From the IMG/VR virus record IMGVR_UViG_3300049491_000418, positions 1 through 64,000 of that record: 64,000 nt of DNA; one strand, given 5' to 3'. Of the stretch, positions 1 to 64,000 are shown one piece after another. Source of the stretch: a virus. The notes beneath the pieces are model-generated. The model made no database searches. It was not told the origin of the DNA and worked only from the letters and a program-made list of their open reading frames with translations. Numbering within the stretch: position 1 is the stretch's first letter; every line of letters starts with the position of its first letter. The translations under genes were made by a program, and so were the position numbers.

Positions 1-66
1 ACTACTCATCAAGTAAGTCATAATAGCCATTATAACTATTACTAACCATAATTTAATTTCTTTCAT
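1..66 (-). CDS. Partial small membrane/signal-peptide protein (runs off the window edge)
   Basis: Manual translation from ATG at 66: MKEIKLWLVIVIMAIMTYLMSS..., a basic N-terminus plus hydrophobic stretch. Its start lies 3 nt from the stop of the preceding minus-strand ORF. Confidence 0.45.
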   Translation of the reverse strand, partial: MKEIKLWLVIVIMAIMTYLMSS

Positions 67-68
67 AA

Positions 69-224
69 CTATACCTCTTTTAAACAATCCTCATAATACT
101 CAGGAACAATAAGCTCCTCTATTTTCTCATCAACTTCTTCTTGAGTTTCCCCATATACACTAGTATAGAAGAAATATTGATCAGAGTGATCATTCTCTTT
201 AATATAAATATCTGCTTTAACCAT
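69..224 (-). CDS. Small acidic hypothetical protein (51 aa)
   Basis: Manual translation MVKADIYIKENDHSDQYFFYTSVYGETQEEVDEKIEELIVPEYYEDCLKEV*; A-rich leader on the minus strand; below the ORF-track cutoff. Confidence 0.5.
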   Translation of the reverse strand: MVKADIYIKENDHSDQYFFYTSVYGETQEEVDEKIEELIVPEYYEDCLKEV

Positions 225-694
225 AACTCTTTTGTTTTTGTTGTTGTTTAAATTTAATCTCTTCCCACCTTAGAAATAACCTGTTTCCTAAGGACCTATT
301 GTATTGCTGAGTAATAAAGAAAGAAGAGAGTTATCAGCTAAATAACCCTCTTTCTATTCTCCTCAAACAACACAATCAAACAATGTGACACATGTAGTAT
401 CACAAATACTTTACTATACTAAATAACCTAACTATTATTATCTCTTTAGACAATAATGTCATGTAGTAATGCTATAAGAAATTATTAATTTAAGGATTTA
501 CACCTTGTTAATTAATAATAATATTAGGTGTTATGTATTTCCCTACATCTTTTTCATCCACTTACTCAAGAATAACACTCTGATAATCAACTCTTTATAA
601 CAACACTACACAATATTGTGAGAGTTGAGTGGAAGTTTGTATCTTCCCACCCTAAGTTCTGTTGAACCCACCCTCATACCCGAAAAGAGTTTGC

Positions 695-1054
695 TTATGC
701 AAACTCTTCAGGATTAATAATAAGAGAGTTTTGTACAAACTCTACAGTATAAGCACTACGTTTAATTTTAGTGAAGTGAGCTTTATCAGCTCTGCTGATA
801 CTAACGTGACTAAGGAAAGATAATCCGTCCTCAGTATCTTCAAGCTTAACGCTATCAACATTATCATTAGCCATATCAAGAATGAAAGGACTATCTTCAT
901 GTACATTGAACACTTTGCCTAAGTAAATAAAACGGTAATAATGTTTCAGATGATTTTGAGAACCTTCTGTTGTGTTTTTGTAAGGCAATTTAACACCAGT
1001 GCTAACTATGTCTAAGCACTTTACTGAATCTAAAGAAATAATTGTTGTTTCCAT
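695..1054 (-). CDS. Hypothetical protein, first gene of the leftward arm (119 aa)
   Basis: ORF track 695..1156; the internal ATG at 1054 (METTIISLDS) has an AT-rich leader and is the more likely start. Confidence 0.6.
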   Translation of the reverse strand: METTIISLDSVKCLDIVSTGVKLPYKNTTEGSQNHLKHYYRFIYLGKVFNVHEDSPFILDMANDNVDSVKLEDTEDGLSFLSHVSISRADKAHFTKIKRSAYTVEFVQNSLIINPEEFA

Positions 1055-1208
1055 GTTATAATAATTAAAAGTTAGTATGATTTGACGGAGAGTGTCTCCA
1101 CTTTCCAAAATGTAGGTGGGGTTGTGGTTGGAAGTACCCACCCCTCTCACTCCCATAAACCATTTAAAATTTAAAAAAAATTTTTTCTATAATCAGAATG
1201 ATTATTAC

Positions 1209-1216
1209 TACCTTTG
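1209..1216 (+). promoter_or_regulatory. Bacteroidota-type sigma70 -7 box (TACCTTTG) for the rightward operon
   Basis: Exact TAnnTTTG match ending 18 nt before ATG 1234; no clear -33 box. Confidence 0.6.
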
Positions 1217-1233
1217 TTCTAATCAATTACATT

Positions 1234-1662
1234 ATGGAAACAACAACTGTACAAAAACTAGCAAAGTCCTCCTCAAATAAACTTGAGTTGGCACAACAGT
1301 ATTATGCCATCATTTCTGCTCTCAACAACCTGTATTTAACAGAACGTGAGATCCAGTTGGTTGCCTTCTCTGCTGTTAGGGGTAGTATATCCTTTGCTAA
1401 TGTGCGGGAAGATTTTTGTAGCATCTACAATTCCTCTTTCCCCACTATTAACAATATGGTTTCCAAGCTGAAGAAATCTTATGTGCTCATTAAGCAAGGA
1501 AAGCAGATTGTGGTGAATCCACGCATTGCTCTTGATTTCTCCAAACCTTTGATTTTACAGATAACGCTAACACTTAACGCACACCCCCATGGAGAGACCA
1601 CAGAGCATGCCACTGAAAGAGTACTTGGTAAAGAAGTTGAGCCTGAAATTGAACGTGTCTGA
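1234..1662 (+). CDS. Hypothetical protein, possibly winged-HTH DNA-binding
   Basis: ORF track 1198..1662, likely start ATG 1234. LTEREIQL...SFPTINNMVSKLKKSYVLIK resembles a wHTH recognition helix and wing. Confidence 0.5.
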   Translation: METTTVQKLAKSSSNKLELAQQYYAIISALNNLYLTEREIQLVAFSAVRGSISFANVREDFCSIYNSSFPTINNMVSKLKKSYVLIKQGKQIVVNPRIALDFSKPLILQITLTLNAHPHGETTEHATERVLGKEVEPEIERV

Positions 1663-1957
1663 GAGGATAATAGAGTCTGTTATCAGCCATCAGTTTAGCT
1701 CAGCATTTCAAGCCACTTCTCACAACAATGAGATAGAGTTATCTGGGTTTGGTAAATTTCTCTTTAGTCAGACAAAAGCACACAAGCAAATGGCTAAGTA
1801 TGTCTCCCAAGTGGAAATGTATAATAAGGAATTAGCAAACCCTGAACTCTCCCCAGAGAAAGAGCGTAACCTCAACATGAGGCTTGCTGCTACTTATAAG
1901 AATATTGAACATTTGAAACCAAAACTTATCCCTTATGAGCCTAAGTCAAATATTTGA
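1589..1957 (+). CDS. HU/IHF-like DNA-binding protein
   Basis: Helical N-terminus followed by the HU/IHF signature EIELSGFGKF. Confidence 0.7.
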   Translation: MERPQSMPLKEYLVKKLSLKLNVSERIIESVISHQFSSAFQATSHNNEIELSGFGKFLFSQTKAHKQMAKYVSQVEMYNKELANPELSPEKERNLNMRLAATYKNIEHLKPKLIPYEPKSNI

Positions 1958-2231
1958 GGGGTGGAAGAATCACCTTGCCCCTGCAGAGTTTCTAAAGGAA
2001 CAAATAGTCACAGTGGCCTCAGAGCGTATGAAAATATGCAGACAGTGTCCATTAAACTCCATTCATGCAGGACCAGTTAATCAGCTCAGGTTTGATGAGC
2101 ATTGCACTAAGTGTCATTGTACACTCTCAGCTAAAACAGCTTGTCTTTCATGCTCATGCCCAGATGATAAGTGGACAGCAGTAGTTACTCAGGAAGAAGA
2201 ACAAAAAATTGAAAAAGATGAAAGAGTTTAA
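1935..2231 (+). CDS. Small Cys-rich putative Zn-binding protein (DUF6171-like)
   Basis: R-x3-CxxC...CxxCxC...K...CP-xx-KW pattern. Confidence 0.6.
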   Translation: MSLSQIFEGWKNHLAPAEFLKEQIVTVASERMKICRQCPLNSIHAGPVNQLRFDEHCTKCHCTLSAKTACLSCSCPDDKWTAVVTQEEEQKIEKDERV

Positions 2232-2508
2232 GATAGAGAAGCTACCTTTGGAAAACTTACTTAGTTTGCTTATACAGTTATATGAGAATGGTGTTGATTA
2301 TGTGGACTTGTCTGCAGACAATAGTGATCCTACTCAAGATAAGTTAGTTATTGTTACCAAAGATGGATATATAAACCCTGAGTATTATAATGAGGAAGGG
2401 TTGAGTAATTTTGAACAGTTTGATGAAAAGGAGGAAAAGCCTCAAAGAAAACCACCCATCATAAAGACACGGAAACTGTCTGATGATGATATAGAAAAGC
2501 TACTATGA
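2218..2508 (+). CDS. Hypothetical protein
   Basis: ORF track 2209..2508, ATG at 2218; overlaps both neighbours. Confidence 0.6.
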   Translation: MKEFKIEKLPLENLLSLLIQLYENGVDYVDLSADNSDPTQDKLVIVTKDGYINPEYYNEEGLSNFEQFDEKEEKPQRKPPIIKTRKLSDDDIEKLL

Positions 2509-2696
2509 ACAATCCCACAAAAAATGATGTTATAGCCAGTATCAATTCTAGGAGAGTAGAAATTGAGAATATAACCATCATTATTAGTGAGCTTGAACAA
2601 AAGATAAAGAAATTAAATCAACGCAAGATAGACTTGAAGAATTTGAATCTTCTGGATACTGTTTTGCTAAAAGAACTAAATTATGGCACTAACTAA
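2505..2696 (+). CDS. Small coiled-coil hypothetical protein
   Basis: ATGA overlap with the previous gene; heptad pattern ISELEQKIKKLNQRKIDL. Confidence 0.55.
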   Translation: MNNPTKNDVIASINSRRVEIENITIIISELEQKIKKLNQRKIDLKNLNLLDTVLLKELNYGTN

Positions 2697-2991
2697 AACT
2701 ACATATATTAATACAGAGCTTGATTGGGCAGAGACTCAGTTACACTCTTGGAAACAATATGTTGATGCAAACCCTCTTCATGAAATGAAGGATAGGATTG
2801 AGTGGAAACCCACAGCTAAAGGAGGGTTACTTCCAATGGTAATTGCCTCTATAGAAGCACAGGGTAAATTTGTACAGGAAACTATGAAGAACTATTTGGC
2901 TCTTCTTGAGGTTGTAGAAAGATTGCGTACTTTAGAAGAAAGCAAGAAACAGGCTAGAGGATCTTCTTCTGTGCCACATAGAATGCAATAA
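2683..2991 (+). CDS. Hypothetical protein, candidate terminase small subunit
   Basis: Small helical protein just upstream of terL with a basic C-terminal tail (KKQARG). The function is inferred from position only. Confidence 0.45.
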   Translation: MALTKTTYINTELDWAETQLHSWKQYVDANPLHEMKDRIEWKPTAKGGLLPMVIASIEAQGKFVQETMKNYLALLEVVERLRTLEESKKQARGSSSVPHRMQ

Positions 2992-3149
2992 TGAGTAAAT
3001 TTGAACTAACTACAGAAGGTTATATCCAAGCTAAGAGATGGCTTATGGAGATTGGCAAGTGGAAAGAAGTTTCCACTAGAGGATTTAGTACAGATGGCTA
3101 TACAATAGTACATGCTGCTAACCTACTCTGGGCTAAATTAATGACATAA
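2991..3149 (+). CDS. Small hypothetical protein (52 aa), not in the ORF track
   Basis: MSKFELTTEGYIQAKRWLMEIGKWKEVSTRGFSTDGYTIVHAANLLWAKLMT*; TAATG stop/start overlaps at both ends. Confidence 0.65.
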   Translation: MSKFELTTEGYIQAKRWLMEIGKWKEVSTRGFSTDGYTIVHAANLLWAKLMT

Positions 3150-5182
3150 TGGAAATCAAATCAACAGAGATGTTCAAGAACATCAAAAGGTTACCCCCAC
3201 CAGGGACTGAAGAATTCAGACAACTGATCAAGTGGGAGGAAGAAAAGATTAAAGGGGGAGTCACTATAAATGGAGTATTCATTTCTGGGTGGCTCTATTG
3301 GCATATAAACCATTGGTGGATTAGAATAGATGAAACTGATAAGCATGGTAATGATGTCCGTATTACTAGTCTTCCAGAGTTACGTGATAATGAGTGGATA
3401 AGAGCTGAAATTCTTGAGGAGTGTAAGAAGAATAAGGAAGGTTACCTTGAGGTTGGTGCCAGACAGGGAGCTAAGTCTGAAATGGAGGCTTCCTACTTTG
3501 GAATGAATGCCACACTCTTTGAGAACACACAGAATGTTATTGTGTGTGGTAATGATTATGACTTATCATTGCTTAAGGATAAGGTGGATTTTGGAATGAA
3601 GAATTTATGGACTGGTATAGCCATTCCAAGATTGGACAAAACCTGGAGATCCAATCAAATTAGATTAGGCTACAAGAAACCAAATGGGGAAGATGCCATT
3701 TGGAGTTATATAGTAATCCGTAATGCCAAGGATGGTAATGTTACAGAGGTTGCAGCAGGTACAACAGCCAAAAGCTTTATTATGGATGAGGTGGGGAAAT
3801 ATCCATTCTCATCTACATTTAAAGCAGCAGAGCCTGCTTTTAAAGGTAAGAATGGTTGGAGAGCTGTACCAATTCTTGTAGGTACAGGTGGATCATTTGA
3901 TAAAGGACAGGATGCTGAAAACTTCTTCTATAATCCTAGAGCCAATAACTTCCATGCTATTCTTGACCCAGAATCAGGTAGAGAAACAGGTTTGTTTTTA
4001 TCAGGATTGTATAGACAGGATTGTAAAGTTAAAACCTCTTTAGGGGATTGGTTGGTTAAAGAAAGAGGAATGACATTCCCTAAGAATGCAGAAATCTTTA
4101 AGATTGAAATGAATGTGGCTGATAAAGAGCTTGCCAGAAAGGTTATTGAGAAAGAAAGGATAGCAGCTAAACTAAATCCAGACAGAACCATATATTTAAA
4201 ACAAATTATGTACTATCCTCTTATTGTAGAGGAATGCTTCTTATCTTCAAGTGAAAACATATTTGATATTGAGGGAGCCAAAAGACAGAAAACAAGATTA
4301 CAGGAAGCTGCTCATTCAGGTACACCTGTTATACTATATGAAGATGGGGATGGTATTATCAAGCATGAGTTTACTGATAAGGAACCAATCTCTAATTTTC
4401 CAACTAAAAAAGATGATAATAAAGATGCTCCTATTATAATTCATGAGTTTCCAATTGACAGTCCACCATATGGATTGTATGTGGCAGGAGTTGACCCTTA
4501 TAGACAAGGGAAGGCTGCTTATTCAAGTTCCTTAGGATCTGTCTACATTTATAAAAGGATGCACAGTATATCAGGAGAAAAGTATCAAGACATGTTTGTG
4601 GCCACATATTGTGCCAGACCAGATAGAAAAGAAGTTTGGGAAGAACAGGCCAGATTATTAATTAAGTTTTATAATGCCAGAACCTTATGTGAAAATGATG
4701 AAATTTCTTTCATTGATTATATGATATCAAAAGGAGATGCAAGATACCTGGAAAGACAGCCTATCTGGCTTCAGGAGATTGTTCCAAACACCACAGTTAA
4801 AAGAGATTATGGAATTCATAGATCAGCTGAAAAAATTAGATTATTTTTGCATGGATGTTTGAAAAAATATACTGAGGAAGTATTAGTTAGACCATCTAAC
4901 AATGAAGGAGAAATTCAACCAGAGTTAAAAGGTATGACTAAGATATTTGATCCACTTCTTCTAGATGAGATGATTGCATATAATGATGAAGGAAACTTTG
5001 ATAGAATTGTAGCAGCTGAGCTAGCAATAGCCTTAGCCATGAAACTGGATCCTATAATGGGATCAATTGGAAGTGAGGGAGATGTAAGAGTAAGAGCTAT
5101 GTATGCCAAGGATAAACCAAAGAAAGGTTTGTTCTCACCATCAAGAAACATGTTTGTCAATAACAATAAATTATTCAAATAA
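3149..5182 (+). CDS. terL: Terminase large subunit
   Basis: Walker A-like GARQGAKSE, Walker B FIMDEVG, coupling motif VGTGG, RNase H-like nuclease AGVDPY...NFDRIVA; immediately upstream of the portal. Confidence 0.93.
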   Translation: MEIKSTEMFKNIKRLPPPGTEEFRQLIKWEEEKIKGGVTINGVFISGWLYWHINHWWIRIDETDKHGNDVRITSLPELRDNEWIRAEILEECKKNKEGYLEVGARQGAKSEMEASYFGMNATLFENTQNVIVCGNDYDLSLLKDKVDFGMKNLWTGIAIPRLDKTWRSNQIRLGYKKPNGEDAIWSYIVIRNAKDGNVTEVAAGTTAKSFIMDEVGKYPFSSTFKAAEPAFKGKNGWRAVPILVGTGGSFDKGQDAENFFYNPRANNFHAILDPESGRETGLFLSGLYRQDCKVKTSLGDWLVKERGMTFPKNAEIFKIEMNVADKELARKVIEKERIAAKLNPDRTIYLKQIMYYPLIVEECFLSSSENIFDIEGAKRQKTRLQEAAHSGTPVILYEDGDGIIKHEFTDKEPISNFPTKKDDNKDAPIIIHEFPIDSPPYGLYVAGVDPYRQGKAAYSSSLGSVYIYKRMHSISGEKYQDMFVATYCARPDRKEVWEEQARLLIKFYNARTLCENDEISFIDYMISKGDARYLERQPIWLQEIVPNTTVKRDYGIHRSAEKIRLFLHGCLKKYTEEVLVRPSNNEGEIQPELKGMTKIFDPLLLDEMIAYNDEGNFDRIVAAELAIALAMKLDPIMGSIGSEGDVRVRAMYAKDKPKKGLFSPSRNMFVNNNKLFK

Positions 5183-5183
5183 A

Positions 5184-7769
5184 ATGGCAATAATTAGATA
5201 TACCAAAGATGCTACCATCAGATATGCCTACCTAAACATATTCCCTGACCAGTTTAAAACTGATAAGGAGAAACAGGATGAGAGCTACATTAAGAATACT
5301 ATGGATTATTTTGCCAACAAGGCATATGCTGAGTATACTAAAAACAGGGATACTTTTGTTGGGAACTACAATCTAATGAAAGGAATACTAAATGCTAATG
5401 ACTTTTATCAGGAACCAGATGTAAAGAGTTTTACTGATATATTGGAAAGAGATTTAGATCTTCCCAAATATGTAAAACACTACTCTATTGTAACCACTCC
5501 AGTCAATGAGCTAACAGGAGAGTTAACTAAAAGACCAGATACCTACAGAATTAAAGCCTTTGATGATGATTCAAAATCAGAGGAACTTCAGTTTAAGACA
5601 GGCATACTTCAGGATTACATTCTACAGGAAGCCAAGAAAGGTATATTGGAAAAAGCAGCCATGGAAGGTATTGAGTTACCTGAGGATGAGTTACAACAAA
5701 AAACACTTGAACAAGTACAAGAAGAACTTATAGATTATACTTCTGCAGCAGAGAAATGGGCTAACCATACATTAACTTGTGCAAAAGCTGAATTCAACTT
5801 AAAGGAAAAATCAGAGGATGCCTTCAGGGATTTAATGATTTCCAATCATGAGTTCTATCATATATATGAAGACAACTCTAAACTAGGATACAACATTGCT
5901 GTTGAGAATCCAAAGAATGTTTGGTACTTATCAACTCCAGACTTAAAATGGACATCTGACCCTAGTGGTAGAGCACATGGAGCCTATGCTGCAGGTACTG
6001 TTCATGTAATGGAACTCTCTGAGATAATTGAATCAGTACCAGATCTTACAAAAGAAGAGATTGATCACTTGAGATCTTCTCTACAGGATTATGGATTGAT
6101 TAATGTAAGAGAGTCTAATCTAGGTAATCCTAATGCAGAGGCAGGTATAGACAGTGTGATCTATGATACATATGACCCACTTGTCCTTCAGACTAGAATG
6201 ATGATTGAGTCTGAAATGAAAGACAATAGTGATGGTCTTAGAGATTTCTTAGGACTAACCAATAATGTTTCCTCATTTGGATACAAATATGTTGTTGTTA
6301 GAGCCTATTGGATTTCTAAAAAGAAAATTGGTAAACTAATATACTTAGATGAATTTGAAACTCCTCAATCAATGTTGGTGGATGAGTATTATAAGTCAGG
6401 AAGTATACCTTCACAAATATCTTTAGAATGGGGTTGGATTAATCAATGGTACCAAGGAGTTAAAATTGGGCCAGATATTTACCATATGAAACCATTCAAA
6501 CTTTTGGACTACTGTCCAATCATTGGATTGAACCATGAGATTAAAAATACACAATCACAATCTTTGGTAGATTTAATGAAACCTTTCCAAGTTATTTATA
6601 ATGTTGCCATGAATCAACTCTTTGAATTATTACAAAAAGAGGTTGGTAAGGTACAACTTATGTCATTACGTCATGTTCCTATTCCTAAAGATGGAGATGC
6701 ACAAGATGCACTTGATATCTGGGAAATGGAAGCAAGAAAAAGAGGTGTAGTATTTGTGGATGATAGCCCTGAGAACTTAAAAGCTCCAAGTTCTTTCAAT
6801 CAGTTTACAGCTCTTGACCTTACAAGAACAGCAGAGATTCAAACAAGATATAATCTTGCTGTACAAATTAAGAATGAGTGTTGGGAATTAATTGGAATGT
6901 CCAAACAACGTATGGGTAACGTTACAGCTTCTGAAAGTGCTACAGGTACTAATACTGCTGTTCAACAATCATATACTCAAACAGAGCCTTTATTTGTGGC
7001 TCATGAGTACACTCTTGGACAATTATATCAAGCTATTATAGATGCTTCACAATATATTGAAAGCTCAAAACCACAATCTACAGTGTCTTATATTAATGGT
7101 GAGGGTGGAGCAGCTTTTATTCAAGTTAATGGTACAGATATTAAATTTAGAGATTTAAAAGTGTTTGCTACTAACAGACCAGAAGATACTCAAATGTTTA
7201 ATGATATTAGAGCATTATCTCAAGCTATCATTCAAAATGGTGGTAGTGTATATGATATTGTTGAATTATATAGTTCTAAATCTCAAAGACAACTTAAAAA
7301 AGTATTCAAAGATCTTAGAGACAAACAAGATGCTATGCAACAACAAGCTGCCCAACAAAAACAACAAGAACTTGATCAACAAAATCAAATTGCTCAAGCA
7401 AGTCTTCAAGAAGCTGCCAGAATTAAACAAGAAGAAATGGCAAATCAAAACAATCAAAATGAACTTGATAGAATTAATAAGAAAGAGATTGCATTACTTA
7501 ATGCTTTGGGAAGAAATCCAGAGGCTACAGCAGATACAGATAGTTCTGGAGTAGCTGATGCACTTGAAATTAGTAATATGGCTGCTGAGGAAGCTGCCAC
7601 TAATAAAGCTCATGAGGCAAAACTTGCTGACATTCACTCTAAAACTCAATTAGGAATGCAAAAAATAGATGTTGAAAGAGAAAAGTTACAAGTTGATTTA
7701 AAAAATCAGAAAAATGATTTAGATATTGCAAAAATAAATGCCAAAAACAGGGCTACTAAGAAAAAATAA
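5184..7769 (+). CDS. Portal protein (crAss-like)
   Basis: About 860 aa, directly after terL (true start ATG 5184). RMGNVTASESATGTNTAVQQS portal-like motif, Q-rich coiled-coil barrel and DxDxxGxxD motif near the C-terminus. Confidence 0.9.
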   Translation: MAIIRYTKDATIRYAYLNIFPDQFKTDKEKQDESYIKNTMDYFANKAYAEYTKNRDTFVGNYNLMKGILNANDFYQEPDVKSFTDILERDLDLPKYVKHYSIVTTPVNELTGELTKRPDTYRIKAFDDDSKSEELQFKTGILQDYILQEAKKGILEKAAMEGIELPEDELQQKTLEQVQEELIDYTSAAEKWANHTLTCAKAEFNLKEKSEDAFRDLMISNHEFYHIYEDNSKLGYNIAVENPKNVWYLSTPDLKWTSDPSGRAHGAYAAGTVHVMELSEIIESVPDLTKEEIDHLRSSLQDYGLINVRESNLGNPNAEAGIDSVIYDTYDPLVLQTRMMIESEMKDNSDGLRDFLGLTNNVSSFGYKYVVVRAYWISKKKIGKLIYLDEFETPQSMLVDEYYKSGSIPSQISLEWGWINQWYQGVKIGPDIYHMKPFKLLDYCPIIGLNHEIKNTQSQSLVDLMKPFQVIYNVAMNQLFELLQKEVGKVQLMSLRHVPIPKDGDAQDALDIWEMEARKRGVVFVDDSPENLKAPSSFNQFTALDLTRTAEIQTRYNLAVQIKNECWELIGMSKQRMGNVTASESATGTNTAVQQSYTQTEPLFVAHEYTLGQLYQAIIDASQYIESSKPQSTVSYINGEGGAAFIQVNGTDIKFRDLKVFATNRPEDTQMFNDIRALSQAIIQNGGSVYDIVELYSSKSQRQLKKVFKDLRDKQDAMQQQAAQQKQQELDQQNQIAQASLQEAARIKQEEMANQNNQNELDRINKKEIALLNALGRNPEATADTDSSGVADALEISNMAAEEAATNKAHEAKLADIHSKTQLGMQKIDVEREKLQVDLKNQKNDLDIAKINAKNRATKKK

Positions 7770-7842
7770 ACTAATTTAATTAGAGAGAAAAATAGTTAAT
7801 GCTATATTACCGAAAATATTAAAGCTATTTAAGCTAATATCC

Positions 7843-7873
7843 TTTGATAGTAGGTAATCTCTCCATAATTTTA
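7843..7873 (+). promoter_or_regulatory. Bacteroidota-type promoter upstream of the scaffold/capsid genes
   Basis: TTTG (7843-7846), 19-nt spacer, TAATTTTA (7866-7873; one mismatch to TAnnTTTG). Confidence 0.55.
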
Positions 7874-7900
7874 CATTATAAACCAACAATACAACTACAT

Positions 7901-9136
7901 ATGGCAACTGAAGATTTTAATAATCAAGGATTTGGTGACTTTGGTATCAAAGACACCATGGAAATGGGATTAGGTAATGCTGAGCTTCTTGCAGATTTAT
8001 ATTCTCCTGAAACATCATCAGCTTCTCCTGAGGGGTTAACACCTATTATAAATGAAACCATTGATCCAGCTCCAACAAATCCAGCTACTGTTCCTCTAAA
8101 AGGAAAAGAAGTGGCTCCTCCTAAAGATGGTGAAGCACCAGAAGTAAAAAATACAATTAGTGACTTCTTAGGTAATCATGAAGAGGAAGAAGAAGAAGAA
8201 GAGGAGGAAACTAATCTTATTTCTGATACTGCACCCGCAGATGATACTAATAATTCTAATCAATTTACAGCCTTAGCTAATGACCTATTTAAATTAGGTG
8301 TATTTAATAAGGATGAAGATGAGACTGATGTGGTAATAAATACTCCTGAAGATTTCTTAGAAAGATTTCAATCTGAGAAGAAGAAAGGAGCAATAGACAT
8401 GGTAAACCAATTTATAGGACAGTTTGGTGAAGATTATCAAAATGCTTTTGATGCTATATATGTAAAGGGGGTAGATCCAAAAGAATACTTTGCAGCTTAT
8501 AATGAAGCTGTTAGCTATGCTGAAATGGATTTAACTATTGAAAGCAATCAAGAAGCAGTAATGAGAAAATCATTAACTGAACAAGGATTTGAAAAAGAGG
8601 ATGTAGACACAGAGATTGAACGCTTGAAAAATTATGGAGATTTAGAGCAGGTTGCTATAAAAAACCATAAAGTATTGGTTAAAAAAGAAGCTATTAAAAT
8701 GCAGGATATGGAGCAAAAAGCTCAACATGATCTTGCACAGAAAGCTCAAATTAAAAACCAGTTTGTTGCAAATGTTCAGTCTGTTATACAGGAAAAACTA
8801 AAAACAAAAGAATTTGATGGTATTCCAATCAATCCAAAATTGGCAGGAGAACTTCAAGACTTTTTATTAGTTGACAAGTATAAAACTAATTCAGGAGAAT
8901 TGCTCTCTGATTTTGACAAGGCTATCTTAGATTTGAAAAAACCTGAGAACCATGCAACAAAAGTTAAGATTGCATTACTGTTGAAAGTATTGGAGAAAGA
9001 TCCAAATCTTACTTCAATTCAAAAGAAAGGTGTGACTACAAAAACTGATGCTTTATTTACAGAGGTTGCAAGACAGGTTACTAAAGATAAATCTGTATCT
9101 ACAACCACACCAAAGAAAAATTCATGGTTCCTATAA
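7901..9136 (+). CDS. Putative capsid scaffolding/assembly protein (crAss gene 77-like)
   Basis: Acidic low-complexity N-half with an E10 run, helical C-half, located between portal and MCP; true start ATG 7901. Confidence 0.7.
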   Translation: MATEDFNNQGFGDFGIKDTMEMGLGNAELLADLYSPETSSASPEGLTPIINETIDPAPTNPATVPLKGKEVAPPKDGEAPEVKNTISDFLGNHEEEEEEEEEETNLISDTAPADDTNNSNQFTALANDLFKLGVFNKDEDETDVVINTPEDFLERFQSEKKKGAIDMVNQFIGQFGEDYQNAFDAIYVKGVDPKEYFAAYNEAVSYAEMDLTIESNQEAVMRKSLTEQGFEKEDVDTEIERLKNYGDLEQVAIKNHKVLVKKEAIKMQDMEQKAQHDLAQKAQIKNQFVANVQSVIQEKLKTKEFDGIPINPKLAGELQDFLLVDKYKTNSGELLSDFDKAILDLKKPENHATKVKIALLLKVLEKDPNLTSIQKKGVTTKTDALFTEVARQVTKDKSVSTTTPKKNSWFL

Positions 9137-9160
9137 TATTAACAACAAAAAAATAAAAAA

Positions 9161-10723
9161 ATGAGTACTCAAACAATCCCAGGACTAGTTGGGTTTACCT
9201 ACGCCAGGGTGGCGTCAATGGACAAACGTGCTGTTGGTAAACTCACTGACTCTAATCACTTAGAGTCATTTCACTCAACAGAGCCAGCGGACTATGATAA
9301 AAAAATCATCAGTCTGTATACACAAAGTTCATTGTATAGCAATGACTTTCTGGACATGATCAACAAAAGCACCCCTTTCTACATTGACAACAACAGTGAT
9401 GCATGGAAATGGGACATTGCAGTGCCTTATAAATTCCCAAAAATTATTGACATTCCTGTTACCACTCAGAACTTAATTGTTTCTGGTAAAGTAGGTATTG
9501 ATGGTCAAGAATTTCAGTTGGTATTAGATACCAATGAATTCTCTAAAAATGCTATCATTTCAGTGGGAACACGTCAATATGGGCCAAGATTCTACGTAAT
9601 CAAAGATCCACTACCATGGAACAACGGTTGGTTATATTCATTCACTTTGGTTTCTACAAACCCTAGAGTTGATTTTGTTAACCCAACATTCTTGAAAATT
9701 GGTATTGACTTAGAACTTGTAGATGCTGCTATTGGAGAGTTTGATCAAGATCTATTGGGTCTACCAAGATTGGGTGAGAAAATCACCATGTTTGAATCTC
9801 TAAGTTCTGCTTATGGTTTTGAACACAAAATCACTGAGTGGGCTGATGATAGAATGATGAAGGATGCTGACGGTAAGTCTTTAGATATCTTAGTTTATGC
9901 ACCTCAAAGACGTGGCCAATTACCTTTAACACGTAATGATGTTAAATGGGAGCCATTTATTGAGTTCATGATGAGAAAATCAATGTTGGAGCTTAAAGTT
10001 AAACGTATGATCTGGTCTCAACCAGGTACAGTTAAAACTGGCGGTGGAAAACAAGAAGTTAAACGTGTATCTGCAGGTGTTTACTACAGAATGCGTAACA
10101 ATGGAAACTTAGTACAGTATAACAGAGGAGAATTCAACGCAAACCTTTTGCGCTCTGTATTCGGAGATTTGTTCTACAGACGTGTGGATGTAAAAGACAG
10201 ACGTGTTAAAATGTACACCAATGAAGCAGGTTTTGATGTTTTCCAACAAGCACTTAAAACAGATGCTCTTAATTCTGGTCTTACATTTGTTGCAGACTCT
10301 GGAAACAGATACATGCAAGGTGAAGGACAACACATCACTTACAACTTTGCTTTTGACTCAATGGTTACCAGAGAAACTGGTAAAATTGAATTGATTCACT
10401 TGAAAGAGTTGGATTTACCACAAACTAATCTTGAATTTGGACAAAACAAAAAATCAACACCAGTATTCTTTGTGTTTGATGTTTCTCCTATGTCTGATGG
10501 TTCAATGGTAAACAATATCCGTGAGGTGAGAATGAAAGGTGCTCCTTCAATGACTTGGGGTTATATTGATGGTACAAGACACCACTTAGGTTTTGCTAAA
10601 TCTCAAGGAATGTCTTCTGCTAACAAGTTCCCTGGGTATGAGTTATGGATGAAAGATAGATGTGACGTATTCATTGAAGACTTGTCTAGAACAGTCTTGA
10701 TTGAAGAAATCCCTCAATTCTAA
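9161..10723 (+). CDS. Major capsid protein
   Basis: 520 aa in the canonical position after portal and scaffold; codon usage of a highly expressed gene (CGT, AAC, TTC, ATC enriched); followed by a strong hairpin. Confidence 0.88.
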   Translation: MSTQTIPGLVGFTYARVASMDKRAVGKLTDSNHLESFHSTEPADYDKKIISLYTQSSLYSNDFLDMINKSTPFYIDNNSDAWKWDIAVPYKFPKIIDIPVTTQNLIVSGKVGIDGQEFQLVLDTNEFSKNAIISVGTRQYGPRFYVIKDPLPWNNGWLYSFTLVSTNPRVDFVNPTFLKIGIDLELVDAAIGEFDQDLLGLPRLGEKITMFESLSSAYGFEHKITEWADDRMMKDADGKSLDILVYAPQRRGQLPLTRNDVKWEPFIEFMMRKSMLELKVKRMIWSQPGTVKTGGGKQEVKRVSAGVYYRMRNNGNLVQYNRGEFNANLLRSVFGDLFYRRVDVKDRRVKMYTNEAGFDVFQQALKTDALNSGLTFVADSGNRYMQGEGQHITYNFAFDSMVTRETGKIELIHLKELDLPQTNLEFGQNKKSTPVFFVFDVSPMSDGSMVNNIREVRMKGAPSMTWGYIDGTRHHLGFAKSQGMSSANKFPGYELWMKDRCDVFIEDLSRTVLIEEIPQF

Positions 10724-10742
10724 GAATAAAATAGAGACTGAT

Positions 10743-10786
10743 CCCCCTTCCTAACCACTCTCTCCCACAGGGAGGGGGTTTCTTTC
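10743..10786 (+). terminator. GC-rich stem-loop/terminator after MCP
   Basis: CCCCCTTCCT (10743-10752) pairs with AGGGAGGGGG (10769-10778), followed by TTTCTTT. Confidence 0.6.
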
Positions 10787-10856
10787 TCAACTGATGTCAG
10801 TTTGCTGTGGCCTTCAATGGTGAACATCAACTAAACCAAATTAAAACAACTAAATC

Positions 10857-11831
10857 ATGGGAAGTAATAAAGTAGGCAAGATATCTGTGCTTAGAAAAGA
10901 GTACAGTAGTGTAGAAATGCAAACAATGCAAGGAGGATTATCTCAGAAAGGCTTAACCAGAATTCCAGGTACTGGAGTTTTTAAGTTTCCTTATAAGGAA
11001 ATTGATGGTAAGTACAGAACTGGATTAGATCCAACAGCATCATATATACAGAGAATTCAGGATCCTCAGGAAAGAGAATTAGAAGTAGAAAGAGTAACTA
11101 ATCTAAGAGACAGGTTACAAAATGCATTAGGTGATATTGATCTTGGACCAAGAGCAACATATTGGAATTATGCTATGGCCAAGTCATCAGATGACTCTTC
11201 ACATGTTCAACCAGTAAAATTGTTGGATGGTGATAATTACTATGACTTGTCTATTCCCCATCAGGAAATTGCTTTTTCTTGGTTACGGGTACATCCAACC
11301 ATAGCATCTAGTCATGGAGCTTGGGAGCGTGGAGAATATCCTGCTGATACACAGTTTTATGTAGCAGATGAGGAAATTGAAAATGCAGTGATGTACAAGA
11401 AAAAACAACTTATCAACAAAGCTATTGTTAAGTTTGAATCTATGACAGTGGAGAAAAAACGTAAAGTGGCTAGGTTACTTGGGTTACCAGTAACTGAAGA
11501 TACTAAAGAGGAGGTTGTTTACAACCAAATTGATACCTTGTTGAAGAAAACTGAGTTTGATAAAGGTAAGTTTGCAGGATTAAGTCCTGTAGATATCTTT
11601 AATAGATTTGCTGATATGAAGGAGGATTTACTTACCGTAAAAGATTTAGTGAAACAAGCAATTGCTCATGCCATTTATAGAGTAAAACCTAATGGTAAAT
11701 TGTATGAAGGTGAATTTGAAGTTGCTGAAGATGAGGAAGAATTAGTGAAACAGCTGATTGATGACAACAACCAGGATTTACTAATGACTCTTCAAGGAAA
11801 ATTAAAAACTAAAAAGCTGGCCTCGGTATAA
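10857..11831 (+). CDS. Conserved crAss-like protein downstream of MCP (gene 75-like)
   Basis: 324 aa; synteny with the crAss-like capsid module. Confidence 0.6.
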   Translation: MGSNKVGKISVLRKEYSSVEMQTMQGGLSQKGLTRIPGTGVFKFPYKEIDGKYRTGLDPTASYIQRIQDPQERELEVERVTNLRDRLQNALGDIDLGPRATYWNYAMAKSSDDSSHVQPVKLLDGDNYYDLSIPHQEIAFSWLRVHPTIASSHGAWERGEYPADTQFYVADEEIENAVMYKKKQLINKAIVKFESMTVEKKRKVARLLGLPVTEDTKEEVVYNQIDTLLKKTEFDKGKFAGLSPVDIFNRFADMKEDLLTVKDLVKQAIAHAIYRVKPNGKLYEGEFEVAEDEEELVKQLIDDNNQDLLMTLQGKLKTKKLASV

Positions 11832-11857
11832 CCGAGGTTGGCTAAAATATAAAAGTT

Positions 11858-12589
11858 ATGATACCAGTAGATAGTTTATTGTACAAGATTGATCAAAAAC
11901 TAAATAAATTATCATCTAATACTCATCAACAAATTCCTTTAGAAGACAAGATTTTAGCACTCAATGAAGCTCAAATCAAATTGATAAAGCAAAAGGTTGA
12001 TGGTTTTAGTACAACTTCTGGTATGGGTATGGATTCTTTCAAGAAAAGATATGAGGATCTAGAAAGATTATCTGTTACCTATGAAAAAGGTAAACTTAAA
12101 TTGGAACTAGCTGACAAGACCATTAACAGATGGGCTGCTTCATTGGATCCATTGAGACCAGCATACATGCTTTATTTAGATAGTTATATCTTGGCTGATA
12201 AAGATAAGTGTAAAGACAAAATAATTTGGATTAACAAAGACCTTGCTAAGCATGGTGACTTACAGTTCTTACTTCTTAATGATAATTATAAACCCTCCTT
12301 TGAATATCAAGAGACATTTAATTGGATTTCTTCAGATGAAATTAGTATCTTTACAGATGGAACTTTCACTCCTAAAGATATTTACATAATGTTCCTAAGA
12401 TATCCAGTGTATATAGATAAGGAAGGATATATTAAACTAGATGGTAATCCATCAGAAGATGTAGATTGTGAATTAGAATTATATCTTGAGGATGAGTTGC
12501 TTGATTTAACTGTGTTAAATCTTGCTGAGTATATGGAGAATCAAGCAGCAGTACAATCTTCTCAAATGAGAATCCAAACAAATGAATAA
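11858..12589 (+). CDS. Tail ring/adaptor protein (gene 74-like)
   Basis: LNEAQIKLIK...KRYEDLERL...FLRYP...CEL...DELLDLTV pattern of podoviral ring/adaptor proteins; synteny. Confidence 0.65.
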   Translation: MIPVDSLLYKIDQKLNKLSSNTHQQIPLEDKILALNEAQIKLIKQKVDGFSTTSGMGMDSFKKRYEDLERLSVTYEKGKLKLELADKTINRWAASLDPLRPAYMLYLDSYILADKDKCKDKIIWINKDLAKHGDLQFLLLNDNYKPSFEYQETFNWISSDEISIFTDGTFTPKDIYIMFLRYPVYIDKEGYIKLDGNPSEDVDCELELYLEDELLDLTVLNLAEYMENQAAVQSSQMRIQTNE

Positions 12590-12613
12590 GTAAACAATTA
12601 AAAACAAAATAAG

Positions 12614-13792
12614 ATGGCAGATTTTTCTATAACCACGCTCTTCGTAGTCCCTACTGGAACCACAACACTTCCTGCCTCAGGAAGCACACAGGACCTAGGT
12701 GCAGGAGCTTTCGGGTTTTTCAGAAATGACTACACTGTAGCTACAGCAGCTAACGTTGCAGCAGCTCCTTATTTCTACATTGCTCAAGGAAGACAAAATT
12801 CCTATTTGCAAGGAAGTAAGAGATCAGACAAGATTAAGGGATGCCCAACAGCAAACTGTAACTCTAACATCACTGAATTTTACAAAGTGGTAGGTTGTCC
12901 TACAGCAGCTGTACAAATTACTGATGTGTCTAACTGGACCGTACAATGCGGAGATGTTGTAACATTGACTCTTAGAGCTCACTCAAGCTACATTGATACA
13001 TTGTATTTCAATGGATTAACAAGATCAGTAACTGTTCAAGCACCTTGTTGTGATTGTGGAGCAGATCCTTGTGCTGATGTTGATGCTCAAGCATTAGTAG
13101 ATGCATTTATCTACAAATTACAACAACAAGCTCCAGGGAACAATCCTGATAATTCTTCTTTGAATAATTATTTTACATTCCAAAGAATTGGATCAGGTGC
13201 AGCTTCAATCTTAAGAATTACTGGAAAACCTTTAACAAAATATGGAGTACCATGTGATGTTGCTGCTTTCCCACATGAATATGATAGAATGTGGTTTAGA
13301 ACCTTTGTTTATGAAGGTCCTGCTACTACTGCAGATTTCATTGTAAATGATTCTTGTAATGAAGTAGCTGATGCTACCATTGTTCAAAGATCTTCTTATC
13401 CTACAGGAACTTCAGAAGAGATTAGACAATTGGAAAAAAACTATTACAGTTATCAAGCTGGATACCTAAAACATTTATACAGAATGGCAGGGTATAATCA
13501 AAACTTTGAATCATACGTGGTTGATGGTGCTGCTTATACTACTTACTACTTGAAGTATAATGAGATAGACAAAACAGCTTACAATTGGGGTGATTACATT
13601 CCAGAGGATCAAATGTCTATTATTGCAATCAATAATGCTGATGCAGCTTTGATTACTTTAGTTGATGCTTTCCTTGTGGCTGCCTTAGGTGCTACTGCTT
13701 CTGTTGCAATCAATGCTTGTATTACTACAACATCAACTACAACAGCAGCTCCTCCTGCAACAACAACAACAACTTCTACGCTTATTCCTTAA
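12614..13792 (+). CDS. Auxiliary capsid (cement/decoration) protein with C-terminal Thr-rich tail (gene 73-like)
   Basis: Synteny; high-expression codon usage in the 5' part; own downstream terminator; Cys-rich; ends CITTTSTTTAAPPATTTTTSTLIP. Confidence 0.65.
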   Translation: MADFSITTLFVVPTGTTTLPASGSTQDLGAGAFGFFRNDYTVATAANVAAAPYFYIAQGRQNSYLQGSKRSDKIKGCPTANCNSNITEFYKVVGCPTAAVQITDVSNWTVQCGDVVTLTLRAHSSYIDTLYFNGLTRSVTVQAPCCDCGADPCADVDAQALVDAFIYKLQQQAPGNNPDNSSLNNYFTFQRIGSGAASILRITGKPLTKYGVPCDVAAFPHEYDRMWFRTFVYEGPATTADFIVNDSCNEVADATIVQRSSYPTGTSEEIRQLEKNYYSYQAGYLKHLYRMAGYNQNFESYVVDGAAYTTYYLKYNEIDKTAYNWGDYIPEDQMSIIAINNADAALITLVDAFLVAALGATASVAINACITTTSTTTAAPPATTTTTSTLIP

Positions 13793-13812
13793 GAAAGAAG
13801 TAATGTATAACC

Positions 13813-13861
13813 AAATACCAGAGGTATGAGAGGATTCTCTGTCCTCTGGTATTTTTATTTT
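13813..13861 (+). terminator. Rho-independent terminator
   Basis: 12-bp stem AAATACCAGAGG (13813-13824) / CCTCTGGTATTT (13843-13854), followed by a T-rich run. Confidence 0.75.
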
Positions 13862-13868
13862 AAACAAG

Positions 13869-14432
13869 ATGGCTGTACTCAATTTAAAAATAGTTGTTCT
13901 TAGTACTCATGATGTTGAGTCAATAAATGTAGTGGATGCTTCAACATATCCTGATGAACCCCCTGTAGTAACTACTCCTATTTTGTTAGCTACTGCTCCT
14001 GGATTTAATCCAGTGTCTATTCCTTTTAATGTACAAGGTTATAACATACTTACTTCTGATTTATTAGGAATAACTGAAGCAGGTGAGTATCAACCTCTAC
14101 CAGATGGTATATATTACTTTAGTTATTCTATTTTTCCTTCTTCAGAAAACTTTACAGAAATAACTATTATGAGAGTAGATAAGTTACAGGAGAAGTTTGA
14201 TAGTGCTTTTATGACTTTAGATATGATGGTTTGTGATCAAGCTATTAAAACACAAGCTAAAGTAAATCTTAATACAATATATCTATTAATTCAAGGAGCT
14301 ATAGCAGCTGGTAATAATTGTGCTCTTATAGAAGCTAATAAGCTTTATGATAAAGCTTCAGCTATGCTAGATACAATGCTTAATAAGAATTGTGGATGTA
14401 CAGGTAATAATTTCATTGTAAACTATAACTAA
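13869..14432 (+). CDS. Putative tail hub/fibre-attachment protein
   Basis: Ig-like N-half with LPDGIYYFSYSI, helical Cys-containing C-half; lies between the auxiliary capsid gene and the fibres. Confidence 0.5.
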   Translation: MAVLNLKIVVLSTHDVESINVVDASTYPDEPPVVTTPILLATAPGFNPVSIPFNVQGYNILTSDLLGITEAGEYQPLPDGIYYFSYSIFPSSENFTEITIMRVDKLQEKFDSAFMTLDMMVCDQAIKTQAKVNLNTIYLLIQGAIAAGNNCALIEANKLYDKASAMLDTMLNKNCGCTGNNFIVNYN

Positions 14433-14433
14433 A

Positions 14434-14568
14434 ATGGCAACATGTGCAAAGTGCGGGGTAAGTGTGGGCTGTGGTTGTCAACTGACAAATGGATTATGTC
14501 CTGCATGTGTAAATAAGCAACAACAACAACCTAAACAAGATGTTAGCACCGAAAATAACAAAGTGTGA
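14434..14568 (+). CDS. Tiny Cys-rich protein (44 aa, 6 Cys), not in the ORF track
   Basis: MATCAKCGVSVGCGCQLTNGLCPACVNKQQQQPKQDVSTENNKV*; starts 2 nt after the previous stop. Confidence 0.65.
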   Translation: MATCAKCGVSVGCGCQLTNGLCPACVNKQQQQPKQDVSTENNKV

Positions 14569-14806
14569 GGAGTGCTCAGATATTTTACCATTAATTTCTG
14601 ATATTAATTGCAAAATATTTGAATTAAGCAAAAAACTATACAATAATATTGTATTCTCCTTAAATTTACATATAGATTATATAGCTATACAGGATTTACT
14701 TCATTATAAGAGAATTCTTGAGTATAAGCTTATAAATTCTAAGTATGCTGGTGATTATAGTGTAAATATGATAGCTACTAAAGTAAAACTTTTAAAATAT
14801 AAATAA
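14540..14806 (+). CDS. Small structural protein, putative second tail hub subunit
   Basis: 88-aa helical ORF in the tail module; function from synteny only. Confidence 0.45.
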   Translation: MLAPKITKCEECSDILPLISDINCKIFELSKKLYNNIVFSLNLHIDYIAIQDLLHYKRILEYKLINSKYAGDYSVNMIATKVKLLKYK

Positions 14807-14807
14807 G

Positions 14808-16730
14808 ATGGGATGCTGTAATAGTTCTAGTTCAGATCAAATAATTTATACAGGACCTACCTTAACCTGTATACCTCTGGCTACAAATGATAACCTTACA
14901 CTTGCTCTACAAAGAATTAATGAGAATTTTTGTTATTTACAACCAACAGATCCTCCTCCTTTAGATAAAATAAATGAAGGAAATGGGTTAGGTATTATAA
15001 TTAGAGGTAGAACATCTGCAAATTATGGTAATATTGGTTTAAATGCAGTAGATTTATCTTTTAATTCATCAGCTTCATCTACTACAGGAGCTACAGGATT
15101 AAGAGCATTTGCATCAGGATTTGAAACAATAGCAAGTGGTGAAAATGCAACTGCTTCAGGATGGGGAGCAGAAGCTACTGGTTTATCTTCAAATGCTGAA
15201 GGTATGTTTACAAGAGCTTATGGTAATGATGGTTCTCATGCAGAAGGCTATGACACTGAAGCTAGTGGTGAAAATGCACATGCAGAAGGTAATGGCACTA
15301 CAGCTAGTGGAAATGCTGCTCATGCAGAAGGAGGGGCTACAGAAGCAAGTGGTAGGTCATCTCACGCAGAGGGAGAGAGTACGTATGCAGAAGGTATAGC
15401 TTCTCATGTTGGAGGTACTTATTCTACAGCACAGGGAGATTATTCTTTTGCTAGGGGTACTAGTGTTACTGCATTAGGAAAGAATTCATTTGCACATGGA
15501 CAGACCTTAACATCATATTCTTTTGATGAAGCTGTGTTTGGAGCTTTTAATACAGACTATATACCTTTATCTGCAACTAGTTGGCAACCAACTGATAGAT
15601 TATTTGTAGTAGGGAATGGAGTAGCTACAGGCTCACAATCAGATGCAATGATTATATTAAAAAATGGTTTAGCTACTTTGCCTTCTGTTACTAATGCTTT
15701 AATAGCAGCAGGTTCAACTAAATCAATAGTAACTAGAGAGTATCTTGAGGCTAATATGGCAGTCACACCAGATGCTACAGCTGCTGTAAAAGGTAAATTA
15801 AAACTAACTAATGATTTAGGAGGTACTGCTGATTTACCAACTACTCCTACCGCACTGCATAAAACAACTAATGAATCTTGGACAGGAATTAAAAGTACTA
15901 CAAATACAGGTAGTGGATTAAATAATGGTCTTAAATTAATTAATAATGCTAATTTTGGTGGTAGTGCAATAGTAGATATTGAATGTAATGGAAATCACCC
16001 AGGAATACTTATTGTAGGGGATACTCCTTCATTTAGATTAATAGACCTTAGAACTAGTGCTACAGATTTTGGACCGTCAGCTTTATCTGTTACTATTGAT
16101 CCTGGATCTAATTCAAATGGTATAGAAATAAGTAATAATGGAAATATAGAAGCATTAAATATAGCAAGCTTTGGTAGTGCTGACTCTATTTATTCAGCAG
16201 CTATTAACGGGGATGCTATTACTTCTATAATAGGTATTGGTGACACAAATGGAACAGGATTTACATATGTTGGAAAGAATTATACAAACACTACTTTTAC
16301 TGTAAGTAAACTAGGAGCTATAACTGCTTCTGGTAATTTTCTTTCTACTGGTACGAATAATCAAATTATGGTTACTAATGGTGGAGGTGAAGGAGTAAGA
16401 ATGGGGGCATGTAGTAATAATGATGCTTTTCTTACAGGTTCAGTAACTGGAGACGGAGTTCTTATAGCACATCAAAAATTATTCTTAGCTGTAGGATTTG
16501 GAAGTATTCCAGTAGCATATACAGAAGCTGGTAATTTAGGAGTTGGAGTATATAACCCAACAGCTAAAGTAGATATAGCTCCAAGTTTATCAACTGCTGC
16601 TTCAATAAGAATAAGACAAGGAGTTGCACCAACTTCTCCTAATGATGGAGATATGTGGCTAGAAGACAATAGTTTAACTGGTCTTAAAATAAGGATAAAT
16701 GGAGTAACTAGAACTGTAAATCTAACTTAA
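14808..16730 (+). CDS. Tail fibre/adhesin with YadA-head-like (Hep/Hag) repeats
   Basis: N-terminal Cys anchor (YTGPTLTC); ~14-aa (S/A)HAEG repeats at about 15110-15510; DATAAVKGKLKL fibre repeat; GNLGVG motif. Confidence 0.8.
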   Translation: MGCCNSSSSDQIIYTGPTLTCIPLATNDNLTLALQRINENFCYLQPTDPPPLDKINEGNGLGIIIRGRTSANYGNIGLNAVDLSFNSSASSTTGATGLRAFASGFETIASGENATASGWGAEATGLSSNAEGMFTRAYGNDGSHAEGYDTEASGENAHAEGNGTTASGNAAHAEGGATEASGRSSHAEGESTYAEGIASHVGGTYSTAQGDYSFARGTSVTALGKNSFAHGQTLTSYSFDEAVFGAFNTDYIPLSATSWQPTDRLFVVGNGVATGSQSDAMIILKNGLATLPSVTNALIAAGSTKSIVTREYLEANMAVTPDATAAVKGKLKLTNDLGGTADLPTTPTALHKTTNESWTGIKSTTNTGSGLNNGLKLINNANFGGSAIVDIECNGNHPGILIVGDTPSFRLIDLRTSATDFGPSALSVTIDPGSNSNGIEISNNGNIEALNIASFGSADSIYSAAINGDAITSIIGIGDTNGTGFTYVGKNYTNTTFTVSKLGAITASGNFLSTGTNNQIMVTNGGGEGVRMGACSNNDAFLTGSVTGDGVLIAHQKLFLAVGFGSIPVAYTEAGNLGVGVYNPTAKVDIAPSLSTAASIRIRQGVAPTSPNDGDMWLEDNSLTGLKIRINGVTRTVNLT

Positions 16731-16760
16731 AAATAAAATATTAATTTTAAAATATCTAAA

Positions 16761-17834
16761 ATGGGCTGTTCAAACTGTTTTAATGGTTGCGCTGATATAG
16801 TGTCTGACCAATGCGTAAAATATACAGGAGTAGATATTCCTGGATTAGGTATATCTTCAGGAGATAGTCTTCTTACTGTAGAGAATCAAATTATAAATAA
16901 GATTCTAGAACTTATGACAGGAGAAGGAACTATACCTGTTATTGAGCCAACAGATCTGTGTCCTTTAGTTTCTAGTTTTTTACCTGTCTCAGGACCAATT
17001 ACTCTGAATGATGTGATTTCTGCATTGTTTAGATCAGTATGTGCCCTTGATGCAAGATTAAACATTGTTGAGGATTCCTTAGCTAGTTTAAATGCTAATT
17101 ATGTTATTAGTTGTTTATCAGGAGTTACCGTAGATTCAGATACTCATGCAATACTTCAAGCTACAATAGATAAACTATGTATTGTTGATACAGATGTAAC
17201 ATTACTTGCTGCTGATTTAGCTACTAATTATGTACTTATATCTGAAATAGATAACTATATAGCTGCTTATATAGCAAGTATTCCATCTTCTTCATTATAT
17301 AATAGTAGAATGGTTCCTTATACTGCTGTACCATACTTTGGATCAACAGTAGGTTTCTTTGATATAACAGGAGCAGGTATTGGTGACTGGGCAGATATTT
17401 ATTTATGTAATGGTCAAAACAGTACTCCTGACTTAAGAGGAAGAGCACTTGTTGGAAATACTACTATGGGTAATACTCCTTTTAATCCAATAGTAGACCC
17501 AGGAATAGCAGGTAACCCTACTTATACTCAAAATTCTACCTTTGGTGCCAATCAGGTACCTCTAGATAATATTTCACAATTACCCCCTCACTCACATACA
17601 GCTACAGCTATAGTAAGTCCTGATCCTCATACACATACTTTTGCTAATACAAAATTAGCCATTCCTAAATATGAAGCAGGTAATGACTATTATCCTGCAG
17701 AGATAGACTCTACAGGAACTACAGGAGGCACATCTTTAAGTGTAGCAGTTACAGTGGGAACAACAGGAGCAGGAACACCCCATCTTAACATACAACCAGT
17801 CTGGGCAACAAATTATATTATCTATATACCTTAA
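16761..17834 (+). CDS. Tail fibre with phage tail-collar domain
   Basis: W...LCNGQNSTPDLRGRALVG tail-collar motif; LPPHSH and HTH His motifs; C-terminal PHLNIQPVWATNYII. Confidence 0.8.
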   Translation: MGCSNCFNGCADIVSDQCVKYTGVDIPGLGISSGDSLLTVENQIINKILELMTGEGTIPVIEPTDLCPLVSSFLPVSGPITLNDVISALFRSVCALDARLNIVEDSLASLNANYVISCLSGVTVDSDTHAILQATIDKLCIVDTDVTLLAADLATNYVLISEIDNYIAAYIASIPSSSLYNSRMVPYTAVPYFGSTVGFFDITGAGIGDWADIYLCNGQNSTPDLRGRALVGNTTMGNTPFNPIVDPGIAGNPTYTQNSTFGANQVPLDNISQLPPHSHTATAIVSPDPHTHTFANTKLAIPKYEAGNDYYPAEIDSTGTTGGTSLSVAVTVGTTGAGTPHLNIQPVWATNYIIYIP

Positions 17835-17845
17835 TACTTTTTATA

Positions 17846-19711
17846 ATGGGAACACCATGCACAAATTGTATAGATGTAACTAAATTAAGTAAAACTACAG
17901 GATGTAGTACTATAAAGTCTGATAATGTACTTTATTCAGGACCTAACTTAGCTTGTTCCACTATTAACACAAATGACACTTTAACTCTTGCTATCCAAAA
18001 GATAAATGGATTATTGTGTTCTGTTTCAGGTGGACAAAATCTTCAGACTACACTTACTATAGGTAACACTGCTGAAGATATAGGAGCTATATTTACATCT
18101 ATTATAAATCCTTCTTTTTATACTGAAATATTAAGTTCTTCTGTTACCTCTCCTGCTTTTATTAAAATAGATGGGCTTCCTACACAATATTTAATGGCTG
18201 ATGGATCTGTATCTGATATTACATCATTTATAACCCAAGTTATTACTGATGGTAATACAACACAAGCTCCAAGTTCTGATGCTGTGTTTGATGCATTGGC
18301 TTTAAAAGCTAATGATGATAATGTAATTCATAAAACATTTGATGAAACAAAAACAGGACAGTTAACTGTTCAGCCTGTAGATACTTCTATTAACGCAATA
18401 AGAGGTATAACCGTAGATGGAGCTGGAGTATTTGGTTCTTCTGATAATGCATTTGGTGTTTTAGGAATATCTTCTATAAATATTGGAGTAGGGGGACAAT
18501 CCCCTATAGTTGGTGTACAAGGTGTATCTTCTTTAGGTGTTGGGGTATCTGGTCAATCTACTGATGGTATAGGTACTCAAGGATTATCTTCTACAGGAAT
18601 AGCAGTTAAAGCAGCTTCAACTGTTGGAATATCATTAGTAGCAGATAATGTAGCAGGTCCAATTATTGCAAGTTTTAGATTTAATGGAGCAGAAGTTTCT
18701 TCAATCAGTTTAAGTGGTGTTAATACTTCAAACTCATTTGTTAAATCTGGAGGAACTAACTTACAATATTTAATGGCAGATGGAACAATCTCTACTCTAG
18801 CCAATATTGTTACTGATTTAATAGTACAAACTATTACAAATGGTGATACTACACATGCACCAAGCAGTGATGCAGTCTTTGATGCTTTAGCAGCAGTAAC
18901 TGCAGGATCTCTATTTAATGCAGATATACCAGTAGTATTATCAGGAGTTAAGACATTAGGGAAATATACTAATGGACAAACTATTCCTGCAATAGGAAAA
19001 ACAGCTCAACAAGTGATAACAGATATAGCACTAGAATATATTAATCCTTCTTTTTCAGCATTCTCTGTAACTGGTCAAGCTACTACAGTTGAAACTGGAA
19101 CTACTTTAACAGGATCTAAAACCTTTACTTGGACTTTAAATGCAAACTCAGGAGTTGTTCCAACAATAGACTTGTATGATAACACAGCAAGTTCAACATT
19201 ATTGGCAGGTACTCCTAATGATGGAACTCAAGGACAAATTATAACAACAATACAATTAAATACAGATGGGGCTACTCAGTCTTGGAAAGGAATTGCTAAC
19301 AACACTTCTCCTCCAGGTACAGTAAATAGTGGTAACTTTGTTGTAACTTCAAGATTTGTAAGATGGTGGGGAGCTGTAGCTTCTTATCCTGTAAATCCTG
19401 TAGATGGTGCAGCAAACAGAACATATGCTTTAGCTTTACCTTCAAGTGGTTTTAAAACAGCAGGAGTCAATACATTTACTTTAGTTACAGGAATAGTACA
19501 AATTAGATTTATAGTATTGTTACCTCCTGGGGTAACCATAACAAGTGTAATAGATCAAACAAATGCAAACACAGATATTACTGCCAGTTATATCTTATCT
19601 GCCATAACAATAAATGACATTGGTGGAACAGCAAGAAGTTACAATATGTATCAATACACAAATGCTATTCCTTACACTGTTAGTGCTAATCACTTTATAA
19701 CAACAACTTAA
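17846..19711 (+). CDS. Tail fibre/spike protein
   Basis: Same N-terminal anchor as 14808; 11-aa GVxGxS beta-solenoid repeats; duplicated QYLMADG...APSSDAVFDALA block. Confidence 0.75.
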   Translation: MGTPCTNCIDVTKLSKTTGCSTIKSDNVLYSGPNLACSTINTNDTLTLAIQKINGLLCSVSGGQNLQTTLTIGNTAEDIGAIFTSIINPSFYTEILSSSVTSPAFIKIDGLPTQYLMADGSVSDITSFITQVITDGNTTQAPSSDAVFDALALKANDDNVIHKTFDETKTGQLTVQPVDTSINAIRGITVDGAGVFGSSDNAFGVLGISSINIGVGGQSPIVGVQGVSSLGVGVSGQSTDGIGTQGLSSTGIAVKAASTVGISLVADNVAGPIIASFRFNGAEVSSISLSGVNTSNSFVKSGGTNLQYLMADGTISTLANIVTDLIVQTITNGDTTHAPSSDAVFDALAAVTAGSLFNADIPVVLSGVKTLGKYTNGQTIPAIGKTAQQVITDIALEYINPSFSAFSVTGQATTVETGTTLTGSKTFTWTLNANSGVVPTIDLYDNTASSTLLAGTPNDGTQGQIITTIQLNTDGATQSWKGIANNTSPPGTVNSGNFVVTSRFVRWWGAVASYPVNPVDGAANRTYALALPSSGFKTAGVNTFTLVTGIVQIRFIVLLPPGVTITSVIDQTNANTDITASYILSAITINDIGGTARSYNMYQYTNAIPYTVSANHFITTT

Positions 19712-19713
19712 TT

Positions 19714-22700
19714 ATGAGTGCTTCATTACAACTCCCAGGTGGGTTAATAACTTTAAACCCACAACCAGAAATAGCTAGATACTATAATACTAGTGGAAAT
19801 GTATATACAAACACTGTACAAGTATTAAGTCAAATTGTATTGGCTGCCAGATATGTTGGACAAACATTTATGGTTGGCACAAGTGAATATTGGTTTAATC
19901 CAACAACAGCAGATGCAGACCTAAAAATAAAATTAATTAATGCTGCTTCACAAATATCAGCAATTCCTCATACAGATTACTTAATATCAAATACTGTTCA
20001 AGGACAATTAGATCAAACAGAAACTAACATTGTTGGGTTATATAAACTTGATAAGACAGATTTTAAAAATCTTTATCAAACAGGTTTAGCAAGAGTAGAT
20101 GCAGATGTATCTGTTCTTACTATATCTCCTGCAAATACATTGACTATTACAGCTTGTGATAGAATATTATATATTAATGAAATTCTTATTGATACTCCTG
20201 CTAATAAAGTTGCAGATTATTTAAAAGATTTTGGGACTAAAGTATTTGTTGTTAATGGTACAAATACACCTCTTGCTATTAATACTAGAGGGATTGTTTA
20301 TGTAGCATTAGATAAATTAGGAAATCCAGTATATAGAAATGCTGGTAAAGTATATGATCAAGATGTATGCTATATGGCCCGTCTGCTTATTCAAAATTCA
20401 GCAGGGGTATATACAATCATTTCTGTAAAATACTTGCCTGATTTAGCTAATAACAGACCAACTGGAAGAGATAGAGCTGTAACTGGGTCAGGTAATTTAG
20501 TTTGGAGTGGAGCTGCTTCAATTTCTTTTGGTAATAAAGCAGTATCTTATTTAAAAAATTCAATAAATTATTCAAATAATAAACTTGATCCAAACTATTT
20601 AGTTATTGCAGATAGTGTTAATCCAACACCTATGCAGTTTCTATTTATGATACCAAACATAACCTCATTAGCTACAAGCATTGCATTATCCACAACAATA
20701 GATCCTAGTCAATGGTATACATCAGCAGGAACAATTGGTGCAGGAGCTGTTAATAACACTAGTTATCAGGTTTATAGATTAGTAGTAACAGTAACAGGGA
20801 CCCTAGCTATTCAAACTGTTGCAAGTACAGTATCTACTCCAGTTCCTGGTGTAAATGCAATCTTTGCAAATAAAGATGATGCAAATGCTGGTTTAACTTC
20901 TGTAGTATTTACTGATCCTTTACCAGCAGGAGATTCTATTCCTATAGGTACTTTTTATTTAAGAGCAGGAACTCCAGCTAATGGTTCTGGTATGAATAAA
21001 CCAGATGATTTTTATTTTAGACCAATAACTTCTTCATCTTCCAGTAGCACTGCAGGTGTTACAGACCATGATGCTTTGTCTGGTAAAAATGATAATCCTA
21101 CATACCAACATATTACTTCAACTGAAGTAAGTAATTTTACTACTGCCTATACTAATAGAATTACCAGTTTAACAACTACTGGAACTTCTGGAGCAGCTAC
21201 ATTGATAACAAATGTATTAAACATACCTAATTATACTCTTGCAGGATTAGGAGGTATAAACTTTGCTTCAGTAATTTCTGGATTTGTAACTGGAGCAAAC
21301 ACTACAGTATTAAATACAGATAGTTTGGAAATAGCAATTGAGAAATTGCAAGGTCAAGTAAATGCAAGATCAGTAATATCTCCTGCAGCTTTATCTAAAG
21401 TAGATGACACCAATGTTACATTAACACTTGGAGGAACTCCTTTAACTTCATTATTACAGGCAGTTTCTTTAACTCTTGGATGGACAGGAACTTTAGCTGA
21501 TTCAAGAATAGCTAGTTCAGCTGTATGGAATGCTAAGCAAAATGCTTTAACAAACCCAATAACAGGAACAGGAACAGGGGCAAGTGGGCAAGTAGCATTC
21601 TTTACGGGAGCAAACTCACAAACTGGTGATAATGCATTGTTTTGGAACAACACAAATAAAACATTATCCCTTGGTACTACACTTGCTCTTTTAGGAAGTA
21701 CACTAACTGTAAGAGGTGATAATAGTGTTATTGGAATAAGAGGGGCTACAAATGGTTCTACTGCTTCACCTGTTTCAAGAAAATTAATATGGTCAAATGC
21801 AGCACAAGTTGAACATGCAAGTATAGACGTAGCTGATTCAGCTACAAATGTTGTAACAGTTCCAATGATTTTTTCTACAAATGCCACAGGACTTGGTTAT
21901 GGAGAAAGAATGAGAATACATAATAATGGTAATATAGGTATTGGTGCTACTAATCCATTATTTAGATTTCATATTCAAGAAACTAATGGAGGAACTTTCT
22001 TTGATGGAACTAATGCAACTTATAATAGATGGAAATCAACTGCAAGTAATATTACTGATGGTAAAGATTTATTAATATCTGCACAAAATTCAGGTTCTAC
22101 ACCAGATTTATATATTAAATCTAATGGTTATGTTAGTATTGGAACATCCTCTCCATTAAGAAAATTAACAGTATTTGATAATGATAATCAACTTGCATTA
22201 AAAGGTTCGGCAAGTGGAAATCCAACTTACCTAAGTTTTTTTAATAGTATAGATACAAGAAGAGGATACATTGGTTTTCCTTCACAAGGTGTAAATGATA
22301 TAAGAATAACAAATGAAGAAACAGATGGGCATATAATATTAACTAACACTGGAACTGGTAAAGTGGGTATTGGAACAAGTACTCCATCAAGTAAGTTAGA
22401 TATTCTTAATACAAGTGCTGGTGCTTTATCTGATGTAGTGACATTAACTAATTCAGGAGCAACTGCTAACACTGAGGTTGGGTTATTCTTTTCTCCAACA
22501 ACTACTACAGGTAATATTAGAGGAGCTAGAATTTCATCAAGAAATGACGGTTCAAATAATTGTGATTTAAGATTTTATATAGGTAGTGGTGCTAGTATTC
22601 TTGAAAAAATGAATCTAAACCCTCTAGGAGAATTAACACTTTTACAAAGTGATGCTAGATTAGTTGGTGGTGATAGTGTTGGTAGATTAGTTGCTGGTAA

Positions 22701-24174
22701 TTCAACAACTACTTCTTACATTGAATTTGATGGTGCTACAAATGCAGCTCCAAATAAAATATTATTAAATACAACTACAGGTGTAATAGCATTTTCAACC
22801 AGTTCAACTGAAAGAATGAGAGTTGCTAACGATGGTAATGTAGGTATTGGAGTTATTCCAACAACTACATCAACTGATAGCTTACAAGTTGGTGGAAATA
22901 TAACAGCTAGTGCTGCTACAACAGCAACTCATGTAGTGATTAAATCTCAATTAGATTTAAAAGCTAATTCAGCTATTACTATTGCTACAACTGCTCCTTT
23001 GGTTGGAGGTGGTGATTTAAGTGCTAACAGAACTTTATCAATACCAGTAGCAACCACTTCAGTAAATGGATACTTATCATCAACTGATTGGACTACATTT
23101 AATAACAAACAAGCAGCTATAACAAATAATGTAACAGGAACTGGAACGGCAAATAAACTTTCAAAATTTACAGGAACAAATACTATAGCAGATTCACAAG
23201 TATTTGATAATGGAACAAACGTTGGTATTGGCACAACAACTACATTTGCAAAATTAGACAACAATGGCTCTATGGCCATTAACAGTAATTTAAGTGATTC
23301 CTCTACAAGACCAACAATTGCTATAGGAGTATTACAATATGGTGAAATTAGAGGATATAGTCAAAACGCTACAAGTGTTGATTGGGGATTCTTAAGACTA
23401 CGTGCTGGTGGTGGAGCTGTAACTCCATCAACAGCTTCTTATATAGACATAGCTGGCGCTTCTACTGTTACAGATATGGATAGAAATATTGTATTTGGAA
23501 CTAACGGTATTGAAAGAGTGAGGATTGCAAATGGTGGTAATGTTGGTATAGGAACTACTGCTCCATTAGCTAAATTACATGCCAGTAGTTTAGTTGCAAA
23601 TGTACCTGCTTTAAGAACAACAGGAACAGCCAGTGCAATATCTACATCTCAAACATTTTTTGATAATGCTGCTGTTAATTTAGGAGGAGGATTTGGTGCA
23701 ATGTTAATTAGTGGAGATAACTCTGATGGTTCTTTTAAAATGCAAACCACAAATTCAACTGGAAGTTCTGCATCAGCTATTACATTTAATAGACTGGGAG
23801 GTTTAGTAACTATTGGTCCTGGTGGAGCTGTATTGGCTTTACAGGTTAGTGGTAATTTACAATATTCTGGAACTATTACTAATGCTTCTGATGCTAGAGT
23901 AAAAGAAAATATAAAACCAATAGAAAATGCTGTTGATACATTATTAAAACTTAATCCTTGTACTTTTGACAGAATAGATACTGGTAAAAAAGATAATATC
24001 GGACTTATAGCTCAAGAAGTTGAAGAAGTTTTACCTCAATTAATTAATATAGGAGAAAATACAGATTTAGGTATTAAGGATTTTAGAAACTTAGATTATG
24101 TATCTATTGTACCAATATTAATTAAAGCTGTACAAGAATTAAAAGCAGAGATTGAATATTTAAAATCTAAATGA
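19714..24174 (+). CDS. Long tail fibre/receptor-binding protein with C-terminal peptidase S74 intramolecular chaperone
   Basis: Multiple ERMRI...GNVGIGT repeats; C-terminal SDARVKENI...GLIAQEVEEVLP...LDY...LIKAVQEL (from 23887). Confidence 0.9.
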   Translation: MSASLQLPGGLITLNPQPEIARYYNTSGNVYTNTVQVLSQIVLAARYVGQTFMVGTSEYWFNPTTADADLKIKLINAASQISAIPHTDYLISNTVQGQLDQTETNIVGLYKLDKTDFKNLYQTGLARVDADVSVLTISPANTLTITACDRILYINEILIDTPANKVADYLKDFGTKVFVVNGTNTPLAINTRGIVYVALDKLGNPVYRNAGKVYDQDVCYMARLLIQNSAGVYTIISVKYLPDLANNRPTGRDRAVTGSGNLVWSGAASISFGNKAVSYLKNSINYSNNKLDPNYLVIADSVNPTPMQFLFMIPNITSLATSIALSTTIDPSQWYTSAGTIGAGAVNNTSYQVYRLVVTVTGTLAIQTVASTVSTPVPGVNAIFANKDDANAGLTSVVFTDPLPAGDSIPIGTFYLRAGTPANGSGMNKPDDFYFRPITSSSSSSTAGVTDHDALSGKNDNPTYQHITSTEVSNFTTAYTNRITSLTTTGTSGAATLITNVLNIPNYTLAGLGGINFASVISGFVTGANTTVLNTDSLEIAIEKLQGQVNARSVISPAALSKVDDTNVTLTLGGTPLTSLLQAVSLTLGWTGTLADSRIASSAVWNAKQNALTNPITGTGTGASGQVAFFTGANSQTGDNALFWNNTNKTLSLGTTLALLGSTLTVRGDNSVIGIRGATNGSTASPVSRKLIWSNAAQVEHASIDVADSATNVVTVPMIFSTNATGLGYGERMRIHNNGNIGIGATNPLFRFHIQETNGGTFFDGTNATYNRWKSTASNITDGKDLLISAQNSGSTPDLYIKSNGYVSIGTSSPLRKLTVFDNDNQLALKGSASGNPTYLSFFNSIDTRRGYIGFPSQGVNDIRITNEETDGHIILTNTGTGKVGIGTSTPSSKLDILNTSAGALSDVVTLTNSGATANTEVGLFFSPTTTTGNIRGARISSRNDGSNNCDLRFYIGSGASILEKMNLNPLGELTLLQSDARLVGGDSVGRLVAGNSTTTSYIEFDGATNAAPNKILLNTTTGVIAFSTSSTERMRVANDGNVGIGVIPTTTSTDSLQVGGNITASAATTATHVVIKSQLDLKANSAITIATTAPLVGGGDLSANRTLSIPVATTSVNGYLSSTDWTTFNNKQAAITNNVTGTGTANKLSKFTGTNTIADSQVFDNGTNVGIGTTTTFAKLDNNGSMAINSNLSDSSTRPTIAIGVLQYGEIRGYSQNATSVDWGFLRLRAGGGAVTPSTASYIDIAGASTVTDMDRNIVFGTNGIERVRIANGGNVGIGTTAPLAKLHASSLVANVPALRTTGTASAISTSQTFFDNAAVNLGGGFGAMLISGDNSDGSFKMQTTNSTGSSASAITFNRLGGLVTIGPGGAVLALQVSGNLQYSGTITNASDARVKENIKPIENAVDTLLKLNPCTFDRIDTGKKDNIGLIAQEVEEVLPQLINIGENTDLGIKDFRNLDYVSIVPILIKAVQELKAEIEYLKSK

Positions 24175-24335
24175 TGAAAAAGTTACAGGTAATAGTAATA
24201 ATAGTAATCATCTTATTCTTTGTGATAGGATGTACTTCTATTATTATCTTTTCACCTACATTTGCACCAAGAACAAATGTTGAGATTAATAAAGATTCAA
24301 TTAAAAATAAAGACTCAATTAAAAAGAAATTATGA
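24171..24335 (+). CDS. Small putative lipoprotein (54 aa), not in the ORF track
   Basis: MMKKLQVIVIIVIILFFVIG-CTSIII...: basic n-region, hydrophobic h-region, lipobox VIG-C; ATGA overlaps with both neighbours. Confidence 0.65.
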   Translation: MMKKLQVIVIIVIILFFVIGCTSIIIFSPTFAPRTNVEINKDSIKNKDSIKKKL

Positions 24336-25099
24336 CAGTGTTTATAATATTTACAACAGTAGGAGCAGATGCTGGTCCTTTTAATCTCTATTCTAATGTA
24401 GGAGGTTATGCTATTGCTTTTGAAGTAGGAATAACAAAAGCTCAGTTGCTTGCAGGGTTTCCATCATCTAATGTTCCTTTAGGAACCAACATAATAAGAG
24501 CACAATCTTTTGGAGTTTGTACTAATTATGTAGATTTACCATTATTACCTGCTCCTACATCTACAACTACTACCTCTACAACTTGTGCAGGTTTTGAATA
24601 TACAATGGATATATATTGGTGTGGATTATGTACTCCTTCAGGAGGTGGTTCTATGAGTAATACAGAACCTCTTACAGTGGGTAAATGGTATTATGATAGT
24701 GTTATTAACTCTATAATTACTCCTACTAGTTTTGTTGGATGTAATCCTGGAACTAATAGAAGTATTTTAGATAGTACTAAACAAGATACATGTGCCGCAG
24801 TAATTTGTCCACCAACAACTACTACAAGTAGTACTACAACTCCTCCTGCTTATTTAGTAAATGTTAGTAACTCTACAGGATTTTCAAATTGTGATGGAGG
24901 TGGTGTAACTACCTATCCAATAGCATTATATGTTGAATTTGTTCCTATTATATTTGGTTCTGTTCTATATTATGATTTTGATTTAACTCTTCCTTTTGCA
25001 GGAGATGGAACTTGGTATAGTGTGAGTAGTACATTATCTTATAGAATTAATAATATAGGAGAGGTTACTGAAATAGATGATTGTGGTCCTCCTCCATGA
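24332..25099 (+). CDS. Putative virion decoration protein: GPF anchor domain + Thr linkers + small Cys beta-domains
   Basis: N-terminus AGPFNLYSNV; tracts PAPTSTTTTSTTC and CPPTTTTSSTTTPP. Confidence 0.65.
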   Translation: MTVFIIFTTVGADAGPFNLYSNVGGYAIAFEVGITKAQLLAGFPSSNVPLGTNIIRAQSFGVCTNYVDLPLLPAPTSTTTTSTTCAGFEYTMDIYWCGLCTPSGGGSMSNTEPLTVGKWYYDSVINSIITPTSFVGCNPGTNRSILDSTKQDTCAAVICPPTTTTSSTTTPPAYLVNVSNSTGFSNCDGGGVTTYPIALYVEFVPIIFGSVLYYDFDLTLPFAGDGTWYSVSSTLSYRINNIGEVTEIDDCGPPP

Positions 25100-25148
25100 T
25101 CATAGTGGATAGTATTAACTTATATAAAAATAATTTAAATATACTATA

Positions 25149-25751
25149 ATGACAGTATTATTAACATTAACAATAGCAGGAATAGATACAGGTCCTTTTG
25201 ATTTATACTCAAACGTGGATGGTTATTCTGTACCCTTTGAAACCAATATAAGTAAAGCAGCTTTACAAGGGGGATACTCCTCTGTATTGGTACCTGACTT
25301 TGCAATTGTTGTTAGAGTTGTGTCTAAAGGAGTATGTAATACTTATGTTGATATTGTTTTAGCCTCTCTTACAACTACAACATCTACAGCAGTACCTACC
25401 ACTACCACTACAACTACTTCAGGAGTAACTGTAGAATTTAGTGCAGCTTATACTCAAGCTTTAGAAGCACCTTTAGGAGATTCTGATGCTGGATTTTTAT
25501 CAGGTAACATAACAATAACAGGAGGTTCTGCAACATTCTTTGCTTTTGCTGAAATATTTGTAGATGCTGGAGTAGGTAGTAATTTCTTAACAGATATAGA
25601 TATAGCTGGAAACTTAGCAACTGCTTTTATAGATACTATTGGTATGGATACTTCTGCAGGAATTGTTTTAGGTCCAGGTATATATTCTTATACTATTGAT
25701 TTATCTGTAAACTCTGCTGATGGTGGAGGAGGTATTTCTTATACAATATAA
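25149..25751 (+). CDS. Putative virion decoration protein, paralogue of 24332 (GPF domain + Thr linker + beta domain)
   Basis: N-terminus TGPFDLYSNV; tract TTTTSTAVPTTTTTTTS. Confidence 0.65.
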   Translation: MTVLLTLTIAGIDTGPFDLYSNVDGYSVPFETNISKAALQGGYSSVLVPDFAIVVRVVSKGVCNTYVDIVLASLTTTTSTAVPTTTTTTTSGVTVEFSAAYTQALEAPLGDSDAGFLSGNITITGGSATFFAFAEIFVDAGVGSNFLTDIDIAGNLATAFIDTIGMDTSAGIVLGPGIYSYTIDLSVNSADGGGGISYTI

Positions 25752-25819
25752 TTGACATGTTTATTGGTTTACGTGTCAATAGGTTGTCCCTAGTGTAAAA
25801 AGCTAGGGATAACCATTTT
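25751..25819 (+). terminator. Tandem hairpins ending in a probable terminator
   Basis: ATTGACATGT/ACGTGTCAAT (25751-25780), then GGTTGTCCCTAG/CTAGGGATAACC (25782-25814) followed by ATTTT. Confidence 0.65.
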
Positions 25820-25883
25820 AGTTATAAATAATAATTATGATTATATGCAAACTATTTTTTAACTTTACCATATTTTATATATC

Positions 25884-26459
25884 ATGGCAAATAACAATGT
25901 TTCTTTAGAAAGAAGTTTAGAGATTAATTCTCCTGATTATTTACATAGATGTACAAAGTGTGGTATATTAAAACCAAATACTGAGTATTCTCCCTCTCCA
26001 AACAATAGAGTGATTAATAGTAGAGGTAGAAATTTTGTAACCTCGTGTAAATCGTGTAGAAATACTTATTCTTCTTCTAAAGAGGTATTAGAGAGAAAAA
26101 GACTTGCAGCACCAATAAGTAGACAAAAAAATAGAATAAATGTTATTTTTTGGTCTTCAGTTACTAATGCTAAAAAGAGAAATCTAGAGCATACTATAAG
26201 TATATTAGATTTAAAGGCTCTGTTTGAAGATCAATTAGGTCTGTGTTATTATACAGGAAAGCCAATGCTGAGAGATATTAGAGATATTAGTAGTAATGAT
26301 GATTCTGTATCTATAGATAGAGTTGATTCTTCTAAAGGATATACTAAAGAAAATATTGTTTTGTGTAGATGGGTAATCAATAGGATGAAAAATGATATAC
26401 CTTTTGATATTTTTTTAAAATTAATATCAGAAATTAATACTAAATTTAATATGTCATGA
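25884..26459 (+). mobile_element. Free-standing HNH-type (His-Me finger) homing endonuclease gene
   Basis: CTKCG...CKSC zinc finger; CYYTG...SIDRVDSSKGYTKENIVLC...INRMK nuclease motif; inserted between structural genes. Confidence 0.8.
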
Positions 26460-27181
26460 GTACATTAAGATCAATGGTTTCAGATACACGTGCTTTGCAT
26501 AAGTTATTAAGTACAGATGCAAGTATAACTGACAGGGCCATAGCTTCAGAGATTAGAAACAACACTCTTTTACTCATAAAGAGAGAAACTAATCTAAGAA
26601 AGTTATGGGGTACTGATACAGTATTTACAACTATTCCTTGCTTAGAGATGATAGAAGTTCCTATCTCAGAATGTAGTAGTTATGTTGATAATTGCATGAT
26701 AGCAAGAACAAAACTTAAAATCCCAAAAATAGCAGAAGGTAATTATCAATATGTTATTCAAGGAGTTTATTCTATTAATGCCATGAGTGGTAAGGGTATT
26801 AAACTAAAAGAAATAACAGTAAATAGATATATAAATCTTCTTAGACTTCCTGTAGTAAAGAGAGAATCATATTTTTGGGTTAGTAATGATTATTTATATA
26901 TAACCAATCCAGATATTCAAGCAGTAAGATTAGTGGCAATGTTTGAGGATCCTATTCCTAATGATATAATGTATGCTGAGTGTAATTGTGGTACTAATCC
27001 TCCTTTGGAAGAATACTGCAAAAACCCTCTTGATAAGTCATTTTATCTTCCAGGATATCTGAAGTCCCAGGTATTAGATTTAACTTCTAAGAAACTGTTA
27101 CAGACATATTTTAATATTAAAACAGATGTATCTGACAATGGTATTGATGGTCAAGCATCTAATTCACCAAACCAAGCATAA
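26456..27181 (+). CDS. Tail ring protein (crAss gene 54-like)
   Basis: PCLEMIEV...YLYITN...FEDP...PLD pattern; synteny before the IHF-like and tail tubular genes. Confidence 0.6.
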   Translation: MSTLRSMVSDTRALHKLLSTDASITDRAIASEIRNNTLLLIKRETNLRKLWGTDTVFTTIPCLEMIEVPISECSSYVDNCMIARTKLKIPKIAEGNYQYVIQGVYSINAMSGKGIKLKEITVNRYINLLRLPVVKRESYFWVSNDYLYITNPDIQAVRLVAMFEDPIPNDIMYAECNCGTNPPLEEYCKNPLDKSFYLPGYLKSQVLDLTSKKLLQTYFNIKTDVSDNGIDGQASNSPNQA

Positions 27182-27182
27182 T

Positions 27183-27656
27183 ATGAGAGTATCTGTAGAG
27201 TGGAGATCAGCAAGTAGGGAGAACTACAAGTTGTTTTGTAAAAAGTTTCCTCACATAAAATTAACTTATGTAGAGTGGGAAAATATAATTTATTCCTATA
27301 ATGAGTCATATAAGGAATATCTCCTGGAGACAGGTAATAAAGAAAGGCTTCCTTTAGGATTAGGTGATTTTAGTATCATCAAAAAGAAAAGAAAAAGAAT
27401 GACAGGTAAGAATGATGAGTACATCAATCTTCCTATAGATTGGAAAAAAACCAGAGAGAAAGGAAAAGTAATCTATAATTTTAATTATCACACAGAAGGC
27501 TTCTTTTTTGGTTGGTATTGGTTCAAAAGGTCAGCAAGGTTTAAGCATTCAGCATTATGGAGATTTAAACCCAGTAGAGTTACCTCAAGATTGTTAGCCC
27601 ATTATATTAAAGTGGATAATAAATACCAGCATATTTATCAAGAATGGACTGTTTAA
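27183..27656 (+). CDS. IHF/HU-like protein (crAss gene 53-like)
   Basis: RLPLGLGDFSIIKKK, IDWKKTRE, NYHTEG and RFKPSR motifs; true start ATG 27183. Confidence 0.7.
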   Translation: MRVSVEWRSASRENYKLFCKKFPHIKLTYVEWENIIYSYNESYKEYLLETGNKERLPLGLGDFSIIKKKRKRMTGKNDEYINLPIDWKKTREKGKVIYNFNYHTEGFFFGWYWFKRSARFKHSALWRFKPSRVTSRLLAHYIKVDNKYQHIYQEWTV

Positions 27657-27673
27657 TATAAAAACATCACATC

Positions 27674-28627
27674 ATGAGTTACTACTATAAATATGATTTT
27701 GTTAGTCCTGAACCTATCTTTGCTACAATCAAGGAAGAGTTCAAAAGTTATTTTGATACTGGTGCAGTAGATGACTTGCTGTTTCCAACTTATCTTGATA
27801 AATGTTTAAAGAAACTTGGACGTACTACATATACTATTGTTCCAGTTATTTTAGATATAACTGACTTTGAGGCTAAACTCCCAGACAATTTCTATGCTGT
27901 AAGGGAAGCATGGTTATGTGTAGATATTCCTGTTAGATCAATGCAATATCCTAGTTCTTTTTATACACAAACAGCAACAGCTACTTCTATCCAAATTGGT
28001 CCAACAATTACAGACCAAACAAATAGCTGTAGTAATGATTCTTGCTCTAATGTAGATTGTCATGGAGAGTGTTTACCTACTTTAATACAAGTAGTGTATA
28101 AACACAATAATGAGGTGATGAGAAATATTCACAAACAATACCTTCTTAAACCAGGAAATATCTCTGTAAAAAATCATTGTGATTTACAATGTTCTAACTT
28201 TGGCTCTAATGCTGAAGATAGCTTTGATATTAGAGATAATAAATTTGTCACTAATTTTAGAAGAGGTACTGTTTATTTACTCATGTATGCTACAGAGTAT
28301 GATGAAATAGGTAATCAGCTTCTTCCTGATAATTATAGAATAAGAGAATTTGTGGAAGCCTTTATTAAGTACAAAATAATGGAGGTAATGACTAATCAAA
28401 CTAATGATGAAACTTTTAATCAGCTACAACAAAAGCTTATTTATTATAAGCAACTTGCCGATGAAGCATATATAATGGCAGATATTGAAATTAAAAAACA
28501 AGATGTTTTCTCTAAACAAAGAAGAATAACCAAAGATTTGAATAGATTTAATATGTATGAGCTTCCTACTAGAGTAAATAGACCTGATGGTAGAAATTCT
28601 AATGGATTCTCTAGAAATAATCAATAA
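27674..28627 (+). CDS. Tail tubular/ring protein 1 (Ttub-like)
   Basis: AKLPDNF...TNFRRGTVYLLMYA...LLPD...EAFIKYK; immediately upstream of the muzzle gene. Confidence 0.65.
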   Translation: MSYYYKYDFVSPEPIFATIKEEFKSYFDTGAVDDLLFPTYLDKCLKKLGRTTYTIVPVILDITDFEAKLPDNFYAVREAWLCVDIPVRSMQYPSSFYTQTATATSIQIGPTITDQTNSCSNDSCSNVDCHGECLPTLIQVVYKHNNEVMRNIHKQYLLKPGNISVKNHCDLQCSNFGSNAEDSFDIRDNKFVTNFRRGTVYLLMYATEYDEIGNQLLPDNYRIREFVEAFIKYKIMEVMTNQTNDETFNQLQQKLIYYKQLADEAYIMADIEIKKQDVFSKQRRITKDLNRFNMYELPTRVNRPDGRNSNGFSRNNQ

Positions 28628-28629
28628 TT

Positions 28630-31600
28630 ATGGCTGAGGATAAAGACAAAAACTTGAAAGGAGAAATTAACTTTGAGTTTGGACAAGGGTTTAAAGGTCT
28701 TAATATGGATAATATTCCTAGTCAAATTGATAAGGGATCACTATCCTATGCTTTAAATGCTGCTATTGAAAACTTTGATGCCAACAGTATCACTTATCAA
28801 AATGAACCAGGTACAGAATTTTGCTTAAAGTTTCCAAAAGATTACATCTTAATAGGAAAATATCTTATTACAGAACAAAGCAAACAAGTTTTCTTCCTAG
28901 CTAATCCTTCTACAGGAGATAGTGAGATTGGTTACATGGTAAACAATGATTGTATTTACCACACTCTTGTTAATGATAAATGTTTGAATTTTGATGTAAG
29001 ATATCCTATCCATAAGGTAGTACACAAAACAAGTAATTGTGATACAGAAATCTATTGGGCTCAACCAAATGCTGATAGGAGATATATCAATATGGATCCT
29101 ACTAAAATACCTTATTTAGCTTTACCAGACAGTACTCCATGTGATGAGAAATTGACACTACAATTAGATTGTAATCAATTAAGAGTACAACCAAACTTTG
29201 ATATTCCTGGAATTATTGTTAAAGATGTTATAATTGGTGGTAATATTATTGCTGGGGTATATCAATTTGCTTTTCAATATTCTGATGCTTTAGGAAATCC
29301 TCTTACCTCTTACTATAGTATAACTAACCCTACTCCCATAGCAGATCCACAGTTTGCTTCAGTTAATTTTAATTATCCTGTAGGTAAATCCATTATTGTA
29401 GGTATTACTAATATTGAAACTGGTGGACAGTTTGAGTATTTTAATCTTGCTGTAATTAAAACAATCAATGCTATTACATCAGTTGACTTAATAGGTACTT
29501 ATAATATAGATAGTGATCAAAAAGATATAACATATGCTGGGCAGAATGTTTCATTAATTAACTTAACAGTTAATAATATCTTTGAGAAGTTTCCTTTCTA
29601 TGGTCCTGCTGATGATGTAACAACAGCACAAGATGTTCTTATATGGAAAGGATTATCTACTCCAGAGAGAATAAGTTATCAATCTATAGCAAATCAAATA
29701 ACTCTATTGTGGGAAACTGTTAGGATTCCTGCAACAGAAAACTATGCTGATGAATTAAATGCCACACATTTAAGAGGGTATTTAAGAGATGAAGTATATC
29801 CATTTGAATTTGTTCCTTTATTGAGAAGTGGACAACAAGTTGATGGATTTCACATTCCAGGAAGAGCACTAACTCTATCAGAGATAGCTTTACCTGTTAT
29901 TGATATATCTAATGATGATTTTACTGAAGATCCAGAATTATATCCAGATGGAGCACCTTATTGGAAAATATATAATACTGCTAAAGTAATAGGTAATTCT
30001 CCAGGATTTTCAACAGCCAGTGACTATAAAGGTCCTTATAATTATGGAATAATGGCATACTGGGAATCTAATGAAACTTATCCTTGTGATGAAGAAATGT
30101 GGGGAGAACTAGCTTCTCAACCTATTAGACACCATAAGTTTCCAGATGTATTAGTATCTCCCATTATAGAATCAAAAACAAATCCTCTTAATCTTGCATT
30201 AGAGATGGGGAATGATGCTGTGTTTCCTATTGGAGTTAGAGTTGATATAGAACAAATTAAACTATTAATAAAAACATCCTCTCTTACTGATTTACAAAAA
30301 GCTGATATTGTTGGCTTTAAGATTGTTAGAGGAGATAGAACTGATAATAAATCTATTGTTGCTAAAGGAATCCTTAGAAATGTTGGTACTTATAAAAGAG
30401 ATGACCAAGAGTTCTACTATCCTAATTATCCATATAATGATTTACATGCAGATCCTTTTTTAAATAGTAATAATAATGCTTACAATAGTGCTGCTAAATC
30501 TTGGTTAGTTATCTGTTCTGAAACAGGAGTGTTACAAATAGGAGATCCAGATACCAATAAACCAACTAAAAGAAATATGATTGCAGGTACAACAGAAGAA
30601 ATCTGTTCTACTTCTAGACCAGTTTATTTATCTGGTAAAGCAAATATAGGTCCTGCAGAGTATGATGTATGGTATGTTTATGACCATGGTTGTCATGGTA
30701 GTAGAGTAAATTGGGTAGATCCATTTAGTGATATTAATGCTGCCAACACTTTAAGAAGTGATTGGATGGAATCTATTTTTGGTATTAGTCAAAATCAACT
30801 TTATTGTAGAGTTGCTGTAGGTGGAAATGTAGAGTTTGAGTGTGATAATGGTGGATTTTTTGATCCTTGTGAATGTACACCTGTTCAAGTTTTTAAACCA
30901 TACACAAGTCAACCTGTAGATGTTATAGATTCTGATGGTGGTGGAGAAAATGATCCTCATATAGGAAGAAGAACTTTAAACAACTGTGAAGGAAATACTC
31001 CATTAGCACCTATTTCTACTAATGATTCATTAAGATATAGACAGATATTTAACTCTCCTGAAACCTCTTTTGGACAACCATTCCTAGGAGACATACTAAA
31101 GGCAGAGAGTGTTATATATGGTGGAGGTTTAGCTCACTTTGTTGAAGTAAAAGATAATGCTAAGTATAGATTGTTAACTAAAGAAGCTCAACAAGATGCT
31201 TTGACATCTGCAGGAGAAGTTGGTAATGGTGATGCAGCTGCTACCTTTACAGCATACCAAGCTTATCTTGAAATATATATTAATGGTATTACAAGAAAGA
31301 ACTATGCTTATTCTTTTAATTCTATAGCTGATTATAATTACTCTACTTCTATACCTAATGAACAAGGTATTAAACAAAGAAGACTTGACCTAAGAAGATA
31401 TCTTATCCCAGCAGTTCAAAATGTTGGAGAGAATGATATTGATATAAATAATTATCAAAGAGAATCATCTGTATATCTAAGAACAGATTTAGATATTGAC
31501 CCTCTTCCTTTCCCACATTTGAGTCCTAATATGATTCCTATTAATATTCAGGATATATCAAGATTCACTACAGGCTGTAGTGGTAGTACTACTTGTGTAG

Positions 31601-34251
31601 ATACATCTATGACAACTACAACTACAACTACATTCTATGTTCCTTATTGCCCTGGTTCATGTGCTGAGCCTGCCAAGAAACTACCTATTCAGGTTGTATC
31701 TTATTATGCTTCATTAAAAAATACATTTAGAGGACAGTGGGGACAAATTTATAGTTATCAAACTATTGATACTGGTTTTCAGGTAAATTTAGAAAATGAA
31801 GGTTCTGCTACCAAGATAGTTTTTGGTGGAGATACTTTTATCTCTAGGTTTGCTTTTAAAACTAAAGTTCCTTTCTTTATTGATAATAGAGTTGGAGCTC
31901 CTCAAGATAGTGAGGTATTTTATGATGAGTTAGGTAATATAGGTTATCCTAAATATTGGCATTCTTCTAGATCTATTTTAGAAGATTTTAATGTACCTGT
32001 TTTAGGAAACATGACTAATATTATTACTTACAAGGCACATAACTTTGATTGTCCAAATTGTCAAACAGTACCTGCAGTAGCTAATCCAAATAGAACTTTC
32101 TATGATGGTATATTTTATTTGTTTGCCTATGGAATACCTAACTTTTATGTTGAGACTAGTTATAATGTTGATTTAAGACAAGCTTTCAATAATAAGGAAG
32201 GAGACTTTTGGCCACATGTAAGTAATAGTATTCCTGATGATTGGGTACAAGAAAGTTTTGTAACTATTGCACAGGATAATACCTATTATTATAATGGATC
32301 ATTCTCTAAACAAAACACAGAGAATTATTTCTCTCATATACCAGCAAATTTTGAATTTGATGATTGTACTAGTAATTATCCATTTAGAGCTATATTTTCA
32401 GATCCTCAAATAGCTACAGCAGATACTACAGTTAATAACTGGTTGACATATAGAGCAAGTGCTTATTTTGATTTTCCTCAAAACTATGGGGCACTAACTT
32501 CATTGGATGGAATTGATAAAGGACAAGTATTGGCAAGATTTGAAAACAAAGCTTTATTATATAATGCATTATATACAACTCAAACAAATACAAATGGACA
32601 AGTTTATTTAGGACAATCATTGTTTACTAGACAACCACCTCCTTATGATTATGTAGAAACTGATTTAGGTTATTTAGGAAGTCAACATAAGTTTCTTCTT
32701 AAAATACCTCAAGGTCAAATAACTATTGATGCTAAGAGAGGTCAAGTGTTCCTTATGAACAATACTAAGGCACAAGATCTTTCAGCACCTGGTTCAGGTA
32801 TGAATAGATTCTTTACAGATCATTTGGCCTTTGAGATATTGAGATATTTTCCTAATGTTAATATTGACAACAATTTTAATAGAATAGGTCTTCATGGTGT
32901 ATATGATAGCAAATTTGATAGAGTTATTATAACCAAGCTTGATTATATTCCTTTAAGTACTGATATTGTATTTGATATGGATTCTCAGTCTTTCTATAAA
33001 GAGACTCAGGCAGAGATTGGTGTGTTTAAAGAACCAATTTCTGTAAATAATCCTGTTTACTTTTGTAATAAATCATGGACTATCTCTTATAGCTTTATTA
33101 CCAATAGTTGGTTATCTTTTCATAGTTATATACCTAATTGGTATATTGGTGAAAATAACTTTTTCTATTCTGGTAAAAAATCTTGTTGTGAACCTTTTAA
33201 ATTTTTAGCAGGAGAGATTATTGCAAATCCTTTAACAACCACAACAACAACTGCTTTCCCATTACCACCAACTACAACATCTACTACAACTATTGCTTTA
33301 GATTGTACATTGATTGGTGTGGCACAAGGAACTAGCTGTGAATTAGAAGGAACAGGTATAATAACCATACCTCCTCCAGGGCCTCCATGTACAAGACCTT
33401 CAGGATTAGATCCATTTGCATTATACACAGGTTACAATGTAATAGCTCCTCCTTCTTCAGTGGTTTCTACAGCTAGTTTTAGTGAAGCATGTAATGCTAA
33501 GTCATATATGTTGTATAATCTTGTCAATGTAACTCCTACTACTATAATAGGTTGGACAACTTCATTAGTTGTTGGTGTTACTGTATATGCTAATAATGCT
33601 ACTCAAGATTGTGAAGTTATACCAGATGGATTCTATTTCACACCTATAACTTTAGATGGTATTTATGAAGTTGTTAATGGTGTTATTGTATCAATAACTC
33701 CATGTAGTTTAACCACTACAACAACATCATCTTCCACAACTACAACTACAACTACAGCATTCCCAGTAATCCCTTGTAATTCATTAGTATCTTCTGGTGG
33801 AGTGGGTATAACAGAATACATAGTAGCTCTTGTATCAGAGGGTGGAACAGTAGCAATGGCATTAAATGCTGTAAGTGTTCCTGATAAATTAGAGATACTT
33901 CATAATGGTATTAAAAAAGCTACCTCAGGAATGACAACTCCTAATGAGGGACCATTTGATAACTTATATGGAGATCCTACAATTCCAACTGTACCTGAGA
34001 CAAATGCTACAGATCAATTTATTGGAACATCTAAAGGAACTATTCCTAATAGACAAGCTACATTTGCATCTGAAACAGGTTCAGGATTAATTATACCAGG
34101 AAGTTATCAACAAATAATCTGGTGGGAATACACTAATGCAGATTTTCTAATAAATCCTGTAGCAGTTATTAGAGTTACAGGTCCTGATACTACAGCTTGG
34201 GAGATACAAAGAATGTGTGAAACAACAACAACTACCACAACAACACCATAG
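28630..34251 (+). CDS. Muzzle/tail stabilisation protein, N-terminal and main part, with appended Thr-rich and adhesin-like modules
   Basis: 1873 aa; GLNMD...YALNA N-terminus, RGYLRDEVY, IRHHKFP, FGGDTFISRF and SWTISY...WLSFHSYIP motifs typical of the crAss-like Tstab; four poly-Thr tracts. Confidence 0.75.
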   Translation: MAEDKDKNLKGEINFEFGQGFKGLNMDNIPSQIDKGSLSYALNAAIENFDANSITYQNEPGTEFCLKFPKDYILIGKYLITEQSKQVFFLANPSTGDSEIGYMVNNDCIYHTLVNDKCLNFDVRYPIHKVVHKTSNCDTEIYWAQPNADRRYINMDPTKIPYLALPDSTPCDEKLTLQLDCNQLRVQPNFDIPGIIVKDVIIGGNIIAGVYQFAFQYSDALGNPLTSYYSITNPTPIADPQFASVNFNYPVGKSIIVGITNIETGGQFEYFNLAVIKTINAITSVDLIGTYNIDSDQKDITYAGQNVSLINLTVNNIFEKFPFYGPADDVTTAQDVLIWKGLSTPERISYQSIANQITLLWETVRIPATENYADELNATHLRGYLRDEVYPFEFVPLLRSGQQVDGFHIPGRALTLSEIALPVIDISNDDFTEDPELYPDGAPYWKIYNTAKVIGNSPGFSTASDYKGPYNYGIMAYWESNETYPCDEEMWGELASQPIRHHKFPDVLVSPIIESKTNPLNLALEMGNDAVFPIGVRVDIEQIKLLIKTSSLTDLQKADIVGFKIVRGDRTDNKSIVAKGILRNVGTYKRDDQEFYYPNYPYNDLHADPFLNSNNNAYNSAAKSWLVICSETGVLQIGDPDTNKPTKRNMIAGTTEEICSTSRPVYLSGKANIGPAEYDVWYVYDHGCHGSRVNWVDPFSDINAANTLRSDWMESIFGISQNQLYCRVAVGGNVEFECDNGGFFDPCECTPVQVFKPYTSQPVDVIDSDGGGENDPHIGRRTLNNCEGNTPLAPISTNDSLRYRQIFNSPETSFGQPFLGDILKAESVIYGGGLAHFVEVKDNAKYRLLTKEAQQDALTSAGEVGNGDAAATFTAYQAYLEIYINGITRKNYAYSFNSIADYNYSTSIPNEQGIKQRRLDLRRYLIPAVQNVGENDIDINNYQRESSVYLRTDLDIDPLPFPHLSPNMIPINIQDISRFTTGCSGSTTCVDTSMTTTTTTTFYVPYCPGSCAEPAKKLPIQVVSYYASLKNTFRGQWGQIYSYQTIDTGFQVNLENEGSATKIVFGGDTFISRFAFKTKVPFFIDNRVGAPQDSEVFYDELGNIGYPKYWHSSRSILEDFNVPVLGNMTNIITYKAHNFDCPNCQTVPAVANPNRTFYDGIFYLFAYGIPNFYVETSYNVDLRQAFNNKEGDFWPHVSNSIPDDWVQESFVTIAQDNTYYYNGSFSKQNTENYFSHIPANFEFDDCTSNYPFRAIFSDPQIATADTTVNNWLTYRASAYFDFPQNYGALTSLDGIDKGQVLARFENKALLYNALYTTQTNTNGQVYLGQSLFTRQPPPYDYVETDLGYLGSQHKFLLKIPQGQITIDAKRGQVFLMNNTKAQDLSAPGSGMNRFFTDHLAFEILRYFPNVNIDNNFNRIGLHGVYDSKFDRVIITKLDYIPLSTDIVFDMDSQSFYKETQAEIGVFKEPISVNNPVYFCNKSWTISYSFITNSWLSFHSYIPNWYIGENNFFYSGKKSCCEPFKFLAGEIIANPLTTTTTTAFPLPPTTTSTTTIALDCTLIGVAQGTSCELEGTGIITIPPPGPPCTRPSGLDPFALYTGYNVIAPPSSVVSTASFSEACNAKSYMLYNLVNVTPTTIIGWTTSLVVGVTVYANNATQDCEVIPDGFYFTPITLDGIYEVVNGVIVSITPCSLTTTTTSSSTTTTTTTAFPVIPCNSLVSSGGVGITEYIVALVSEGGTVAMALNAVSVPDKLEILHNGIKKATSGMTTPNEGPFDNLYGDPTIPTVPETNATDQFIGTSKGTIPNRQATFASETGSGLIIPGSYQQIIWWEYTNADFLINPVAVIRVTGPDTTAWEIQRMCETTTTTTTTP

Positions 34252-34253
34252 TC

Positions 34254-35120
34254 ATGTCAAAAACAATAGTCATAAAGTTAACAGAAGGGAGTGAGGGGAT
34301 TGGTCCCTTCACACTCTCTGATGTTTTAGGTAACATCATAGAAAGCAACATTCCATTAAGTGAATTAATTTCTGGAAAAGTTTTCATTGTTGATGATAGT
34401 CTTACTATGGTTGTGTTAGAATCTACAGGAAAATGTAGAGTAAGTGTAACTCAGTCTTTAGTTGATATTACTAAAGATGAATACAGACATGCTACATTCA
34501 TGTATACTTATCAAGGATGTTCCTGGAGACACCTAACAGATGTAGTACACTATAATTACTACTATGGTAACACAGAACCTTATATTATTGAGTATCCTTT
34601 CTCTTACCAATATCTTGATGAGATTCTACAAGGAGTACAAGACTACACAAAAGTATATGAATATACCAAAGATCCTACTGGTGTGTTTTCTGATGTATTA
34701 AAAGTTCAACCAAATAACAAATGGTTTAACAAAGCCATTCTTTATAATGATCAACAGTCTACAGGATTATTGGAACTAGAACCAAAACCAGTCAATAACC
34801 TTAAGGCTTATAATTCTTACCCAAAATATACTACTGATAGTAAAATAATCACATATACCAAAAGTGATAACTTCTATCAGTATAATACATTCTGGAACAT
34901 AGTAAAAGATCCTCTACAATTCATTTTCAGACCTTCCTGTGAATCATTATCTATTGATAAGGTTCTTAACCAGGCCAACATGGATTATTCAACTAGAAGC
35001 TTTAAAAAGGCTCCTATTAGAGCCAAGGATCTTAAGATAAGACATATATTAGATAACTCAAGTACAACTCACCTGGTGTCTCAGTTCCTACTAGCACCAG
35101 CTCAAAACTCTTATAAGTAA
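34254..35120 (+). CDS. Probable C-terminal part of the muzzle protein fused to a GPF anchor domain
   Basis: N-terminus GIGPFTLSD is similar to 24332/25149; remainder WRH...YYG...PYIIEY...FNKAILYNDQQSTGLL resembles the muzzle C-terminal region. Confidence 0.55.
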   Translation: MSKTIVIKLTEGSEGIGPFTLSDVLGNIIESNIPLSELISGKVFIVDDSLTMVVLESTGKCRVSVTQSLVDITKDEYRHATFMYTYQGCSWRHLTDVVHYNYYYGNTEPYIIEYPFSYQYLDEILQGVQDYTKVYEYTKDPTGVFSDVLKVQPNNKWFNKAILYNDQQSTGLLELEPKPVNNLKAYNSYPKYTTDSKIITYTKSDNFYQYNTFWNIVKDPLQFIFRPSCESLSIDKVLNQANMDYSTRSFKKAPIRAKDLKIRHILDNSSTTHLVSQFLLAPAQNSYK

Positions 35121-36985
35121 TGGGATGGATAGATGAAATGGAAAATGGTGGTCAGTTTGATGGCTTAGCCAATAAGGGTTTCAATTATAATGGAGCCTGG
35201 GGAGGACCTGCACAGAATGGAACTAGTATGCCAGGTTCTGTAGGATTCTCTTATGCTAGAACTGGAGCACCTAGTAATGGTCCTTATGCTAAGAAGACTA
35301 CACCATCTGCACAAGATGGGATAAGAATGTCTAATTCTAAAATGAAAAGAGGGGTAGAACTTCTTTTACAAGAAAGAAAAAATGTATTGGCTGATCAAGC
35401 TAAGTTAAGATCAACTGGTCAAGTACTTAATCCAAAATCTGTCAAATTCAAACAACAAGCCCCTAAAAGAGAAGAAGTAAGGAAACATGTATCACAAGGT
35501 AAGCTTGATAAATCTTTGGACATTGCTGTAAATCCTCTTACTGCTTTTGGATATTTGGCTAGAAATGAAAACATACCAGATAACTTTACTTATGGAGAAA
35601 GAAATTCTCTTGATAATGCAATAGATATTATTAATCCTATAGGGGTTGCTGATAACATTGTTAAACTTCCTCAGGATATTGCTAGAGGTAATTATGCTAG
35701 TGCAGGTCTTAGAGCTTTAGATGTATTACCTATGGCAGATTATTTGGCCCCTGCCTTTAAGAATATTAAAAAGAATCCTTTATACCAAAAGTTAGATAGT
35801 AATGTTATATATCCTCTTCAATTTAGAAAAGAAATAAAAGCAATGCAGGACTATCATGCTGGATTACCTACAGAATTTGAAACTCCAGAAGCAAGAGAAA
35901 GATTATCAATAGCAATGGGACTTGATACTGATAAATTACAGTATCCTACATTAACTTCTAACCCCAATATTGGAGGTAGTCATTATGATTCTCTTGATAA
36001 TAGTATTAATATAGATTTTAGACAAGTAAAAGAGATTCAAAAGGATAACTTATTCTCTCCGAAGAGTATTCATGATCATGAAGTTGGACACTGGTTACAA
36101 AGAGAAGCTTATGCACAATCTCCTGAGTTTACACAACGTGTAGAAAAATATCATAAAGATTTAGATAAATTCAACAATCCTGATGCTTATCCTTTAAGTG
36201 AAGGAGAGAAAACATTAAAAAGATTAGGTTTATTAAATCCTCCCAGAAAACCAGAAATGCCTATAGCTACACCGCATCCAAGTAAGATTGATGAATATGC
36301 TCTTGATATGTATGATTATGATCAAAATACAAAAGAGATACGTTCTAAAATATATGATGATATTATTATGGATGATAATATTCCTATAGAGGAATTTACA
36401 AGAGTAAGTAACAATGTTAAGTACTTCCCAAACAATGAAGTTGAACCTATGGCTCACTTAAGAGAGATGAGACAAAATATGATTAATACAGGCTTTATTA
36501 AAAACAAGTATGATGATATTTCTGAAGAAACTATTAAGGATTTTATGCATCATAATCCACAAGATAGAATTTCTAGTTTTACAGAACCTACTCCTGAAAA
36601 GTTAATGGGATTATCTGAATTGTTTAAATTCTTACCAGCAGCTATACCTGTTGCAGGTGCTGCTACTGTTTCTGCTCAACAGAAAAGAAATGGTGGAGTT
36701 ATTAAAGATGACAATGGTTATTGGAATCCAAACAACTGGGGTAAGGTTGTAGAGATAGGAAGTAATAATATAACAATGAAAGGGGTTGATCAACCTCTAC
36801 TTGGTATTTCTGATACAGGAGATACTAAATATATGGAACCTGGAAAAGGTTATCAATTTGAAGGAAGTAAAGTAACAGAGTTCCCAATAGCACAGAATGG
36901 TAGGGGCTTGACAAAGTTGGATCAATTGACTAACTTTACAAATTATAATAAGCCACAAAAAGGTGGATGGTTGGACCAATTCTAA
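35120..36985 (+). CDS. Putative internal (cargo) protein with central zincin metallopeptidase domain
   Basis: HEVGH (36077-36091) preceded by YDSLDNSINI and followed by EPMAHLREMR; AQ(N/D)G repeats in the flanks. Confidence 0.65.
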   Translation: MGWIDEMENGGQFDGLANKGFNYNGAWGGPAQNGTSMPGSVGFSYARTGAPSNGPYAKKTTPSAQDGIRMSNSKMKRGVELLLQERKNVLADQAKLRSTGQVLNPKSVKFKQQAPKREEVRKHVSQGKLDKSLDIAVNPLTAFGYLARNENIPDNFTYGERNSLDNAIDIINPIGVADNIVKLPQDIARGNYASAGLRALDVLPMADYLAPAFKNIKKNPLYQKLDSNVIYPLQFRKEIKAMQDYHAGLPTEFETPEARERLSIAMGLDTDKLQYPTLTSNPNIGGSHYDSLDNSINIDFRQVKEIQKDNLFSPKSIHDHEVGHWLQREAYAQSPEFTQRVEKYHKDLDKFNNPDAYPLSEGEKTLKRLGLLNPPRKPEMPIATPHPSKIDEYALDMYDYDQNTKEIRSKIYDDIIMDDNIPIEEFTRVSNNVKYFPNNEVEPMAHLREMRQNMINTGFIKNKYDDISEETIKDFMHHNPQDRISSFTEPTPEKLMGLSELFKFLPAAIPVAGAATVSAQQKRNGGVIKDDNGYWNPNNWGKVVEIGSNNITMKGVDQPLLGISDTGDTKYMEPGKGYQFEGSKVTEFPIAQNGRGLTKLDQLTNFTNYNKPQKGGWLDQF

Positions 36986-36996
36986 TTAAAGTAATT

Positions 36997-39900
36997 ATGA
37001 AAGCACAAATTCTAAAAATCTCTGGCCACAAGAATGAGAAAGACTTCTATAAAGAGTTTCCCACCCAAGAAGCTTTTATGGCTAAGCATGGTGCTGCTTT
37101 TAAGAAAGCACAAACTGGAGTAATGATGGATTCCAACAAGAATGGTGTTCCTGATTACTTAGAAAACATCCCTGACAATAGTTGGTATAATAATCAAAAT
37201 TTTGGTCCACAGTATAATCCAGGAATGAACAATACTTCAAGATTTCCAAAACCTGCTCCAAATACTGATTATTTTGATCCAAGTAGTGTTATTCAGCCTT
37301 ATCAAAAAACTGCAATGGATGTTAATAATGAGAGAATGGCTATTGCTGGGGATACACCAGGTGCTACAGATGCTGCTGCTATTACTGAAAGTGTTGCTGG
37401 AGATTATGGTACTTATGTTCAGGCAGGAATACAAGCTATTGGTGCTGGAGTAGATGCAAAGAAGAATTTTAAGAATGAAAGAAAAAATGTAAAGAGTGCA
37501 AGAGCTTGGGCAGATACTAGTGACATTGTTAAAAAATCATTTAATACATTAGATATTGATGCTCCTAATGTGCGTTATGATAATGCTAAAAGAAAAAGAA
37601 ATGCTCTTATGCCTACTATAACAGGAGAGGAATTATTTCCTATATATGGTACTGGTACCAATCCTTTAGGGCAAGCCAAATCAGGTAAGCAAATTAAAAA
37701 AGCCAATAGTGGTGAAATAATGAATACATATGCTCCTGGAGATCTTTATCAGGATTTAGAGTATGAACCATTACAGGAATCGGTATATCAACCATTAAGA
37801 GATGAGGAAATTGTAAAGGCTTATAAATCTGGTGGATTAGTAAAAGCTCAGAATGGAAAATCTAATTATTTTAATTCAGAATCCTTTCAAAGAAATGCTC
37901 CTTCATGGACTTCATTTGCCAATTCTGCTTCTTCTGTAACTGATAATATGGGAGAGAATGGTCCAGATGCTGGTACAGAATTAGGTGGAAATATTGGACA
38001 AGCTGCAGGTAGTGCTGTTGGTATGTATTTTGGTGGGCCCATTGGTGCAGCTGCTTTAGGTGCTGTTGGTAAATGGGCAGGTGGTGCTTTAGGAGGTGCT
38101 TTAGATACAAATGATGATAAAATAAAAGAAGCTAAGTCACGTATGAACAAAAACATGGCTGAGATAACAGGAATAGAACAACTTAGAGGTGATTATTCAG
38201 CTTATGCAGAAGATGGTGGTAATTATAAAAGCCCACAAGTATTAAAGTACTTTGGTAATAACTCTGTAAATGAATTACTTAAACCAGATCCTATGATGAA
38301 TACTCTTAGAACAGGGGGTAATATTAGATCAAATCAAGTTGGTGATATTGAAGCAGTTTCAGGAGGACATCTTGAACCTATATCCTTTAATCCTTACTCA
38401 GATGGTAATGGTGTTGTCAGTATGATTAAAGGACAAACTCATGAAGAAAGTAATGGAAGACACACAGGTGTGTTGTTAAATTATGATAAAGCAGAGCATG
38501 GAAGTAATACTGCACAAGTAGAGGCAGAAACTGGAGAACCTATTACAGAAATAGGAGATAGTGCTGTTATCTTTGGAGATATGGTAATCAATGATAGAAC
38601 TGTTGGAGGGGATCCAATGTTCAAAGGTTTATATGGAAAAACATTTAAGAAAGCTATGGCAGGTCTAGCAGAACAAAATCAGAAACTTAATAAACAACAA
38701 TCCAAAAATACTAATGCTCTTAATGACCTTGATGTGAGAACTCCTATTGATAAGCTTACTCTAAATTCATTAACAATGAATGCTAAAGGTATTGATAATA
38801 AATATGCATTAAATGATGCTATGATGAAGAAAGCAGCTGCTCACCAAGAAGTTGTCAATAATGAAGCAGAAAGATTAGGTATAAACTCTGGGGCTTTTTC
38901 TAGAGGAAAATTAGCTCCTGCAGATAATGAGTCATCTTACTCTAAAAATGGTGGAATAATTAAAGCTCAAAATGGTGTCACTAAAGGAAACCCTAAGTTT
39001 AAAGGTAATATAGATCCTAATAAGAAATATGCTAATACAACTGCTACTCCTGGAGCTTTAGATTATACTCCTATTGGTACAGGAAATGATAATATGTTTT
39101 CTTCTCCAGAGGCTTATGCTAAATATAAAACAGAAACTGAAGCAGCATATAATGATCCAGAAATGGCTAAAGCATTGGTAGATTATTTTAAAAATTATGA
39201 AGGAGAAGATTGGCAAGATGTAAGAGCTTCTATAAATAAAGGTAAAACCTTTGAGGAACAAAAAGCAATAGCACAAAAACTTGCTACAGATGGTCTTCCA
39301 GGAAGATTTCATATCAATACTTCTGATTTTAAAACTGAAGCTCCAGCTGCAACTCCTGCAACTCCTACAACTCCTGCAGAAGAAAAAGATAAGAATTATC
39401 AAGTTACTCCTTATAAAAAAACAGGATTGGAAACTCTTGCAGGACAAATTCTTCCTTGGATGAGAAAACAACCAGGTGAAAGTTTAATGGGAGACCAATT
39501 GGCTGGTGAAATGTTTGCCTTATCCAATAACCAAGAGGAACCTGTGGATGCTAGATTCTATCACCCACAACTTAGAACTCCTTATGATATATCTTATCAA
39601 GATCAATTAAATGAGAATCAAGCTGATTTTAATCAATTAGTAAATGCCTCAGGTAATAATCCAGAAGCATTAGCAGCTTTGGCTGCTCAAAAGTATGGAG
39701 CTAATTCTAAAGTGCTTGCTGAACAATTCAGAGCTAATCAAGCTATGAAAGATCAAGTATATAGTGGAAACATTAATACCCTTAATGAAGCCCAATTGAA
39801 AAATCTTCAAATAGCTGATCAACAATATGTAAGACAAGCTCAAGCTAAATCAGCTACTAAAGCAGTTAAGCAAGAAGCTATTAACTCTATATCAAGTAAG

Positions 39901-40299
39901 ATAGGTCAAAACAGATTGGAGAATAGAACTCTTCAAGTTTATGCTAATATGTTCCCTGATTATTCTTATGATAGTCAATTTAGAATAAGAAAAACAGGTG
40001 CACCTGCAAATATAGATATACCTGTAATTTATAATGAAAAGGGTGAACCTACTCATAAGATTATTAAGGATAAAGAAGGTAAAGTTATAGGTTATGAACC
40101 TATTAATCCTATAGCTGAGACAGATAGTAATAATATTATTCCTATTCCTGCTGCTGGAATTGTACCTATTAATCCAACAGCAGTAAAAAATAATACTACT
40201 AAGACTATGGGAACTTCTAGTTCTACAGGTCCTACTATTATTCAAGATAAAAATAAAAAAAGATATGGAGGTTTAGCAAAAGCTTTTAAAGATCTCTAA
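36997..40299 (+). CDS. Internal cargo/ejection protein (crAss cargo-protein-1-like)
   Basis: True start ATG 36997; glycine-zipper hydrophobic segment (37981-38103); GQTHEES...EAETGE motif; repeated AxxG/xxGG motifs; Q/A-rich coiled coil near the C-terminus. Confidence 0.6.
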   Translation: MKAQILKISGHKNEKDFYKEFPTQEAFMAKHGAAFKKAQTGVMMDSNKNGVPDYLENIPDNSWYNNQNFGPQYNPGMNNTSRFPKPAPNTDYFDPSSVIQPYQKTAMDVNNERMAIAGDTPGATDAAAITESVAGDYGTYVQAGIQAIGAGVDAKKNFKNERKNVKSARAWADTSDIVKKSFNTLDIDAPNVRYDNAKRKRNALMPTITGEELFPIYGTGTNPLGQAKSGKQIKKANSGEIMNTYAPGDLYQDLEYEPLQESVYQPLRDEEIVKAYKSGGLVKAQNGKSNYFNSESFQRNAPSWTSFANSASSVTDNMGENGPDAGTELGGNIGQAAGSAVGMYFGGPIGAAALGAVGKWAGGALGGALDTNDDKIKEAKSRMNKNMAEITGIEQLRGDYSAYAEDGGNYKSPQVLKYFGNNSVNELLKPDPMMNTLRTGGNIRSNQVGDIEAVSGGHLEPISFNPYSDGNGVVSMIKGQTHEESNGRHTGVLLNYDKAEHGSNTAQVEAETGEPITEIGDSAVIFGDMVINDRTVGGDPMFKGLYGKTFKKAMAGLAEQNQKLNKQQSKNTNALNDLDVRTPIDKLTLNSLTMNAKGIDNKYALNDAMMKKAAAHQEVVNNEAERLGINSGAFSRGKLAPADNESSYSKNGGIIKAQNGVTKGNPKFKGNIDPNKKYANTTATPGALDYTPIGTGNDNMFSSPEAYAKYKTETEAAYNDPEMAKALVDYFKNYEGEDWQDVRASINKGKTFEEQKAIAQKLATDGLPGRFHINTSDFKTEAPAATPATPTTPAEEKDKNYQVTPYKKTGLETLAGQILPWMRKQPGESLMGDQLAGEMFALSNNQEEPVDARFYHPQLRTPYDISYQDQLNENQADFNQLVNASGNNPEALAALAAQKYGANSKVLAEQFRANQAMKDQVYSGNINTLNEAQLKNLQIADQQYVRQAQAKSATKAVKQEAINSISSKIGQNRLENRTLQVYANMFPDYSYDSQFRIRKTGAPANIDIPVIYNEKGEPTHKIIKDKEGKVIGYEPINPIAETDSNNIIPIPAAGIVPINPTAVKNNTTKTMGTSSSTGPTIIQDKNKKRYGGLAKAFKDL

Positions 40300-40341
40300 T
40301 CAATTTGATTATAAATAATCACTTAGGTTTATTAGTCTCTA

Positions 40342-40372
40342 TTGTAGGGTATAATAAATTCAATTAACTTTG
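40342..40372 (+). promoter_or_regulatory. Bacteroidota-type promoter for the RNAP/cargo block
   Basis: TAACTTTG at 40365-40372 (exact -7 box), with TTG ending 20 nt upstream; ATG at 40389. Confidence 0.6.
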
Positions 40373-40388
40373 TTAATCAATTATTATT

Positions 40389-43109
40389 ATGGCAAGTTTC
40401 ACAGATACTCAACCACCAAAGTTTAATCCATACATACAACAACAACCTGTTGAAGCTATGGTATCTGTTGGTATGCAGAAGCAAAAAGCTTATGAAGAAG
40501 GAGTTCAGAAGATACAAACTCAAGTTGACAATATTGCAGGACTTGATGTTATAAGAGATGTTGATAAAGCCTATCTTCAATCTAAATTGAATCAATTAGG
40601 AAATAATCTCCGTACAGTTGCTTCTGGAGATTTTTCTAATTTTCAGTTAGTGAACTCTGTTTCTGGTATGACTAAGCAACTTATTAGAGATGAAGGTATT
40701 CAAAATGCAGTAAGTTCTACAGCAAAACTCAGAAAGGAACAAACTTTTATGGAAGAAGAACGTAAGAAAGGAGAACTTAATCCAGCTAATGAGTATGTTT
40801 TCAATAAACAAGTATCCTCATGGATGGATAATTCTGATGTAAATGCTGGATTAAATGCTAAATATAATAAGTTCTTTGATGTTGATAAACATATGGCTGA
40901 TACTTTTGATAAGATTAAGCCTGATGGATATACCATTGATCAAATATTTGTTACTGGTAATGATGGAAAACCTCTTATAAATAAAAGAACAGGACAACCT
41001 GAACTTTCTCATTCAATGAAGAAATTAAAAAAAGAAGGTAAATTTCCTGAGAAAGTAAAACAAACAATAGACTATGTATTCTCTGATCCAAGAGTATCTA
41101 AACAGTTAGGTATAAATGGACAATATACTTATAGAGGATTAGATTCTGCTGCTTTATTGGAAAGAACAGGTAAAGTAAAAACAGAACAAATTAATAATAT
41201 AGAAGATAATATTTCTTCTTTGAATATTCAAAAAAGTGCAACAACCAATAAGGCAGAACAAGATGTATATCAAGCACAAATTGATAAACTAAATGAAACT
41301 AAAGCTGCTGTACAATCATCTTATGAAGATATTCAGGAAGCTGCTGTTAGTAATCCTGATTCTATTAGAGCTTTACTAGCTAGAGATGATGCCAAGAATA
41401 AATTTACTGCTATGTATACCAATGTTATCACTGAAGAAACTATTCATGATAACCCAGCTTTTAAGATGGAGTTTGAAATACAAAAAGAGCGTAATGATAT
41501 GGCTATTAAAAAAGAAGACATGCGTTACAAATGGGCAGGTTTAGCACAACAAAAAGAATTAGCTATTAGAAAAGAAGGTTCTGATTATAGAATAGCTATG
41601 TTAAAAGCTAAGAAAGAGGAGGAGGAAGCTTCATCAGCTGGGTTAACTGAAGGTCCTTTAGACACAGACAGAGATTATAATGAGACTTTTGATAAAATGG
41701 GTGAGAATGCTTGGAAAGATTATAGTACTTCAGTAGACCAGTTATTATTTGGTACAGGAGTACTTGATCCAAAAGTACTAGCTGATTATAAAAGTAGAAA
41801 TAAAGGAGTAAGTGATGAAGTAGCTATGAGAGCTGTTGTAAATGCTACAGCAAAAAAGAGAGGAATGACTCCTTATCTCTTTAGAACTAAATATGCTATT
41901 GAAGCTAATACTAGACTTTCTGAAAATCCACAGTTGGATCAAACAATGAAAAACTTAAAAGGTTCTGTTGAAAATGCTAAAAAGCACTTTGATATTTATA
42001 ATAATGCTAAGATTAAAATTGATGCAGAAACTCCTGATGTGGCAGAGTTAAACAATGTAAAACCAATTACATTAAATATGTCTACAGGTATGGCTCCTTT
42101 TGGTAGTCCTAAAAAAGTTACTTTAACACCAGCAATGCAATATGATTTATCTCTAGTTTTTAATGATACAAAAAGTATGTTTAGTACTGATCAAGAAGTA
42201 GAAGCTTCAGAGGCAGCAATGAAACGTTTAAAAGCTAAAGGTATTACAGAACAAATGGTACGTGCTTTTCCTGCTGCTTTTAGATATGGTACTGGTACAC
42301 CCCCTGGTGTAAATCCACAGGAATGGGAAAAAGCTAAAAATTTCATGTATAATGATGCAAATAAAAACTTTGCAGCAAGTTATCAAACAAGAGCAGCTAA
42401 GATTAAAGAGATGGCTATTTTAAATCCTGTTGTAAGACAACCATTAGCAAGTGGTGAAACTAAAATAGATACTCAAAGAAAAGAAACATTGTCTGGTTAT
42501 GTAGGAGCATATGCTAATGAAGGACAAAATGAGTCTCCAGGTTTAGTAAAAAATGCTGCAGCAATGCAAGCTATACTTAAAGATGATAAAAAAGGAACAG
42601 TGCAATATACTGCTACCAGAGATGAAGTTACTAATCAGATAACTCCAAAAGCATTATTTTATAGTACTAATGGTAGTTTAGTTGGTGAAGTAACCTTAAG
42701 TGAAAGACAAGCAGCTTCTATAGGTTTTAATCCTGGTAAAGGTTACCAAGATATGGTGGTTAAAGAGCTAGATAATAAAATGTATGTTACTAGTAACAAT
42801 ACTACTGCTTTTGGAGATGTTAAAGATATTAGTACATATCAAATGAATGATGTTGCTTTTACTAAACAAGACTTTCCTAGTTTAAAAGGAACTCCTTATG
42901 ATGTAAAAGGTAATGTTAAAAAAAGCACTATAGTTGATAGAGGTGGAGTTTCTAGAGAAATTTTTACTAATTATGTTTATGTAAATGATGGAAAAGGAAA
43001 ACCTGTTCTTATAGAACTACCAAAAAATGCAAATTCTATGGTAGAAGCTGTTAACATGTTTTCAAACCTTACACCTGATGTAATAAATGCTATTATTAAA
43101 ACAAAATAA
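40389..43109 (+). CDS. Large internal virion (ejection) protein
   Basis: 906 aa, helical; N-terminal FNPYIQQQP motif; directly upstream of the virion RNAP as in crAss-like phages. Confidence 0.6.
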   Translation: MASFTDTQPPKFNPYIQQQPVEAMVSVGMQKQKAYEEGVQKIQTQVDNIAGLDVIRDVDKAYLQSKLNQLGNNLRTVASGDFSNFQLVNSVSGMTKQLIRDEGIQNAVSSTAKLRKEQTFMEEERKKGELNPANEYVFNKQVSSWMDNSDVNAGLNAKYNKFFDVDKHMADTFDKIKPDGYTIDQIFVTGNDGKPLINKRTGQPELSHSMKKLKKEGKFPEKVKQTIDYVFSDPRVSKQLGINGQYTYRGLDSAALLERTGKVKTEQINNIEDNISSLNIQKSATTNKAEQDVYQAQIDKLNETKAAVQSSYEDIQEAAVSNPDSIRALLARDDAKNKFTAMYTNVITEETIHDNPAFKMEFEIQKERNDMAIKKEDMRYKWAGLAQQKELAIRKEGSDYRIAMLKAKKEEEEASSAGLTEGPLDTDRDYNETFDKMGENAWKDYSTSVDQLLFGTGVLDPKVLADYKSRNKGVSDEVAMRAVVNATAKKRGMTPYLFRTKYAIEANTRLSENPQLDQTMKNLKGSVENAKKHFDIYNNAKIKIDAETPDVAELNNVKPITLNMSTGMAPFGSPKKVTLTPAMQYDLSLVFNDTKSMFSTDQEVEASEAAMKRLKAKGITEQMVRAFPAAFRYGTGTPPGVNPQEWEKAKNFMYNDANKNFAASYQTRAAKIKEMAILNPVVRQPLASGETKIDTQRKETLSGYVGAYANEGQNESPGLVKNAAAMQAILKDDKKGTVQYTATRDEVTNQITPKALFYSTNGSLVGEVTLSERQAASIGFNPGKGYQDMVVKELDNKMYVTSNNTTAFGDVKDISTYQMNDVAFTKQDFPSLKGTPYDVKGNVKKSTIVDRGGVSREIFTNYVYVNDGKGKPVLIELPKNANSMVEAVNMFSNLTPDVINAIIKTK

Positions 43110-43111
43110 TC

Positions 43112-46100
43112 ATGGAAGAAGAAATTGGCTTAATGAATGATCTACCCACTGCTTCTAATATAAGTGTTCCTAGTGGAGATAATCCTAATATTAGTTCTGC
43201 TCATGAATTACCTGTTAACCTAGGAGGTACAGCTTCTGGCTTACCTGTCTATGTTCCTAACAATCCTTCAACAAGAGGAAGTGGTAAACCTGAGTTTAGA
43301 GAACAGTCTCTTGAGGAGATTATGGATGGTATGGATATTTCTGATAAAAGTGGTGCTTTAGATTATGTTTCAGCAAGAGATTTACCAGGATCAGGCAGAT
43401 ATGATAAAGGTGTTTATGTTGGAAGAGATGCAGAGGAAATGTATGCTCAACAACAATCTACTGCAGAGAAATGGGGTAATGGTGTGGCCAAGATGGTTGG
43501 TACTGCAGCAACTACTTTTGTTAGTGGTACTGTTGGTACCTTAAATGGTATTGGTGCCATGTTTGCTGAGAATAGATTGGCTGCTTTCTATGATAATGAT
43601 ACTAACCGTAAGATGGATGAGTATAATAAGAAGATGGAAGATTATCTTCCAAATTATTATACCCAAGCAGAAACAAGTGCATCTTGGTTATCTCCTAAGA
43701 ATGTATGGACAGCCAACTTCTGGTCAGATAAAGTAATAAAAAATTTAGGTTTCTCTATTGGTTCAATGGCTGGTGGAGCTGCTTGGAGTAAAGCTTTTGG
43801 CTTTGTAGGTAAGATTAATGCCTTAGTTAGAGCAGAAAAGGGTTTAGAAACTCTTACTGCTGTAGAAGCTGCTATGGTTAATGCCAATAGTGTTTCTAAG
43901 TTTGGAGCAGTATCTAAAGCCTTAAATGGTTTAGCTACAAAATATGTAAATCCTGCAGGTGCTTATATTCTTGCTAATGGTGAAAGAGCTACTATAGCCT
44001 TAATGGGTACTATGGGTGAGGCTAGTATGGAGGCTCTCCAAAATATGAATGACTTTAGAAATAAACTTATAAAAGAATATAAACTTCAATCAGGTGTTGA
44101 ACCATCTGGTGAAGATCTTGAGGAAATTAATAACATGGCTGACCATGTTGGTAATTTTACTTGGGGAATGAATGTTGCTTTGTTATCTGCTACTAATTAT
44201 ATTCAATTACCAAAAATACTTAATAGTAGTAAAACAGCTGAGAGGAGAGCAATTAATGAACTTGCTAAAGAATCAGTGGCAGAAGGGGCTACTATAGCTG
44301 AGAAAACAGCTGCTAAATATGGAGCAAAAGCTTCTAATTTAGAAAGAGCTTTTGGTAAACCAGGCAAACTATTTGGTGATTACTTAGTTAATCCAGTTTC
44401 TTTATTATTTGCTCCTTCTGAGGCTTTTGAAGAAGGAATGCAATTTGCTATTCAAACAGGGGTTGAAGACTATTTCAATAGAGCACATCAAAATGAACAA
44501 GATACTAATGATTTTTGGAATAATACTTTAGACAGTATGGGTAATGTGTTTAGCTATGGTGTTAAACAAGCTCTTACTACTAAGGAAGGTTTAGAGGGAA
44601 TTTTGATTGGTGGTATTTCTGGAGGTCTTCAAACTTCTTTCTCTCCTTTTGGAGAGAACAATATAAAAGAAAGAGGCTTTACAGGAACAGGTGGTCAAGT
44701 AGGTAGAAATACTGCTGCAGCAATTACTGAAATCAATAATTCCAAAAACCTTACTCAAGCTTTAAAAGATGCTAGAAACTTTGTTTCTATTGGTATTGGT
44801 TCTCAAAAAAACCGTCAAGAGGCTGTAGCAAATAATGACACTTTTAATGAGAAAAACTTTGAAAAAGATTATGCTCTTTCATATATAATGCCTAGAGTTA
44901 AATATGGTAAAATAGATGCTGTACTTTCAGAACTAGATTTATATAGAAGACAAGCTTTATCTGATGCTGGTTTTGAGGACTTAAAGGCTTCTGAAGTTGT
45001 TCTTGAGAATGAAACTAAACAACAGTTTATAAAAAGACTTGATAATATTGAAAGTACATCTAGACAGGTAAGTAAAACCTATGATATAATTAATGATAGA
45101 TACTCTAATATTACAGATGAAAAAGGTAGAAGACTTTATGATGATAAAGTTGTAGATGAGTTAGTTTATGCTGCAGCTAAAACTGTAGATGCTGATGAGC
45201 GTTTAAAAGATTTATCATCAGAAATGTCACTTGCTGGATTGGGTATAGATAGATTAAGAACAGCTATGCAGGCTTCTCCAAGTTGGGAAGATAATAATAC
45301 TAAAGGTGTTATCAAAGATGCTGAAGTTCAGAAAGAAATAAATGCTTTATTTGCTGAAGCAAAAATAAAAGATCCTAATAATTTACAAAATTACAGAGAG
45401 AAAGTATTTGATTTTGCCAATCTATTGGTTGACAGAAAAAGATATATTGATGATTATAACAAAAGAATTTTAACTCCTGAAGAGTTTAGTGCACCTGATG
45501 TAGATACTACAGAGTATCCTCCTATTGGTAGTCCTAAAGAGGTAATGAAAGTTACTACATCTACAGGAGATGTTAATGTTAATGTTGGAGAAGAATACAT
45601 AATGGGTAGAGTTACTCTTAAGAGTAAAAAAGGTCATGATGTATATGAGGCTCCTACTATAACTATCTTAGGGCAAAATGAAGATGGTACACTAAAAGTT
45701 AAGAAAGAGGATGGTACCATAGTTTCTATGGATCCTGAGGAACTAGAAAGTAGAAGTCTTACTAAAGCTGAGGATGTTAGAAAGAATCCTAAAATTTCTT
45801 TCTATATTTACAACTGGAATGTTGTTTGGAAAAATAGAAGTGTTAAGGGTGCTGATGGTAAAGCTGCTGTTGGTAGAATTGTTTATGATAAAAAACAGGA
45901 TAGATTACTGTTTCAATATATAGGTAAAGGTGGTGTTTTAATGGAACAAGAGGTTATTAACACTATGTTCTCATATAAAACAGCAACTAAACTAGGTTTT
46001 AAACAACCTTATATAACTGCGCAATCTGTTTTAACACCAGCACAAGAAGCTTCTATGGAGAAATTCATTGAATCTAAGATGTCTTTTTCAGAAAAAATCA

Positions 46101-49100
46101 AAGCTAGAAACTCTATTATCTCTAATCTATATGAGACAAGTAAAGCTAGACTTGAACAAGTAACCAAAGAACTTACTTCTGCAAAAGAGAAAGTAGATAA
46201 AGCAGCCTCTACAATAGAAGAACAAGTTAAAAAAGGTATAGAAACTAAAGAAGGAACCTGGAAAGTAAAGGCTATAAAGTCTATTACTAAAATGGCCAGA
46301 GATCTTGGTGCTCTAGATGCTTCTTTATTACAACAAATTGAGGATTTAGAGAATGAAAAAGAAGAGCTTGAAGCTACTATTCCTTATTTCAAAGACTTCT
46401 TGGAAGATATTATGTCTACTCCAGAGAGTGGAAAAGAAATGATTGAAGATATTAAGAAAGATATCAATGACTTAGAAGATCTTATTGACACTACCAAGGA
46501 TGCAATAAGTAAAACCAAATCAGCTATCAAGCTTGTTGAAGATTTATTGAAAAATGCTTTAGGGGTATTTAATGATTATGTAAAAAGACTTAAAGAAGAG
46601 AATCCCAACATGCCTTTATTCCTAGATGATTTTCTAGCTAAGTTAGAAAAATATCTTGGAGAAGAAGGAGCAAAACAATTTGTTGCTGACAAACTAGGAT
46701 TCACTGAACAGGTATTAGAACTAGATAGTGATATTAGTGACTTTAAAGATGAGTTAAAAATTCCTGATCTACAAAAGAGAGCATCAACCTTGTCAACTGA
46801 TCTAAAGGAACTAGAAAAAGGTTTAGATGATCTTATAGCTGCCCAGATGGCTAAGGCCAAGATACTAGATGAATTTAAAGAGTTTGCTGATAGAGAAAAA
46901 GCTGTACAGGCGGAAGAGAAACGTATGCACACTAATCCTACCTTAGTTAAAGATCTTATTGGTACATTGAATAAAACTGTCCAAAACTTCTTTGGAAACA
47001 AAGCCTATGATCCTATGTCTAAGAAACCAGACATGGCTGTAGTAAGAAGTACACGTCCTATTAGTGATGGTAAACCTCATCAAGAGAGAGCTAATCACTT
47101 TGGAGCAAGAATGGATAGTTTTTCTAAAAAGAAAAGAGATAGTATTAGAGGTATTATAGTTACACAAAAAACACAAGGGGGAGTTATTGATGGCTTGGTA
47201 GAACACCTACTATCTCAGGTTCCTGAGGAAGACAAAGAAAAATATCCTGCTAATGAGGTTATAGCTTTGGTAATGGTGGAAGTTGATAAAAAAGGAAATC
47301 AGTTCTTACTTGATCAAGATGGTAAACGTCTTTCTAAAGATGCTGATGTTATTAACTCAGCAATATACCAAGTATTTCCAACTAAAAGTTTAAAAGGTAA
47401 CTATGTAGATGCTGATGGTAATAGAAAGTTTGGTAGTATGTTTAGAGATGATACTCCACAGTCTACTGTAGACTCATTAACTAAACAGTATGCAGCATGG
47501 GTAGATGATCAATTAGCTGCTGATGCAATGCCTGCACCTTATAAAGTAAGTGCTTCTTTTGGTTATCCTGAATTACAAAAAGTAATGGGAGAGACTAAAG
47601 AGGAGATAGATCATAATGCAAGAACTTCTGCTAAGGCAGCAGGCTTGGTTACTGATGTTATGCTTGAAAGAGAACCTGTTATACAGGTTAAAACTAGTGA
47701 TGCTCCTGTTACCTTAGGTAATGTTACTTTCACCTCCCCAAAAGGCAGAGTGTTCTTAACTCTTCCTAATGGTATTGCTAAACTATTCAATAGAAAGTTT
47801 ACAGCAACTGAAGCTGAAACTATTTATGATGTTCTTCTTCAAGTAACTAAGAATGTCCGTGACCATGGTGAAGTAAGACCAGAGACTGAAAGATTGTTTA
47901 ATTGGTTAAGATCTACAACATACTGGGGATTTTCTAAAGATAGACAAGGTAATCCTAAACCTGCTGGATATAATAATATGTGGTTTCAGGAAGTTACTGA
48001 TACCAATAATGAGAAAAGATTAAAATTATATATTTCTGGAAAAACAACAGACCCTACTCAGGCTATTGATTTCACTTATTCTAGTTTATATAATAGAAAA
48101 GGAGATATTATGATGCTCCTTCAAAATATGTATAATAATACCAGTAATCATTTAACCAATGAGAGTAACTGGCAGAATCCTTATTCCCAAATAGTAGGTA
48201 TTAATGAGGATGGTTCTCCTCAAACTGTTGACTGGCCAAACTATCAATCTTATTTACTATCAGATAAAATGCCTGATGGTGGTGTAAGAAAGAATGAAGA
48301 TATTCCATTAATTACTAAGTTTAGACCATTAGTAGATGAGAATGATACTAATAGAAAAGGTATTTATTTCACATTGAAAAGTGGTCCAACATCATTTACA
48401 ATGCCTGAAAAGGAAGAAGCAACTCCTGCAACTTCAGAAGAACCTAGTGCCTCTACCACTCCAACAGATTCTGCTCCTACAGTAACTCCAACAAAAGAAG
48501 AAGGATCTATATCAATGACTATAGATGGATATGAATTTGATGGGAAAACACCTAATACAATGGAGTTAAATGCAGGACCTATAACATTTACTGTTGATAT
48601 AGAGAAACAAATGGCAGATGGTGCTGGGGTGTCTATAACTTCTCCAGGAGAAACTGTAGAAGCTCTTATAGCTGCTAAAGGTTATGCTGAAGATCATGCT
48701 TACAATGTAATAAATGCTACTGTACTAGCAAGACTTAAACCTTCTTTAGAAAAAGGTATTGCTGAATTAAAAGCAAGACAAACTGGTAAGGTAGAGCAAA
48801 AAGAACCATCTGTAGAAGCTTCTGCTGTAATAACTCCTACTCCTAAAGTTGGTAAGCTTGATCTTACTGGTGAGAACTGGAATCCTATCAATACTAAATA
48901 TGGCCCAACAAGATTTAAAATTAATGCTGATAAGTTTTTAGCAGGAGATGTATCTCTTTCTGCTATTAATGTTGAAATGGATCCAGACTTAGTTGATGCT
49001 GTTATAGAAGCTAAGCAATCTCAGAATTATGATGAAGAGGCTGCACACAAGTTTATTCAACAAAATGTATTGTTTTTGATTAAAGATGAGTTGGCTTTAT

Positions 49101-52100
49101 ATGATATAAAGAAAAACTCTTCTACACCTTTAGAGAATCCACCTGTTGAGGATACAACTGAAGAAGCTCCTGCTGAAGAAGAAACTATAGAGGAGATTGA
49201 TGAAGTAAGAGAAGCTACAGATGAGTCTGTAAATGCTCCAACAGAAACTGAGATAGCTGATGGTAACAATACTACTATTGAAGAAGCTGCTCCTAAGAAA
49301 AGAGGAGGCTTTGGTAAGGTAGATCCTAATAGAATTCCTTTAAGAGATAGAAAAGAGTATAGACTTCAAGTTCTTAAAGAAGCTAAAGCATTTGAAGGAG
49401 AGAATTGGGAGAAAGTTGAAAAGTGGTTAGCTGCTAACTTTCCTGGTCTTCCTGTATACAGAGTTAAAAATATGATTAAAGCTTCCAATGGTAGACAAGC
49501 TTGGGGTGCTTTAATGGATGGTTCTATATATCTAACTCAAAATGCTGAGGTAGGTACTGTATATCATGAGGTATTTGAGGCTGTATGGAAGATGTTTGCT
49601 GGACCTAAAGAGAAAAATGCTATTATTAAAGAGTTTAGAAACAGACCTGGTTATTATAAAGATAGATTTACTGGAAAACTTATTAAGTTTTCAAGAGCTA
49701 CAGATGCTGAGCTTAAAGAAGAACTTGCTGAGGAATTCAGAGATAAAGTATTGTATGGTAAAGATCCTGTTAGAATTAAAGGAAGAAATCTTATCTCAAG
49801 ATTGTTCAATGAATTACTAGACTTTATTCATAAGTTCTTTACAGGAAAAGAAGCTGTTAATAATACCAAACAATTGTTTGACAAAATTGGTAATGGTTAT
49901 TATAAAAACATACATAATCCCTATTTAACAAAATTATCTTTTCCTCAAGAAGGAATTATAGATATAGAAGATATGGATGTTGGTGATAATGCTGAGCTTA
50001 GAATCAACAATATCCCTGCAATTCAAGTGCATGATATTATCCAACACATGACATATAGCTTATTGGCTCCTTTATCAGAATCCAATGATATTTTATTCTC
50101 TCTTTCTGATATTTTAAGTAAGGGTAAAACTAAAATATATGCAGAGCTACAAGAAGAGGTACTAGGTGCTATTAATGAGAAAGGTCTTGTTCTTGTTGAT
50201 AAAGAAGCTAGTGGTCAAAAACTAACTGATTCAGAACAAAGAATGTTTGATAACCTTGAAACTCTTTATAACAATGTAGAGACTGAATGGAAAAACATAG
50301 TAGAAGAACATGTTAATTACTTAAAAACATATGCTCTTGAGTTTGATGAGAATGATGAGTTGAATATTAATGAAGGAGAACAATCTGGTAAAGAGGACTG
50401 GCAAGATGCCAGAACTATTGATTCCTTTAGAAAGTCTAATAGTGCAATAAAACTATTACTAGGAACACTACCAGTTAAGACTATGAAGAATGGATATCCA
50501 GAGACTGTGTATTCTTCTATAGGAGGATATACTCTCTTACCTGCTAATGCCGTTCATATAGATTTAATGAATAGATTGCATGATTCAGTAGATATTGATG
50601 AGATGATGGAAAGACTTCAAAACATAGCTTTGAATGATCCAAAATACTTTCAATTGTTTGAGCGTTTAACAGGTAAACAACCATCTGCTAATCAGGATGT
50701 ATACTCTGATATTTCTGATTCAGATTTCAGATTAATTTCTAGTTTCTGGAGAGTACTTAAAAAACAAAATGCTGATGTTATCACTGTGTTTATTCAACCT
50801 GGTGGTGAGGTAATTGTTAGTGATAGTACTCTTGCTTCTGCAACTAAAGAGGCTAAAAGAGATATGATGAGTAAAATCATTGATACTATGAAGACTGAGA
50901 AAACTCCTTATTTCTCTTATAATAGTAAGACAGGTAGATATTCAGCTACAAAGGTTTTGAAAGATGTTACTTTTAGTTCTGAAATGTCTTCATATACAAA
51001 TTTTCTTAAGAACTTAGGGATTAAGATAGATCCTGTAAAGTTGTCTGATACTCTTGATGAGAATCAGAAAAAAATGTTTAGAAAAACTGTAGGATTTATT
51101 AAAGAAACTATTGAAGTTATTGGTGATAAAGTCAAAACAACTAATCCAGATACTGGAGAGGAGATGACTATAGATACAGGTATTATGTCTATTAATACTT
51201 CCACTCTTAATATAGATGCTGATATGACCAGATTGGGAATCATTCAAGCTATTCTTGAAAATCCTGTATTTGAAAGTACATATTTCAATATCAATGGTCA
51301 ACGTACACAATCTTATGTTGGTACTAATACAGTTAGTAGCTTCTATGATGTACTATCTAAGGTTGTTGACTTTAGTGAAGATCTACAGGAACCTCAAAAT
51401 AAAGGATTCAGATACTTATTAACAGACAAGTTTGCTAAAAACTCTCAAATTCTTAAAAAATTGTTTGTTCAAAATGATGATGGTTCTTACGGAGAAAGAA
51501 AGGATGGTACTGAGGGTATTATGAAAACTGTTTTTATTGATGGAACTATTGATGAGTACTCTGGTAAAAAGAAAGAATCTTCAAAATTGAACTATGTACA
51601 ACGGTTTGTACAAGAACTTAATTTGAACCTAGAAGGGATTTATTTAAATCTGGTTCCAGGAGATGCTTCTATTGAACATGCTGTAAGACTGCACTCAGAT
51701 GATAATCCATTTGTAAATAAAGATTCTTATGAAAACGGACGTCATCTTCCAATATTCAGAGATTACTTCATAGATGAGGTAGAGTTAGCAAGAGATGAAA
51801 GACTTGTGGCTAATGTTTCAGGAAGAAATAGTACAGATTTACGTTTCTTTAAATCTATTTTGGAAGATAAATCAAAAGCAAATAAAAATGCTTTACATGA
51901 TGAGATAATGTATGATGAGAAAAATAAGGATAAAACCTCTGAAGAGTTATACAAATCTTATGAGAGCCAAATTAATACTGCTGTTAATAAGTTTATAGTA
52001 GAACAAGGTAAGGAAACACAAAGATTATTTAATAAGTTTAATATCATTCAGGCAAATCCAGAAAATGGTTTAGAAGCTCCTGGATTAAACTTTAAACAAG

Positions 52101-55100
52101 ATGAGCTTAAACCAGAGTTTCTTGCACAGAAACTTGAGGTAATGGCTGTCAACTATATGATAGCTAACATTGAGTTCCACAAACTTATATATTCAGATCC
52201 TTATCAATACTCTGATGAGCTTAAACGTATCAAAAACTTTAACTCACCAAGACAAGCTCTTGTATTTAATTCTCAAACATTAGGTAAGTTTTTACAAGAC
52301 TTCTATAATAAAGGAGTTAATCCAAAAGATAAAGCAGCCTACACTGATTTCCAAAGAGATCATTTTAGAACAGTTACTATTGATGATATATTTAGTACTA
52401 ATAAAAATAAAGACTATGAAGATCCTTTTGAGGAAACAGATGGTGGTGGTTATATTACTATCCAAGCATTACGTAAGTTTAGATTAAGACTTGGTGATTG
52501 GACTCCTGCTAATGAAAGACAATTCCAATTTGACTTAGACTATGAAAGAAAGGTTAAAGCTGGTGCTAGTGCAGAAGATCTTAGAAAATTTCTTAAAAGA
52601 AATCCTAATATCAAAAACACTTATACTCCTGTTAAACCTATTGTATCTGGTAATAAAGAAAATGGTAGAGACTTCAATGATGTTGTATTACACAAATTTG
52701 CATTAGTGCCTCTTTCTTATAGAGTACTTCATGAGTTACAAGAAAATAGTTATGCCATTAAACTTCTTGATAAGATGGTTAATGATGACATTGACTATGC
52801 TGTATATGCTTCGGGTAGTAAAGTTGGTACTGAGACAGTACATGAGCTTTATAATGAAGATGGTACTTTTAATAATACTCCTTTTGAATCTCAAAGAGAG
52901 AAAGAAGGATTCTTACCTAACAATGTAAAACGTGGTGTATCAAATATTCCTTTCTCTATTGTAGGTTTACAAACTGAAGTTCCTTCAAAAGACACTCCTT
53001 TAGTTACTCAAGGATCACAAATAACCAAGTTGGTTACTATGGACTTTATGGAAGCTGGTATGCCTGTTGACTTCATGCCTGAGGCAGAATTTATGGATAG
53101 ATTTGCTGTTTGGACTACCACTGATGAAGAGGGTAGAATGAAATCTGAGCTATATAGAATGGTTCAACATAATCAAAATCTTCTTGAAGCAAAAATTGTG
53201 GAAGGGTATAATTCTCTTCTTAAAAAACTAGGAATTGTTCAAGGTAAAGAGGGTGACAATCTTACTTTCACTATTACAGATAGAGATAAGTTCATTAAAA
53301 CTCTTAAGGATGAGATCCTTAAAAGAGAAGTTAACTATAATATAACTGATTCTTTTGATGGATTTGAGAGTGGACATGTTGTTCTTGAAGCTACTCCAGC
53401 ATATCAACAGATTAGAAACATTCTTTATTCTATTGCAGATAAGAATGTTGTTAGACCTAAGATCTCTGGAGGTATGAAAGTACAAATTCCTTCTTCATTG
53501 TTATTGGAACAACACAGAGTGAATATTGGTTCCTTTAAAAACAAAGCAGGGGAAATCAAACAAATCTTTGAGTCTAGTGAATTAGAGTTCTACACAAAAT
53601 CAGAAGATGGTAAGTCAGTTAATGTAGCTGAGATAATGGTTGGTAGATGGTTCAAAAGTGATAAGACTGATGAAGAGTTGATTGAATATTTCAATAATGA
53701 TCCAGAAGGTAAAAAACAACTTGAAGCATTAGCAGGTATAGCCTTTAGGATTCCTACTCAAAAACAAAACTCTATTGATGTATTCAAGATTAAGAAGTTT
53801 CTTCCTAAGGACTTTGGAGATAGTGTTGTGGTTCCTTCTGCCTTGGTTAAGAAAGTAGGATCGGATTTTGATATTGATAAATTGTCAATCTATTTGAAAA
53901 ACCTATATCCAGGAAAGGATAAAAATTTAAAAACTGTTCCTTATTTAGGAACTGGTGATCAAGCTCTTGACAAATTTAGAAAGCTTTTTGATGAAGGAGA
54001 GTTTGATGAATATGTAAAAACATTTAAAGATTTTCTAGATCTTGATAGTGCTGAGGATAGATTACTTGAAAGTATTTTTCCTGAAGACTATGCAGAACAA
54101 AGATCAATACAAAAAGAGGATGTAGTTAATAAATTATATAAAGAGTCTCTTGAGAATGAATATATAAGATCATTAGAAGGGCTTGTATCTCATCCTAGTA
54201 ACTATGAGGCTTTGGTAAAACCAAACTCAGCTCAAGATCTTAAAGATATAACTAATGATATAAATGAGAGAAAAGGATTGGAGAAAACTGATTATACTAA
54301 TGTAGGTAATATGCTTAACAGAGGATTTATGTCTAAACAAAGACATGAGTTTGTTACTGGTAAACAAGCTATTGGTATTGCTGCAGTTGCTCAAACTAAT
54401 CACTCTCAAAATCAAAGAAGCCCATTATTTCTTGATTTCAGAAAACTTAAGAAAGAAGGCATGGATGAATTGGATAGAACTCTTTTGGGTGGAAATCCTA
54501 AAGCTAAATCATATGCAAATAATCCTAGAATAAACTTTAAACATTATAATTCAATTTTGGTTGATGGTATTGCATTTCCTACTTTATCTCTTATTAAAGC
54601 AGCAGGACAGGCTACAGAATATATCTCAGATACAATTGGGATGTTTATTGATGGTTATGTGGATGTTGCTAAAGGTGGATGGATTATGGAGATGGGTGCA
54701 ACTCCTAATACTGCAGGTACCTGGTTGTACTTGATTAAGATAGGAGTTCCTATTAAAGATGTTGCATACTTCATGAATCAACCTATTATTGTTGACTATT
54801 TACAAAGAATAGAGAATAAAGGTCAAACTTGGTTATTCTCAGAAGGAAACATACTTAAAACTCTAGAGTTATATGAAAGTCCAGAGGATACCAGTAAACC
54901 AGAAGTAAGAGCTGTCATAGATAGTATAACATCAATTCCTAATCTATCAACATTAAAAAGTAATATTGGTAAGACTATTGAAGATATGACTCCTCAAGAG
55001 TTATATGAGCAACACTTTATGTTGAAAGAGTTTGTTAAATATGCTAAACAAGCATCTCAATTATTTGAGGTAACTCAGGGTTCTAACCATGATACAGCAA

Positions 55101-57127
55101 ACATCAATGATCCTTACTTAGTATTTAAAAAACAACTTCAATTAGAAAGTGCCAGAAATACTATCATCTCTGGTTTAGATAGAGAAGGAAAAATTATTCC
55201 TGCTGTAGATAGTATTATGAAAACATCTTTTGTTGGTAAATTGAAAAGCCACATTGATAACTACAGAGATGCTTTTGCTGAGATGTTGCTTTCAGATAGA
55301 AATAGAGTTAGAGAAGTAATGGAAGATGTGTTACGTCCTTATAGTAAAATGAGTGATAGAGACTTTGTTAAGATTTCACAAAAAGCTGTTAATGATTTAT
55401 TTGACTGGGCTGTTCAAAATGATAGAAGTATCAATAACAAAGTTGTTAGTACCTTGTTAGGAACAGATACTGAGAAAAGTGCTGCTAAACAAATTATAGA
55501 ATACAGAGATAGTATATTGGGTAATCCTGCTAAAAACATTCCTGCTAAACCTGATCATCCTTTATTTGATAACATCATTTTGAACTCTGTTACTTTAGAG
55601 GCTGGAGAAAATAACAAAAAGGTAGACAATATCTATCTAGGAAAAATTAGTAAAACATATGATCAAAACTTAGTAATCTATGGTTTTAATGAATTAAGAA
55701 CACACTTGAAAAATGAAAGCAATCCTTTATATGGTAAAATAGTTAGACTAGCTGTCTTACAATCAGGGTTAACAAACTCTAAGATAGCTTTTACAGCTCT
55801 TCTTCCTTATAAAGATTTCAAGGAAGTATACAATGCTACCTTGTCTCAGTTAGAAGAAAAAGAAAATCTTTCTGATTTTAAAAATATAGATGTTTTTGAA
55901 AGAAACAATTGGAATAACAGAGATGCAATTCCTATGGTTAGAGGAGAGATGAGAGAGTCTAAAAATAGTGTTGACTTTGGTACATATGATTTAAATGCTG
56001 CTTTTGTTGGGAAACAGCTTAAGAGAGCTATCAATGCTTTTCAAGTACCTCATGTAGTAAATATTTCTGCTACTTCTCAAGAGGGACGTTCAGAATTTAT
56101 TGTTTATACTTGGGAAAGTTATCTTCCTAAACCTAAACGTATTAGAGCTAAAAAGACTGGGGATAAAAGTCATATCAATAAATACCTTATGAAAAAGGTT
56201 TACACAGTTAATGAAAAAGGAGAAAGAGTTCCTTATATTAATGTTTCTGAAGATAAAAATGTTCCTGGTAAATTTTATTATAAATTTGTATACAAAGCAA
56301 TTAATGCTTGGGGAGATAGTTTCAAAGCTCAAGAACTTTATGATGAGGTAGTTCCTTCTAAGTTAGATAATGACTTCAAAAAGATTGAGTTAAAAAATGA
56401 AGCTAATACTGGCAGAAGACTTGGTGCTCCTGAAGTTGAGGATAGTTTAATCGTAGACCTTATGGAAGGAAGAATAACAGCTGATCAGTTAAAAGCTATC
56501 AACCTTGCAAAAGATATAGATGCTTTAGGAATTTCACCAGATGTAAATGCTCCTATAGAGCCTCTAGCGGAGGAAGGTCCTAGATATTATGAAGGAGAAA
56601 TTACTCCTTCTGCTGATACAGTATTTGTATTTGGTAGTAATCCTGAAGGAAGACATGGTGATGGTGCTGCTGCTGAAGCTATGGCTAAGTTTGGTGCCAA
56701 GTACTATCAAGGTAGAGGTTTACAAGGAGGTGCTTATGCTCTTGTTACTAAAAACCTAAAATCAGGATTTAAAGAACCAAAAACTGGTATCACCTATGAT
56801 GTTGCTGGGGAAAGATCTGTTAGACCTGATCAAATTGTTAATAACATTATAGAAATGTATACTGTGGCTAGAGCTAATCCTACTAAGAAATTCAAAATAG
56901 GATTTAGAAATACTATAAGTAAATCTCGTAATGGATATACAGGTTATGAGATGATGGACATGTTCAAGAATGCTGGTGAGATACCTGCTAATGTTTACTT
57001 CAGTAAAGAATGGGTAGATACAGGTAAGATGGATGCTGATTATACATCATTGGCAGAATCAAAAATAATTAATCCTAATAATGCTCCTGGTATATTACCA
57101 GAGATAGACAGAACCACTGAATGTTAA
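43112..57127 (+). CDS. Giant virion-packaged DNA-dependent RNA polymerase polyprotein (crAss-type two-barrel RNAP)
   Basis: 4671 aa; catalytic GSDFDIDK (DFDID at 53864-53878) preceded by RIPTQ; ETDGGGYIT; FIDGYVDVAK; zincin-like HEVFE...EELAEEF; C-terminal FVFGSN...HG...GAA domain. Confidence 0.9.
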   Translation: MEEEIGLMNDLPTASNISVPSGDNPNISSAHELPVNLGGTASGLPVYVPNNPSTRGSGKPEFREQSLEEIMDGMDISDKSGALDYVSARDLPGSGRYDKGVYVGRDAEEMYAQQQSTAEKWGNGVAKMVGTAATTFVSGTVGTLNGIGAMFAENRLAAFYDNDTNRKMDEYNKKMEDYLPNYYTQAETSASWLSPKNVWTANFWSDKVIKNLGFSIGSMAGGAAWSKAFGFVGKINALVRAEKGLETLTAVEAAMVNANSVSKFGAVSKALNGLATKYVNPAGAYILANGERATIALMGTMGEASMEALQNMNDFRNKLIKEYKLQSGVEPSGEDLEEINNMADHVGNFTWGMNVALLSATNYIQLPKILNSSKTAERRAINELAKESVAEGATIAEKTAAKYGAKASNLERAFGKPGKLFGDYLVNPVSLLFAPSEAFEEGMQFAIQTGVEDYFNRAHQNEQDTNDFWNNTLDSMGNVFSYGVKQALTTKEGLEGILIGGISGGLQTSFSPFGENNIKERGFTGTGGQVGRNTAAAITEINNSKNLTQALKDARNFVSIGIGSQKNRQEAVANNDTFNEKNFEKDYALSYIMPRVKYGKIDAVLSELDLYRRQALSDAGFEDLKASEVVLENETKQQFIKRLDNIESTSRQVSKTYDIINDRYSNITDEKGRRLYDDKVVDELVYAAAKTVDADERLKDLSSEMSLAGLGIDRLRTAMQASPSWEDNNTKGVIKDAEVQKEINALFAEAKIKDPNNLQNYREKVFDFANLLVDRKRYIDDYNKRILTPEEFSAPDVDTTEYPPIGSPKEVMKVTTSTGDVNVNVGEEYIMGRVTLKSKKGHDVYEAPTITILGQNEDGTLKVKKEDGTIVSMDPEELESRSLTKAEDVRKNPKISFYIYNWNVVWKNRSVKGADGKAAVGRIVYDKKQDRLLFQYIGKGGVLMEQEVINTMFSYKTATKLGFKQPYITAQSVLTPAQEASMEKFIESKMSFSEKIKARNSIISNLYETSKARLEQVTKELTSAKEKVDKAASTIEEQVKKGIETKEGTWKVKAIKSITKMARDLGALDASLLQQIEDLENEKEELEATIPYFKDFLEDIMSTPESGKEMIEDIKKDINDLEDLIDTTKDAISKTKSAIKLVEDLLKNALGVFNDYVKRLKEENPNMPLFLDDFLAKLEKYLGEEGAKQFVADKLGFTEQVLELDSDISDFKDELKIPDLQKRASTLSTDLKELEKGLDDLIAAQMAKAKILDEFKEFADREKAVQAEEKRMHTNPTLVKDLIGTLNKTVQNFFGNKAYDPMSKKPDMAVVRSTRPISDGKPHQERANHFGARMDSFSKKKRDSIRGIIVTQKTQGGVIDGLVEHLLSQVPEEDKEKYPANEVIALVMVEVDKKGNQFLLDQDGKRLSKDADVINSAIYQVFPTKSLKGNYVDADGNRKFGSMFRDDTPQSTVDSLTKQYAAWVDDQLAADAMPAPYKVSASFGYPELQKVMGETKEEIDHNARTSAKAAGLVTDVMLEREPVIQVKTSDAPVTLGNVTFTSPKGRVFLTLPNGIAKLFNRKFTATEAETIYDVLLQVTKNVRDHGEVRPETERLFNWLRSTTYWGFSKDRQGNPKPAGYNNMWFQEVTDTNNEKRLKLYISGKTTDPTQAIDFTYSSLYNRKGDIMMLLQNMYNNTSNHLTNESNWQNPYSQIVGINEDGSPQTVDWPNYQSYLLSDKMPDGGVRKNEDIPLITKFRPLVDENDTNRKGIYFTLKSGPTSFTMPEKEEATPATSEEPSASTTPTDSAPTVTPTKEEGSISMTIDGYEFDGKTPNTMELNAGPITFTVDIEKQMADGAGVSITSPGETVEALIAAKGYAEDHAYNVINATVLARLKPSLEKGIAELKARQTGKVEQKEPSVEASAVITPTPKVGKLDLTGENWNPINTKYGPTRFKINADKFLAGDVSLSAINVEMDPDLVDAVIEAKQSQNYDEEAAHKFIQQNVLFLIKDELALYDIKKNSSTPLENPPVEDTTEEAPAEEETIEEIDEVREATDESVNAPTETEIADGNNTTIEEAAPKKRGGFGKVDPNRIPLRDRKEYRLQVLKEAKAFEGENWEKVEKWLAANFPGLPVYRVKNMIKASNGRQAWGALMDGSIYLTQNAEVGTVYHEVFEAVWKMFAGPKEKNAIIKEFRNRPGYYKDRFTGKLIKFSRATDAELKEELAEEFRDKVLYGKDPVRIKGRNLISRLFNELLDFIHKFFTGKEAVNNTKQLFDKIGNGYYKNIHNPYLTKLSFPQEGIIDIEDMDVGDNAELRINNIPAIQVHDIIQHMTYSLLAPLSESNDILFSLSDILSKGKTKIYAELQEEVLGAINEKGLVLVDKEASGQKLTDSEQRMFDNLETLYNNVETEWKNIVEEHVNYLKTYALEFDENDELNINEGEQSGKEDWQDARTIDSFRKSNSAIKLLLGTLPVKTMKNGYPETVYSSIGGYTLLPANAVHIDLMNRLHDSVDIDEMMERLQNIALNDPKYFQLFERLTGKQPSANQDVYSDISDSDFRLISSFWRVLKKQNADVITVFIQPGGEVIVSDSTLASATKEAKRDMMSKIIDTMKTEKTPYFSYNSKTGRYSATKVLKDVTFSSEMSSYTNFLKNLGIKIDPVKLSDTLDENQKKMFRKTVGFIKETIEVIGDKVKTTNPDTGEEMTIDTGIMSINTSTLNIDADMTRLGIIQAILENPVFESTYFNINGQRTQSYVGTNTVSSFYDVLSKVVDFSEDLQEPQNKGFRYLLTDKFAKNSQILKKLFVQNDDGSYGERKDGTEGIMKTVFIDGTIDEYSGKKKESSKLNYVQRFVQELNLNLEGIYLNLVPGDASIEHAVRLHSDDNPFVNKDSYENGRHLPIFRDYFIDEVELARDERLVANVSGRNSTDLRFFKSILEDKSKANKNALHDEIMYDEKNKDKTSEELYKSYESQINTAVNKFIVEQGKETQRLFNKFNIIQANPENGLEAPGLNFKQDELKPEFLAQKLEVMAVNYMIANIEFHKLIYSDPYQYSDELKRIKNFNSPRQALVFNSQTLGKFLQDFYNKGVNPKDKAAYTDFQRDHFRTVTIDDIFSTNKNKDYEDPFEETDGGGYITIQALRKFRLRLGDWTPANERQFQFDLDYERKVKAGASAEDLRKFLKRNPNIKNTYTPVKPIVSGNKENGRDFNDVVLHKFALVPLSYRVLHELQENSYAIKLLDKMVNDDIDYAVYASGSKVGTETVHELYNEDGTFNNTPFESQREKEGFLPNNVKRGVSNIPFSIVGLQTEVPSKDTPLVTQGSQITKLVTMDFMEAGMPVDFMPEAEFMDRFAVWTTTDEEGRMKSELYRMVQHNQNLLEAKIVEGYNSLLKKLGIVQGKEGDNLTFTITDRDKFIKTLKDEILKREVNYNITDSFDGFESGHVVLEATPAYQQIRNILYSIADKNVVRPKISGGMKVQIPSSLLLEQHRVNIGSFKNKAGEIKQIFESSELEFYTKSEDGKSVNVAEIMVGRWFKSDKTDEELIEYFNNDPEGKKQLEALAGIAFRIPTQKQNSIDVFKIKKFLPKDFGDSVVVPSALVKKVGSDFDIDKLSIYLKNLYPGKDKNLKTVPYLGTGDQALDKFRKLFDEGEFDEYVKTFKDFLDLDSAEDRLLESIFPEDYAEQRSIQKEDVVNKLYKESLENEYIRSLEGLVSHPSNYEALVKPNSAQDLKDITNDINERKGLEKTDYTNVGNMLNRGFMSKQRHEFVTGKQAIGIAAVAQTNHSQNQRSPLFLDFRKLKKEGMDELDRTLLGGNPKAKSYANNPRINFKHYNSILVDGIAFPTLSLIKAAGQATEYISDTIGMFIDGYVDVAKGGWIMEMGATPNTAGTWLYLIKIGVPIKDVAYFMNQPIIVDYLQRIENKGQTWLFSEGNILKTLELYESPEDTSKPEVRAVIDSITSIPNLSTLKSNIGKTIEDMTPQELYEQHFMLKEFVKYAKQASQLFEVTQGSNHDTANINDPYLVFKKQLQLESARNTIISGLDREGKIIPAVDSIMKTSFVGKLKSHIDNYRDAFAEMLLSDRNRVREVMEDVLRPYSKMSDRDFVKISQKAVNDLFDWAVQNDRSINNKVVSTLLGTDTEKSAAKQIIEYRDSILGNPAKNIPAKPDHPLFDNIILNSVTLEAGENNKKVDNIYLGKISKTYDQNLVIYGFNELRTHLKNESNPLYGKIVRLAVLQSGLTNSKIAFTALLPYKDFKEVYNATLSQLEEKENLSDFKNIDVFERNNWNNRDAIPMVRGEMRESKNSVDFGTYDLNAAFVGKQLKRAINAFQVPHVVNISATSQEGRSEFIVYTWESYLPKPKRIRAKKTGDKSHINKYLMKKVYTVNEKGERVPYINVSEDKNVPGKFYYKFVYKAINAWGDSFKAQELYDEVVPSKLDNDFKKIELKNEANTGRRLGAPEVEDSLIVDLMEGRITADQLKAINLAKDIDALGISPDVNAPIEPLAEEGPRYYEGEITPSADTVFVFGSNPEGRHGDGAAAEAMAKFGAKYYQGRGLQGGAYALVTKNLKSGFKEPKTGITYDVAGERSVRPDQIVNNIIEMYTVARANPTKKFKIGFRNTISKSRNGYTGYEMMDMFKNAGEIPANVYFSKEWVDTGKMDADYTSLAESKIINPNNAPGILPEIDRTTEC

Positions 57128-57131
57128 TACT

Positions 57132-60100
57132 ATGAGCTGTAAAATTCAAATAAAAGAGAATATTACTCAAGTTATTGAGAAGAAAACTAGTGGTGCTACT
57201 GAAAAACCATTAGAAGAAGCTCAGGCTATTGGGATAGAAGTAAACAGTCAATTTGGTGTTGATGTTGTTTCCTTCTCCCAAACTCCAGATTATCTTGTAA
57301 AGAGAACTATTTCTATTCCTGATAGTCTTGTAGATATCTATTATGATAATGAAGTAGCTTTAGAGGAATCAGAGAAGGCATCTATTGTTGAAACTCCCAG
57401 TATTGTACCCACTTCTAAGGCTACTAGTGAAACTCTTATTAAGGTAAAAGAGGTTATGCAACAAATGAAAGTAAGTTTTCAATTATTGCATGACTACGCA
57501 AAAGGTAACCCAGCAATAGAAACAAAAGATGTTAGTGGACTTGCTGATCTATCTGCAGGAGTAATAGCTGTAGCTCAAGGTTCAGAAAGTGCTACATTAA
57601 CAGAGGAAATGGTCCATATAGCTACTGCTATTTTGGAACAAACAGATCCTAAGTTAATAACATCACTTATATCTAAGATTGAGAGATTTAAAATTTACAA
57701 ACTTACTTATGATGCTTATAAAGGAAATAAGAATTACCAGTTATCAAATGGTAAACCAGACATACGTAAGATTAAAAAAGAAGCTGTTGATAAACTGATT
57801 GCTGAATATATTGTTAAACAATCTCAAGGTAACTCAGATTTTCCAGAACTTACTGAACAAAGAGAAAGAAACTTGGTTCAATCATGGTGGGATTCTATTC
57901 TTGAATATTTAAGAAGCTTGTATGGTAAATCTAAAGTGGATTTATTTGCACAAGCTGCAGATCATATCATGTCTGGTAATATAGGTACTATTGAAGATAT
58001 TAAAGCTCAAGGAGTTTACTATCAATTAGGAACTGATGCAGTTGGAGATAATCCTCTTGTTGATAAGTTTGTTAATATCATCAATGACATTGACAGTAGA
58101 ATGAAACTTGATCCTAATCCTTCAGATAGACATTATACATTAGATGGTGAAAGGGTAGCAACTAGTGTTACTGAGAAGATTGGTAAATCTAAAAATCTAC
58201 CTGATAGAACTCCTGAACAAAAGATTAGTGATGATCAAAAGAAAACATGGGGTTCTGAAGGACATATGTATATTGAAAAGTATATAAAAACCAATCTTAT
58301 AGATCAAGATGGATTTAAAAAACCATTTACAAATAGTCTTATAAATACTACTCTTGATAGTGAAGCTCAAGAAAAACTTAATAGGTTTGCTGAGAACTTG
58401 ATTAATTCCTATCCTAAAGGAACAAGATTTCTTATTGAAAAGAAAGCAGTTAATCAAAGAGAAAAAGGTATGCTTGGATCTACAATAGATTTCATAGCTG
58501 TATATCCTGCAAAAAAAGTAGATGGTTCTCCAGATGTGAATATAGATATACTTGACTGGAAGTTCACTGATATAGATAAATCTATAGAGGAAGATGTTCC
58601 ATATGTTAAACAAAAAGACTGGAAGCCTCAGATGGGTGAGTATACCAAGATGATGTATGAATACGGTTTCAAACCTGGTCAGATTAAAAAAGCCAGAATG
58701 ATTCCTTTCATTATGAATTATGACAATATTGTTAAAGGAGATAGAAAAAGTGGTTTAAGACCAACCTCTATTGAAATTGGAAAGGTTGACAGTCTTACTG
58801 AAACTAATTTATATTTACTTCCTGTTCCAATCAATTCTGAGAGCACAGGAAATGATGCCATTGATGATTTGTTGAAATCTCTTAGAGGATACTGGGAGAA
58901 AATGTATTCAAAACAAGTTATTCCAGAAGCCAGAGCAACAAAACTGATTCATTTGAATCAATTAAGTAAAGCTATCCGTATATTACATGTTACTTTGAAC
59001 TTTGCTCCTCTTGTAAGTGTTGGTAAAACCTTCATCTCAACCTCTAGGGCTTCTCTAGATTCATTTAAAGGTGTGGATTATACTAAGTTATCAAAAGAAC
59101 AAATTGAGGCCAAATTACAAGACTTAATTGAGTTTAAAAACACTGCATTGAACTTTGCATCATTAGATGAGGCATATATTTCTCATTATGGAGATGTTAA
59201 TCTTACTGATGAGGCAAATAAAATATTATTAGGTCTTAAAGCTGTTTCTGCAAATGCCAAATCTAAATTAAAGGAAATTCTAGAACTTCAAAAAGAATAT
59301 GTAGCACAAATTGCTGTTAGAGAAAATTTTGTTAATGAAAACAATAAAACTTCTTTATTTGATGCTGAGAAAGAGATTGGTGCACTTATCAAAAATTTTG
59401 TAGAAGGAAGTAGACTTCCCGCCAAGCTTATAAATTTTGCTTCTAATCTTATCATGAGAGTGAAAAGATCTGCTGAGAAAAGATTCATAGAGAAGTTTGA
59501 TGAATTTAAAAAAGTATTACTTCCTTTAGAAGAGGAAGCTTCTAGACAAGGTAAAAGAGCATTTGATATGATAGGAACTGTTGATAAAACAGGACTACAT
59601 CTTATAAAAAAAGTTGATAAAAAGTTCTGGACCGATGTAAAGGATGCTAAAGAGAAAGGTAAGGAGAACAAAAAATTTCTTATGGATAATATGGATATGG
59701 AAAAATTCAATTCCTTGGCTAAAGAAGCTATAAATAAAGGAGTTGAAGAGCTTAAACTTATAGAGTTCTCTATGGACAAAGAAAAAGATGATTATATTAG
59801 AAGTGGTAAGATCAAACGTCTAAGAAAATCAGTAGATATTAATAGAGAAGACTTTAATGGTTATAATGAATACCTATTCAACCATATTTTTAGACAAGTT
59901 GTTAAGGCAGATGATCATTTATCTGAGGAATACAAGCAAATGAGTAAAAGTAAAGCATCCTTAGATGCTTGGAACTTCTTTACAGCAATGAATGAGAAAG
60001 CTAGAGACATAGGATACATTGATAAACAAGGTATGTCCTTCTTTCCATTGATTGAAGCTAGTATTGTTGATAAATTTAGACAAACAAGTAATGCTGGAGT

Positions 60101-62027
60101 TGAGTTAAAGAACTTCTTTAAAGATTTATATACTGTTAGAGAGTCTGAAGAGCAAATTTTCTCTAAAAAAGATTCAGAAACAGGAGAAATTAAGAAATCT
60201 ATACCAAAACACTTCACAAAACAAGGAAATCTTGCTACAGAAAGACTTTCTACTGATTTAAACAAGGTAGGGGCACTCTGGATCAAAGCTTTAATGGATT
60301 ATGAAGCCAAACAATCAATTGAGAATACCCTATTAACTATTCAGGCTGTTGAAAGAGCTAAAGGAAGTCTTGTTGTTAATGAACAAGGTGATTTAGTTAG
60401 TGAAGGGGGTAAGTTTGTTGTTAATAAATCTGTAAATAAGAATGCAGATATAATGGAAGCCATCTTAAATGATGCTATATATGATTTGCAGGAAGACTTA
60501 GGGAATATTGGTAACATTACTATCCAAAAAACAGCAAACAAACTTGGTAAAACAGCTGAAGGTAAAGAAAACCTAAATGTATCTATTAAAAAAGGACTTA
60601 AGAATGCTGATACTCTTACTAGAGCTCTTGCTGTTGGTCTAAAACCATTAATTGGTTTGGCTAACTGGATGGGTTATAATTTACATGCTGTTATTACAGG
60701 AGGTAATATGTATACTGTTGCAGAATTTATGAAAAACAATGCAAGAGTAACTGTATTTGGAGGACTCTCATTAGAACATAAAGCTCTATTACACTTAGTA
60801 ACTACTGCTCCTGATGATGAGATGACAGAGATGAGAAGAAAAGCAGCCAGAGAAAAAAGTCTAATATCTTATCTTTCCACATGGTCATTCAGTGATGTTA
60901 TGATGCTCACTAACTCTTTCCCTGAAAGAAAATTAGCTTTAGCTAGCGCTAAAAGCTTTAATGACAATGCTATAATAATTGATGGTAAGATTGTAAATGC
61001 CAGACAATATCTTAGAAAACAAGATAGATCTCAAAAATATAAGTTATCTCCTTCTGAAAGAAAGGTTCTTGAAAGATCCTTTGATGATAGAGTTAAATCT
61101 TTATTAGAATCTTCAACCAAGTTAACTTCAGCTGTTAAAGTAACAGATGAAAAGATTACAATTGAAGGAGTATTAGAAGATGAGATTGTAAAATATAGTT
61201 TGAAAGTATCTGAATTTTCCAGAAACATGAATGGCTCTATGAACATAGATAACAAAGCTGGTTATAGAAGAGATACCATGTTCAGTTCATTTATGATGTT
61301 TAAGAACTGGATCCCTAAATTATTAATTTCTAGAACAGGAGAGATAAAATATAACCTTGAAACAGAAGATTGGGAGTATGGTAGAATGAGAGCATTTGCT
61401 AAGGTATTTGCTGATAGTGGCTTTAGTGTTATTAAGAATATGAGAGCAATTATAACAGGTTCTCCTGAAGGACTAGCTATCCTTGATAGACTTCTACAGG
61501 AAAAGAAAGATGCATACTTTGAAAAAACTGGTCAAGAGTTAGAAATAACTGAAGAGGAGTTTTATGATTTAATGAGAAGAGAACTTGTTAATGAAGCCAA
61601 AGAACTTGGTATGTTATTTACCACATTTGCTATGGCAGCTATGATAGGTTTTATAAAACCACCTGAAGATGCTACAAATGATGAAAAAAATAAATGGAAG
61701 TTATGGGCTAAAGCATCTAATAAGATAGCGGAAGAACTTAGTTTTTATTATAGTCCTTTATCTATGGAAAGTATTACTAAAGGAAGTATATTACCTTCTT
61801 TAGGTTTATTAACAAAAGCATGGAGATTTTTTACAGCATTTAGTAAAGAATCTTATGGATATACAACAGGAGATGAAGAACTAATGGATAAAACATATCC
61901 TATTAAGTATTTCTTTAATTTAATACCTGGATTGGCTCAATTTCAAAATGATTATCTTCCATACATTGATGCAGAACTTGCTAAAGAGATGGGTATAAGA
62001 GTTACAGTAGAAGCCAGAAGACAATAA
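57132..62027 (+). CDS. Giant internal virion protein with degenerate zincin and PD-(D/E)xK-like domains
   Basis: 1631 aa; LTEEMVHIA...KKEAVDKL; G..GH..IE...E...STIDF...DILDWK; helical C-terminus typical of the gene after the RNAP in crAss-like phages. Confidence 0.65.
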   Translation: MSCKIQIKENITQVIEKKTSGATEKPLEEAQAIGIEVNSQFGVDVVSFSQTPDYLVKRTISIPDSLVDIYYDNEVALEESEKASIVETPSIVPTSKATSETLIKVKEVMQQMKVSFQLLHDYAKGNPAIETKDVSGLADLSAGVIAVAQGSESATLTEEMVHIATAILEQTDPKLITSLISKIERFKIYKLTYDAYKGNKNYQLSNGKPDIRKIKKEAVDKLIAEYIVKQSQGNSDFPELTEQRERNLVQSWWDSILEYLRSLYGKSKVDLFAQAADHIMSGNIGTIEDIKAQGVYYQLGTDAVGDNPLVDKFVNIINDIDSRMKLDPNPSDRHYTLDGERVATSVTEKIGKSKNLPDRTPEQKISDDQKKTWGSEGHMYIEKYIKTNLIDQDGFKKPFTNSLINTTLDSEAQEKLNRFAENLINSYPKGTRFLIEKKAVNQREKGMLGSTIDFIAVYPAKKVDGSPDVNIDILDWKFTDIDKSIEEDVPYVKQKDWKPQMGEYTKMMYEYGFKPGQIKKARMIPFIMNYDNIVKGDRKSGLRPTSIEIGKVDSLTETNLYLLPVPINSESTGNDAIDDLLKSLRGYWEKMYSKQVIPEARATKLIHLNQLSKAIRILHVTLNFAPLVSVGKTFISTSRASLDSFKGVDYTKLSKEQIEAKLQDLIEFKNTALNFASLDEAYISHYGDVNLTDEANKILLGLKAVSANAKSKLKEILELQKEYVAQIAVRENFVNENNKTSLFDAEKEIGALIKNFVEGSRLPAKLINFASNLIMRVKRSAEKRFIEKFDEFKKVLLPLEEEASRQGKRAFDMIGTVDKTGLHLIKKVDKKFWTDVKDAKEKGKENKKFLMDNMDMEKFNSLAKEAINKGVEELKLIEFSMDKEKDDYIRSGKIKRLRKSVDINREDFNGYNEYLFNHIFRQVVKADDHLSEEYKQMSKSKASLDAWNFFTAMNEKARDIGYIDKQGMSFFPLIEASIVDKFRQTSNAGVELKNFFKDLYTVRESEEQIFSKKDSETGEIKKSIPKHFTKQGNLATERLSTDLNKVGALWIKALMDYEAKQSIENTLLTIQAVERAKGSLVVNEQGDLVSEGGKFVVNKSVNKNADIMEAILNDAIYDLQEDLGNIGNITIQKTANKLGKTAEGKENLNVSIKKGLKNADTLTRALAVGLKPLIGLANWMGYNLHAVITGGNMYTVAEFMKNNARVTVFGGLSLEHKALLHLVTTAPDDEMTEMRRKAAREKSLISYLSTWSFSDVMMLTNSFPERKLALASAKSFNDNAIIIDGKIVNARQYLRKQDRSQKYKLSPSERKVLERSFDDRVKSLLESSTKLTSAVKVTDEKITIEGVLEDEIVKYSLKVSEFSRNMNGSMNIDNKAGYRRDTMFSSFMMFKNWIPKLLISRTGEIKYNLETEDWEYGRMRAFAKVFADSGFSVIKNMRAIITGSPEGLAILDRLLQEKKDAYFEKTGQELEITEEEFYDLMRRELVNEAKELGMLFTTFAMAAMIGFIKPPEDATNDEKNKWKLWAKASNKIAEELSFYYSPLSMESITKGSILPSLGLLTKAWRFFTAFSKESYGYTTGDEELMDKTYPIKYFFNLIPGLAQFQNDYLPYIDAELAKEMGIRVTVEARRQ

Positions 62028-62032
62028 TTTAC

Positions 62033-62040
62033 TATATTTG
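62033..62040 (+). promoter_or_regulatory. Bacteroidota -7 promoter box (TATATTTG) for the fibre/poly-Thr/glycosyltransferase unit
   Basis: Exact TAnnTTTG match in the 36-nt intergenic gap, ending 24 nt before ATG 62064. Confidence 0.6.
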
Positions 62041-62063
62041 TACAACTTAATTAATTAATAATC

Positions 62064-62693
62064 ATGGGAACACCAAGCAAACAAATTGGATGGAGTCAGG
62101 AATCAAACCTACTTCATGCAATATTAAGACAACTTGATCAACTTGCTGGCGTAATAGCTGTCAGTGGAGGAGGTGGACTAGATAACTTTGTTACTCTAAA
62201 TACAGTCCAACCTATTGTTGCAAGGAAAGATTTCTCTGTAGTTGCAGGACCTGCATCTACTTTTACATCTTCTACTGGAAATACAGTGAATGTTACTGCC
62301 ACTACTGGTAGTGGTGTATATAGTACATCTGTTGATGGCCCAGCTATAGAAGGATTTTCAGTTAATGATCCAGGTATTTTTGGGTATTCCAGTAATAGTG
62401 CTGGTGTATTTGCTCACTCACAGAACTTTGTTGCTCTTATTGTAGACTCTTTAAATCCAGGGAACCTTAGTGATTTAGCTAATTTTAATCTTAATGGAGT
62501 ACCTGCAGTTAGAATTACTAATAATGGTAAATTAAGTCTAAAAGCTTCTACAACATTAGCTGCAGTATTAAATTTACCTGTAGGAGTTGCTCCTACTGCT
62601 CCTGCTGATGGAGACATTTGGTTAGAGAGCACTGCTTTAACAGGGTTAAAAATAAGATTAGGTGGAGTAACTAGAACTTTAACTATAACATAA
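62064..62693 (+). CDS. Short fibre/decoration protein (QIGWSQE anchor + beta-solenoid + tip domain)
   Basis: N-terminus KQIGWSQESNLL; G-rich 11-aa repeats; C-terminus similar to that of fibre 14808. Confidence 0.65.
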   Translation: MGTPSKQIGWSQESNLLHAILRQLDQLAGVIAVSGGGGLDNFVTLNTVQPIVARKDFSVVAGPASTFTSSTGNTVNVTATTGSGVYSTSVDGPAIEGFSVNDPGIFGYSSNSAGVFAHSQNFVALIVDSLNPGNLSDLANFNLNGVPAVRITNNGKLSLKASTTLAAVLNLPVGVAPTAPADGDIWLESTALTGLKIRLGGVTRTLTIT

Positions 62694-62830
62694 TGTCATA
62701 TATCCCACGCCAGATAGGATGGTCTCAGGAGGCAATCCTATTGCAGAAAATATTGAAGAAGTTGATAGGTATTACTAAACTTGCAGCAGCTGCAAGCCCA
62801 GCAACTACAACTACTACAACTACACTATAA
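62693..62830 (+). CDS. 45-aa QIGWSQE-anchor peptide with poly-Thr tail, not in the ORF track
   Basis: MSYIPRQIGWSQEAILLQKILKKLIGITKLAAAASPATTTTTTTL*; TAATG overlap with the previous gene; paralogous N-terminus. Confidence 0.8.
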   Translation: MSYIPRQIGWSQEAILLQKILKKLIGITKLAAAASPATTTTTTTL

Positions 62831-62851
62831 TAAACCAATAAATAACTAAAT

Positions 62852-63919
62852 ATGAGAGAGCTAGCCTTCATTACGGCATGCCCAGATGATACTTACTTTA
62901 CATGGCAAGTACATTTGTGGCTTGAAAGTTTAAGAGAGATTGGGAAATCAGATAAAGCAGTAGTGCTTGTTTTTACTCCAGTCTTTAGGGATCAAAACCC
63001 TAAGTGGGAACAAATTGTGGACTTATATCCAGAAGCTGTTTTTAATTTTTACAAAGATGAAGATAACATCTCTTCTTTATTAGGAATTTATATTCCAGTG
63101 TTAAGACCTTATCTTATGTGGAGATTTCTTAAGGAAAATCCTGTATACACAAGTAAGGCATTGTTTTATTGTGATAGTGATATTCTCTTTACAGAGAAGT
63201 TCAATGTTGATGATTTCTTAGAAGATGATATTAATTACCTATCAGATACTAATAGCTATATAAATGCTGATTACTTTGATAGTAAAGTAAAAGATGTTCT
63301 TCCTGAGAAATTAGAAGAATACAAAACAAGAGATATCCTTGGTGAAGTAACCAGTTTAATTGGTATCACAAGGGAAATCTGTGAAGCAAATAATAAGAAC
63401 TCTGGAGGGGCTCAATATTTGCTAAAGAACATGGATAGTTCTTTCTGGTCTAAGGTTATGAATGACTGTATAATCATTAGAACCTATTTACTAAAAATAA
63501 ATAGAGAATTCTTTAAAGATGAGAATGCAGGATTTCAAAGTTGGTGTGCTGACATGTTTGCTGTTCTTTGGAACATTTGGTTAAGAAAACAGGAAACAAA
63601 AGTTATACCTGAATTAAATTTTGCTTGGTCTACTGATCCTATAGAAAAACTTCAAGAGACTACCATCTTGCATAATGCAGGAATTGTAGGAGAGTTTCAA
63701 ACTACTGGAACAAGTCACAAAATGACTAAGTCTGGAATGCTTACAGTACATGAGGGTTATAATGCCTTTTACAAGGGTAAGTATCATCAAGGATCAGATC
63801 CTATGATGGATCCACACTTAGACAAAGTATTAAATGATACTAACTCTCAGAAACATTGCACTTGGTTTTATGCCAAGAAATTAAAAGAATTAAGTAACAA
63901 ATTTCAATTACAGTACTGA
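62852..63919 (+). CDS. GT-A fold glycosyltransferase resembling plant protein O-glycosyltransferases (GT96 SERGT1 / GT95 HPAT)
   Basis: DxD motif LFYCDSDILF; YFTWQ; YIPVLRPY; GGAQYLL; WCADMFAV; ILHNAG; no signal peptide. Confidence 0.75.
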   Translation: MRELAFITACPDDTYFTWQVHLWLESLREIGKSDKAVVLVFTPVFRDQNPKWEQIVDLYPEAVFNFYKDEDNISSLLGIYIPVLRPYLMWRFLKENPVYTSKALFYCDSDILFTEKFNVDDFLEDDINYLSDTNSYINADYFDSKVKDVLPEKLEEYKTRDILGEVTSLIGITREICEANNKNSGGAQYLLKNMDSSFWSKVMNDCIIIRTYLLKINREFFKDENAGFQSWCADMFAVLWNIWLRKQETKVIPELNFAWSTDPIEKLQETTILHNAGIVGEFQTTGTSHKMTKSGMLTVHEGYNAFYKGKYHQGSDPMMDPHLDKVLNDTNSQKHCTWFYAKKLKELSNKFQLQY

Positions 63920-64000
63920 TGAAAGATTATAATGGACTCATAAATCTAAACTATCCTGTTAAACCTTATTGTCTCTATATGATACATAATGATGATGACA
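63919..64000 (+). CDS. Partial ORF (start only)
   Basis: TGATG overlap; MKDYNGLINLNYPVKPYCLYMIHNDDD... runs off the window; YCLYMIHN is faintly GIY-YIG-like. Confidence 0.4.
   Translation, partial: MKDYNGLINLNYPVKPYCLYMIHNDDD

Follow-up and report, generated by a model that had tools for sequence, protein, structure and literature searches.

Glycosylation of the virion has been reported for the mycobacteriophages Che8, Corndog and Myrna (Freeman et al. 2023, Cell Host Microbe 31:1216, as related in PMC12619734 and PMC12363180). In these phages, phage-encoded glycosyltransferases (GTs) modify the virion's capsid and tail-tube subunits at their C-termini, as is also proposed here, and antibody shielding was suggested as the role. 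However, the capsid and tail-tube proteins of Che8 end in ...FNKTGS and ...AEQYSDGS and not in poly-Thr, the Che8 GTs gp108-110 gave BLASTP E values of at least 0.5 and negative profile scores against the GT studied here, and the acceptor in our phage is an apparent repetitive, portable tag that is also found in internal linkers and microproteins. The serine-rich-repeat (SRR) adhesin pathway (GtfA/B, GlyE PDB 5gvv) is similar in that soluble cytoplasmic GTs act stepwise on hydroxy-amino-acid repeats, and the GT8-fold GlyE of this pathway was among the best structural matches of the phage GT. That pathway has Ser-rich repeats, accessory Sec export and a GT-B initiator, GtfA, whereas the phage has pure Thr repeats, proteins that are assembled into the virion and a GT-A as its sole conserved enzyme. 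In the chlorovirus PBCV-1, the cytoplasmic GT-A A64R, the capsid-glycosylating enzyme, modifies the major capsid protein without host machinery; however, this is a eukaryotic virus that has no poly-Thr tag, and its capsid glycans are N-linked at atypical sites. Plant and algal HPAT (GT95) and SGT1 (GT96) are predicted GT-A enzymes that add sugars onto hydroxy-amino-acid repeats, and those of plants are Golgi membrane proteins.

The phage genome analysed here is 106.8 kb in full, and its first 64,000 nt are referred to as the window. Crassvirales-like hallmarks were recognised using Pfam and AF2 models, namely the major capsid protein (MCP; Crass_capsid, 2.8e-28), the muzzle, ring proteins (CrAss_Ring_1 and CrAss_Ring_2) and an auxiliary capsid protein; the nearest cultured MCP is that of Lbo-JY46. 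We propose, with a probability of about 0.78, that the GT encoded by ORF 62852 O-glycosylates poly-Thr tags on virion proteins in the cytoplasm. Literature searches returned no description of such a system in crAss-like phages, in agreement with the initial annotation of this DNA, in which the idea was raised as apparently new. Phages of Bacteroidota, Firmicutes and Actinomycetota carry the proposed system.

Poly-Thr tracts in late virion genes

A scripted scan of all of the ORFs for Thr/Ser tracts (at least 6/7 residues) identified 12 tracts within the window, which were spread over five late-strand proteins (Table 1). The initial annotation had the same proteins and positions, but its count of nine was too low because adjacent pairs had been merged. 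Genome-wide, 17 strict tracts (at least 6 T of 7) were present compared to a mean of 0.26 and a maximum of 2 in 200 within-protein shuffles, and Thr was the only residue with such an excess of runs. Every tract was on the + (late) strand, and none was found in the terminase, portal, MCP, giant ORFs 43112 and 57132 or other large ORFs of the window, as had been noted for the first three. Such numbers go far beyond chance, and the tracts are confined to late virion genes. Their Thr codons (ACA 52, ACT 45, ACC 12, ACG 1) resemble the mix elsewhere in the genome, and because the codons are mixed, the tracts are not DNA-slippage repeats, which sustains the earlier view that they are maintained at the protein level. 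Cys and/or Pro flank most of the tracts, a bracketing that had also been described correctly. Weaker S/T patches are carried by ORFs 14808, 19714 and 62064.

Table 1. Coordinates of the predicted virion proteins, their Thr(Ser) tracts and the glycosyltransferase genes
Feature	Coordinates (nt)	Strand	Tracts (nt)	Basis or remark
Homologue of the outer-layer auxiliary capsid protein	12614-13792	+	13721-13747, 13757-13783 (capsid-protein tail)	AF2 model fold match
Virion-module protein, Cys-rich, 255 aa, two Thr tracts	24332-25099	+	24554-24586, 24812-24844
200-aa protein, conserved ~70-aa N-terminal domain, then double Thr tract	25149-25751	+	25365-25391, 25395-25424
Muzzle (tail-tip) protein, 1873 aa, 33 Cys	28630-34251	+	31603-31635, 33232-33255, 33268-33294, 33706-33759, 34219-34248	Pfam crAss_MUZ, E 2.4e-33
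209-aa protein, Gly/Ser/Thr-rich C-terminal domain	62064-62693	+		N-terminal motif common to family A
45-aa "anchor helix + T7" microprotein (family A)	62693-62830	+	62801-62827	21 nt upstream of GT
Soluble GT-A glycosyltransferase, 355 aa (P0001), phrog_4417	62852-63919	+		AF2 fold, motifs
Accessory GT6	67118-67915	minus		PF03414 (Glyco_transf_6), E 1.4e-15, above cut-off

The ORF 12614 protein ends in C-I-TTTSTTT-AAPPA-TTTTTST-LIP. The top PDB match of its AF2 model was 7qof_a, a PhicrAss001 capsid chain of 333 aa (E 3.3e-8), and FliD was the next. Judged by its length and FliD-like domain, this chain is gp36, a 333-aa protein of the outer capsid layer of PhicrAss001 that has such a domain (PMC10172136). 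On the evidence of the modelled fold, ORF 12614 is a homologue of this ΦcrAss001 outer-layer auxiliary capsid protein, which lends support to an assignment that had been guessed from synteny, and by analogy about 540 copies with two T7 tracts each would be expected. The tail is disordered in the AF2 model, and its C-x-T7-x4-T7-LIP pattern was kept in 118 of 120 homologues, a degree of retention that marks it, at the sequence level, as being under selection. Four of the five muzzle tracts lie in the C-terminal half and the fifth at the very C-terminus; the orthologues from five complete relatives have 2-26 tracts each. The remaining proteins are modular. The N-terminal 76 aa of ORF 24332 are conserved in relatives, where they are joined to other C-terminal parts, and in five related genomes the N-domain of ORF 25149, which had a weak PHROG tail match, is again followed by poly-Thr and by C-domains that vary. 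The N-terminal anchor of ORF 62064 (QIGWSQE..LL..I..QL) is common to the family-A microprotein and in relatives precedes poly-Thr and variable Cys-rich domains, and ORF 62064 is likely a small fibre or decoration protein.

The glycosyltransferase and its surroundings

On the basis of its model and motifs, ORF 62852 encodes a bona fide GT-A glycosyltransferase. The AF2 model (pLDDT 97.5) matched glycogenin (Z 14.7), LgtC (14.3), Skp1 alpha-galactosyltransferase (14.0), UGGT (13.9), GlyE (12.9), a GT6 (12.3) and PBCV-1 A64R (11.4), and more than 100 PDB chains at Z of at least 8. The top-ranked matches were all glycosyltransferases (GT8, GT24, GT6 and other GT-A enzymes), while other nucleotide-sugar enzymes (IspD, nucleotidyltransferases) appeared from about Z 10.5 downward. 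The nearest folds include enzymes of the cytoplasm or ER that act on proteins or protein-linked glycans, i.e., glycogenin, the Skp1 enzyme, UGGT and GlyE. With the retaining GT8/GT24/GT6 enzymes at Z 13.9-14.7 (218-245 residues), the phage GT shares the fold, the DxD and the C-terminal His, but the identity is 6-13%, and in its model the phage GT is extended at the C-terminus by a beta-hairpin and a helical region. Membership in these families by sequence was rejected: the Pfam Glyco_transf_8 profile of CAZy GT8 did not match P0001 at E ≤ 0.1, nor any of 85 family members at E ≤ 0.01, and the similarity is one of fold alone. D108, D110 and H274 were invariant in 85 diverse homologues as well as in a 16-sequence set; from their position, D108xD110 would be the DxD metal/nucleotide-sugar motif and H274 the C-terminal ligand. 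Because the fold is GT8-like, a retaining (alpha) linkage is suggested. The protein matched phrog_4417 (E 3e-53) and has more than 1500 homologues, and neither Pfam nor NCBIfam returned a match for it, this large phage family being without a Pfam model.

The label of a GT96/GT95-like enzyme, which had been given initially, was not supported. The HPAT profile (PF23452) had no match in the genome at E ≤ 10, with none in the control genomes either, and it matched neither the GT, its 85 relatives nor the fused bacterial forms; the nearest solved folds are those of GT8, GT24 and GT6. The single hint of GT95 was one automatic Atlas neighbour cluster with HPAT on 10% of its members, and the longer homologues that a search retrieved were all phage or bacterial fusions, with no plant-type protein among them.

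The statement that a DxD glycosyltransferase follows the last poly-Thr gene in the same apparent operon was confirmed: no terminator-like site lies in the gap between the 45-aa ORF and the GT gene (the first is at 66463-66492), the GT sits in a late + strand unit with tight gene spacing and its DSD is invariant. The microprotein has a dN/dS of about 0.28 (72 pairs), and in many related contigs the gene that immediately precedes the GT encodes a family-A orthologue of 44-57 aa.

In the mechanism that we propose, the GT would be a cytoplasmic, metal-dependent GT-A that takes a host nucleotide-sugar as the donor and O-glycosylates Thr runs, which would serve as portable acceptor tags on virion-surface proteins. 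The tags would be placed on the outer-layer auxiliary capsid protein (C-terminal tail), on the muzzle at the tail tip (linkers and C-terminus), on modular fibre or decoration proteins (linkers) and on dedicated "anchor + poly-Thr" microproteins that are encoded on either side of the GT gene. A mucin-like glycan brush over the head and tail would result. Thr as the acceptor, the identity of the sugar and the biological role are predicted, and candidate roles are shielding, protease resistance, linker stiffening or adhesion.

Co-occurrence of the glycosyltransferase and poly-Thr tags

Of 80 related contigs, about 76 had a small ORF that consisted of an anchor domain and poly-Thr (families A and B) directly beside the GT, and in 74 of the 80 the family B N-domain was just downstream of the GT. 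Because the MCPs of this lineage are at least 90% identical, the linkage could partly reflect a frozen gene order. A distant crAss-like contig has its GT directly after the gene of a poly-Thr muzzle protein. Moreover, in all of the 12 distant cultured GT-carrying lineages, whose GTs are only 27-37% identical, a gene for a major capsid, tail-tube or small decoration protein that ends in poly-Thr was adjacent to the GT or a few genes off (Chryseobacterium MA9V-3; Enterococcus phiFL2A, VPE25 and 4995_1; Lactococcus 1706 and bIL285; Clostridium phiCTP1; Staphylococcus PMBT8; Lacticaseibacillus R3.3 and iLp84; Lactobacillus Semele; Arcanobacterium TPWB06). The tail-tube proteins provide what is, at the level of sequence comparison, a natural experiment in which the GT and the tail are present or absent together: the orthologue of phiFL2A gp48 in the GT-carrying R3.3 has a poly-Thr tail, whereas the orthologues in four GT-less phages (50-60% identical to gp48) do not. 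The (ACN)7 pattern did not occur in five GT-less phage genomes, including Lbo-JY46. A distribution of the GT independent of poly-Thr was thus not seen among the phage-type homologues, and of the earlier idea of virion O-glycosylation, the tie between the GT and poly-Thr is strongly supported by comparative genomics, while its GT95-like part found no support. The poly-Thr tails of phiFL2A are retained though its GT frame looks broken at the 3' end.

These data bear on whether the tracts are no more than linkers or spacers, unmodified, extended and protease-tolerant, with the GT acting on a glycan of the host envelope, on the DNA of the phage or on a small molecule. Bacteroidota proteins commonly contain Thr-rich linkers, which are typical of their surface proteins, and the fused chromosomal GT homologues (Sphingobacterium, Chitinophaga, Pedobacter) resemble polysaccharide enzymes and lack poly-Thr neighbours, which indicates that the fold family is not restricted to a poly-Thr role. 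Nor was a strict tract present near two short homologues from bins of delta-proteobacteria or Myxococcales. However, the joint presence or absence in the tail-tube orthologues and the pairing in 12/12 unrelated lineages argue against this explanation; the lineages include those of Gram-positive hosts, in which Thr linkers are, to our knowledge, not a habit. In addition, the GT gene is part of the structural operon, where it is often placed between the genes of the tail tube and the chaperone, which is not the usual place of DNA-modification or lysogenic-conversion genes; it has no membrane segment, and no hypermodified-base pathway was visible in this phage. We therefore regard unmodified linkers as improbable.

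It is also conceivable, though we think it unlikely, that the GT glycosylates only the terminal tails and microproteins for assembly, quality control or protease protection of exposed termini rather than for a particle-wide coat, the internal muzzle and fibre tracts being inter-domain linkers. Each tag in the Gram-positive phages is a C-terminal tail, families A and B, which are the best conserved of the partners here, terminate in the tract and the capsid tail keeps its fixed ...STLIP end. Nevertheless, the internal tracts share the T7 unit and the Cys/Pro brackets, multiply in GT-carrying relatives (up to 26 per muzzle orthologue) and are found directly upstream of the GT at the MA9V-3 and L289-L291 loci. 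That families A and B are RiPP-like leader-plus-core precursors, with the GT tailoring a released glycopeptide that is not a virion component, is very hard to credit: despite their conserved N-terminal "leader", Cys residues (ECCN), repetitive Thr core, adjoining modifying enzyme and, at two distant loci, a radical-SAM/SPASM enzyme right after the GT, the same N-terminal modules are also found in front of folded C-terminal domains that are typical for fibres or decorations, the tags are carried by bona fide capsid, tail-tube and muzzle proteins, no protease or exporter is linked and this lineage has no radical-SAM enzyme.

Accessory genes downstream of the window

A look for further GT or sugar-nucleotide genes past 64 kb had been suggested initially. 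A search of the phage genome found no sugar-nucleotide genes, but an accessory GT6 with an FDSD (DxD) motif was identified. It is overlapped by a SAM methyltransferase, and both genes are situated 3 kb downstream of the GT; a protein with 26% Thr is also encoded just past the window. In our proposal, these two enzymes would probably extend and cap the glycan in this genome alone, a speculative step that is specific to this genome because nearly every relative lacks the pair (0-1 of 49 loci). Elsewhere, members of the GT family are fused to GT6, GT2, GT32-like and methyltransferase domains, and the fusions to GT6 and methyltransferase fit the two genes that were found here.

The glycosyltransferase and its poly-Thr neighbours

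The ORF at the end of the window (P0001), which had been proposed in the initial annotation to encode a GT96/GT95-like transferase acting on poly-Thr tracts, had no match in Pfam, NCBIfam or PDB sequence searches and was assigned to phrog_4417, which is annotated as "unknown function". Its homologues number more than 1500 at 90% clustering, with 735 representatives at 50% clustering, and D108 and D110 of the DSD motif as well as H274 were invariant in 85 diverse members. The AlphaFold model of the protein was very confident (pLDDT 97.5), and both Foldseek and VIA-align grouped it with the retaining GT-A enzymes; the fold matches were glycogenin (Z 14.7, rmsd 3.8, 230 aligned), LgtC (Z 14.3), the Skp1 alpha-galactosyltransferase (Z 14.0), UGGT (Z 13.9), the serine-rich-repeat adhesin enzyme GlyE (Z 12.9), bacterial GT6 (Z 12.3) and PBCV-1 A64R (Z 11.4). 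Elsewhere, members of the family are fused to methyltransferase, GT2, GT6, GT32-like, GlcNAc-transferase and O-FucT domains. Based on the invariant DSD and His residues, the GT-A fold and these fusions, the ORF is a glycosyltransferase (GT) that is embedded in glycan-building contexts. The GT95 label did not hold, as the HPAT profile (PF23452) matched neither the genome, the 85 family members nor the fused forms, and the control genomes were without a match as well; these negative tests are new with this window. The sole HPAT hint was an Atlas neighbour cluster in which 10% of the members carried HPAT, and the DUF7164 profile (PF23741) had no match in the genome.

Poly-Thr ORFs directly flanked the GT in about 76 of 80 related contigs (GT 56-74% identical) and belonged to two families, A upstream and B downstream. 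Family A consists of an anchor helix, M.IPS(K/R)QIGWS..NLLWQISKQLE, which is followed by T7 alone (44-57 aa; the 45-aa ORF of the window belongs here) or by T7 and a small Cys-rich domain, and the anchor is common to the 45-aa ORF and ORF 62064, which encodes the 209-aa protein upstream of it. The mini family A ORFs had a dN/dS of about 0.28, i.e., they are under purifying selection, and the 45-aa ORF is therefore a genuine gene. Family B, which is often duplicated, has the domain ..LKAFVRFDGSGRIVAGSLILRKNKPKVGKW.EI.AYECCN followed by (T7-AAP)n and sometimes by a C-terminal domain; in 74 of the 80 loci, its N-domain lay immediately 3' of the GT. A search of the viral contigs with the GT family alignment returned only close relatives, and a related-locus search with the distant homologue P0174 found nothing.

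Association of the GT and poly-Thr tails across lineages

The initial annotation had named GT homologues distributed independently of poly-Thr tracts as the observation that would speak against it. No such independence was seen in 12 cultured phage lineages, the GTs of which are only about 27-34% identical to that of the window: all 12 had poly-Thr-ending virion proteins adjoining or near the GT. Chryseobacterium phage MA9V-3 has tracts of 23 and 63 residues in the two genes that precede its GT; in Enterococcus phage phiFL2A, the tails are on the tail-tube and capsid proteins, and the GT lies 3' of the tail-tube gene; in Lactococcus phage 1706, the capsid protein ends in ...KTTTTTTTTTHHD and the tail-tube protein in ...VTTTTTTTTTTHHD, and the GT gene comes immediately after; and in Lactobacillus phage Semele, T7 repeats end both genes upstream of the GT. 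Poly-Thr virion proteins were also located by the GT in Clostridium phiCTP1, Staphylococcus PMBT8, Lacticaseibacillus R3.3, Lactococcus bIL285, Lactobacillus iLp84, Enterococcus VPE25 and 4995_1, and Arcanobacterium TPWB06. The tail-tube orthologues (50-60% identical to phiFL2A gp48) of four GT-less phages, Streptococcus phiGBSVK, Javan505 and Javan235 and Lactobacillus phiJL-1, have no tail. The (ACN)7 pattern was absent from the genomes of these four phages and of Leptolyngbya phage Lbo-JY46 and was present in most of the GT-carrying genomes, the two without it having T6 tails. In prokaryotic bins, a poly-Thr ORF was located 22-151 nt upstream of short phage-type GT homologues, except for two from delta-proteobacterial or Myxococcales bins that had no strict tract nearby, and on one crAss-like contig the upstream poly-Thr ORF was the muzzle protein, i.e., the tail-tip protein. 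The association has a limit in the long fused chromosomal homologues of Sphingobacteriia and Chitinophagia, which had no poly-Thr ORF alongside and look like polysaccharide enzymes.

The linkage, the 12 lineages and the co-variation of the tails thus support in substance the earlier proposal of O-glycosylated Thr tracts, without its GT95/96 label. From comparative genomics, we propose with a probability of about 0.78 that the phage O-glycosylates poly-Thr tags on its virion proteins. That the tracts are plain linkers and the GT is aimed elsewhere seems unlikely to us, being hard to reconcile with the co-variation of GT and tails. We give as little weight to a narrower version in which only the terminal tags are substrates of the GT, and the small poly-Thr genes are very improbable as RiPP-like peptides. 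DNA glycosylation and lysogenic conversion were rejected as roles of the GT on account of the position of the gene and its co-variation with the tails.

To our knowledge, a few mycobacteriophages are the only phages in which particle glycosylation has been measured. No report on this GT family or on virion glycosylation in crAss-like phages was found in the literature, in line with the remark in the initial annotation that it had not been described for the latter. The nearest known system is that of the mycobacteriophages (Freeman 2023); however, the GTs of Che8 are unrelated to that of the window and the C-termini of its capsid and tail-tube proteins are not poly-Thr. Functionally, the system resembles the cytoplasmic glycosylation of serine-rich-repeat adhesins. 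Our results suggest that there is another system of virion glycosylation, unrelated to that of the mycobacteriophages and far more widespread, consisting of one unnamed enzyme family and a simple poly-Thr tag. The pair occurs in crAss-like phages that are very abundant in the environment, as well as in well-studied phages of Enterococcus, Lactococcus, Lactobacillus, Staphylococcus and Clostridium. Should this be true, these virions would look different to hosts, mucus, proteases and antibodies, which bears on dairy phages and on phage therapy; the puzzling low-complexity tails of phage structural proteins would be accounted for, PHROG 4417, with its more than 1500 relatives, would gain a function, and the engineering of protein glycosylation in the bacterial cytoplasm would have a minimal pair of enzyme and tag at its disposal.

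The GT homologue of phiFL2A lacks an annotation, and its frame is broken near the 3' end, stopping after about residue 250 (two pieces by tblastn); the poly-Thr tails of the capsid and tail-tube proteins are intact, as are the GT copies of phiFL1A and phiFL2B. In two distant phage-type loci from Flavobacteriia bins (L290 and L291), a radical-SAM/SPASM enzyme lies directly 3' of the GT, followed in L291 by a PF11051 mannosyltransferase-like gene. With the Thr tracts bracketed by Cys, one may ask whether a further peptide or sugar modification takes place; a radical-SAM partner was absent from the lineage of the window.

Tract-bearing virion proteins of the crAss-like lineage

The source record is a 106,775-bp IMG/VR virus, the first 64 kb of which form the window, with a crAss-type late module on the + strand. 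A script over all ORFs recovered 12 Thr/Ser tracts in five proteins at the positions given initially, where adjacent pairs had been merged to nine, and the whole genome held 17 strict Thr tracts compared with 0.26 expected from within-protein shuffles, all of them in + strand late genes; no other amino acid showed a comparable excess. The mixed codons of the tracts (whole-genome count), their bracketing by Cys and Pro in the printed contexts and their absence from terminase, portal and MCP were all as first described, and the giant ORFs were likewise without tracts. In the muzzle, the tracts occupy the C-terminal half, past the section matched by Pfam (ring joining and propeller). Five complete relatives have tracts in their ORF 12614 and muzzle orthologues as well (2-26 tracts in the muzzle), and tracts there also come after the N-terminal modules conserved from ORFs 14540, 24332 and 25149, the distal domains being variable. 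Such an architecture of N-module, tract and variable domain would be expected of exposed, modular appendages. The tract-carrying virion proteins are unusually rich in Cys (11 in ORF 12614, 9 in ORF 24332 and 33 in the muzzle; 0-5 in the portal, MCP and giant ORFs), which suggests that they are disulfide-stabilised exposed modules. The tail of PhicrAss001 likewise uses disulfides.

The model of ORF 12614 was of medium confidence (pLDDT 67.6) with a disordered tail, and its best PDB match was 7qof_a, a 333-residue PhicrAss001 capsid chain (E 3.3e-8), followed by FliD cap proteins. The PhicrAss001 auxiliary capsid protein, gp36, has 333 residues and a FliD-like domain, is present in nine copies per T=9 asymmetric unit and forms the outer layer of the capsid wall (Bayfield et al. 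2023, PMC10172136). Judging by the predicted fold, ORF 12614 is a homologue of this outer-layer auxiliary protein (AUX). Its tail, C-x-T7-x4-T7-(S)TLIP, was kept in 118 of 120 homologues; considering the likeness to gp36, it follows that the capsid tags are present in many copies, lie on the outside and are under selection. In the window and the 120 homologues, the auxiliary capsid tails invariably close with (S)TLIP behind the second Thr tract, and since this end is conserved, the extreme C-terminus seems to have a role of its own beyond the tag, perhaps docking. This end and the fold-based identity of the tagged capsid protein are new with this window.

Copies of the MCP were found on more than 590 IMG/VR viral contigs, the best 80 being 89-97% identical, and the sole cultured relative in the phage collection was Lbo-JY46 (26% identity). 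The MCP lineage is very abundant and has no cultured member in the collection searched. Because no locus found through the MCP was less than 89% identical, Lbo-JY46 served as the GT-less control in place of a member of the same lineage. Among binned genomes, the closest GT copies came from bins of Cytophagales, Saprospiraceae and Sediminibacterium, with a 112-kb contig carrying one of the copies, and hence the host is probably an environmental Bacteroidota.

Proposed glycan pathway and flanking genes

Coordinates and context of the features discussed
Feature	Genome position	Locus position	Strand	Context
P22-like portal			+	late module
Crass_capsid MCP	9161-10723		+	late module
CrAss_Ring_1 and CrAss_Ring_2			+	late module
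ORF 12614, AUX homologue	12614-13792		+	late module
crAss_MUZ muzzle protein, 1873 aa	28630-34251		+	late module
Tail fibres with S74 chaperone domain			+	late module
Giant ORFs, 4671 aa and 1631 aa			+	late module
45-aa ORF, family A	62693-62830		+	upstream of GT
GT, 355 aa	62852-63919		+	end of window
GIY-YIG/NUMOD3 homing endonuclease	63919-64632	L002 (GT locus of the source genome):1920-2633	+	just past window end
Family B protein, 199 aa, 26% Thr	64659-65258	L002:2660-3259	+	beyond window
DUF5856 protein, then two small ORFs				downstream of 199-aa family B gene
Probable bidirectional terminator, strong	66463-66492	L002:4464-4493		12-bp GC-containing hairpin flanked by A-runs and T-runs
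SAM methyltransferase	66475-67125		-	overlaps GT6
GT6 with FDSD motif	67118-67915		-	PF03414, E 1.4e-15
phiFL2A GT homologue		L084:20001-20817		frame broken
Radical-SAM/SPASM enzymes		L290:8906-9952; L291:7006-8055		directly 3' of GT

In the proposed mechanism, the soluble GT would act late in infection, in the cytoplasm, on newly made virion proteins, using a host NDP-sugar to O-glycosylate the Thr runs; its GT8-like fold suggests a retaining alpha-linkage. In the source genome, the GT6 and the methyltransferase may then extend and cap the glycan, and the product would be a mucin-like brush on the head, tail tip and fibres. The brush might shield the particle against proteases, antibodies or host surface nucleases, make linkers stiffer or serve in adhesion.

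A broader reading is advanced tentatively, as a single claim that we rate somewhat short of an even chance. According to it, a run of about 6-10 Thr residues would suffice as a transplantable acceptor tag for a single family of small, soluble GTs; the GT and tag would have been exchanged together among phages of at least three bacterial phyla; the crAss-like lineage would have expanded the pair to a mucin-like coat on the ~540-copy outer capsid protein, muzzle, fibres and "anchor + brush" microproteins; and an ABO-type GT6 and a methyltransferase would finish the coat in the source genome, giving a host- or mucus-like glycan surface. If this were true, a ready-made, genetically encoded cytoplasmic O-glycosylation tag would be available for biotechnology.

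A look for further GT or sugar-nucleotide genes past 64 kb had been suggested initially, and the GT6 was found there; sugar-nucleotide enzymes were absent among the ten larger minus-strand ORFs that were scanned, all of which encode replication or repair proteins. The GT6 and methyltransferase were ruled out as a conserved part of the system and are accessory genes, because only 0-1 of 49 relatives have them. Proteins in which the GT family is fused to GT6 link the GT6 to the pathway of the GT. The accessory pair and these fusions are new with this window.

Between the GT and the family B gene, the homing endonuclease forms an insertion whose start overlaps the GT stop by 1 nt, and a homologue was found at that place in only 7 of 80 related loci. 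The 199-aa family B protein has a conserved N-domain of about 48 aa ending in ECCN and then eight Thr tracts; it is unusually long, with a C-terminal tail of poly-Asp and (Gly-His)/(Asp-Val) repeats, and this Asp/His-rich tail is possibly a metal-binding or highly acidic appendage. Further downstream, the late (+) and early (-) modules converge on the hairpin, which lies exactly at their junction and is probably a bidirectional terminator.

Follow-up and report, generated by a model that had tools for sequence, protein, structure and literature searches.

The open reading frame at positions 62693–62830 (+ strand) of the window, the 64,000-nucleotide stretch of the viral record IMGVR_UViG_3300049491_000418 analysed here, encodes a 45-residue microprotein, and sequence comparison indicates that it is a real, widely conserved gene under purifying selection. 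Because this conserved gene lies beside a sugar-adding enzyme that accompanies Thr-tailed particle proteins in unrelated phages, its product probably serves as a minimal sugar carrier on the virion. In its full form, to which we give about an even chance, the preferred reading is that a translated late gene encodes the shortest form of a modular fibre family, which would be borne on the particle as a glycan-bearing stub through the action of the adjacent enzyme. A preliminary description of this DNA had proposed a dedicated glycan-display peptide, an interpretation that is partly supported by the results below.

The ORF starts with the ATG at 62693 and ends with the TAA at 62828–62830, which is followed by a second TAA. 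Residues 1–30 (62693–62782, +) form the anchor helix, in which the motif QIGWSQE precedes hydrophobic residues at positions 16/17, 20, 24, 27 and 30. Residues 31–37 (62783–62803, +) are the spacer AAAASPA, from which Cys is absent in this copy, and residues 38–44 (62804–62824) are seven threonines encoded by ACT and ACA codons in mixed order; Leu45 and the stop codon complete this last segment (62804–62830, +). The only other match to the helix motif in the 106,775-bp genome is ORF 62064–62693 (E = 4.3e-4), whose stop codon overlaps the ATG of the microprotein gene (TAATG), an arrangement of translational coupling. The stop codon of the microprotein is separated by 21 nt from the start of the transferase gene at 62852. 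The preliminary description had named the helix shared with ORF 62064, the spacer, the T7 run and this 21-nt spacing, and every one of these features is confirmed by the sequence and the coordinates. Neither the microprotein nor the 209-residue product of ORF 62064 has a family in Pfam or PHROGs. A read-through fusion of the microprotein with the transferase was also considered and rejected: although the two share a frame, they are separated by three TAA codons, and relatives have gaps of varying length (19 to 44 nt).

A hidden Markov model of the helix retrieves 128 ORFs (33–1284 residues) in 81 loci, with up to three per genome, and a profile of the microprotein matches at least 926 clusters (90% identity; 24–114 residues); the pattern is therefore far beyond chance at the family level. 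The homologous microproteins are 44–65 residues long, and the lengths are bimodal in the best 120 of these at least 926 clusters, with 45–48 residues for one Thr block and 54–57 for two. Across 37 distinct microprotein sequences, the dN/dS of the helix is approximately 0.2 at a pS of 0.71, with synonymous sites near saturation, and the ORF is thus conserved in the sense that the preliminary description had made decisive for its proposal. In the anchor alignment (A2), L17 and I20 are invariant and G9, L16, K22 and L24 are at least 90% conserved; the conserved hydrophobic positions follow a heptad spacing in an amphipathic helix of 30 residues. A Cys pair is often present in the spacer of relatives (36 of the best 120 database microproteins). 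The anchor is absent from cultured phages in tblastn searches, and the locus has no blastn match among them.

Within the microprotein, the Thr block looks like a selected payload, as far as the comparison of relatives can indicate. A block is present in 42 of the 45 unique microproteins (93%) and in 28 of the 63 long forms (44%). Its length in 45 blocks from relatives is mostly 7 (31 blocks) or 8 (12 blocks), and the stop codon is located 0–5 residues past the last Thr run in 116 of the 119 database microproteins with a run (from the best 120). These observations favour the earlier suggestion that the Thr run is the functional part. None of the 45 blocks is encoded by a single codon, and slippage is rejected as the source of the run because the codons are mixed. 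The anchor occurs without a block in 35 of the 63 long forms, and anchor and block are therefore separable. The closest orthologue of the microprotein, in locus L004 (transferase 73% identical), is 33 residues long and consists of the anchor only, with the Thr run absent in all frames. Linkers of consecutive threonines are widespread among the proteins of Bacteroidota.

In the 209-residue paralogue (62064–62693, +), the shared N-terminal helix is followed by a GGGG linker and a Gly/Ser/Thr/Val-rich, fibre-like C-terminal domain without a Thr block. Its look-alikes in the ESM Atlas, which serve as a lead only, are phage hyaluronidase (HylP)/Mtd_N and T4 gp9/10 N-terminal clusters (0.85–0.90, with HylP/Mtd_N at 0.90). 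Some long forms in relatives contain collagen-like G-X-Y runs and fibre-type repeats, and the distal parts of the long forms may be fibre-like. Among the 128 ORFs, one N-terminal module is found on paralogues with unrelated C-terminal domains, which is the arrangement of a modular fibre family, and the anchor helix is a probable coiled-coil or attachment module common to these fibre-like paralogues. From one genome to another, a microprotein may be replaced by a long form whose anchor is nearly identical, and at least four such pairs, near-identical in anchor and spacer, differ only by the C-domain past the Thr block. The two forms have converted into one another repeatedly, and the microproteins are C-domain-less alleles of modular fibre genes, which is a new finding; the alternation is also the pattern expected from domain loss at the linker. 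For microproteins that are not adjacent to the transferase gene, a hidden frameshifted C-domain was considered and rejected, as the gap holds a gene of approximately 200 residues that is, by eye, a homing endonuclease.

Upstream of both genes, the box TATATTTG (62033–62040, +) matches the Bacteroidota -7 box TAnnTTTG and is the likely late promoter of the operon formed by the anchor genes and the transferase gene. Its first base is located 31 nt ahead of the start codon of ORF 62064. In 39 of 61 distinct related loci, a TAnnTTTG box precedes the first anchor gene at a similar distance (approximately 31 nt from the ATG), compared with 2 of 42 later anchor genes and 3.9% of random 60-mers. Conservation of the box before the first anchor gene only implies that the microprotein gene shares that promoter, in agreement with its earlier placement downstream of the same box. 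Of the Bacteroidota promoter pattern, only the -7 box is supported by the sequence comparison: the two-box pattern TTTG-N17-21-TAnnTTTG is not enriched (2 found, 3.1 expected), and a sigma-70 scan yields no more sites than shuffled controls.

Of 79 related loci, 39 have the microprotein gene immediately upstream of that of the transferase; the loci belong to one lineage, so that this synteny represents one evolutionary event. Six further loci with a homing-endonuclease gene between the two raise the count to 45 of 79. In 21 loci a long form takes this upstream position, and L039, L040 and L047 are examples of loci with microproteins away from the transferase start. Additionally, 10 whole genomes were sampled through the gene of an unrelated 1631-residue protein, independently of the transferase. 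The transferase is present in all 10, making it core to the lineage, and no transferase-less relative was found among them by this route. Anchors are present in six of the 10 genomes and, in those six, beside the transferase only. The linkage that the preliminary description had expected between QIGWS-type small ORFs and transferase homologues is therefore observed in 39–45 of the 79 loci and in six of the 10 sampled genomes, where anchors occur at no other place. In the genome of the window, a GIY-YIG/NUMOD3 homing endonuclease gene (PF01541, PF07460), which starts at 63919 (63919–64000, +) and runs to genome position 64632, separates the transferase gene from the downstream poly-Thr protein.

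ORF 62852 (62852–63919, +; 355 residues) closes the + strand structural block, shares the promoter box of the fibre-like genes and belongs to phrog_4417, a family without an assigned function. No Pfam family, including Glyco_transf_8, is matched at E values up to 0.1, and PDB sequence searches with the protein and its profile return nothing meaningful. An AlphaFold2 model computed with an alignment of 86 homologues has a pLDDT of 96.9 and a pTM of 0.93; the single-sequence model reached a pLDDT of 38. The top Foldseek matches are glycogenin, UGGT, XXYLT1, GT6 and Skp1 alpha-GalT (E approximately 1e-6, probability 1.00), and VIA-align yields Z scores of 14.3 for glycogenin, 14.2 for LgtC, 14.1 for Skp1 GalT and 14.0 for UGGT (214–245 residues), followed by GlyE (13.2) and PBCV-1 A64R (11.4). 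D108 and D110 (DSD) are invariant in the 86 homologues, down to approximately 29% identity, and constitute the DxD motif. On the evidence of this model, ORF 62852 is a DxD glycosyltransferase of the GT-A fold, GT8-like by fold only and not a member of GT8. The earlier label of the neighbour as a glycosyltransferase finds no echo in Pfam and is upheld by the fold and the invariant motif. Transferase homologues are also found fused to GT2, methyltransferase, GlcNAc-T and O-FucT domains, and a GT6 enzyme and a methyltransferase are encoded 3 kb from ORF 62852.

T6–8 blocks are present in six proteins of this genome, all from the structural module, three of which end at most 3 residues from a block; virion membership is annotated for one of the six, the 1873-residue virion structural protein (28630–34251, +; phrog_37948, 3e-101), which has five Thr blocks and ends 1 residue after the last of them. 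A 392-residue structural-module protein (12614–13792, +), with two Thr blocks 3 residues before its stop, is a likely acceptor. Two adjacent paralogues of 255 and 200 residues (24332–25751, +) have a common N-module of approximately 70 residues, Thr blocks and then different C-domains. Overall, Thr blocks link N-modules to C-domains in three paralogous families of the genome, and two or three unrelated N-modules carry them. A second family of small proteins (55–100 residues) combines an unrelated N-module with T7 blocks; its genes follow the transferase gene directly in 41 of 77 loci and lie within 4 kb of it in 70 of 77, and it is absent from cultured phages by tblastn. This second family of the type "module + T7", unrelated to the microprotein, flanks the transferase on the downstream side and is likewise new.

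Poly-Thr-ended virion genes, encoding capsid, tail or small proteins, adjoin a transferase homologue in all 10 cultured phages inspected, which comprise one Chryseobacterium phage and nine phages of Firmicutes (Enterococcus, Clostridium, Lactococcus, Lacticaseibacillus, Staphylococcus and Lactobacillus). The Firmicutes-phage homologues are 27–34% identical to the transferase (E down to 1e-47), and the neighbouring virion proteins end in T6–T16 blocks. The microprotein had been regarded as the strongest genetic link between the Thr tracts and the transferase; this ranking does not hold, as equal or greater weight attaches to the downstream family and to the poly-Thr tails of unrelated phages. 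The pairing of this transferase family with poly-Thr tags in Firmicutes phages is undescribed in the searchable literature, and a literature search likewise returned no description of the microprotein family or of poly-Thr microproteins.

Members of the family are built from an N-terminal amphipathic helix, a short spacer and one or two T7–8 blocks, followed by a variable C-terminal domain or nothing. In the proposed mechanism, the TAnnTTTG promoter would drive the microprotein together with its 209-residue paralogue and the transferase, and the helix of the microprotein would dock or co-oligomerise where fibres attach to the virion. In the cytoplasm, the retaining-type GT-A enzyme would move a sugar from a nucleotide-sugar onto the hydroxyls of the T7 block, and further extension of the glycan may fall to the GT6 enzyme and the methyltransferase encoded 3 kb away. 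The particle would then bear a short glycan stub without a protein payload. We infer the virion location, the glycosyl transfer and a purpose that may be shielding, stiffening or adhesion from these genes and their arrangement, which suggest that a tag can be a free-standing microprotein, a new element of this analysis.

Loss of the C-domain from a fibre gene at the Thr-linker may produce the same short gene; the helix would then cap the docking site or be near-neutral, the threonines would be leftover linker and the transferase would act on other proteins, or would not use Thr blocks as substrates. This explanation is rather unlikely, although it accommodates the pairs that differ only by the C-domain after the Thr block (at least four), the slot upstream of the enzyme that holds either a microprotein (39 loci) or a long form (21), the Thr blocks that link N-modules and C-domains in three paralogous families and the L004 orthologue without a Thr run. 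However, random truncation would not place the stop 0–5 residues past the block in 116 of 119 cases, nor would it give bimodal lengths of one and two blocks, and the blocks are enriched in the microproteins over the long forms (93% and 44%). The microproteins are also very widespread and under purifying selection, the unrelated second family shows the same tag-only form downstream of the enzyme, and a Lactobacillus myophage has a 115-residue tag-only gene 4 nt before its transferase homologue. A role in assembly or regulation is improbable. In that case the helix would co-oligomerise or compete with the long paralogues, tuning fibre number or type or chaperoning trimerisation, and the peptide would not be displayed. 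Translational coupling and predicted co-transcription of the microprotein and the long paralogue point in this direction, as do the one to three long forms present in most microprotein-bearing genomes and a hydrophobic pattern that suggests a coiled coil. In approximately 20 loci, however, the microprotein is the sole anchor gene within 5 kb, and the strictly conserved terminal T7 would have no role; additionally, the mean anchor identity between microprotein and long form of the same genome (71%) is lower than that between the microprotein and the anchors of other genomes (83–85%), which argues against co-evolving partners.

The microprotein may also be viewed as a leader–core precursor of the RiPP or glycocin-like type, in which the transferase would recognise the helix as a leader and the product would be a free glycopeptide or enzyme primer instead of a virion component. 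A small peptide with a conserved N-terminal part and a modifiable C-terminal part, encoded beside a modifying enzyme, has this general form; a Cys pair precedes the Thr block in many relatives, and the enzyme is closest in structure to glycogenin, which is a protein glucosyltransferase that primes itself. Such a precursor is nevertheless highly improbable, considering that the homologues in Firmicutes phages are paired with capsid and tail proteins that end in poly-Thr and have no leader in common, that the blocks of the present genome are attached to two or three unrelated N-modules, that the supposed leader occurs without a Thr block in more than half of the long forms and that no protease or exporter/transporter genes are seen in the neighbourhood. 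It is barely credible that the ORF is non-functional, whether as a chance ORF or as an upstream ORF that merely regulates translation of the transferase. The ORF is very short, has no family annotation and ends 21 nt before the next gene, but the selection analysis contradicts this explanation through amino-acid conservation in the presence of saturated synonymous change; hundreds of homologous clusters exist, the threonines are kept through mixed codons, and microproteins also occur away from the transferase start, as in the three loci named above.

A wider proposal that builds on the sugar-carrier reading is advanced tentatively, at somewhat less than an even chance. In the abundant, uncultured NIOZ-UU157-like marine/freshwater lineage, part of the particle surface would be made of genetically encoded glycan carriers: two unrelated, payload-free microprotein families, each a docking module with a quantised T7, would flank a dedicated cytoplasmic O-glycosyltransferase, distal domains would be gained and lost at the T7, and the T7 would be a portable acceptor for this enzyme family in phages of Bacteroidota and Firmicutes. 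The whole would amount to a modular "glyco-tag" system. To our knowledge, experimental proof of glycosylated phage particles is so far limited to mycobacteriophages. If the sugar-carrier reading is correct, the unannotated phrog_4417 and a portable T7–8 acceptor would give Bacteroidota and Firmicutes phages glycosylated particles. The 45-residue anchor–T7 peptide and the enzyme would constitute a two-gene system that is directly testable in E. coli, and the peptide could be a compact glyco-tag. Gene callers and annotators would routinely overlook functional phage microproteins, and the poly-Thr "linkers" of phage structural proteins may be both sites of modification and boundaries at which recombination exchanges domains.

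The only cultured relative of the capsid protein is that of a Leptolyngbya phage, at 26% identity, and the phage is therefore not assigned to a named family; its gene order and giant proteins give the impression of a crAss-like phage. GT8-type retaining enzymes that act on proteins include glycogenin, Skp1 alpha-galactosyltransferase and GlyE of the pneumococcal serine-rich-repeat adhesin pathway, and A64R of chlorovirus PBCV-1 glycosylates the capsid protein. ORF 62852 resembles these four enzymes in its GT-A fold (190–229 aligned residues) and its DxD motif, whereas the sequence identity is only 10–12%. In multi-fibre phages, conserved N-termini are found on exchangeable tail fibres and tailspikes, and the paralogues of the present genome similarly keep an N-terminal module while distal domains are swapped. 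Like the small decoration proteins T4 Soc/Hoc and lambda gpD, the microprotein would be a small accessory protein of the particle; it has no folded domain, in contrast to these decoration and fibre proteins, and the likeness is one of architecture alone. Mucin-type and Thr/Pro-rich O-glycosylated linkers stand between domains and at termini, and the short consecutive-Thr blocks separated by (V/A)AP are similar to them. The blocks here are, however, strictly quantised (7–8), and their predicted setting is the bacterial cytoplasm with a phage enzyme and not the secretory pathway.

Virion O-glycosylation is described for the mycobacteriophages Che8, Corndog and Myrna (Freeman et al. 2023, Cell Host Microbe 31:1216, cited in PMC12619734). 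Both systems have a phage-encoded glycosyltransferase, here in or next to the structural module, and terminal extensions on exposed virion proteins, which bear glycans in the mycobacteriophages and are predicted to do so here, where Thr-rich terminal tails are found among six structural-module proteins. The acceptor tails of the mycobacteriophage system reportedly belong to the major capsid and tail-tube proteins, whereas one putative acceptor of the present phage is a free-standing 45-residue protein with its own attachment helix. The phage lineage and the presumed host phylum (Bacteroidota) are also different. The Firmicutes phages share a homologous enzyme with the phage of the window, and Lactobacillus phage Semele has a small tag-only gene just before it. 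In Firmicutes siphophages, it is mostly the major capsid protein and the major tail protein that terminate in such tags, whereas in this uncultured phage of approximately 107 kb they are carried by fibre-like modular proteins and microproteins, and two tag-only families flank the enzyme.

The ORF at 62693-62830 (+ strand) encodes 45 residues, consisting of QIGWSQE and a helix-like stretch with hydrophobic positions at 16/17, 20, 24, 27 and 30 (residues 1-30), the spacer AAAASPA (residues 31-37) and seven threonines (residues 38-44), followed by a leucine and two TAA codons. In the sequence TAATG, the start codon of this short protein (hereafter the mini) overlaps the stop codon of ORF 62064-62693 (209 aa), which opens with the same motif, and the mini's own stop lies 21 nt before the start of ORF 62852; TATATTTG is located at 62033-62040. 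Each element of the locus named in the preliminary description is present in the sequence. The source genome comprises 106,775 bp (33% G+C, 92% complete), the first 64 kb of which form the window, and a search of the whole genome finds the helix in the mini and the 209-aa ORF only.

The conservation of the mini, which the preliminary description had left as a question, is evident from 80 viral loci encoding an ORF 62852 homologue (56-74% identical). In these loci and the window's own, an HMM of the helix identifies 128 ORFs, namely 56 minis (33-74 aa, 45 unique) and 72 long forms carrying the same helix and a C-terminal domain (109-1284 aa, 63 unique). Among 37 distinct minis, variation in the helix region is greatest at third codon positions, with a median pN of 0.25, a median pS of 0.71 and a dN/dS of ~0.2 where dS is unsaturated. 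The Thr run is seven residues long in 31 blocks and eight in 12, and the blocks use 2.9 different Thr codons on average, none being built from a single codon, which indicates that threonine is selected at the protein level and rules out an origin by slippage. A profile of 22 minis matches at least 926 clusters (24-114 aa) in a collection of 5.8 billion proteins, one of which is named, as an uncharacterised protein of Virus NIOZ-UU157. In the best 120 of these clusters, lengths fall into two classes, 45-48 aa (one block) and 54-57 aa (two blocks linked by (V/A)AP), the block is present in 119, and the stop falls 0-5 residues past the last block in 116 of the 119. Three database minis (P0272, P0311 and P0379) carry a tandem pair of anchor helices, with the terminal Thr block present or absent.

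The linkage to the enzyme, proposed from this genome, recurs elsewhere: upstream sequence is available for 79 loci, and the enzyme homologue is preceded within 70 nt by a mini in 39 of them and by a long form in 21. Neither occupies this slot in the other 19, in six of which (L006-L008, L012, L047 and L053, about 4405-5013) only a ~200-aa gene, by eye a putative homing endonuclease, parts the mini from the enzyme homologue. Homing endonuclease genes flank the transferase on one side or the other depending on the genome. In ten near-complete genomes picked independently through an unrelated gene for a 1631-aa protein, the enzyme is encoded in all ten and the helix family in six, all members lying no more than about 3 kb from the enzyme and none elsewhere. 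Two loci without the QIGWS family (L014, 2007-4535; L026, 4307-4774) encode, beside the transferase, proteins that share a different N-terminus, MRRCD.IYEIVTVYYPTSC, and continue into long (TS)n repeats. TAnnTTTG, the Bacteroidota -7 consensus, precedes the leading anchor gene in 39 of 61 distinct loci, at ~31 nt from its ATG. Of the 42 anchor genes that follow a first one, only 2 have the box, and its frequency in random 60-mers is 3.9%. These positions suggest that the mini shares a transcript with the upstream paralogue, in agreement with the earlier placement of both behind one promoter box, and the type of box makes a Bacteroidota host likely. Comparative support for the association of mini and enzyme is strong.

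ORF 62852 (62852-63919, + strand, 355 aa) has no family in Pfam, is not a sequence member of Glyco_transf_8 and falls in phrog_4417 of PHROGs, function unassigned. Its AlphaFold2 model, built from an alignment of 86 diverse homologues, has a pLDDT of 96.9 and a pTM of 0.93. Foldseek against the PDB retrieves glycogenin, UGGT, xyloside xylosyltransferase, GT6 enzymes and Skp1 alpha-galactosyltransferase (E about 1e-6), and VIA-align, comparing 48,161 chains, gives Z scores of 14.3 for glycogenin (229 residues, rmsd 3.8), 14.2 for LgtC, 14.1 for Skp1 GalT and 14.0 for UGGT. D108 and D110 (DSD) are invariant in the 86 homologues. The predicted fold and the motif identify the protein as a GT-A, GT8-like glycosyltransferase, as had been supposed. 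The longer homologues are fusions with GT2, methyltransferase, GlcNAc-transferase or O-fucosyltransferase domains. Additionally, a Pfam GT6 gene (1.4e-15) overlapping a SAM methyltransferase gene lies 3 kb from the transferase, beyond the window (genome 66475-67915, - strand; L090:2675-4115), and these two are candidate glycan-extending enzymes.

Thr blocks occur in only six proteins of this genome, all within the + strand structural block, and in three the C-terminus is at most three residues from a block. A 392-aa protein (12614-13792) has one three residues before its stop and a 1873-aa virion structural protein (28630-34251) one residue before. The adjacent paralogues at 24332-25099 and 25149-25751 share a ~70-aa N-module followed by Thr blocks and differ in their C-domains; by their layout these two proteins are a third case in this phage of a module, a T-block and a variable domain. 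A second tag-only family (55-100 aa) joins an unrelated ~48-aa N-module (FVRFDGSGR ... KPKVGKW ... ECC) to one to four T7 blocks, with blocks in 83 of 89 unique members; long forms also exist. Of 77 loci, 41 have a member immediately downstream of the enzyme and 70 have one within 4 kb, the start lying about 20 nt past the transferase stop in L003-L082. The member in this genome (64659-65258, beyond the window; L090:859-1458) has 199 residues, eight blocks and an acidic poly-Asp/His tail, and is separated from the enzyme by a GIY-YIG/NUMOD3 homing endonuclease gene (63919 to genome 64632).

By tblastn, enzyme homologues are found in 77 cultured phage records, and poly-Thr tails are present on adjoining virion genes in all ten phages inspected. 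The tails are on the major tail protein of phiFL1A (and the preceding gene), VPE25 and Staphylococcus phage PMBT8 (T16), the major capsid protein of Enterococcus phage 4995_1, gp18 of phiCTP1, orf10 and orf13 of Phage 1706, and orf50 of bIL285. Lacticaseibacillus phage R3.3 has poly-Thr in the gene upstream of the enzyme and a second run further downstream, and two upstream proteins of Chryseobacterium phage MA9V-3 carry long Thr/Ser blocks and a shared N-module of their own. In the Lactobacillus myophage Semele (Herelleviridae), both genes immediately before the enzyme have tails; one (L124, 4649-4996) encodes a tag-only small protein of 115 aa, with a ~55-aa N-part and five T5ST3-VKP repeats, and ends 4 nt before the transferase homologue. 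The case for Thr blocks as the target of the enzyme rests mainly on this recurrence of the pairing in unrelated phages, and the block is probably a substrate of this enzyme family. In Lactococcus phage bIL285 (L086, about 2950-2985), the frame runs on after the capsid-gene TAA as NDK-T6-RHD-stop, which may tag some of the capsid subunits by read-through or may be the remains of a tag that has decayed. In VPE25 (L125, 4728-4870), three Thr blocks are encoded by an open frame that overlaps the pre-transferase gene over its final ~9 codons, in a different register, and that may represent a frameshift-added tail.

Members of the anchor family begin with the helix and a spacer that often contains a Cys pair. 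Any T7-8 blocks (none to several) come next, after which the protein either ends or continues into a variable C-terminal domain. Some long forms have collagen-like G-X-Y runs and fibre-type Gly/Asn/Ser repeats, and the 209-aa form resembles phage hyaluronidase/Mtd_N and T4 gp9/10 N-terminal clusters in language-model features (0.85-0.90), as a lead only. The anchors of several minis are 93-97% identical to those of long forms in other genomes, and at least four mini/long pairs differ solely in the domain after the block, so that, judged by sequence, the minis are alleles of modular fibre-like genes without a C-domain, and domains are gained and lost at the edge of the block. This interconversion agrees with the mini being an empty-cassette fibre stub whose Thr run is a leftover linker, as does L004, the nearest orthologue of the window's mini, which has 33 residues, the anchor alone and no Thr run in any frame. 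The stub reading accounts less well for the position of the stop, the enrichment of the block (42 of 45 unique minis vs 28 of 63 unique long forms), its quantised length and the existence of parallel tag-only families, and we regard it as possible but unlikely. That the mini is an assembly partner or regulator of the long forms is improbable, and a leader-core precursor of a free glycopeptide is more improbable still. The mini ORF almost certainly encodes a real protein, and it is scarcely credible that it is non-functional or a uORF.

In the proposed mechanism, late transcription from the TAnnTTTG promoter would cover the fibre paralogue, the mini and the enzyme, of which gene co-location and the conserved box are the observed part. 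The enzyme would O-glycosylate the T7 block in the cytoplasm, and the helix would dock the mini, probably oligomeric, at the site used by the fibre paralogues. The resulting particle would bear short glycan stubs, which may shield, stiffen or protect linkers, or mediate adhesion. A location of the mini in the virion is favored, and the whole reading, a virion-attached and enzyme-glycosylated mini, is about evenly balanced.

A literature search found no paper on this enzyme family, on poly-Thr tags outside Actinobacteria phages or on tag-only microproteins. New elements are the carrier as a free-standing protein in a Bacteroidota-type phage and the second tag-only family downstream of the enzyme. 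In mycobacteriophages, virions are glycosylated by phage enzymes (Freeman et al. 2023, as cited in PMC12619734). The C-terminal tags of the 392-aa and 1873-aa proteins resemble those on capsid and tail proteins of Firmicutes phages, and in VIA-align the modeled fold of ORF 62852 is like those of GlyE from the serine-rich-repeat adhesin pathway (Z 13.2) and A64R, the capsid glycosylation enzyme of PBCV-1 (Z 11.4).

Follow-up and report, generated by a model that had tools for sequence, protein, structure and literature searches.

A soluble phage glycosyltransferase family associated with poly-threonine tags most likely sugar-coats virus particles

Introduction

In mycobacteriophages, the subunits of the capsid and of the tail tube are modified at their C-terminal ends by glycosyltransferases that the phage itself encodes (PMC12619734 and PMC10877033, citing Freeman et al., Cell Host Microbe 2023). 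Enzymes that glycosylate proteins at hydroxylated residues are also described from plants, where the HPATs, plant-specific Golgi type II membrane proteins, found family GT95 and are related to GT96/SGT1 (PMC8012813). A further virus-encoded example is A64R of Chlorovirus PBCV-1, a cytoplasmic glycosyltransferase for the major capsid protein. Here we analyse a glycosyltransferase (GT) gene of an uncultured phage together with its homologues. The window, i.e. the whole stretch of DNA under analysis, comprises bases 1-64000 of a virus record of 106,775 bp that is 92% complete according to CheckV.

The locus and its relatives resemble the mycobacteriophage type in that the GT gene lies in the structural module beside capsid and tail genes, seen in the relatives at the level of genes and sequences, and in that the carriers among phages of Firmicutes and Actinobacteria bear their tags on the same two virion proteins, capsid and tail. 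They differ from it in hosts, tag and enzyme. The carriers infect Bacteroidota, Firmicutes and, in the case of one phage, Arcanobacterium; the tag is pure poly-Thr and is also found on tiny stand-alone stubs; and the enzyme belongs to an unnamed family, PHROG 4417. In a literature search of incomplete coverage we found no description of this GT family or of poly-Thr tags as acceptors, and no virion glycosylation in phages of Bacteroidota or Firmicutes.

Results

The GT gene is the sole ATG-to-stop open reading frame at 62852-63919 (+ strand) and encodes a protein of 355 aa. PHROG 4417 ('unknown function') is the only named family that the protein matches (E=3e-53), with residues 6-282 aligned to profile positions 3-253 of 293. 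No Pfam family was matched at E<=10, GT8 (PF01501) included, and PDB sequence searches with the protein alone or with the family profile returned nothing meaningful. Using HMMER on 1.84 billion representatives we obtained 735 clusters of homologues at E<=1e-3, 194 of them at E<=1e-30, and a homologue is present in 77 phage records. The family is widespread in phages and bacteria, so the premise of the first-pass annotation that such enzymes are known mainly from plants and algae does not apply to it. Domains fused to the GT in its relatives comprise GT2, GT25, GT6, GT32, a GT60-type GlcNAc-T, O-FucT and methyltransferases, which point to multi-step glycan assembly.

Six motifs had been read by eye from the sequence, and all of them are present in the order given: YFTWQ (residues 15-19), YIPVLRP (80-86), CDSDILF (107-113), GGAQY (185-189), WCADMF (231-236) and ILH (272-274). 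Across 87 aligned homologues, which are 28-46% identical to the GT protein, the residues Y80, D108, D110, Y136, Q229, F257, H274 and K308 are invariant while G185, G186 and Q188 are conserved in at least 90%. Because of this conservation, the motifs represent the conserved core of the family rather than chance strings. The protein contains neither a transmembrane segment nor a signal peptide (maximum KD19 1.05) and its N-terminus enters strand 1 directly. It is therefore soluble and cytoplasmic, in agreement with the earlier proposal of a cytoplasmic viral enzyme.

An AlphaFold2 model built with the alignment reached a pLDDT of 97.3 and a pTM of 0.93. The model displays the Rossmann-like α/β/α core of the GT-A fold with a DxD motif after the central strand, and this fold, together with the DxD and a conserved His, bears out the initial description of the gene product as a phage glycosyltransferase. 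Foldseek against the PDB placed glycogenin (GT8) first, followed by the catalytic domain of UGGT (GT24), MNT2, WbbM, a xyloside xylosyltransferase and α-1,3-GalT (GT6). Ranked by structural match score, LgtC leads (14.4; rmsd 3.7 Å over 242 aligned residues), with glycogenin (14.3), the Skp1 α-galactosyltransferase Gat1 (14.2), UGGT (13.7), GlyE from serine-rich-repeat protein glycosylation (13.3), LARGE1 (13.0) and BoGT6a (12.5) behind it. The top-tier matches are all retaining GT-A enzymes, several of which are cytoplasmic protein glycosyltransferases. The PBCV-1 capsid enzyme A64R scores 11.4, below this GT8 tier, and unlike the GT it comes from a eukaryotic giant virus and has a different acceptor context without poly-Thr tags. 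Close matches in the viral structure library were limited to an uncultured Caudovirales protein (E 1e-29) and Orf49 of Lactobacillus phage LP65 (E 1e-13); GT8-like giant-virus enzymes came next.

Compared with the GT8 enzymes LgtC, glycogenin, Gat1 and GlyE, the GT shares only 10-14% sequence identity, lacks a Pfam GT8 match and possesses an additional β-hairpin (residues 282-304) and a C-terminal helix. In language-model space it scores only 0.87 against GT8 clusters, a low similarity, and the same against GT6 clusters. The structural resemblance may extend to the predicted active site. The DxD motif D108-S109-D110 (63173-63181, + strand), of which both aspartates are invariant, follows the core β-strand of residues 103-107 and, by analogy with GT8, GT6 and GT24 enzymes, would constitute the Mn2+/UDP-sugar binding site. 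In GT8 enzymes the metal is held by the DxD and a distal His. The invariant H274 (63671-63673, + strand), located in a conserved (I/L)xHNAG block, may serve as the corresponding third metal ligand, and H274 and K308 together recall the metal and diphosphate ligands of GT8 enzymes. The same analogy makes a retaining mechanism probable.

The initial motif comparison had been made with plant enzymes, which raises the possibility that the GT truly belongs to, or branched directly from, the plant and algal families GT95 (HPAT) and GT96 (SGT1) and shares a specific common origin with them. This concerns the classification of the enzyme and is compatible with a function on Thr tags. With such a function the phage enzyme, like the plant ones, would O-glycosylate peptides at stretches of hydroxy-amino acids (GT95/96 features: PMC8012813), with Hyp as acceptor of HPAT and the Ser of Ser-Hyp4 as acceptor of SGT1, versus the Thr runs suggested here by genetic context. 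The plant enzymes are also the nearest named language-model neighbours of the GT: among the 30 named ESM-Atlas clusters closest to it, 22 (scores 0.96-0.97) have PF23452 (HPAT) on 10-58% of their members, and if clusters with PF23452 are set aside DUF7164 is next (0.90-0.96), ahead of GT6 and GT8. Moreover, PF23452 is the only Pfam family that recurs among the 87 members, namely in 3/87, below threshold and with a best E of 0.012. The HPAT-labelled Atlas clusters, however, come from viruses or bacteria, and they may themselves lie at the edge of the GT's own family. The HPAT model (curated cut-off 23.9 bits) matched neither the GT protein nor its genome at E<=10, found nothing in ten homologue-bearing records and was absent from all 40 members of the 87 that were scanned individually, including those whose motif variants look most 'HPAT-like'. 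Closeness of the motifs to the plant motifs had no predictive value for HPAT matches.

The homologue search at near length was saturated by close unnamed relatives. A profile search restricted to longer proteins returned 9 fused bacterial or viral forms only, with no plant protein and no SGT1 among them. Members of PF23452 numbered zero in 401 Myxococcota genomes and zero in 5 homologue-bearing genomes, a result of little weight given that the control was silent. In addition, HPATs are Golgi type II membrane proteins, whereas the GT is soluble and lacks the type II membrane anchor that is a feature of HPAT and SGT1. GT8 or LPS enzymes as the best structural matches had been named beforehand as the outcome that would speak against a plant link, and LgtC and glycogenin indeed lead the ranking. 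As no experimental structure of a GT95 or GT96 enzyme is known to us, we consider this comparison unfair to the plant reading. What stands of the proposed kinship are the sub-threshold HPAT matches and the HPAT and DUF7164 neighbours in the Atlas, while the HPAT model itself misses the GT protein. Kinship to plant peptide glycosyltransferases is thus a weak lead, and direct membership in GT95 or GT96 appears unlikely.

The window encodes terminase, portal, major head protein, tail and 'virion structural' proteins as well as two giant open reading frames, all on the + strand. The GT gene sits at the 3' end of this structural block, beside tagged stub proteins. Among 50,697 phage records the head protein has one distant match, in a Leptolyngbya phage (26% identity), and PDB sequence searches with the head protein and two of the tagged proteins returned nothing. 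The closest genomic homologues of the GT fall in Bacteroidota bins (Cytophagales, Saprospiraceae and Sediminibacterium), some on contigs of ~112 kb, which makes a Bacteroidota host likely.

Tracts of at least five Thr occur 20 times in the genome, all in + strand genes, compared with one tract in the reading frames of the other strand. The gene next to the GT encodes a 45-aa microprotein (62693-62830, + strand) that stops 21 nt before the GT start. It opens with a QIGWSQE helix at the N-terminus and ends in T7, with an Ala-rich spacer between the two, and is a candidate acceptor. The QIGWSQE helix has only one other occurrence in the genome, at the N-terminus of a 209-aa protein (62064-62693, + strand) that contains no Thr tract and opens an apparent 209 aa-45 aa-GT string. 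This protein matches no Pfam or PHROG family and has a homologue in 17/80 close relatives. An exact TATATTTG box upstream of its gene was considered as a promoter and rejected, as the window holds 4 such boxes versus 8 expected.

Four further candidate acceptors are encoded in the structural module. A 392-aa protein (12614-13792, + strand) downstream of the major head protein gene ends in a TTTSTTT...TTTTTST tail and has no PHROG or PDB match. Two Ser/Thr tracts are found in a 255-aa protein without a PHROG match (24332-25099, + strand), and a TTTTST...TTTTTTTS linker in a 200-aa protein without any family match (25149-25751, + strand). The largest is a 1873-aa protein (28630-34251, + strand) that belongs to PHROG 37948 'virion structural protein' (E=3e-101) and carries five poly-Thr tracts including a C-terminal T8. 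Several of the tagged proteins in this genome have no virion function recognised by Pfam or PHROG.

Downstream, the GT is followed by a homing endonuclease gene with Pfam GIY-YIG and NUMOD3 domains (63919-64000 in the window, genome 63919-64632, + strand). Present in only 11/80 close relatives, it splits the GT from its usual downstream partner, a mucin-like Thr-rich protein of 199 aa (genome 64659-65258, outside the window). This protein has an acidic tail and eight tracts of Thr and is a likely acceptor. About 3 kb downstream of the GT, on the opposite strand and likewise outside the window, are genes for a SAM methyltransferase (genome 66475-67125) and a GT6 enzyme (genome 67118-67915; PF03414, 57 bits versus a 25-bit cut-off). 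As conserved parts of the system both were rejected: the GT6 gene is found in 2/80 and the methyltransferase gene in 0/80 relatives, so they are accessories of this genome.

The close relatives comprise 80 IMG/VR records with 62-74% identity and represent one phage lineage, therefore counting as roughly one observation. In this set, poly-Thr tracts reach a density of 1.41/kb within 1 kb upstream of the GT and 1.17/kb in the stretch formed by the GT gene and the kb that follows it, compared with ~0-0.1/kb farther away and zero on the other strand. Of 75 relatives, 56 have a micro-ORF with helix and poly-Thr tag (median length 51 aa) no more than 400 nt ahead of the GT, a small tagged ORF (median 77 aa) lies downstream in 62/72, and both sides are tagged in 42/67. 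The 46-residue N-domain of the Thr-rich downstream protein follows the GT in 77/80.

For independent lineages, 12 loci were examined out of the 77 phage records, from phages of Enterococcus, Lactococcus, Lactobacillus/Lacticaseibacillus, Clostridium, Staphylococcus and Arcanobacterium. Poly-Thr tracts are present in 12/12 of these Firmicutes and Actinobacteria phage loci, mostly within 5 residues of the C-terminus. By annotation or by position, the tagged genes are those for capsid or major tail proteins, or they encode small head-associated proteins, and in 6/12 loci the GT gene comes directly after the tagged gene. A GT-adjacent gene with a poly-Thr tract was also found in Chryseobacterium phage MA9V-3 (L001) and at loci L007, L010, L011 and L012, while at locus L009 a distance of 1 kb separates the GT from an upstream tagged gene. 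The chromosomal homologues of Bacteroidota are more distant and measure 450-711 aa, with a second GT domain in 3 of the 6 tested, and 0/22 of their loci (~280 kb) contain a poly-Thr tract in a plausible gene. Because these homologues lack poly-Thr neighbours, the family probably also has other acceptors. The evidence on the acceptor consists of genetic association throughout, and poly-Thr runs could also be plain flexible linkers.

Gain and loss of the tag could be followed in the major tail protein gp50 of phiFL1A, at whose stop codon the GT gene (gp51) begins. Orthologues of gp50 with 53-60% identity are found in Streptococcus and Bacillus phages, genera that are absent from the list of GT matches. 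The Thr run is missing from the orthologues of Javan505, Javan311, Javan570, phiGBSVK-C and Lactobacillus phage Bassarid, all five of which terminate at or shortly past a conserved '...PGETTGDY...' stretch. A profile search of the whole records of these untagged phages detected the GT in 0/5, while the same search detected it in 5/5 carriers used as positive control (E<=1e-63). In the carriers phiFL1A and R3.3, the orthologous tail protein has the poly-Thr tail in both cases. This comparison of sequences indicates that, within one family of tail proteins, tag and GT come and go as a pair.

These patterns bear on whether the acceptor is a protein at all. The GT might instead glycosylate a host envelope polysaccharide or teichoic acid (in lysogenic conversion or superinfection exclusion), a lipid carrier or phage DNA, in which case the poly-Thr neighbours would be coincidental linkers. 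Phage glycosyltransferases that modify DNA or the host serotype are the classical cases, the best single structural match, LgtC, is a lipo-oligosaccharide galactosyltransferase, and the chromosomal Bacteroidota homologues that are fused to a second GT look like polysaccharide enzymes. Yet the phage genes are located within or at the end of structural modules and not near replication or lysogeny genes. The position of the GT directly after tagged capsid, tail or small head-associated genes, the sharp enrichment of tracts within 1 kb of it and the joint gain and loss of tag and enzyme likewise argue against a non-protein acceptor, which we regard as quite unlikely.

Five small carrier phages (35-39 kb) encode no GT2 or GT1/4 enzyme, and the GT is therefore probably an initiating, peptide-directed transferase. 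Alternatively, it could act on protein-linked glycans without initiating them, either by elongating a Thr sugar placed by the host or by glycosylating itself like glycogenin. The top structural matches do include glycogenin, a self-glucosylating GT8 enzyme, and the glycan-elongating Skp1 α-galactosyltransferase, and Y80 and Y136 are invariant tyrosines. Against this, no phage initiator is evident, as GT2 and GT1/4 genes are absent from the genome studied here as well as from the five small carriers. Furthermore, the carriers' hosts span three phyla (Bacteroidota, Firmicutes and Actinobacteria), which makes a shared cytoplasmic Thr-initiating enzyme of the host unlikely. We consider a non-initiating role very unlikely.

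Discussion

Since the GT co-occurs with threonine-only tags across many unrelated phages, its most likely role is to sugar-coat the virus particle. We think it likely that the GT is a soluble, cytoplasmic, metal-dependent GT-A enzyme that places the first sugar on Thr-run tags of particle proteins. An acceptor of this kind had been anticipated in the first-pass annotation, which saw in the enzyme a possible Thr-directed glyco-engineering tool, and it is strongly indicated by the genetic association seen in synteny and in the gain and loss of tag and GT.

In the mechanism that we propose, Mn2+ and a UDP-sugar would be held by D108/D110 and H274, and the enzyme would transfer the first sugar to the hydroxyls of threonine runs of about T5-T20. 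Located in the linkers of phage particle proteins or at their C-terminal ends, these runs would serve as portable tags and would be O-glycosylated before or during virion assembly. Likely acceptors in this phage are the 45-aa stub of helix and T7, the mucin-like 199-aa protein and the Thr tracts of the four structural-module proteins; the small tagged proteins would, on this model, be located in the virion. The GT6 enzyme and the SAM methyltransferase may extend or methylate the glycan in this phage. The outcome would be a glycan-coated virion.

If this is true, it would provide a function for PHROG 4417 and for hundreds of 'hypothetical' genes, including those of dairy phages (Lactococcus, Lactobacillus) and of Enterococcus and Staphylococcus phages considered for therapy. 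For mycobacteriophages, an effect of virion glycans on immune recognition is reported, and relevance for phage therapy is therefore possible. Virion glycosylation would extend from the mycobacteriophages to phages of Bacteroidota, Firmicutes and other Actinobacteria. A T7-T20 tag and one soluble enzyme make up a very simple system, which can therefore be put directly to the test and might prove useful for glyco-engineering in the cytoplasm.

Kinship to HPAT and SGT1, if true, would inform the question of how peptide O-glycosylation arose in plants. The most far-reaching version, in which a portable poly-Thr tag and its cognate Thr-O-glycosyltransferase occur in phages of at least three phyla and the family is sister to or source of plant GT95/GT96, is a tentative proposal that we consider doubtful. 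Were it to hold, the 'plant-specific' families GT95 and GT96 would gain a deep non-plant root, and the phage enzyme and its tag would offer a minimal orthogonal tool for glyco-tagging.

The Thr-rich protein and the genes flanking the glycosyltransferase

Just beyond the window, the genome encodes a Thr-rich protein of 199 aa (64659-65258, + strand). It is composed of a conserved N-terminal domain of 46 residues, a stretch of TTTSTTT-type repeats that spans some 110 residues, and an acidic C-terminal end, in which poly-Asp and a (D-x)n tail occur together with a GHGHGHVH stretch. Since the homologues in relatives usually comprise only 61-140 aa, the Thr-rich region is greatly expanded in this protein. 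Its gene and that of the glycosyltransferase (GT) would adjoin each other were they not separated by a GIY-YIG/NUMOD homing-endonuclease gene (63919-64632, +), which starts inside the window and has counterparts in only 11 of the 80 close relatives, all of one phage lineage. A second gene of this GIY-YIG/NUMOD type is located at 67851-68507 of the genome on the - strand.

The strand opposite the GT gene carries, some 3 kb away, genes for a SAM methyltransferase (PF08241; genome 66475-67125, -) and a GT6 enzyme (PF03414; genome 67118-67915, -). Both domain types are found elsewhere as fusions with this GT family. Among the 80 close relatives both genes are rare, the methyltransferase gene being present in none and the GT6 gene in two.

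On its other side, the GT cassette, an apparent string of a 209-aa gene, a 45-aa gene whose product ends in T7 and the GT gene, lies directly 3' of two giant ORFs, where the structural module ends. These ORFs of 4671 aa (43112-57127, +) and 1631 aa (57132-62027, +) may encode virion-packaged or tail-associated giant proteins. Within the structural module, an endonuclease VII/HNH-like gene (25884-26459, +; PHROG 3322/1035) is flanked by Thr-tagged genes and virion structural genes. The 209-aa gene is preceded, at a distance of 24 nt, by the octamer box TATATTTG (62033-62040). Exact copies of this octamer show no enrichment across the window: 4 are observed vs 8 expected from shuffling.

Relatives elsewhere in the glycosyltransferase family

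In Arcanobacterium phage TPWB06, the major tail protein gene overlaps at its 3' end with an ORF of 84 aa (L124:7672-7926), which contains four long Thr tracts. This ORF might represent an extension by frameshifting or a tagged stub in its own right; the major tail protein has its own terminal T9.

Chromosomal homologues from Bacteroidota (loci L013-L034), including Sphingobacterium, Pedobacter, Chitinophaga and Elizabethkingia, are 450-711 aa long. Three of the six tested have a second, C-terminal GT domain (Glyco_transf_7C), which in one of them also weakly matches GT2. None of these loci displays poly-Thr neighbours of the GT homologue. Within the family, the chromosomal homologues probably form a cellular branch that acts on a different acceptor. 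In the metagenomic protein P0147 (1369 aa), the GT-family domain is fused to O-fucosyltransferase, GT60-type GlcNAc-transferase (PF11397) and F5/8 type C lectin-like domains, making it a four-domain protein-glycosylation enzyme.
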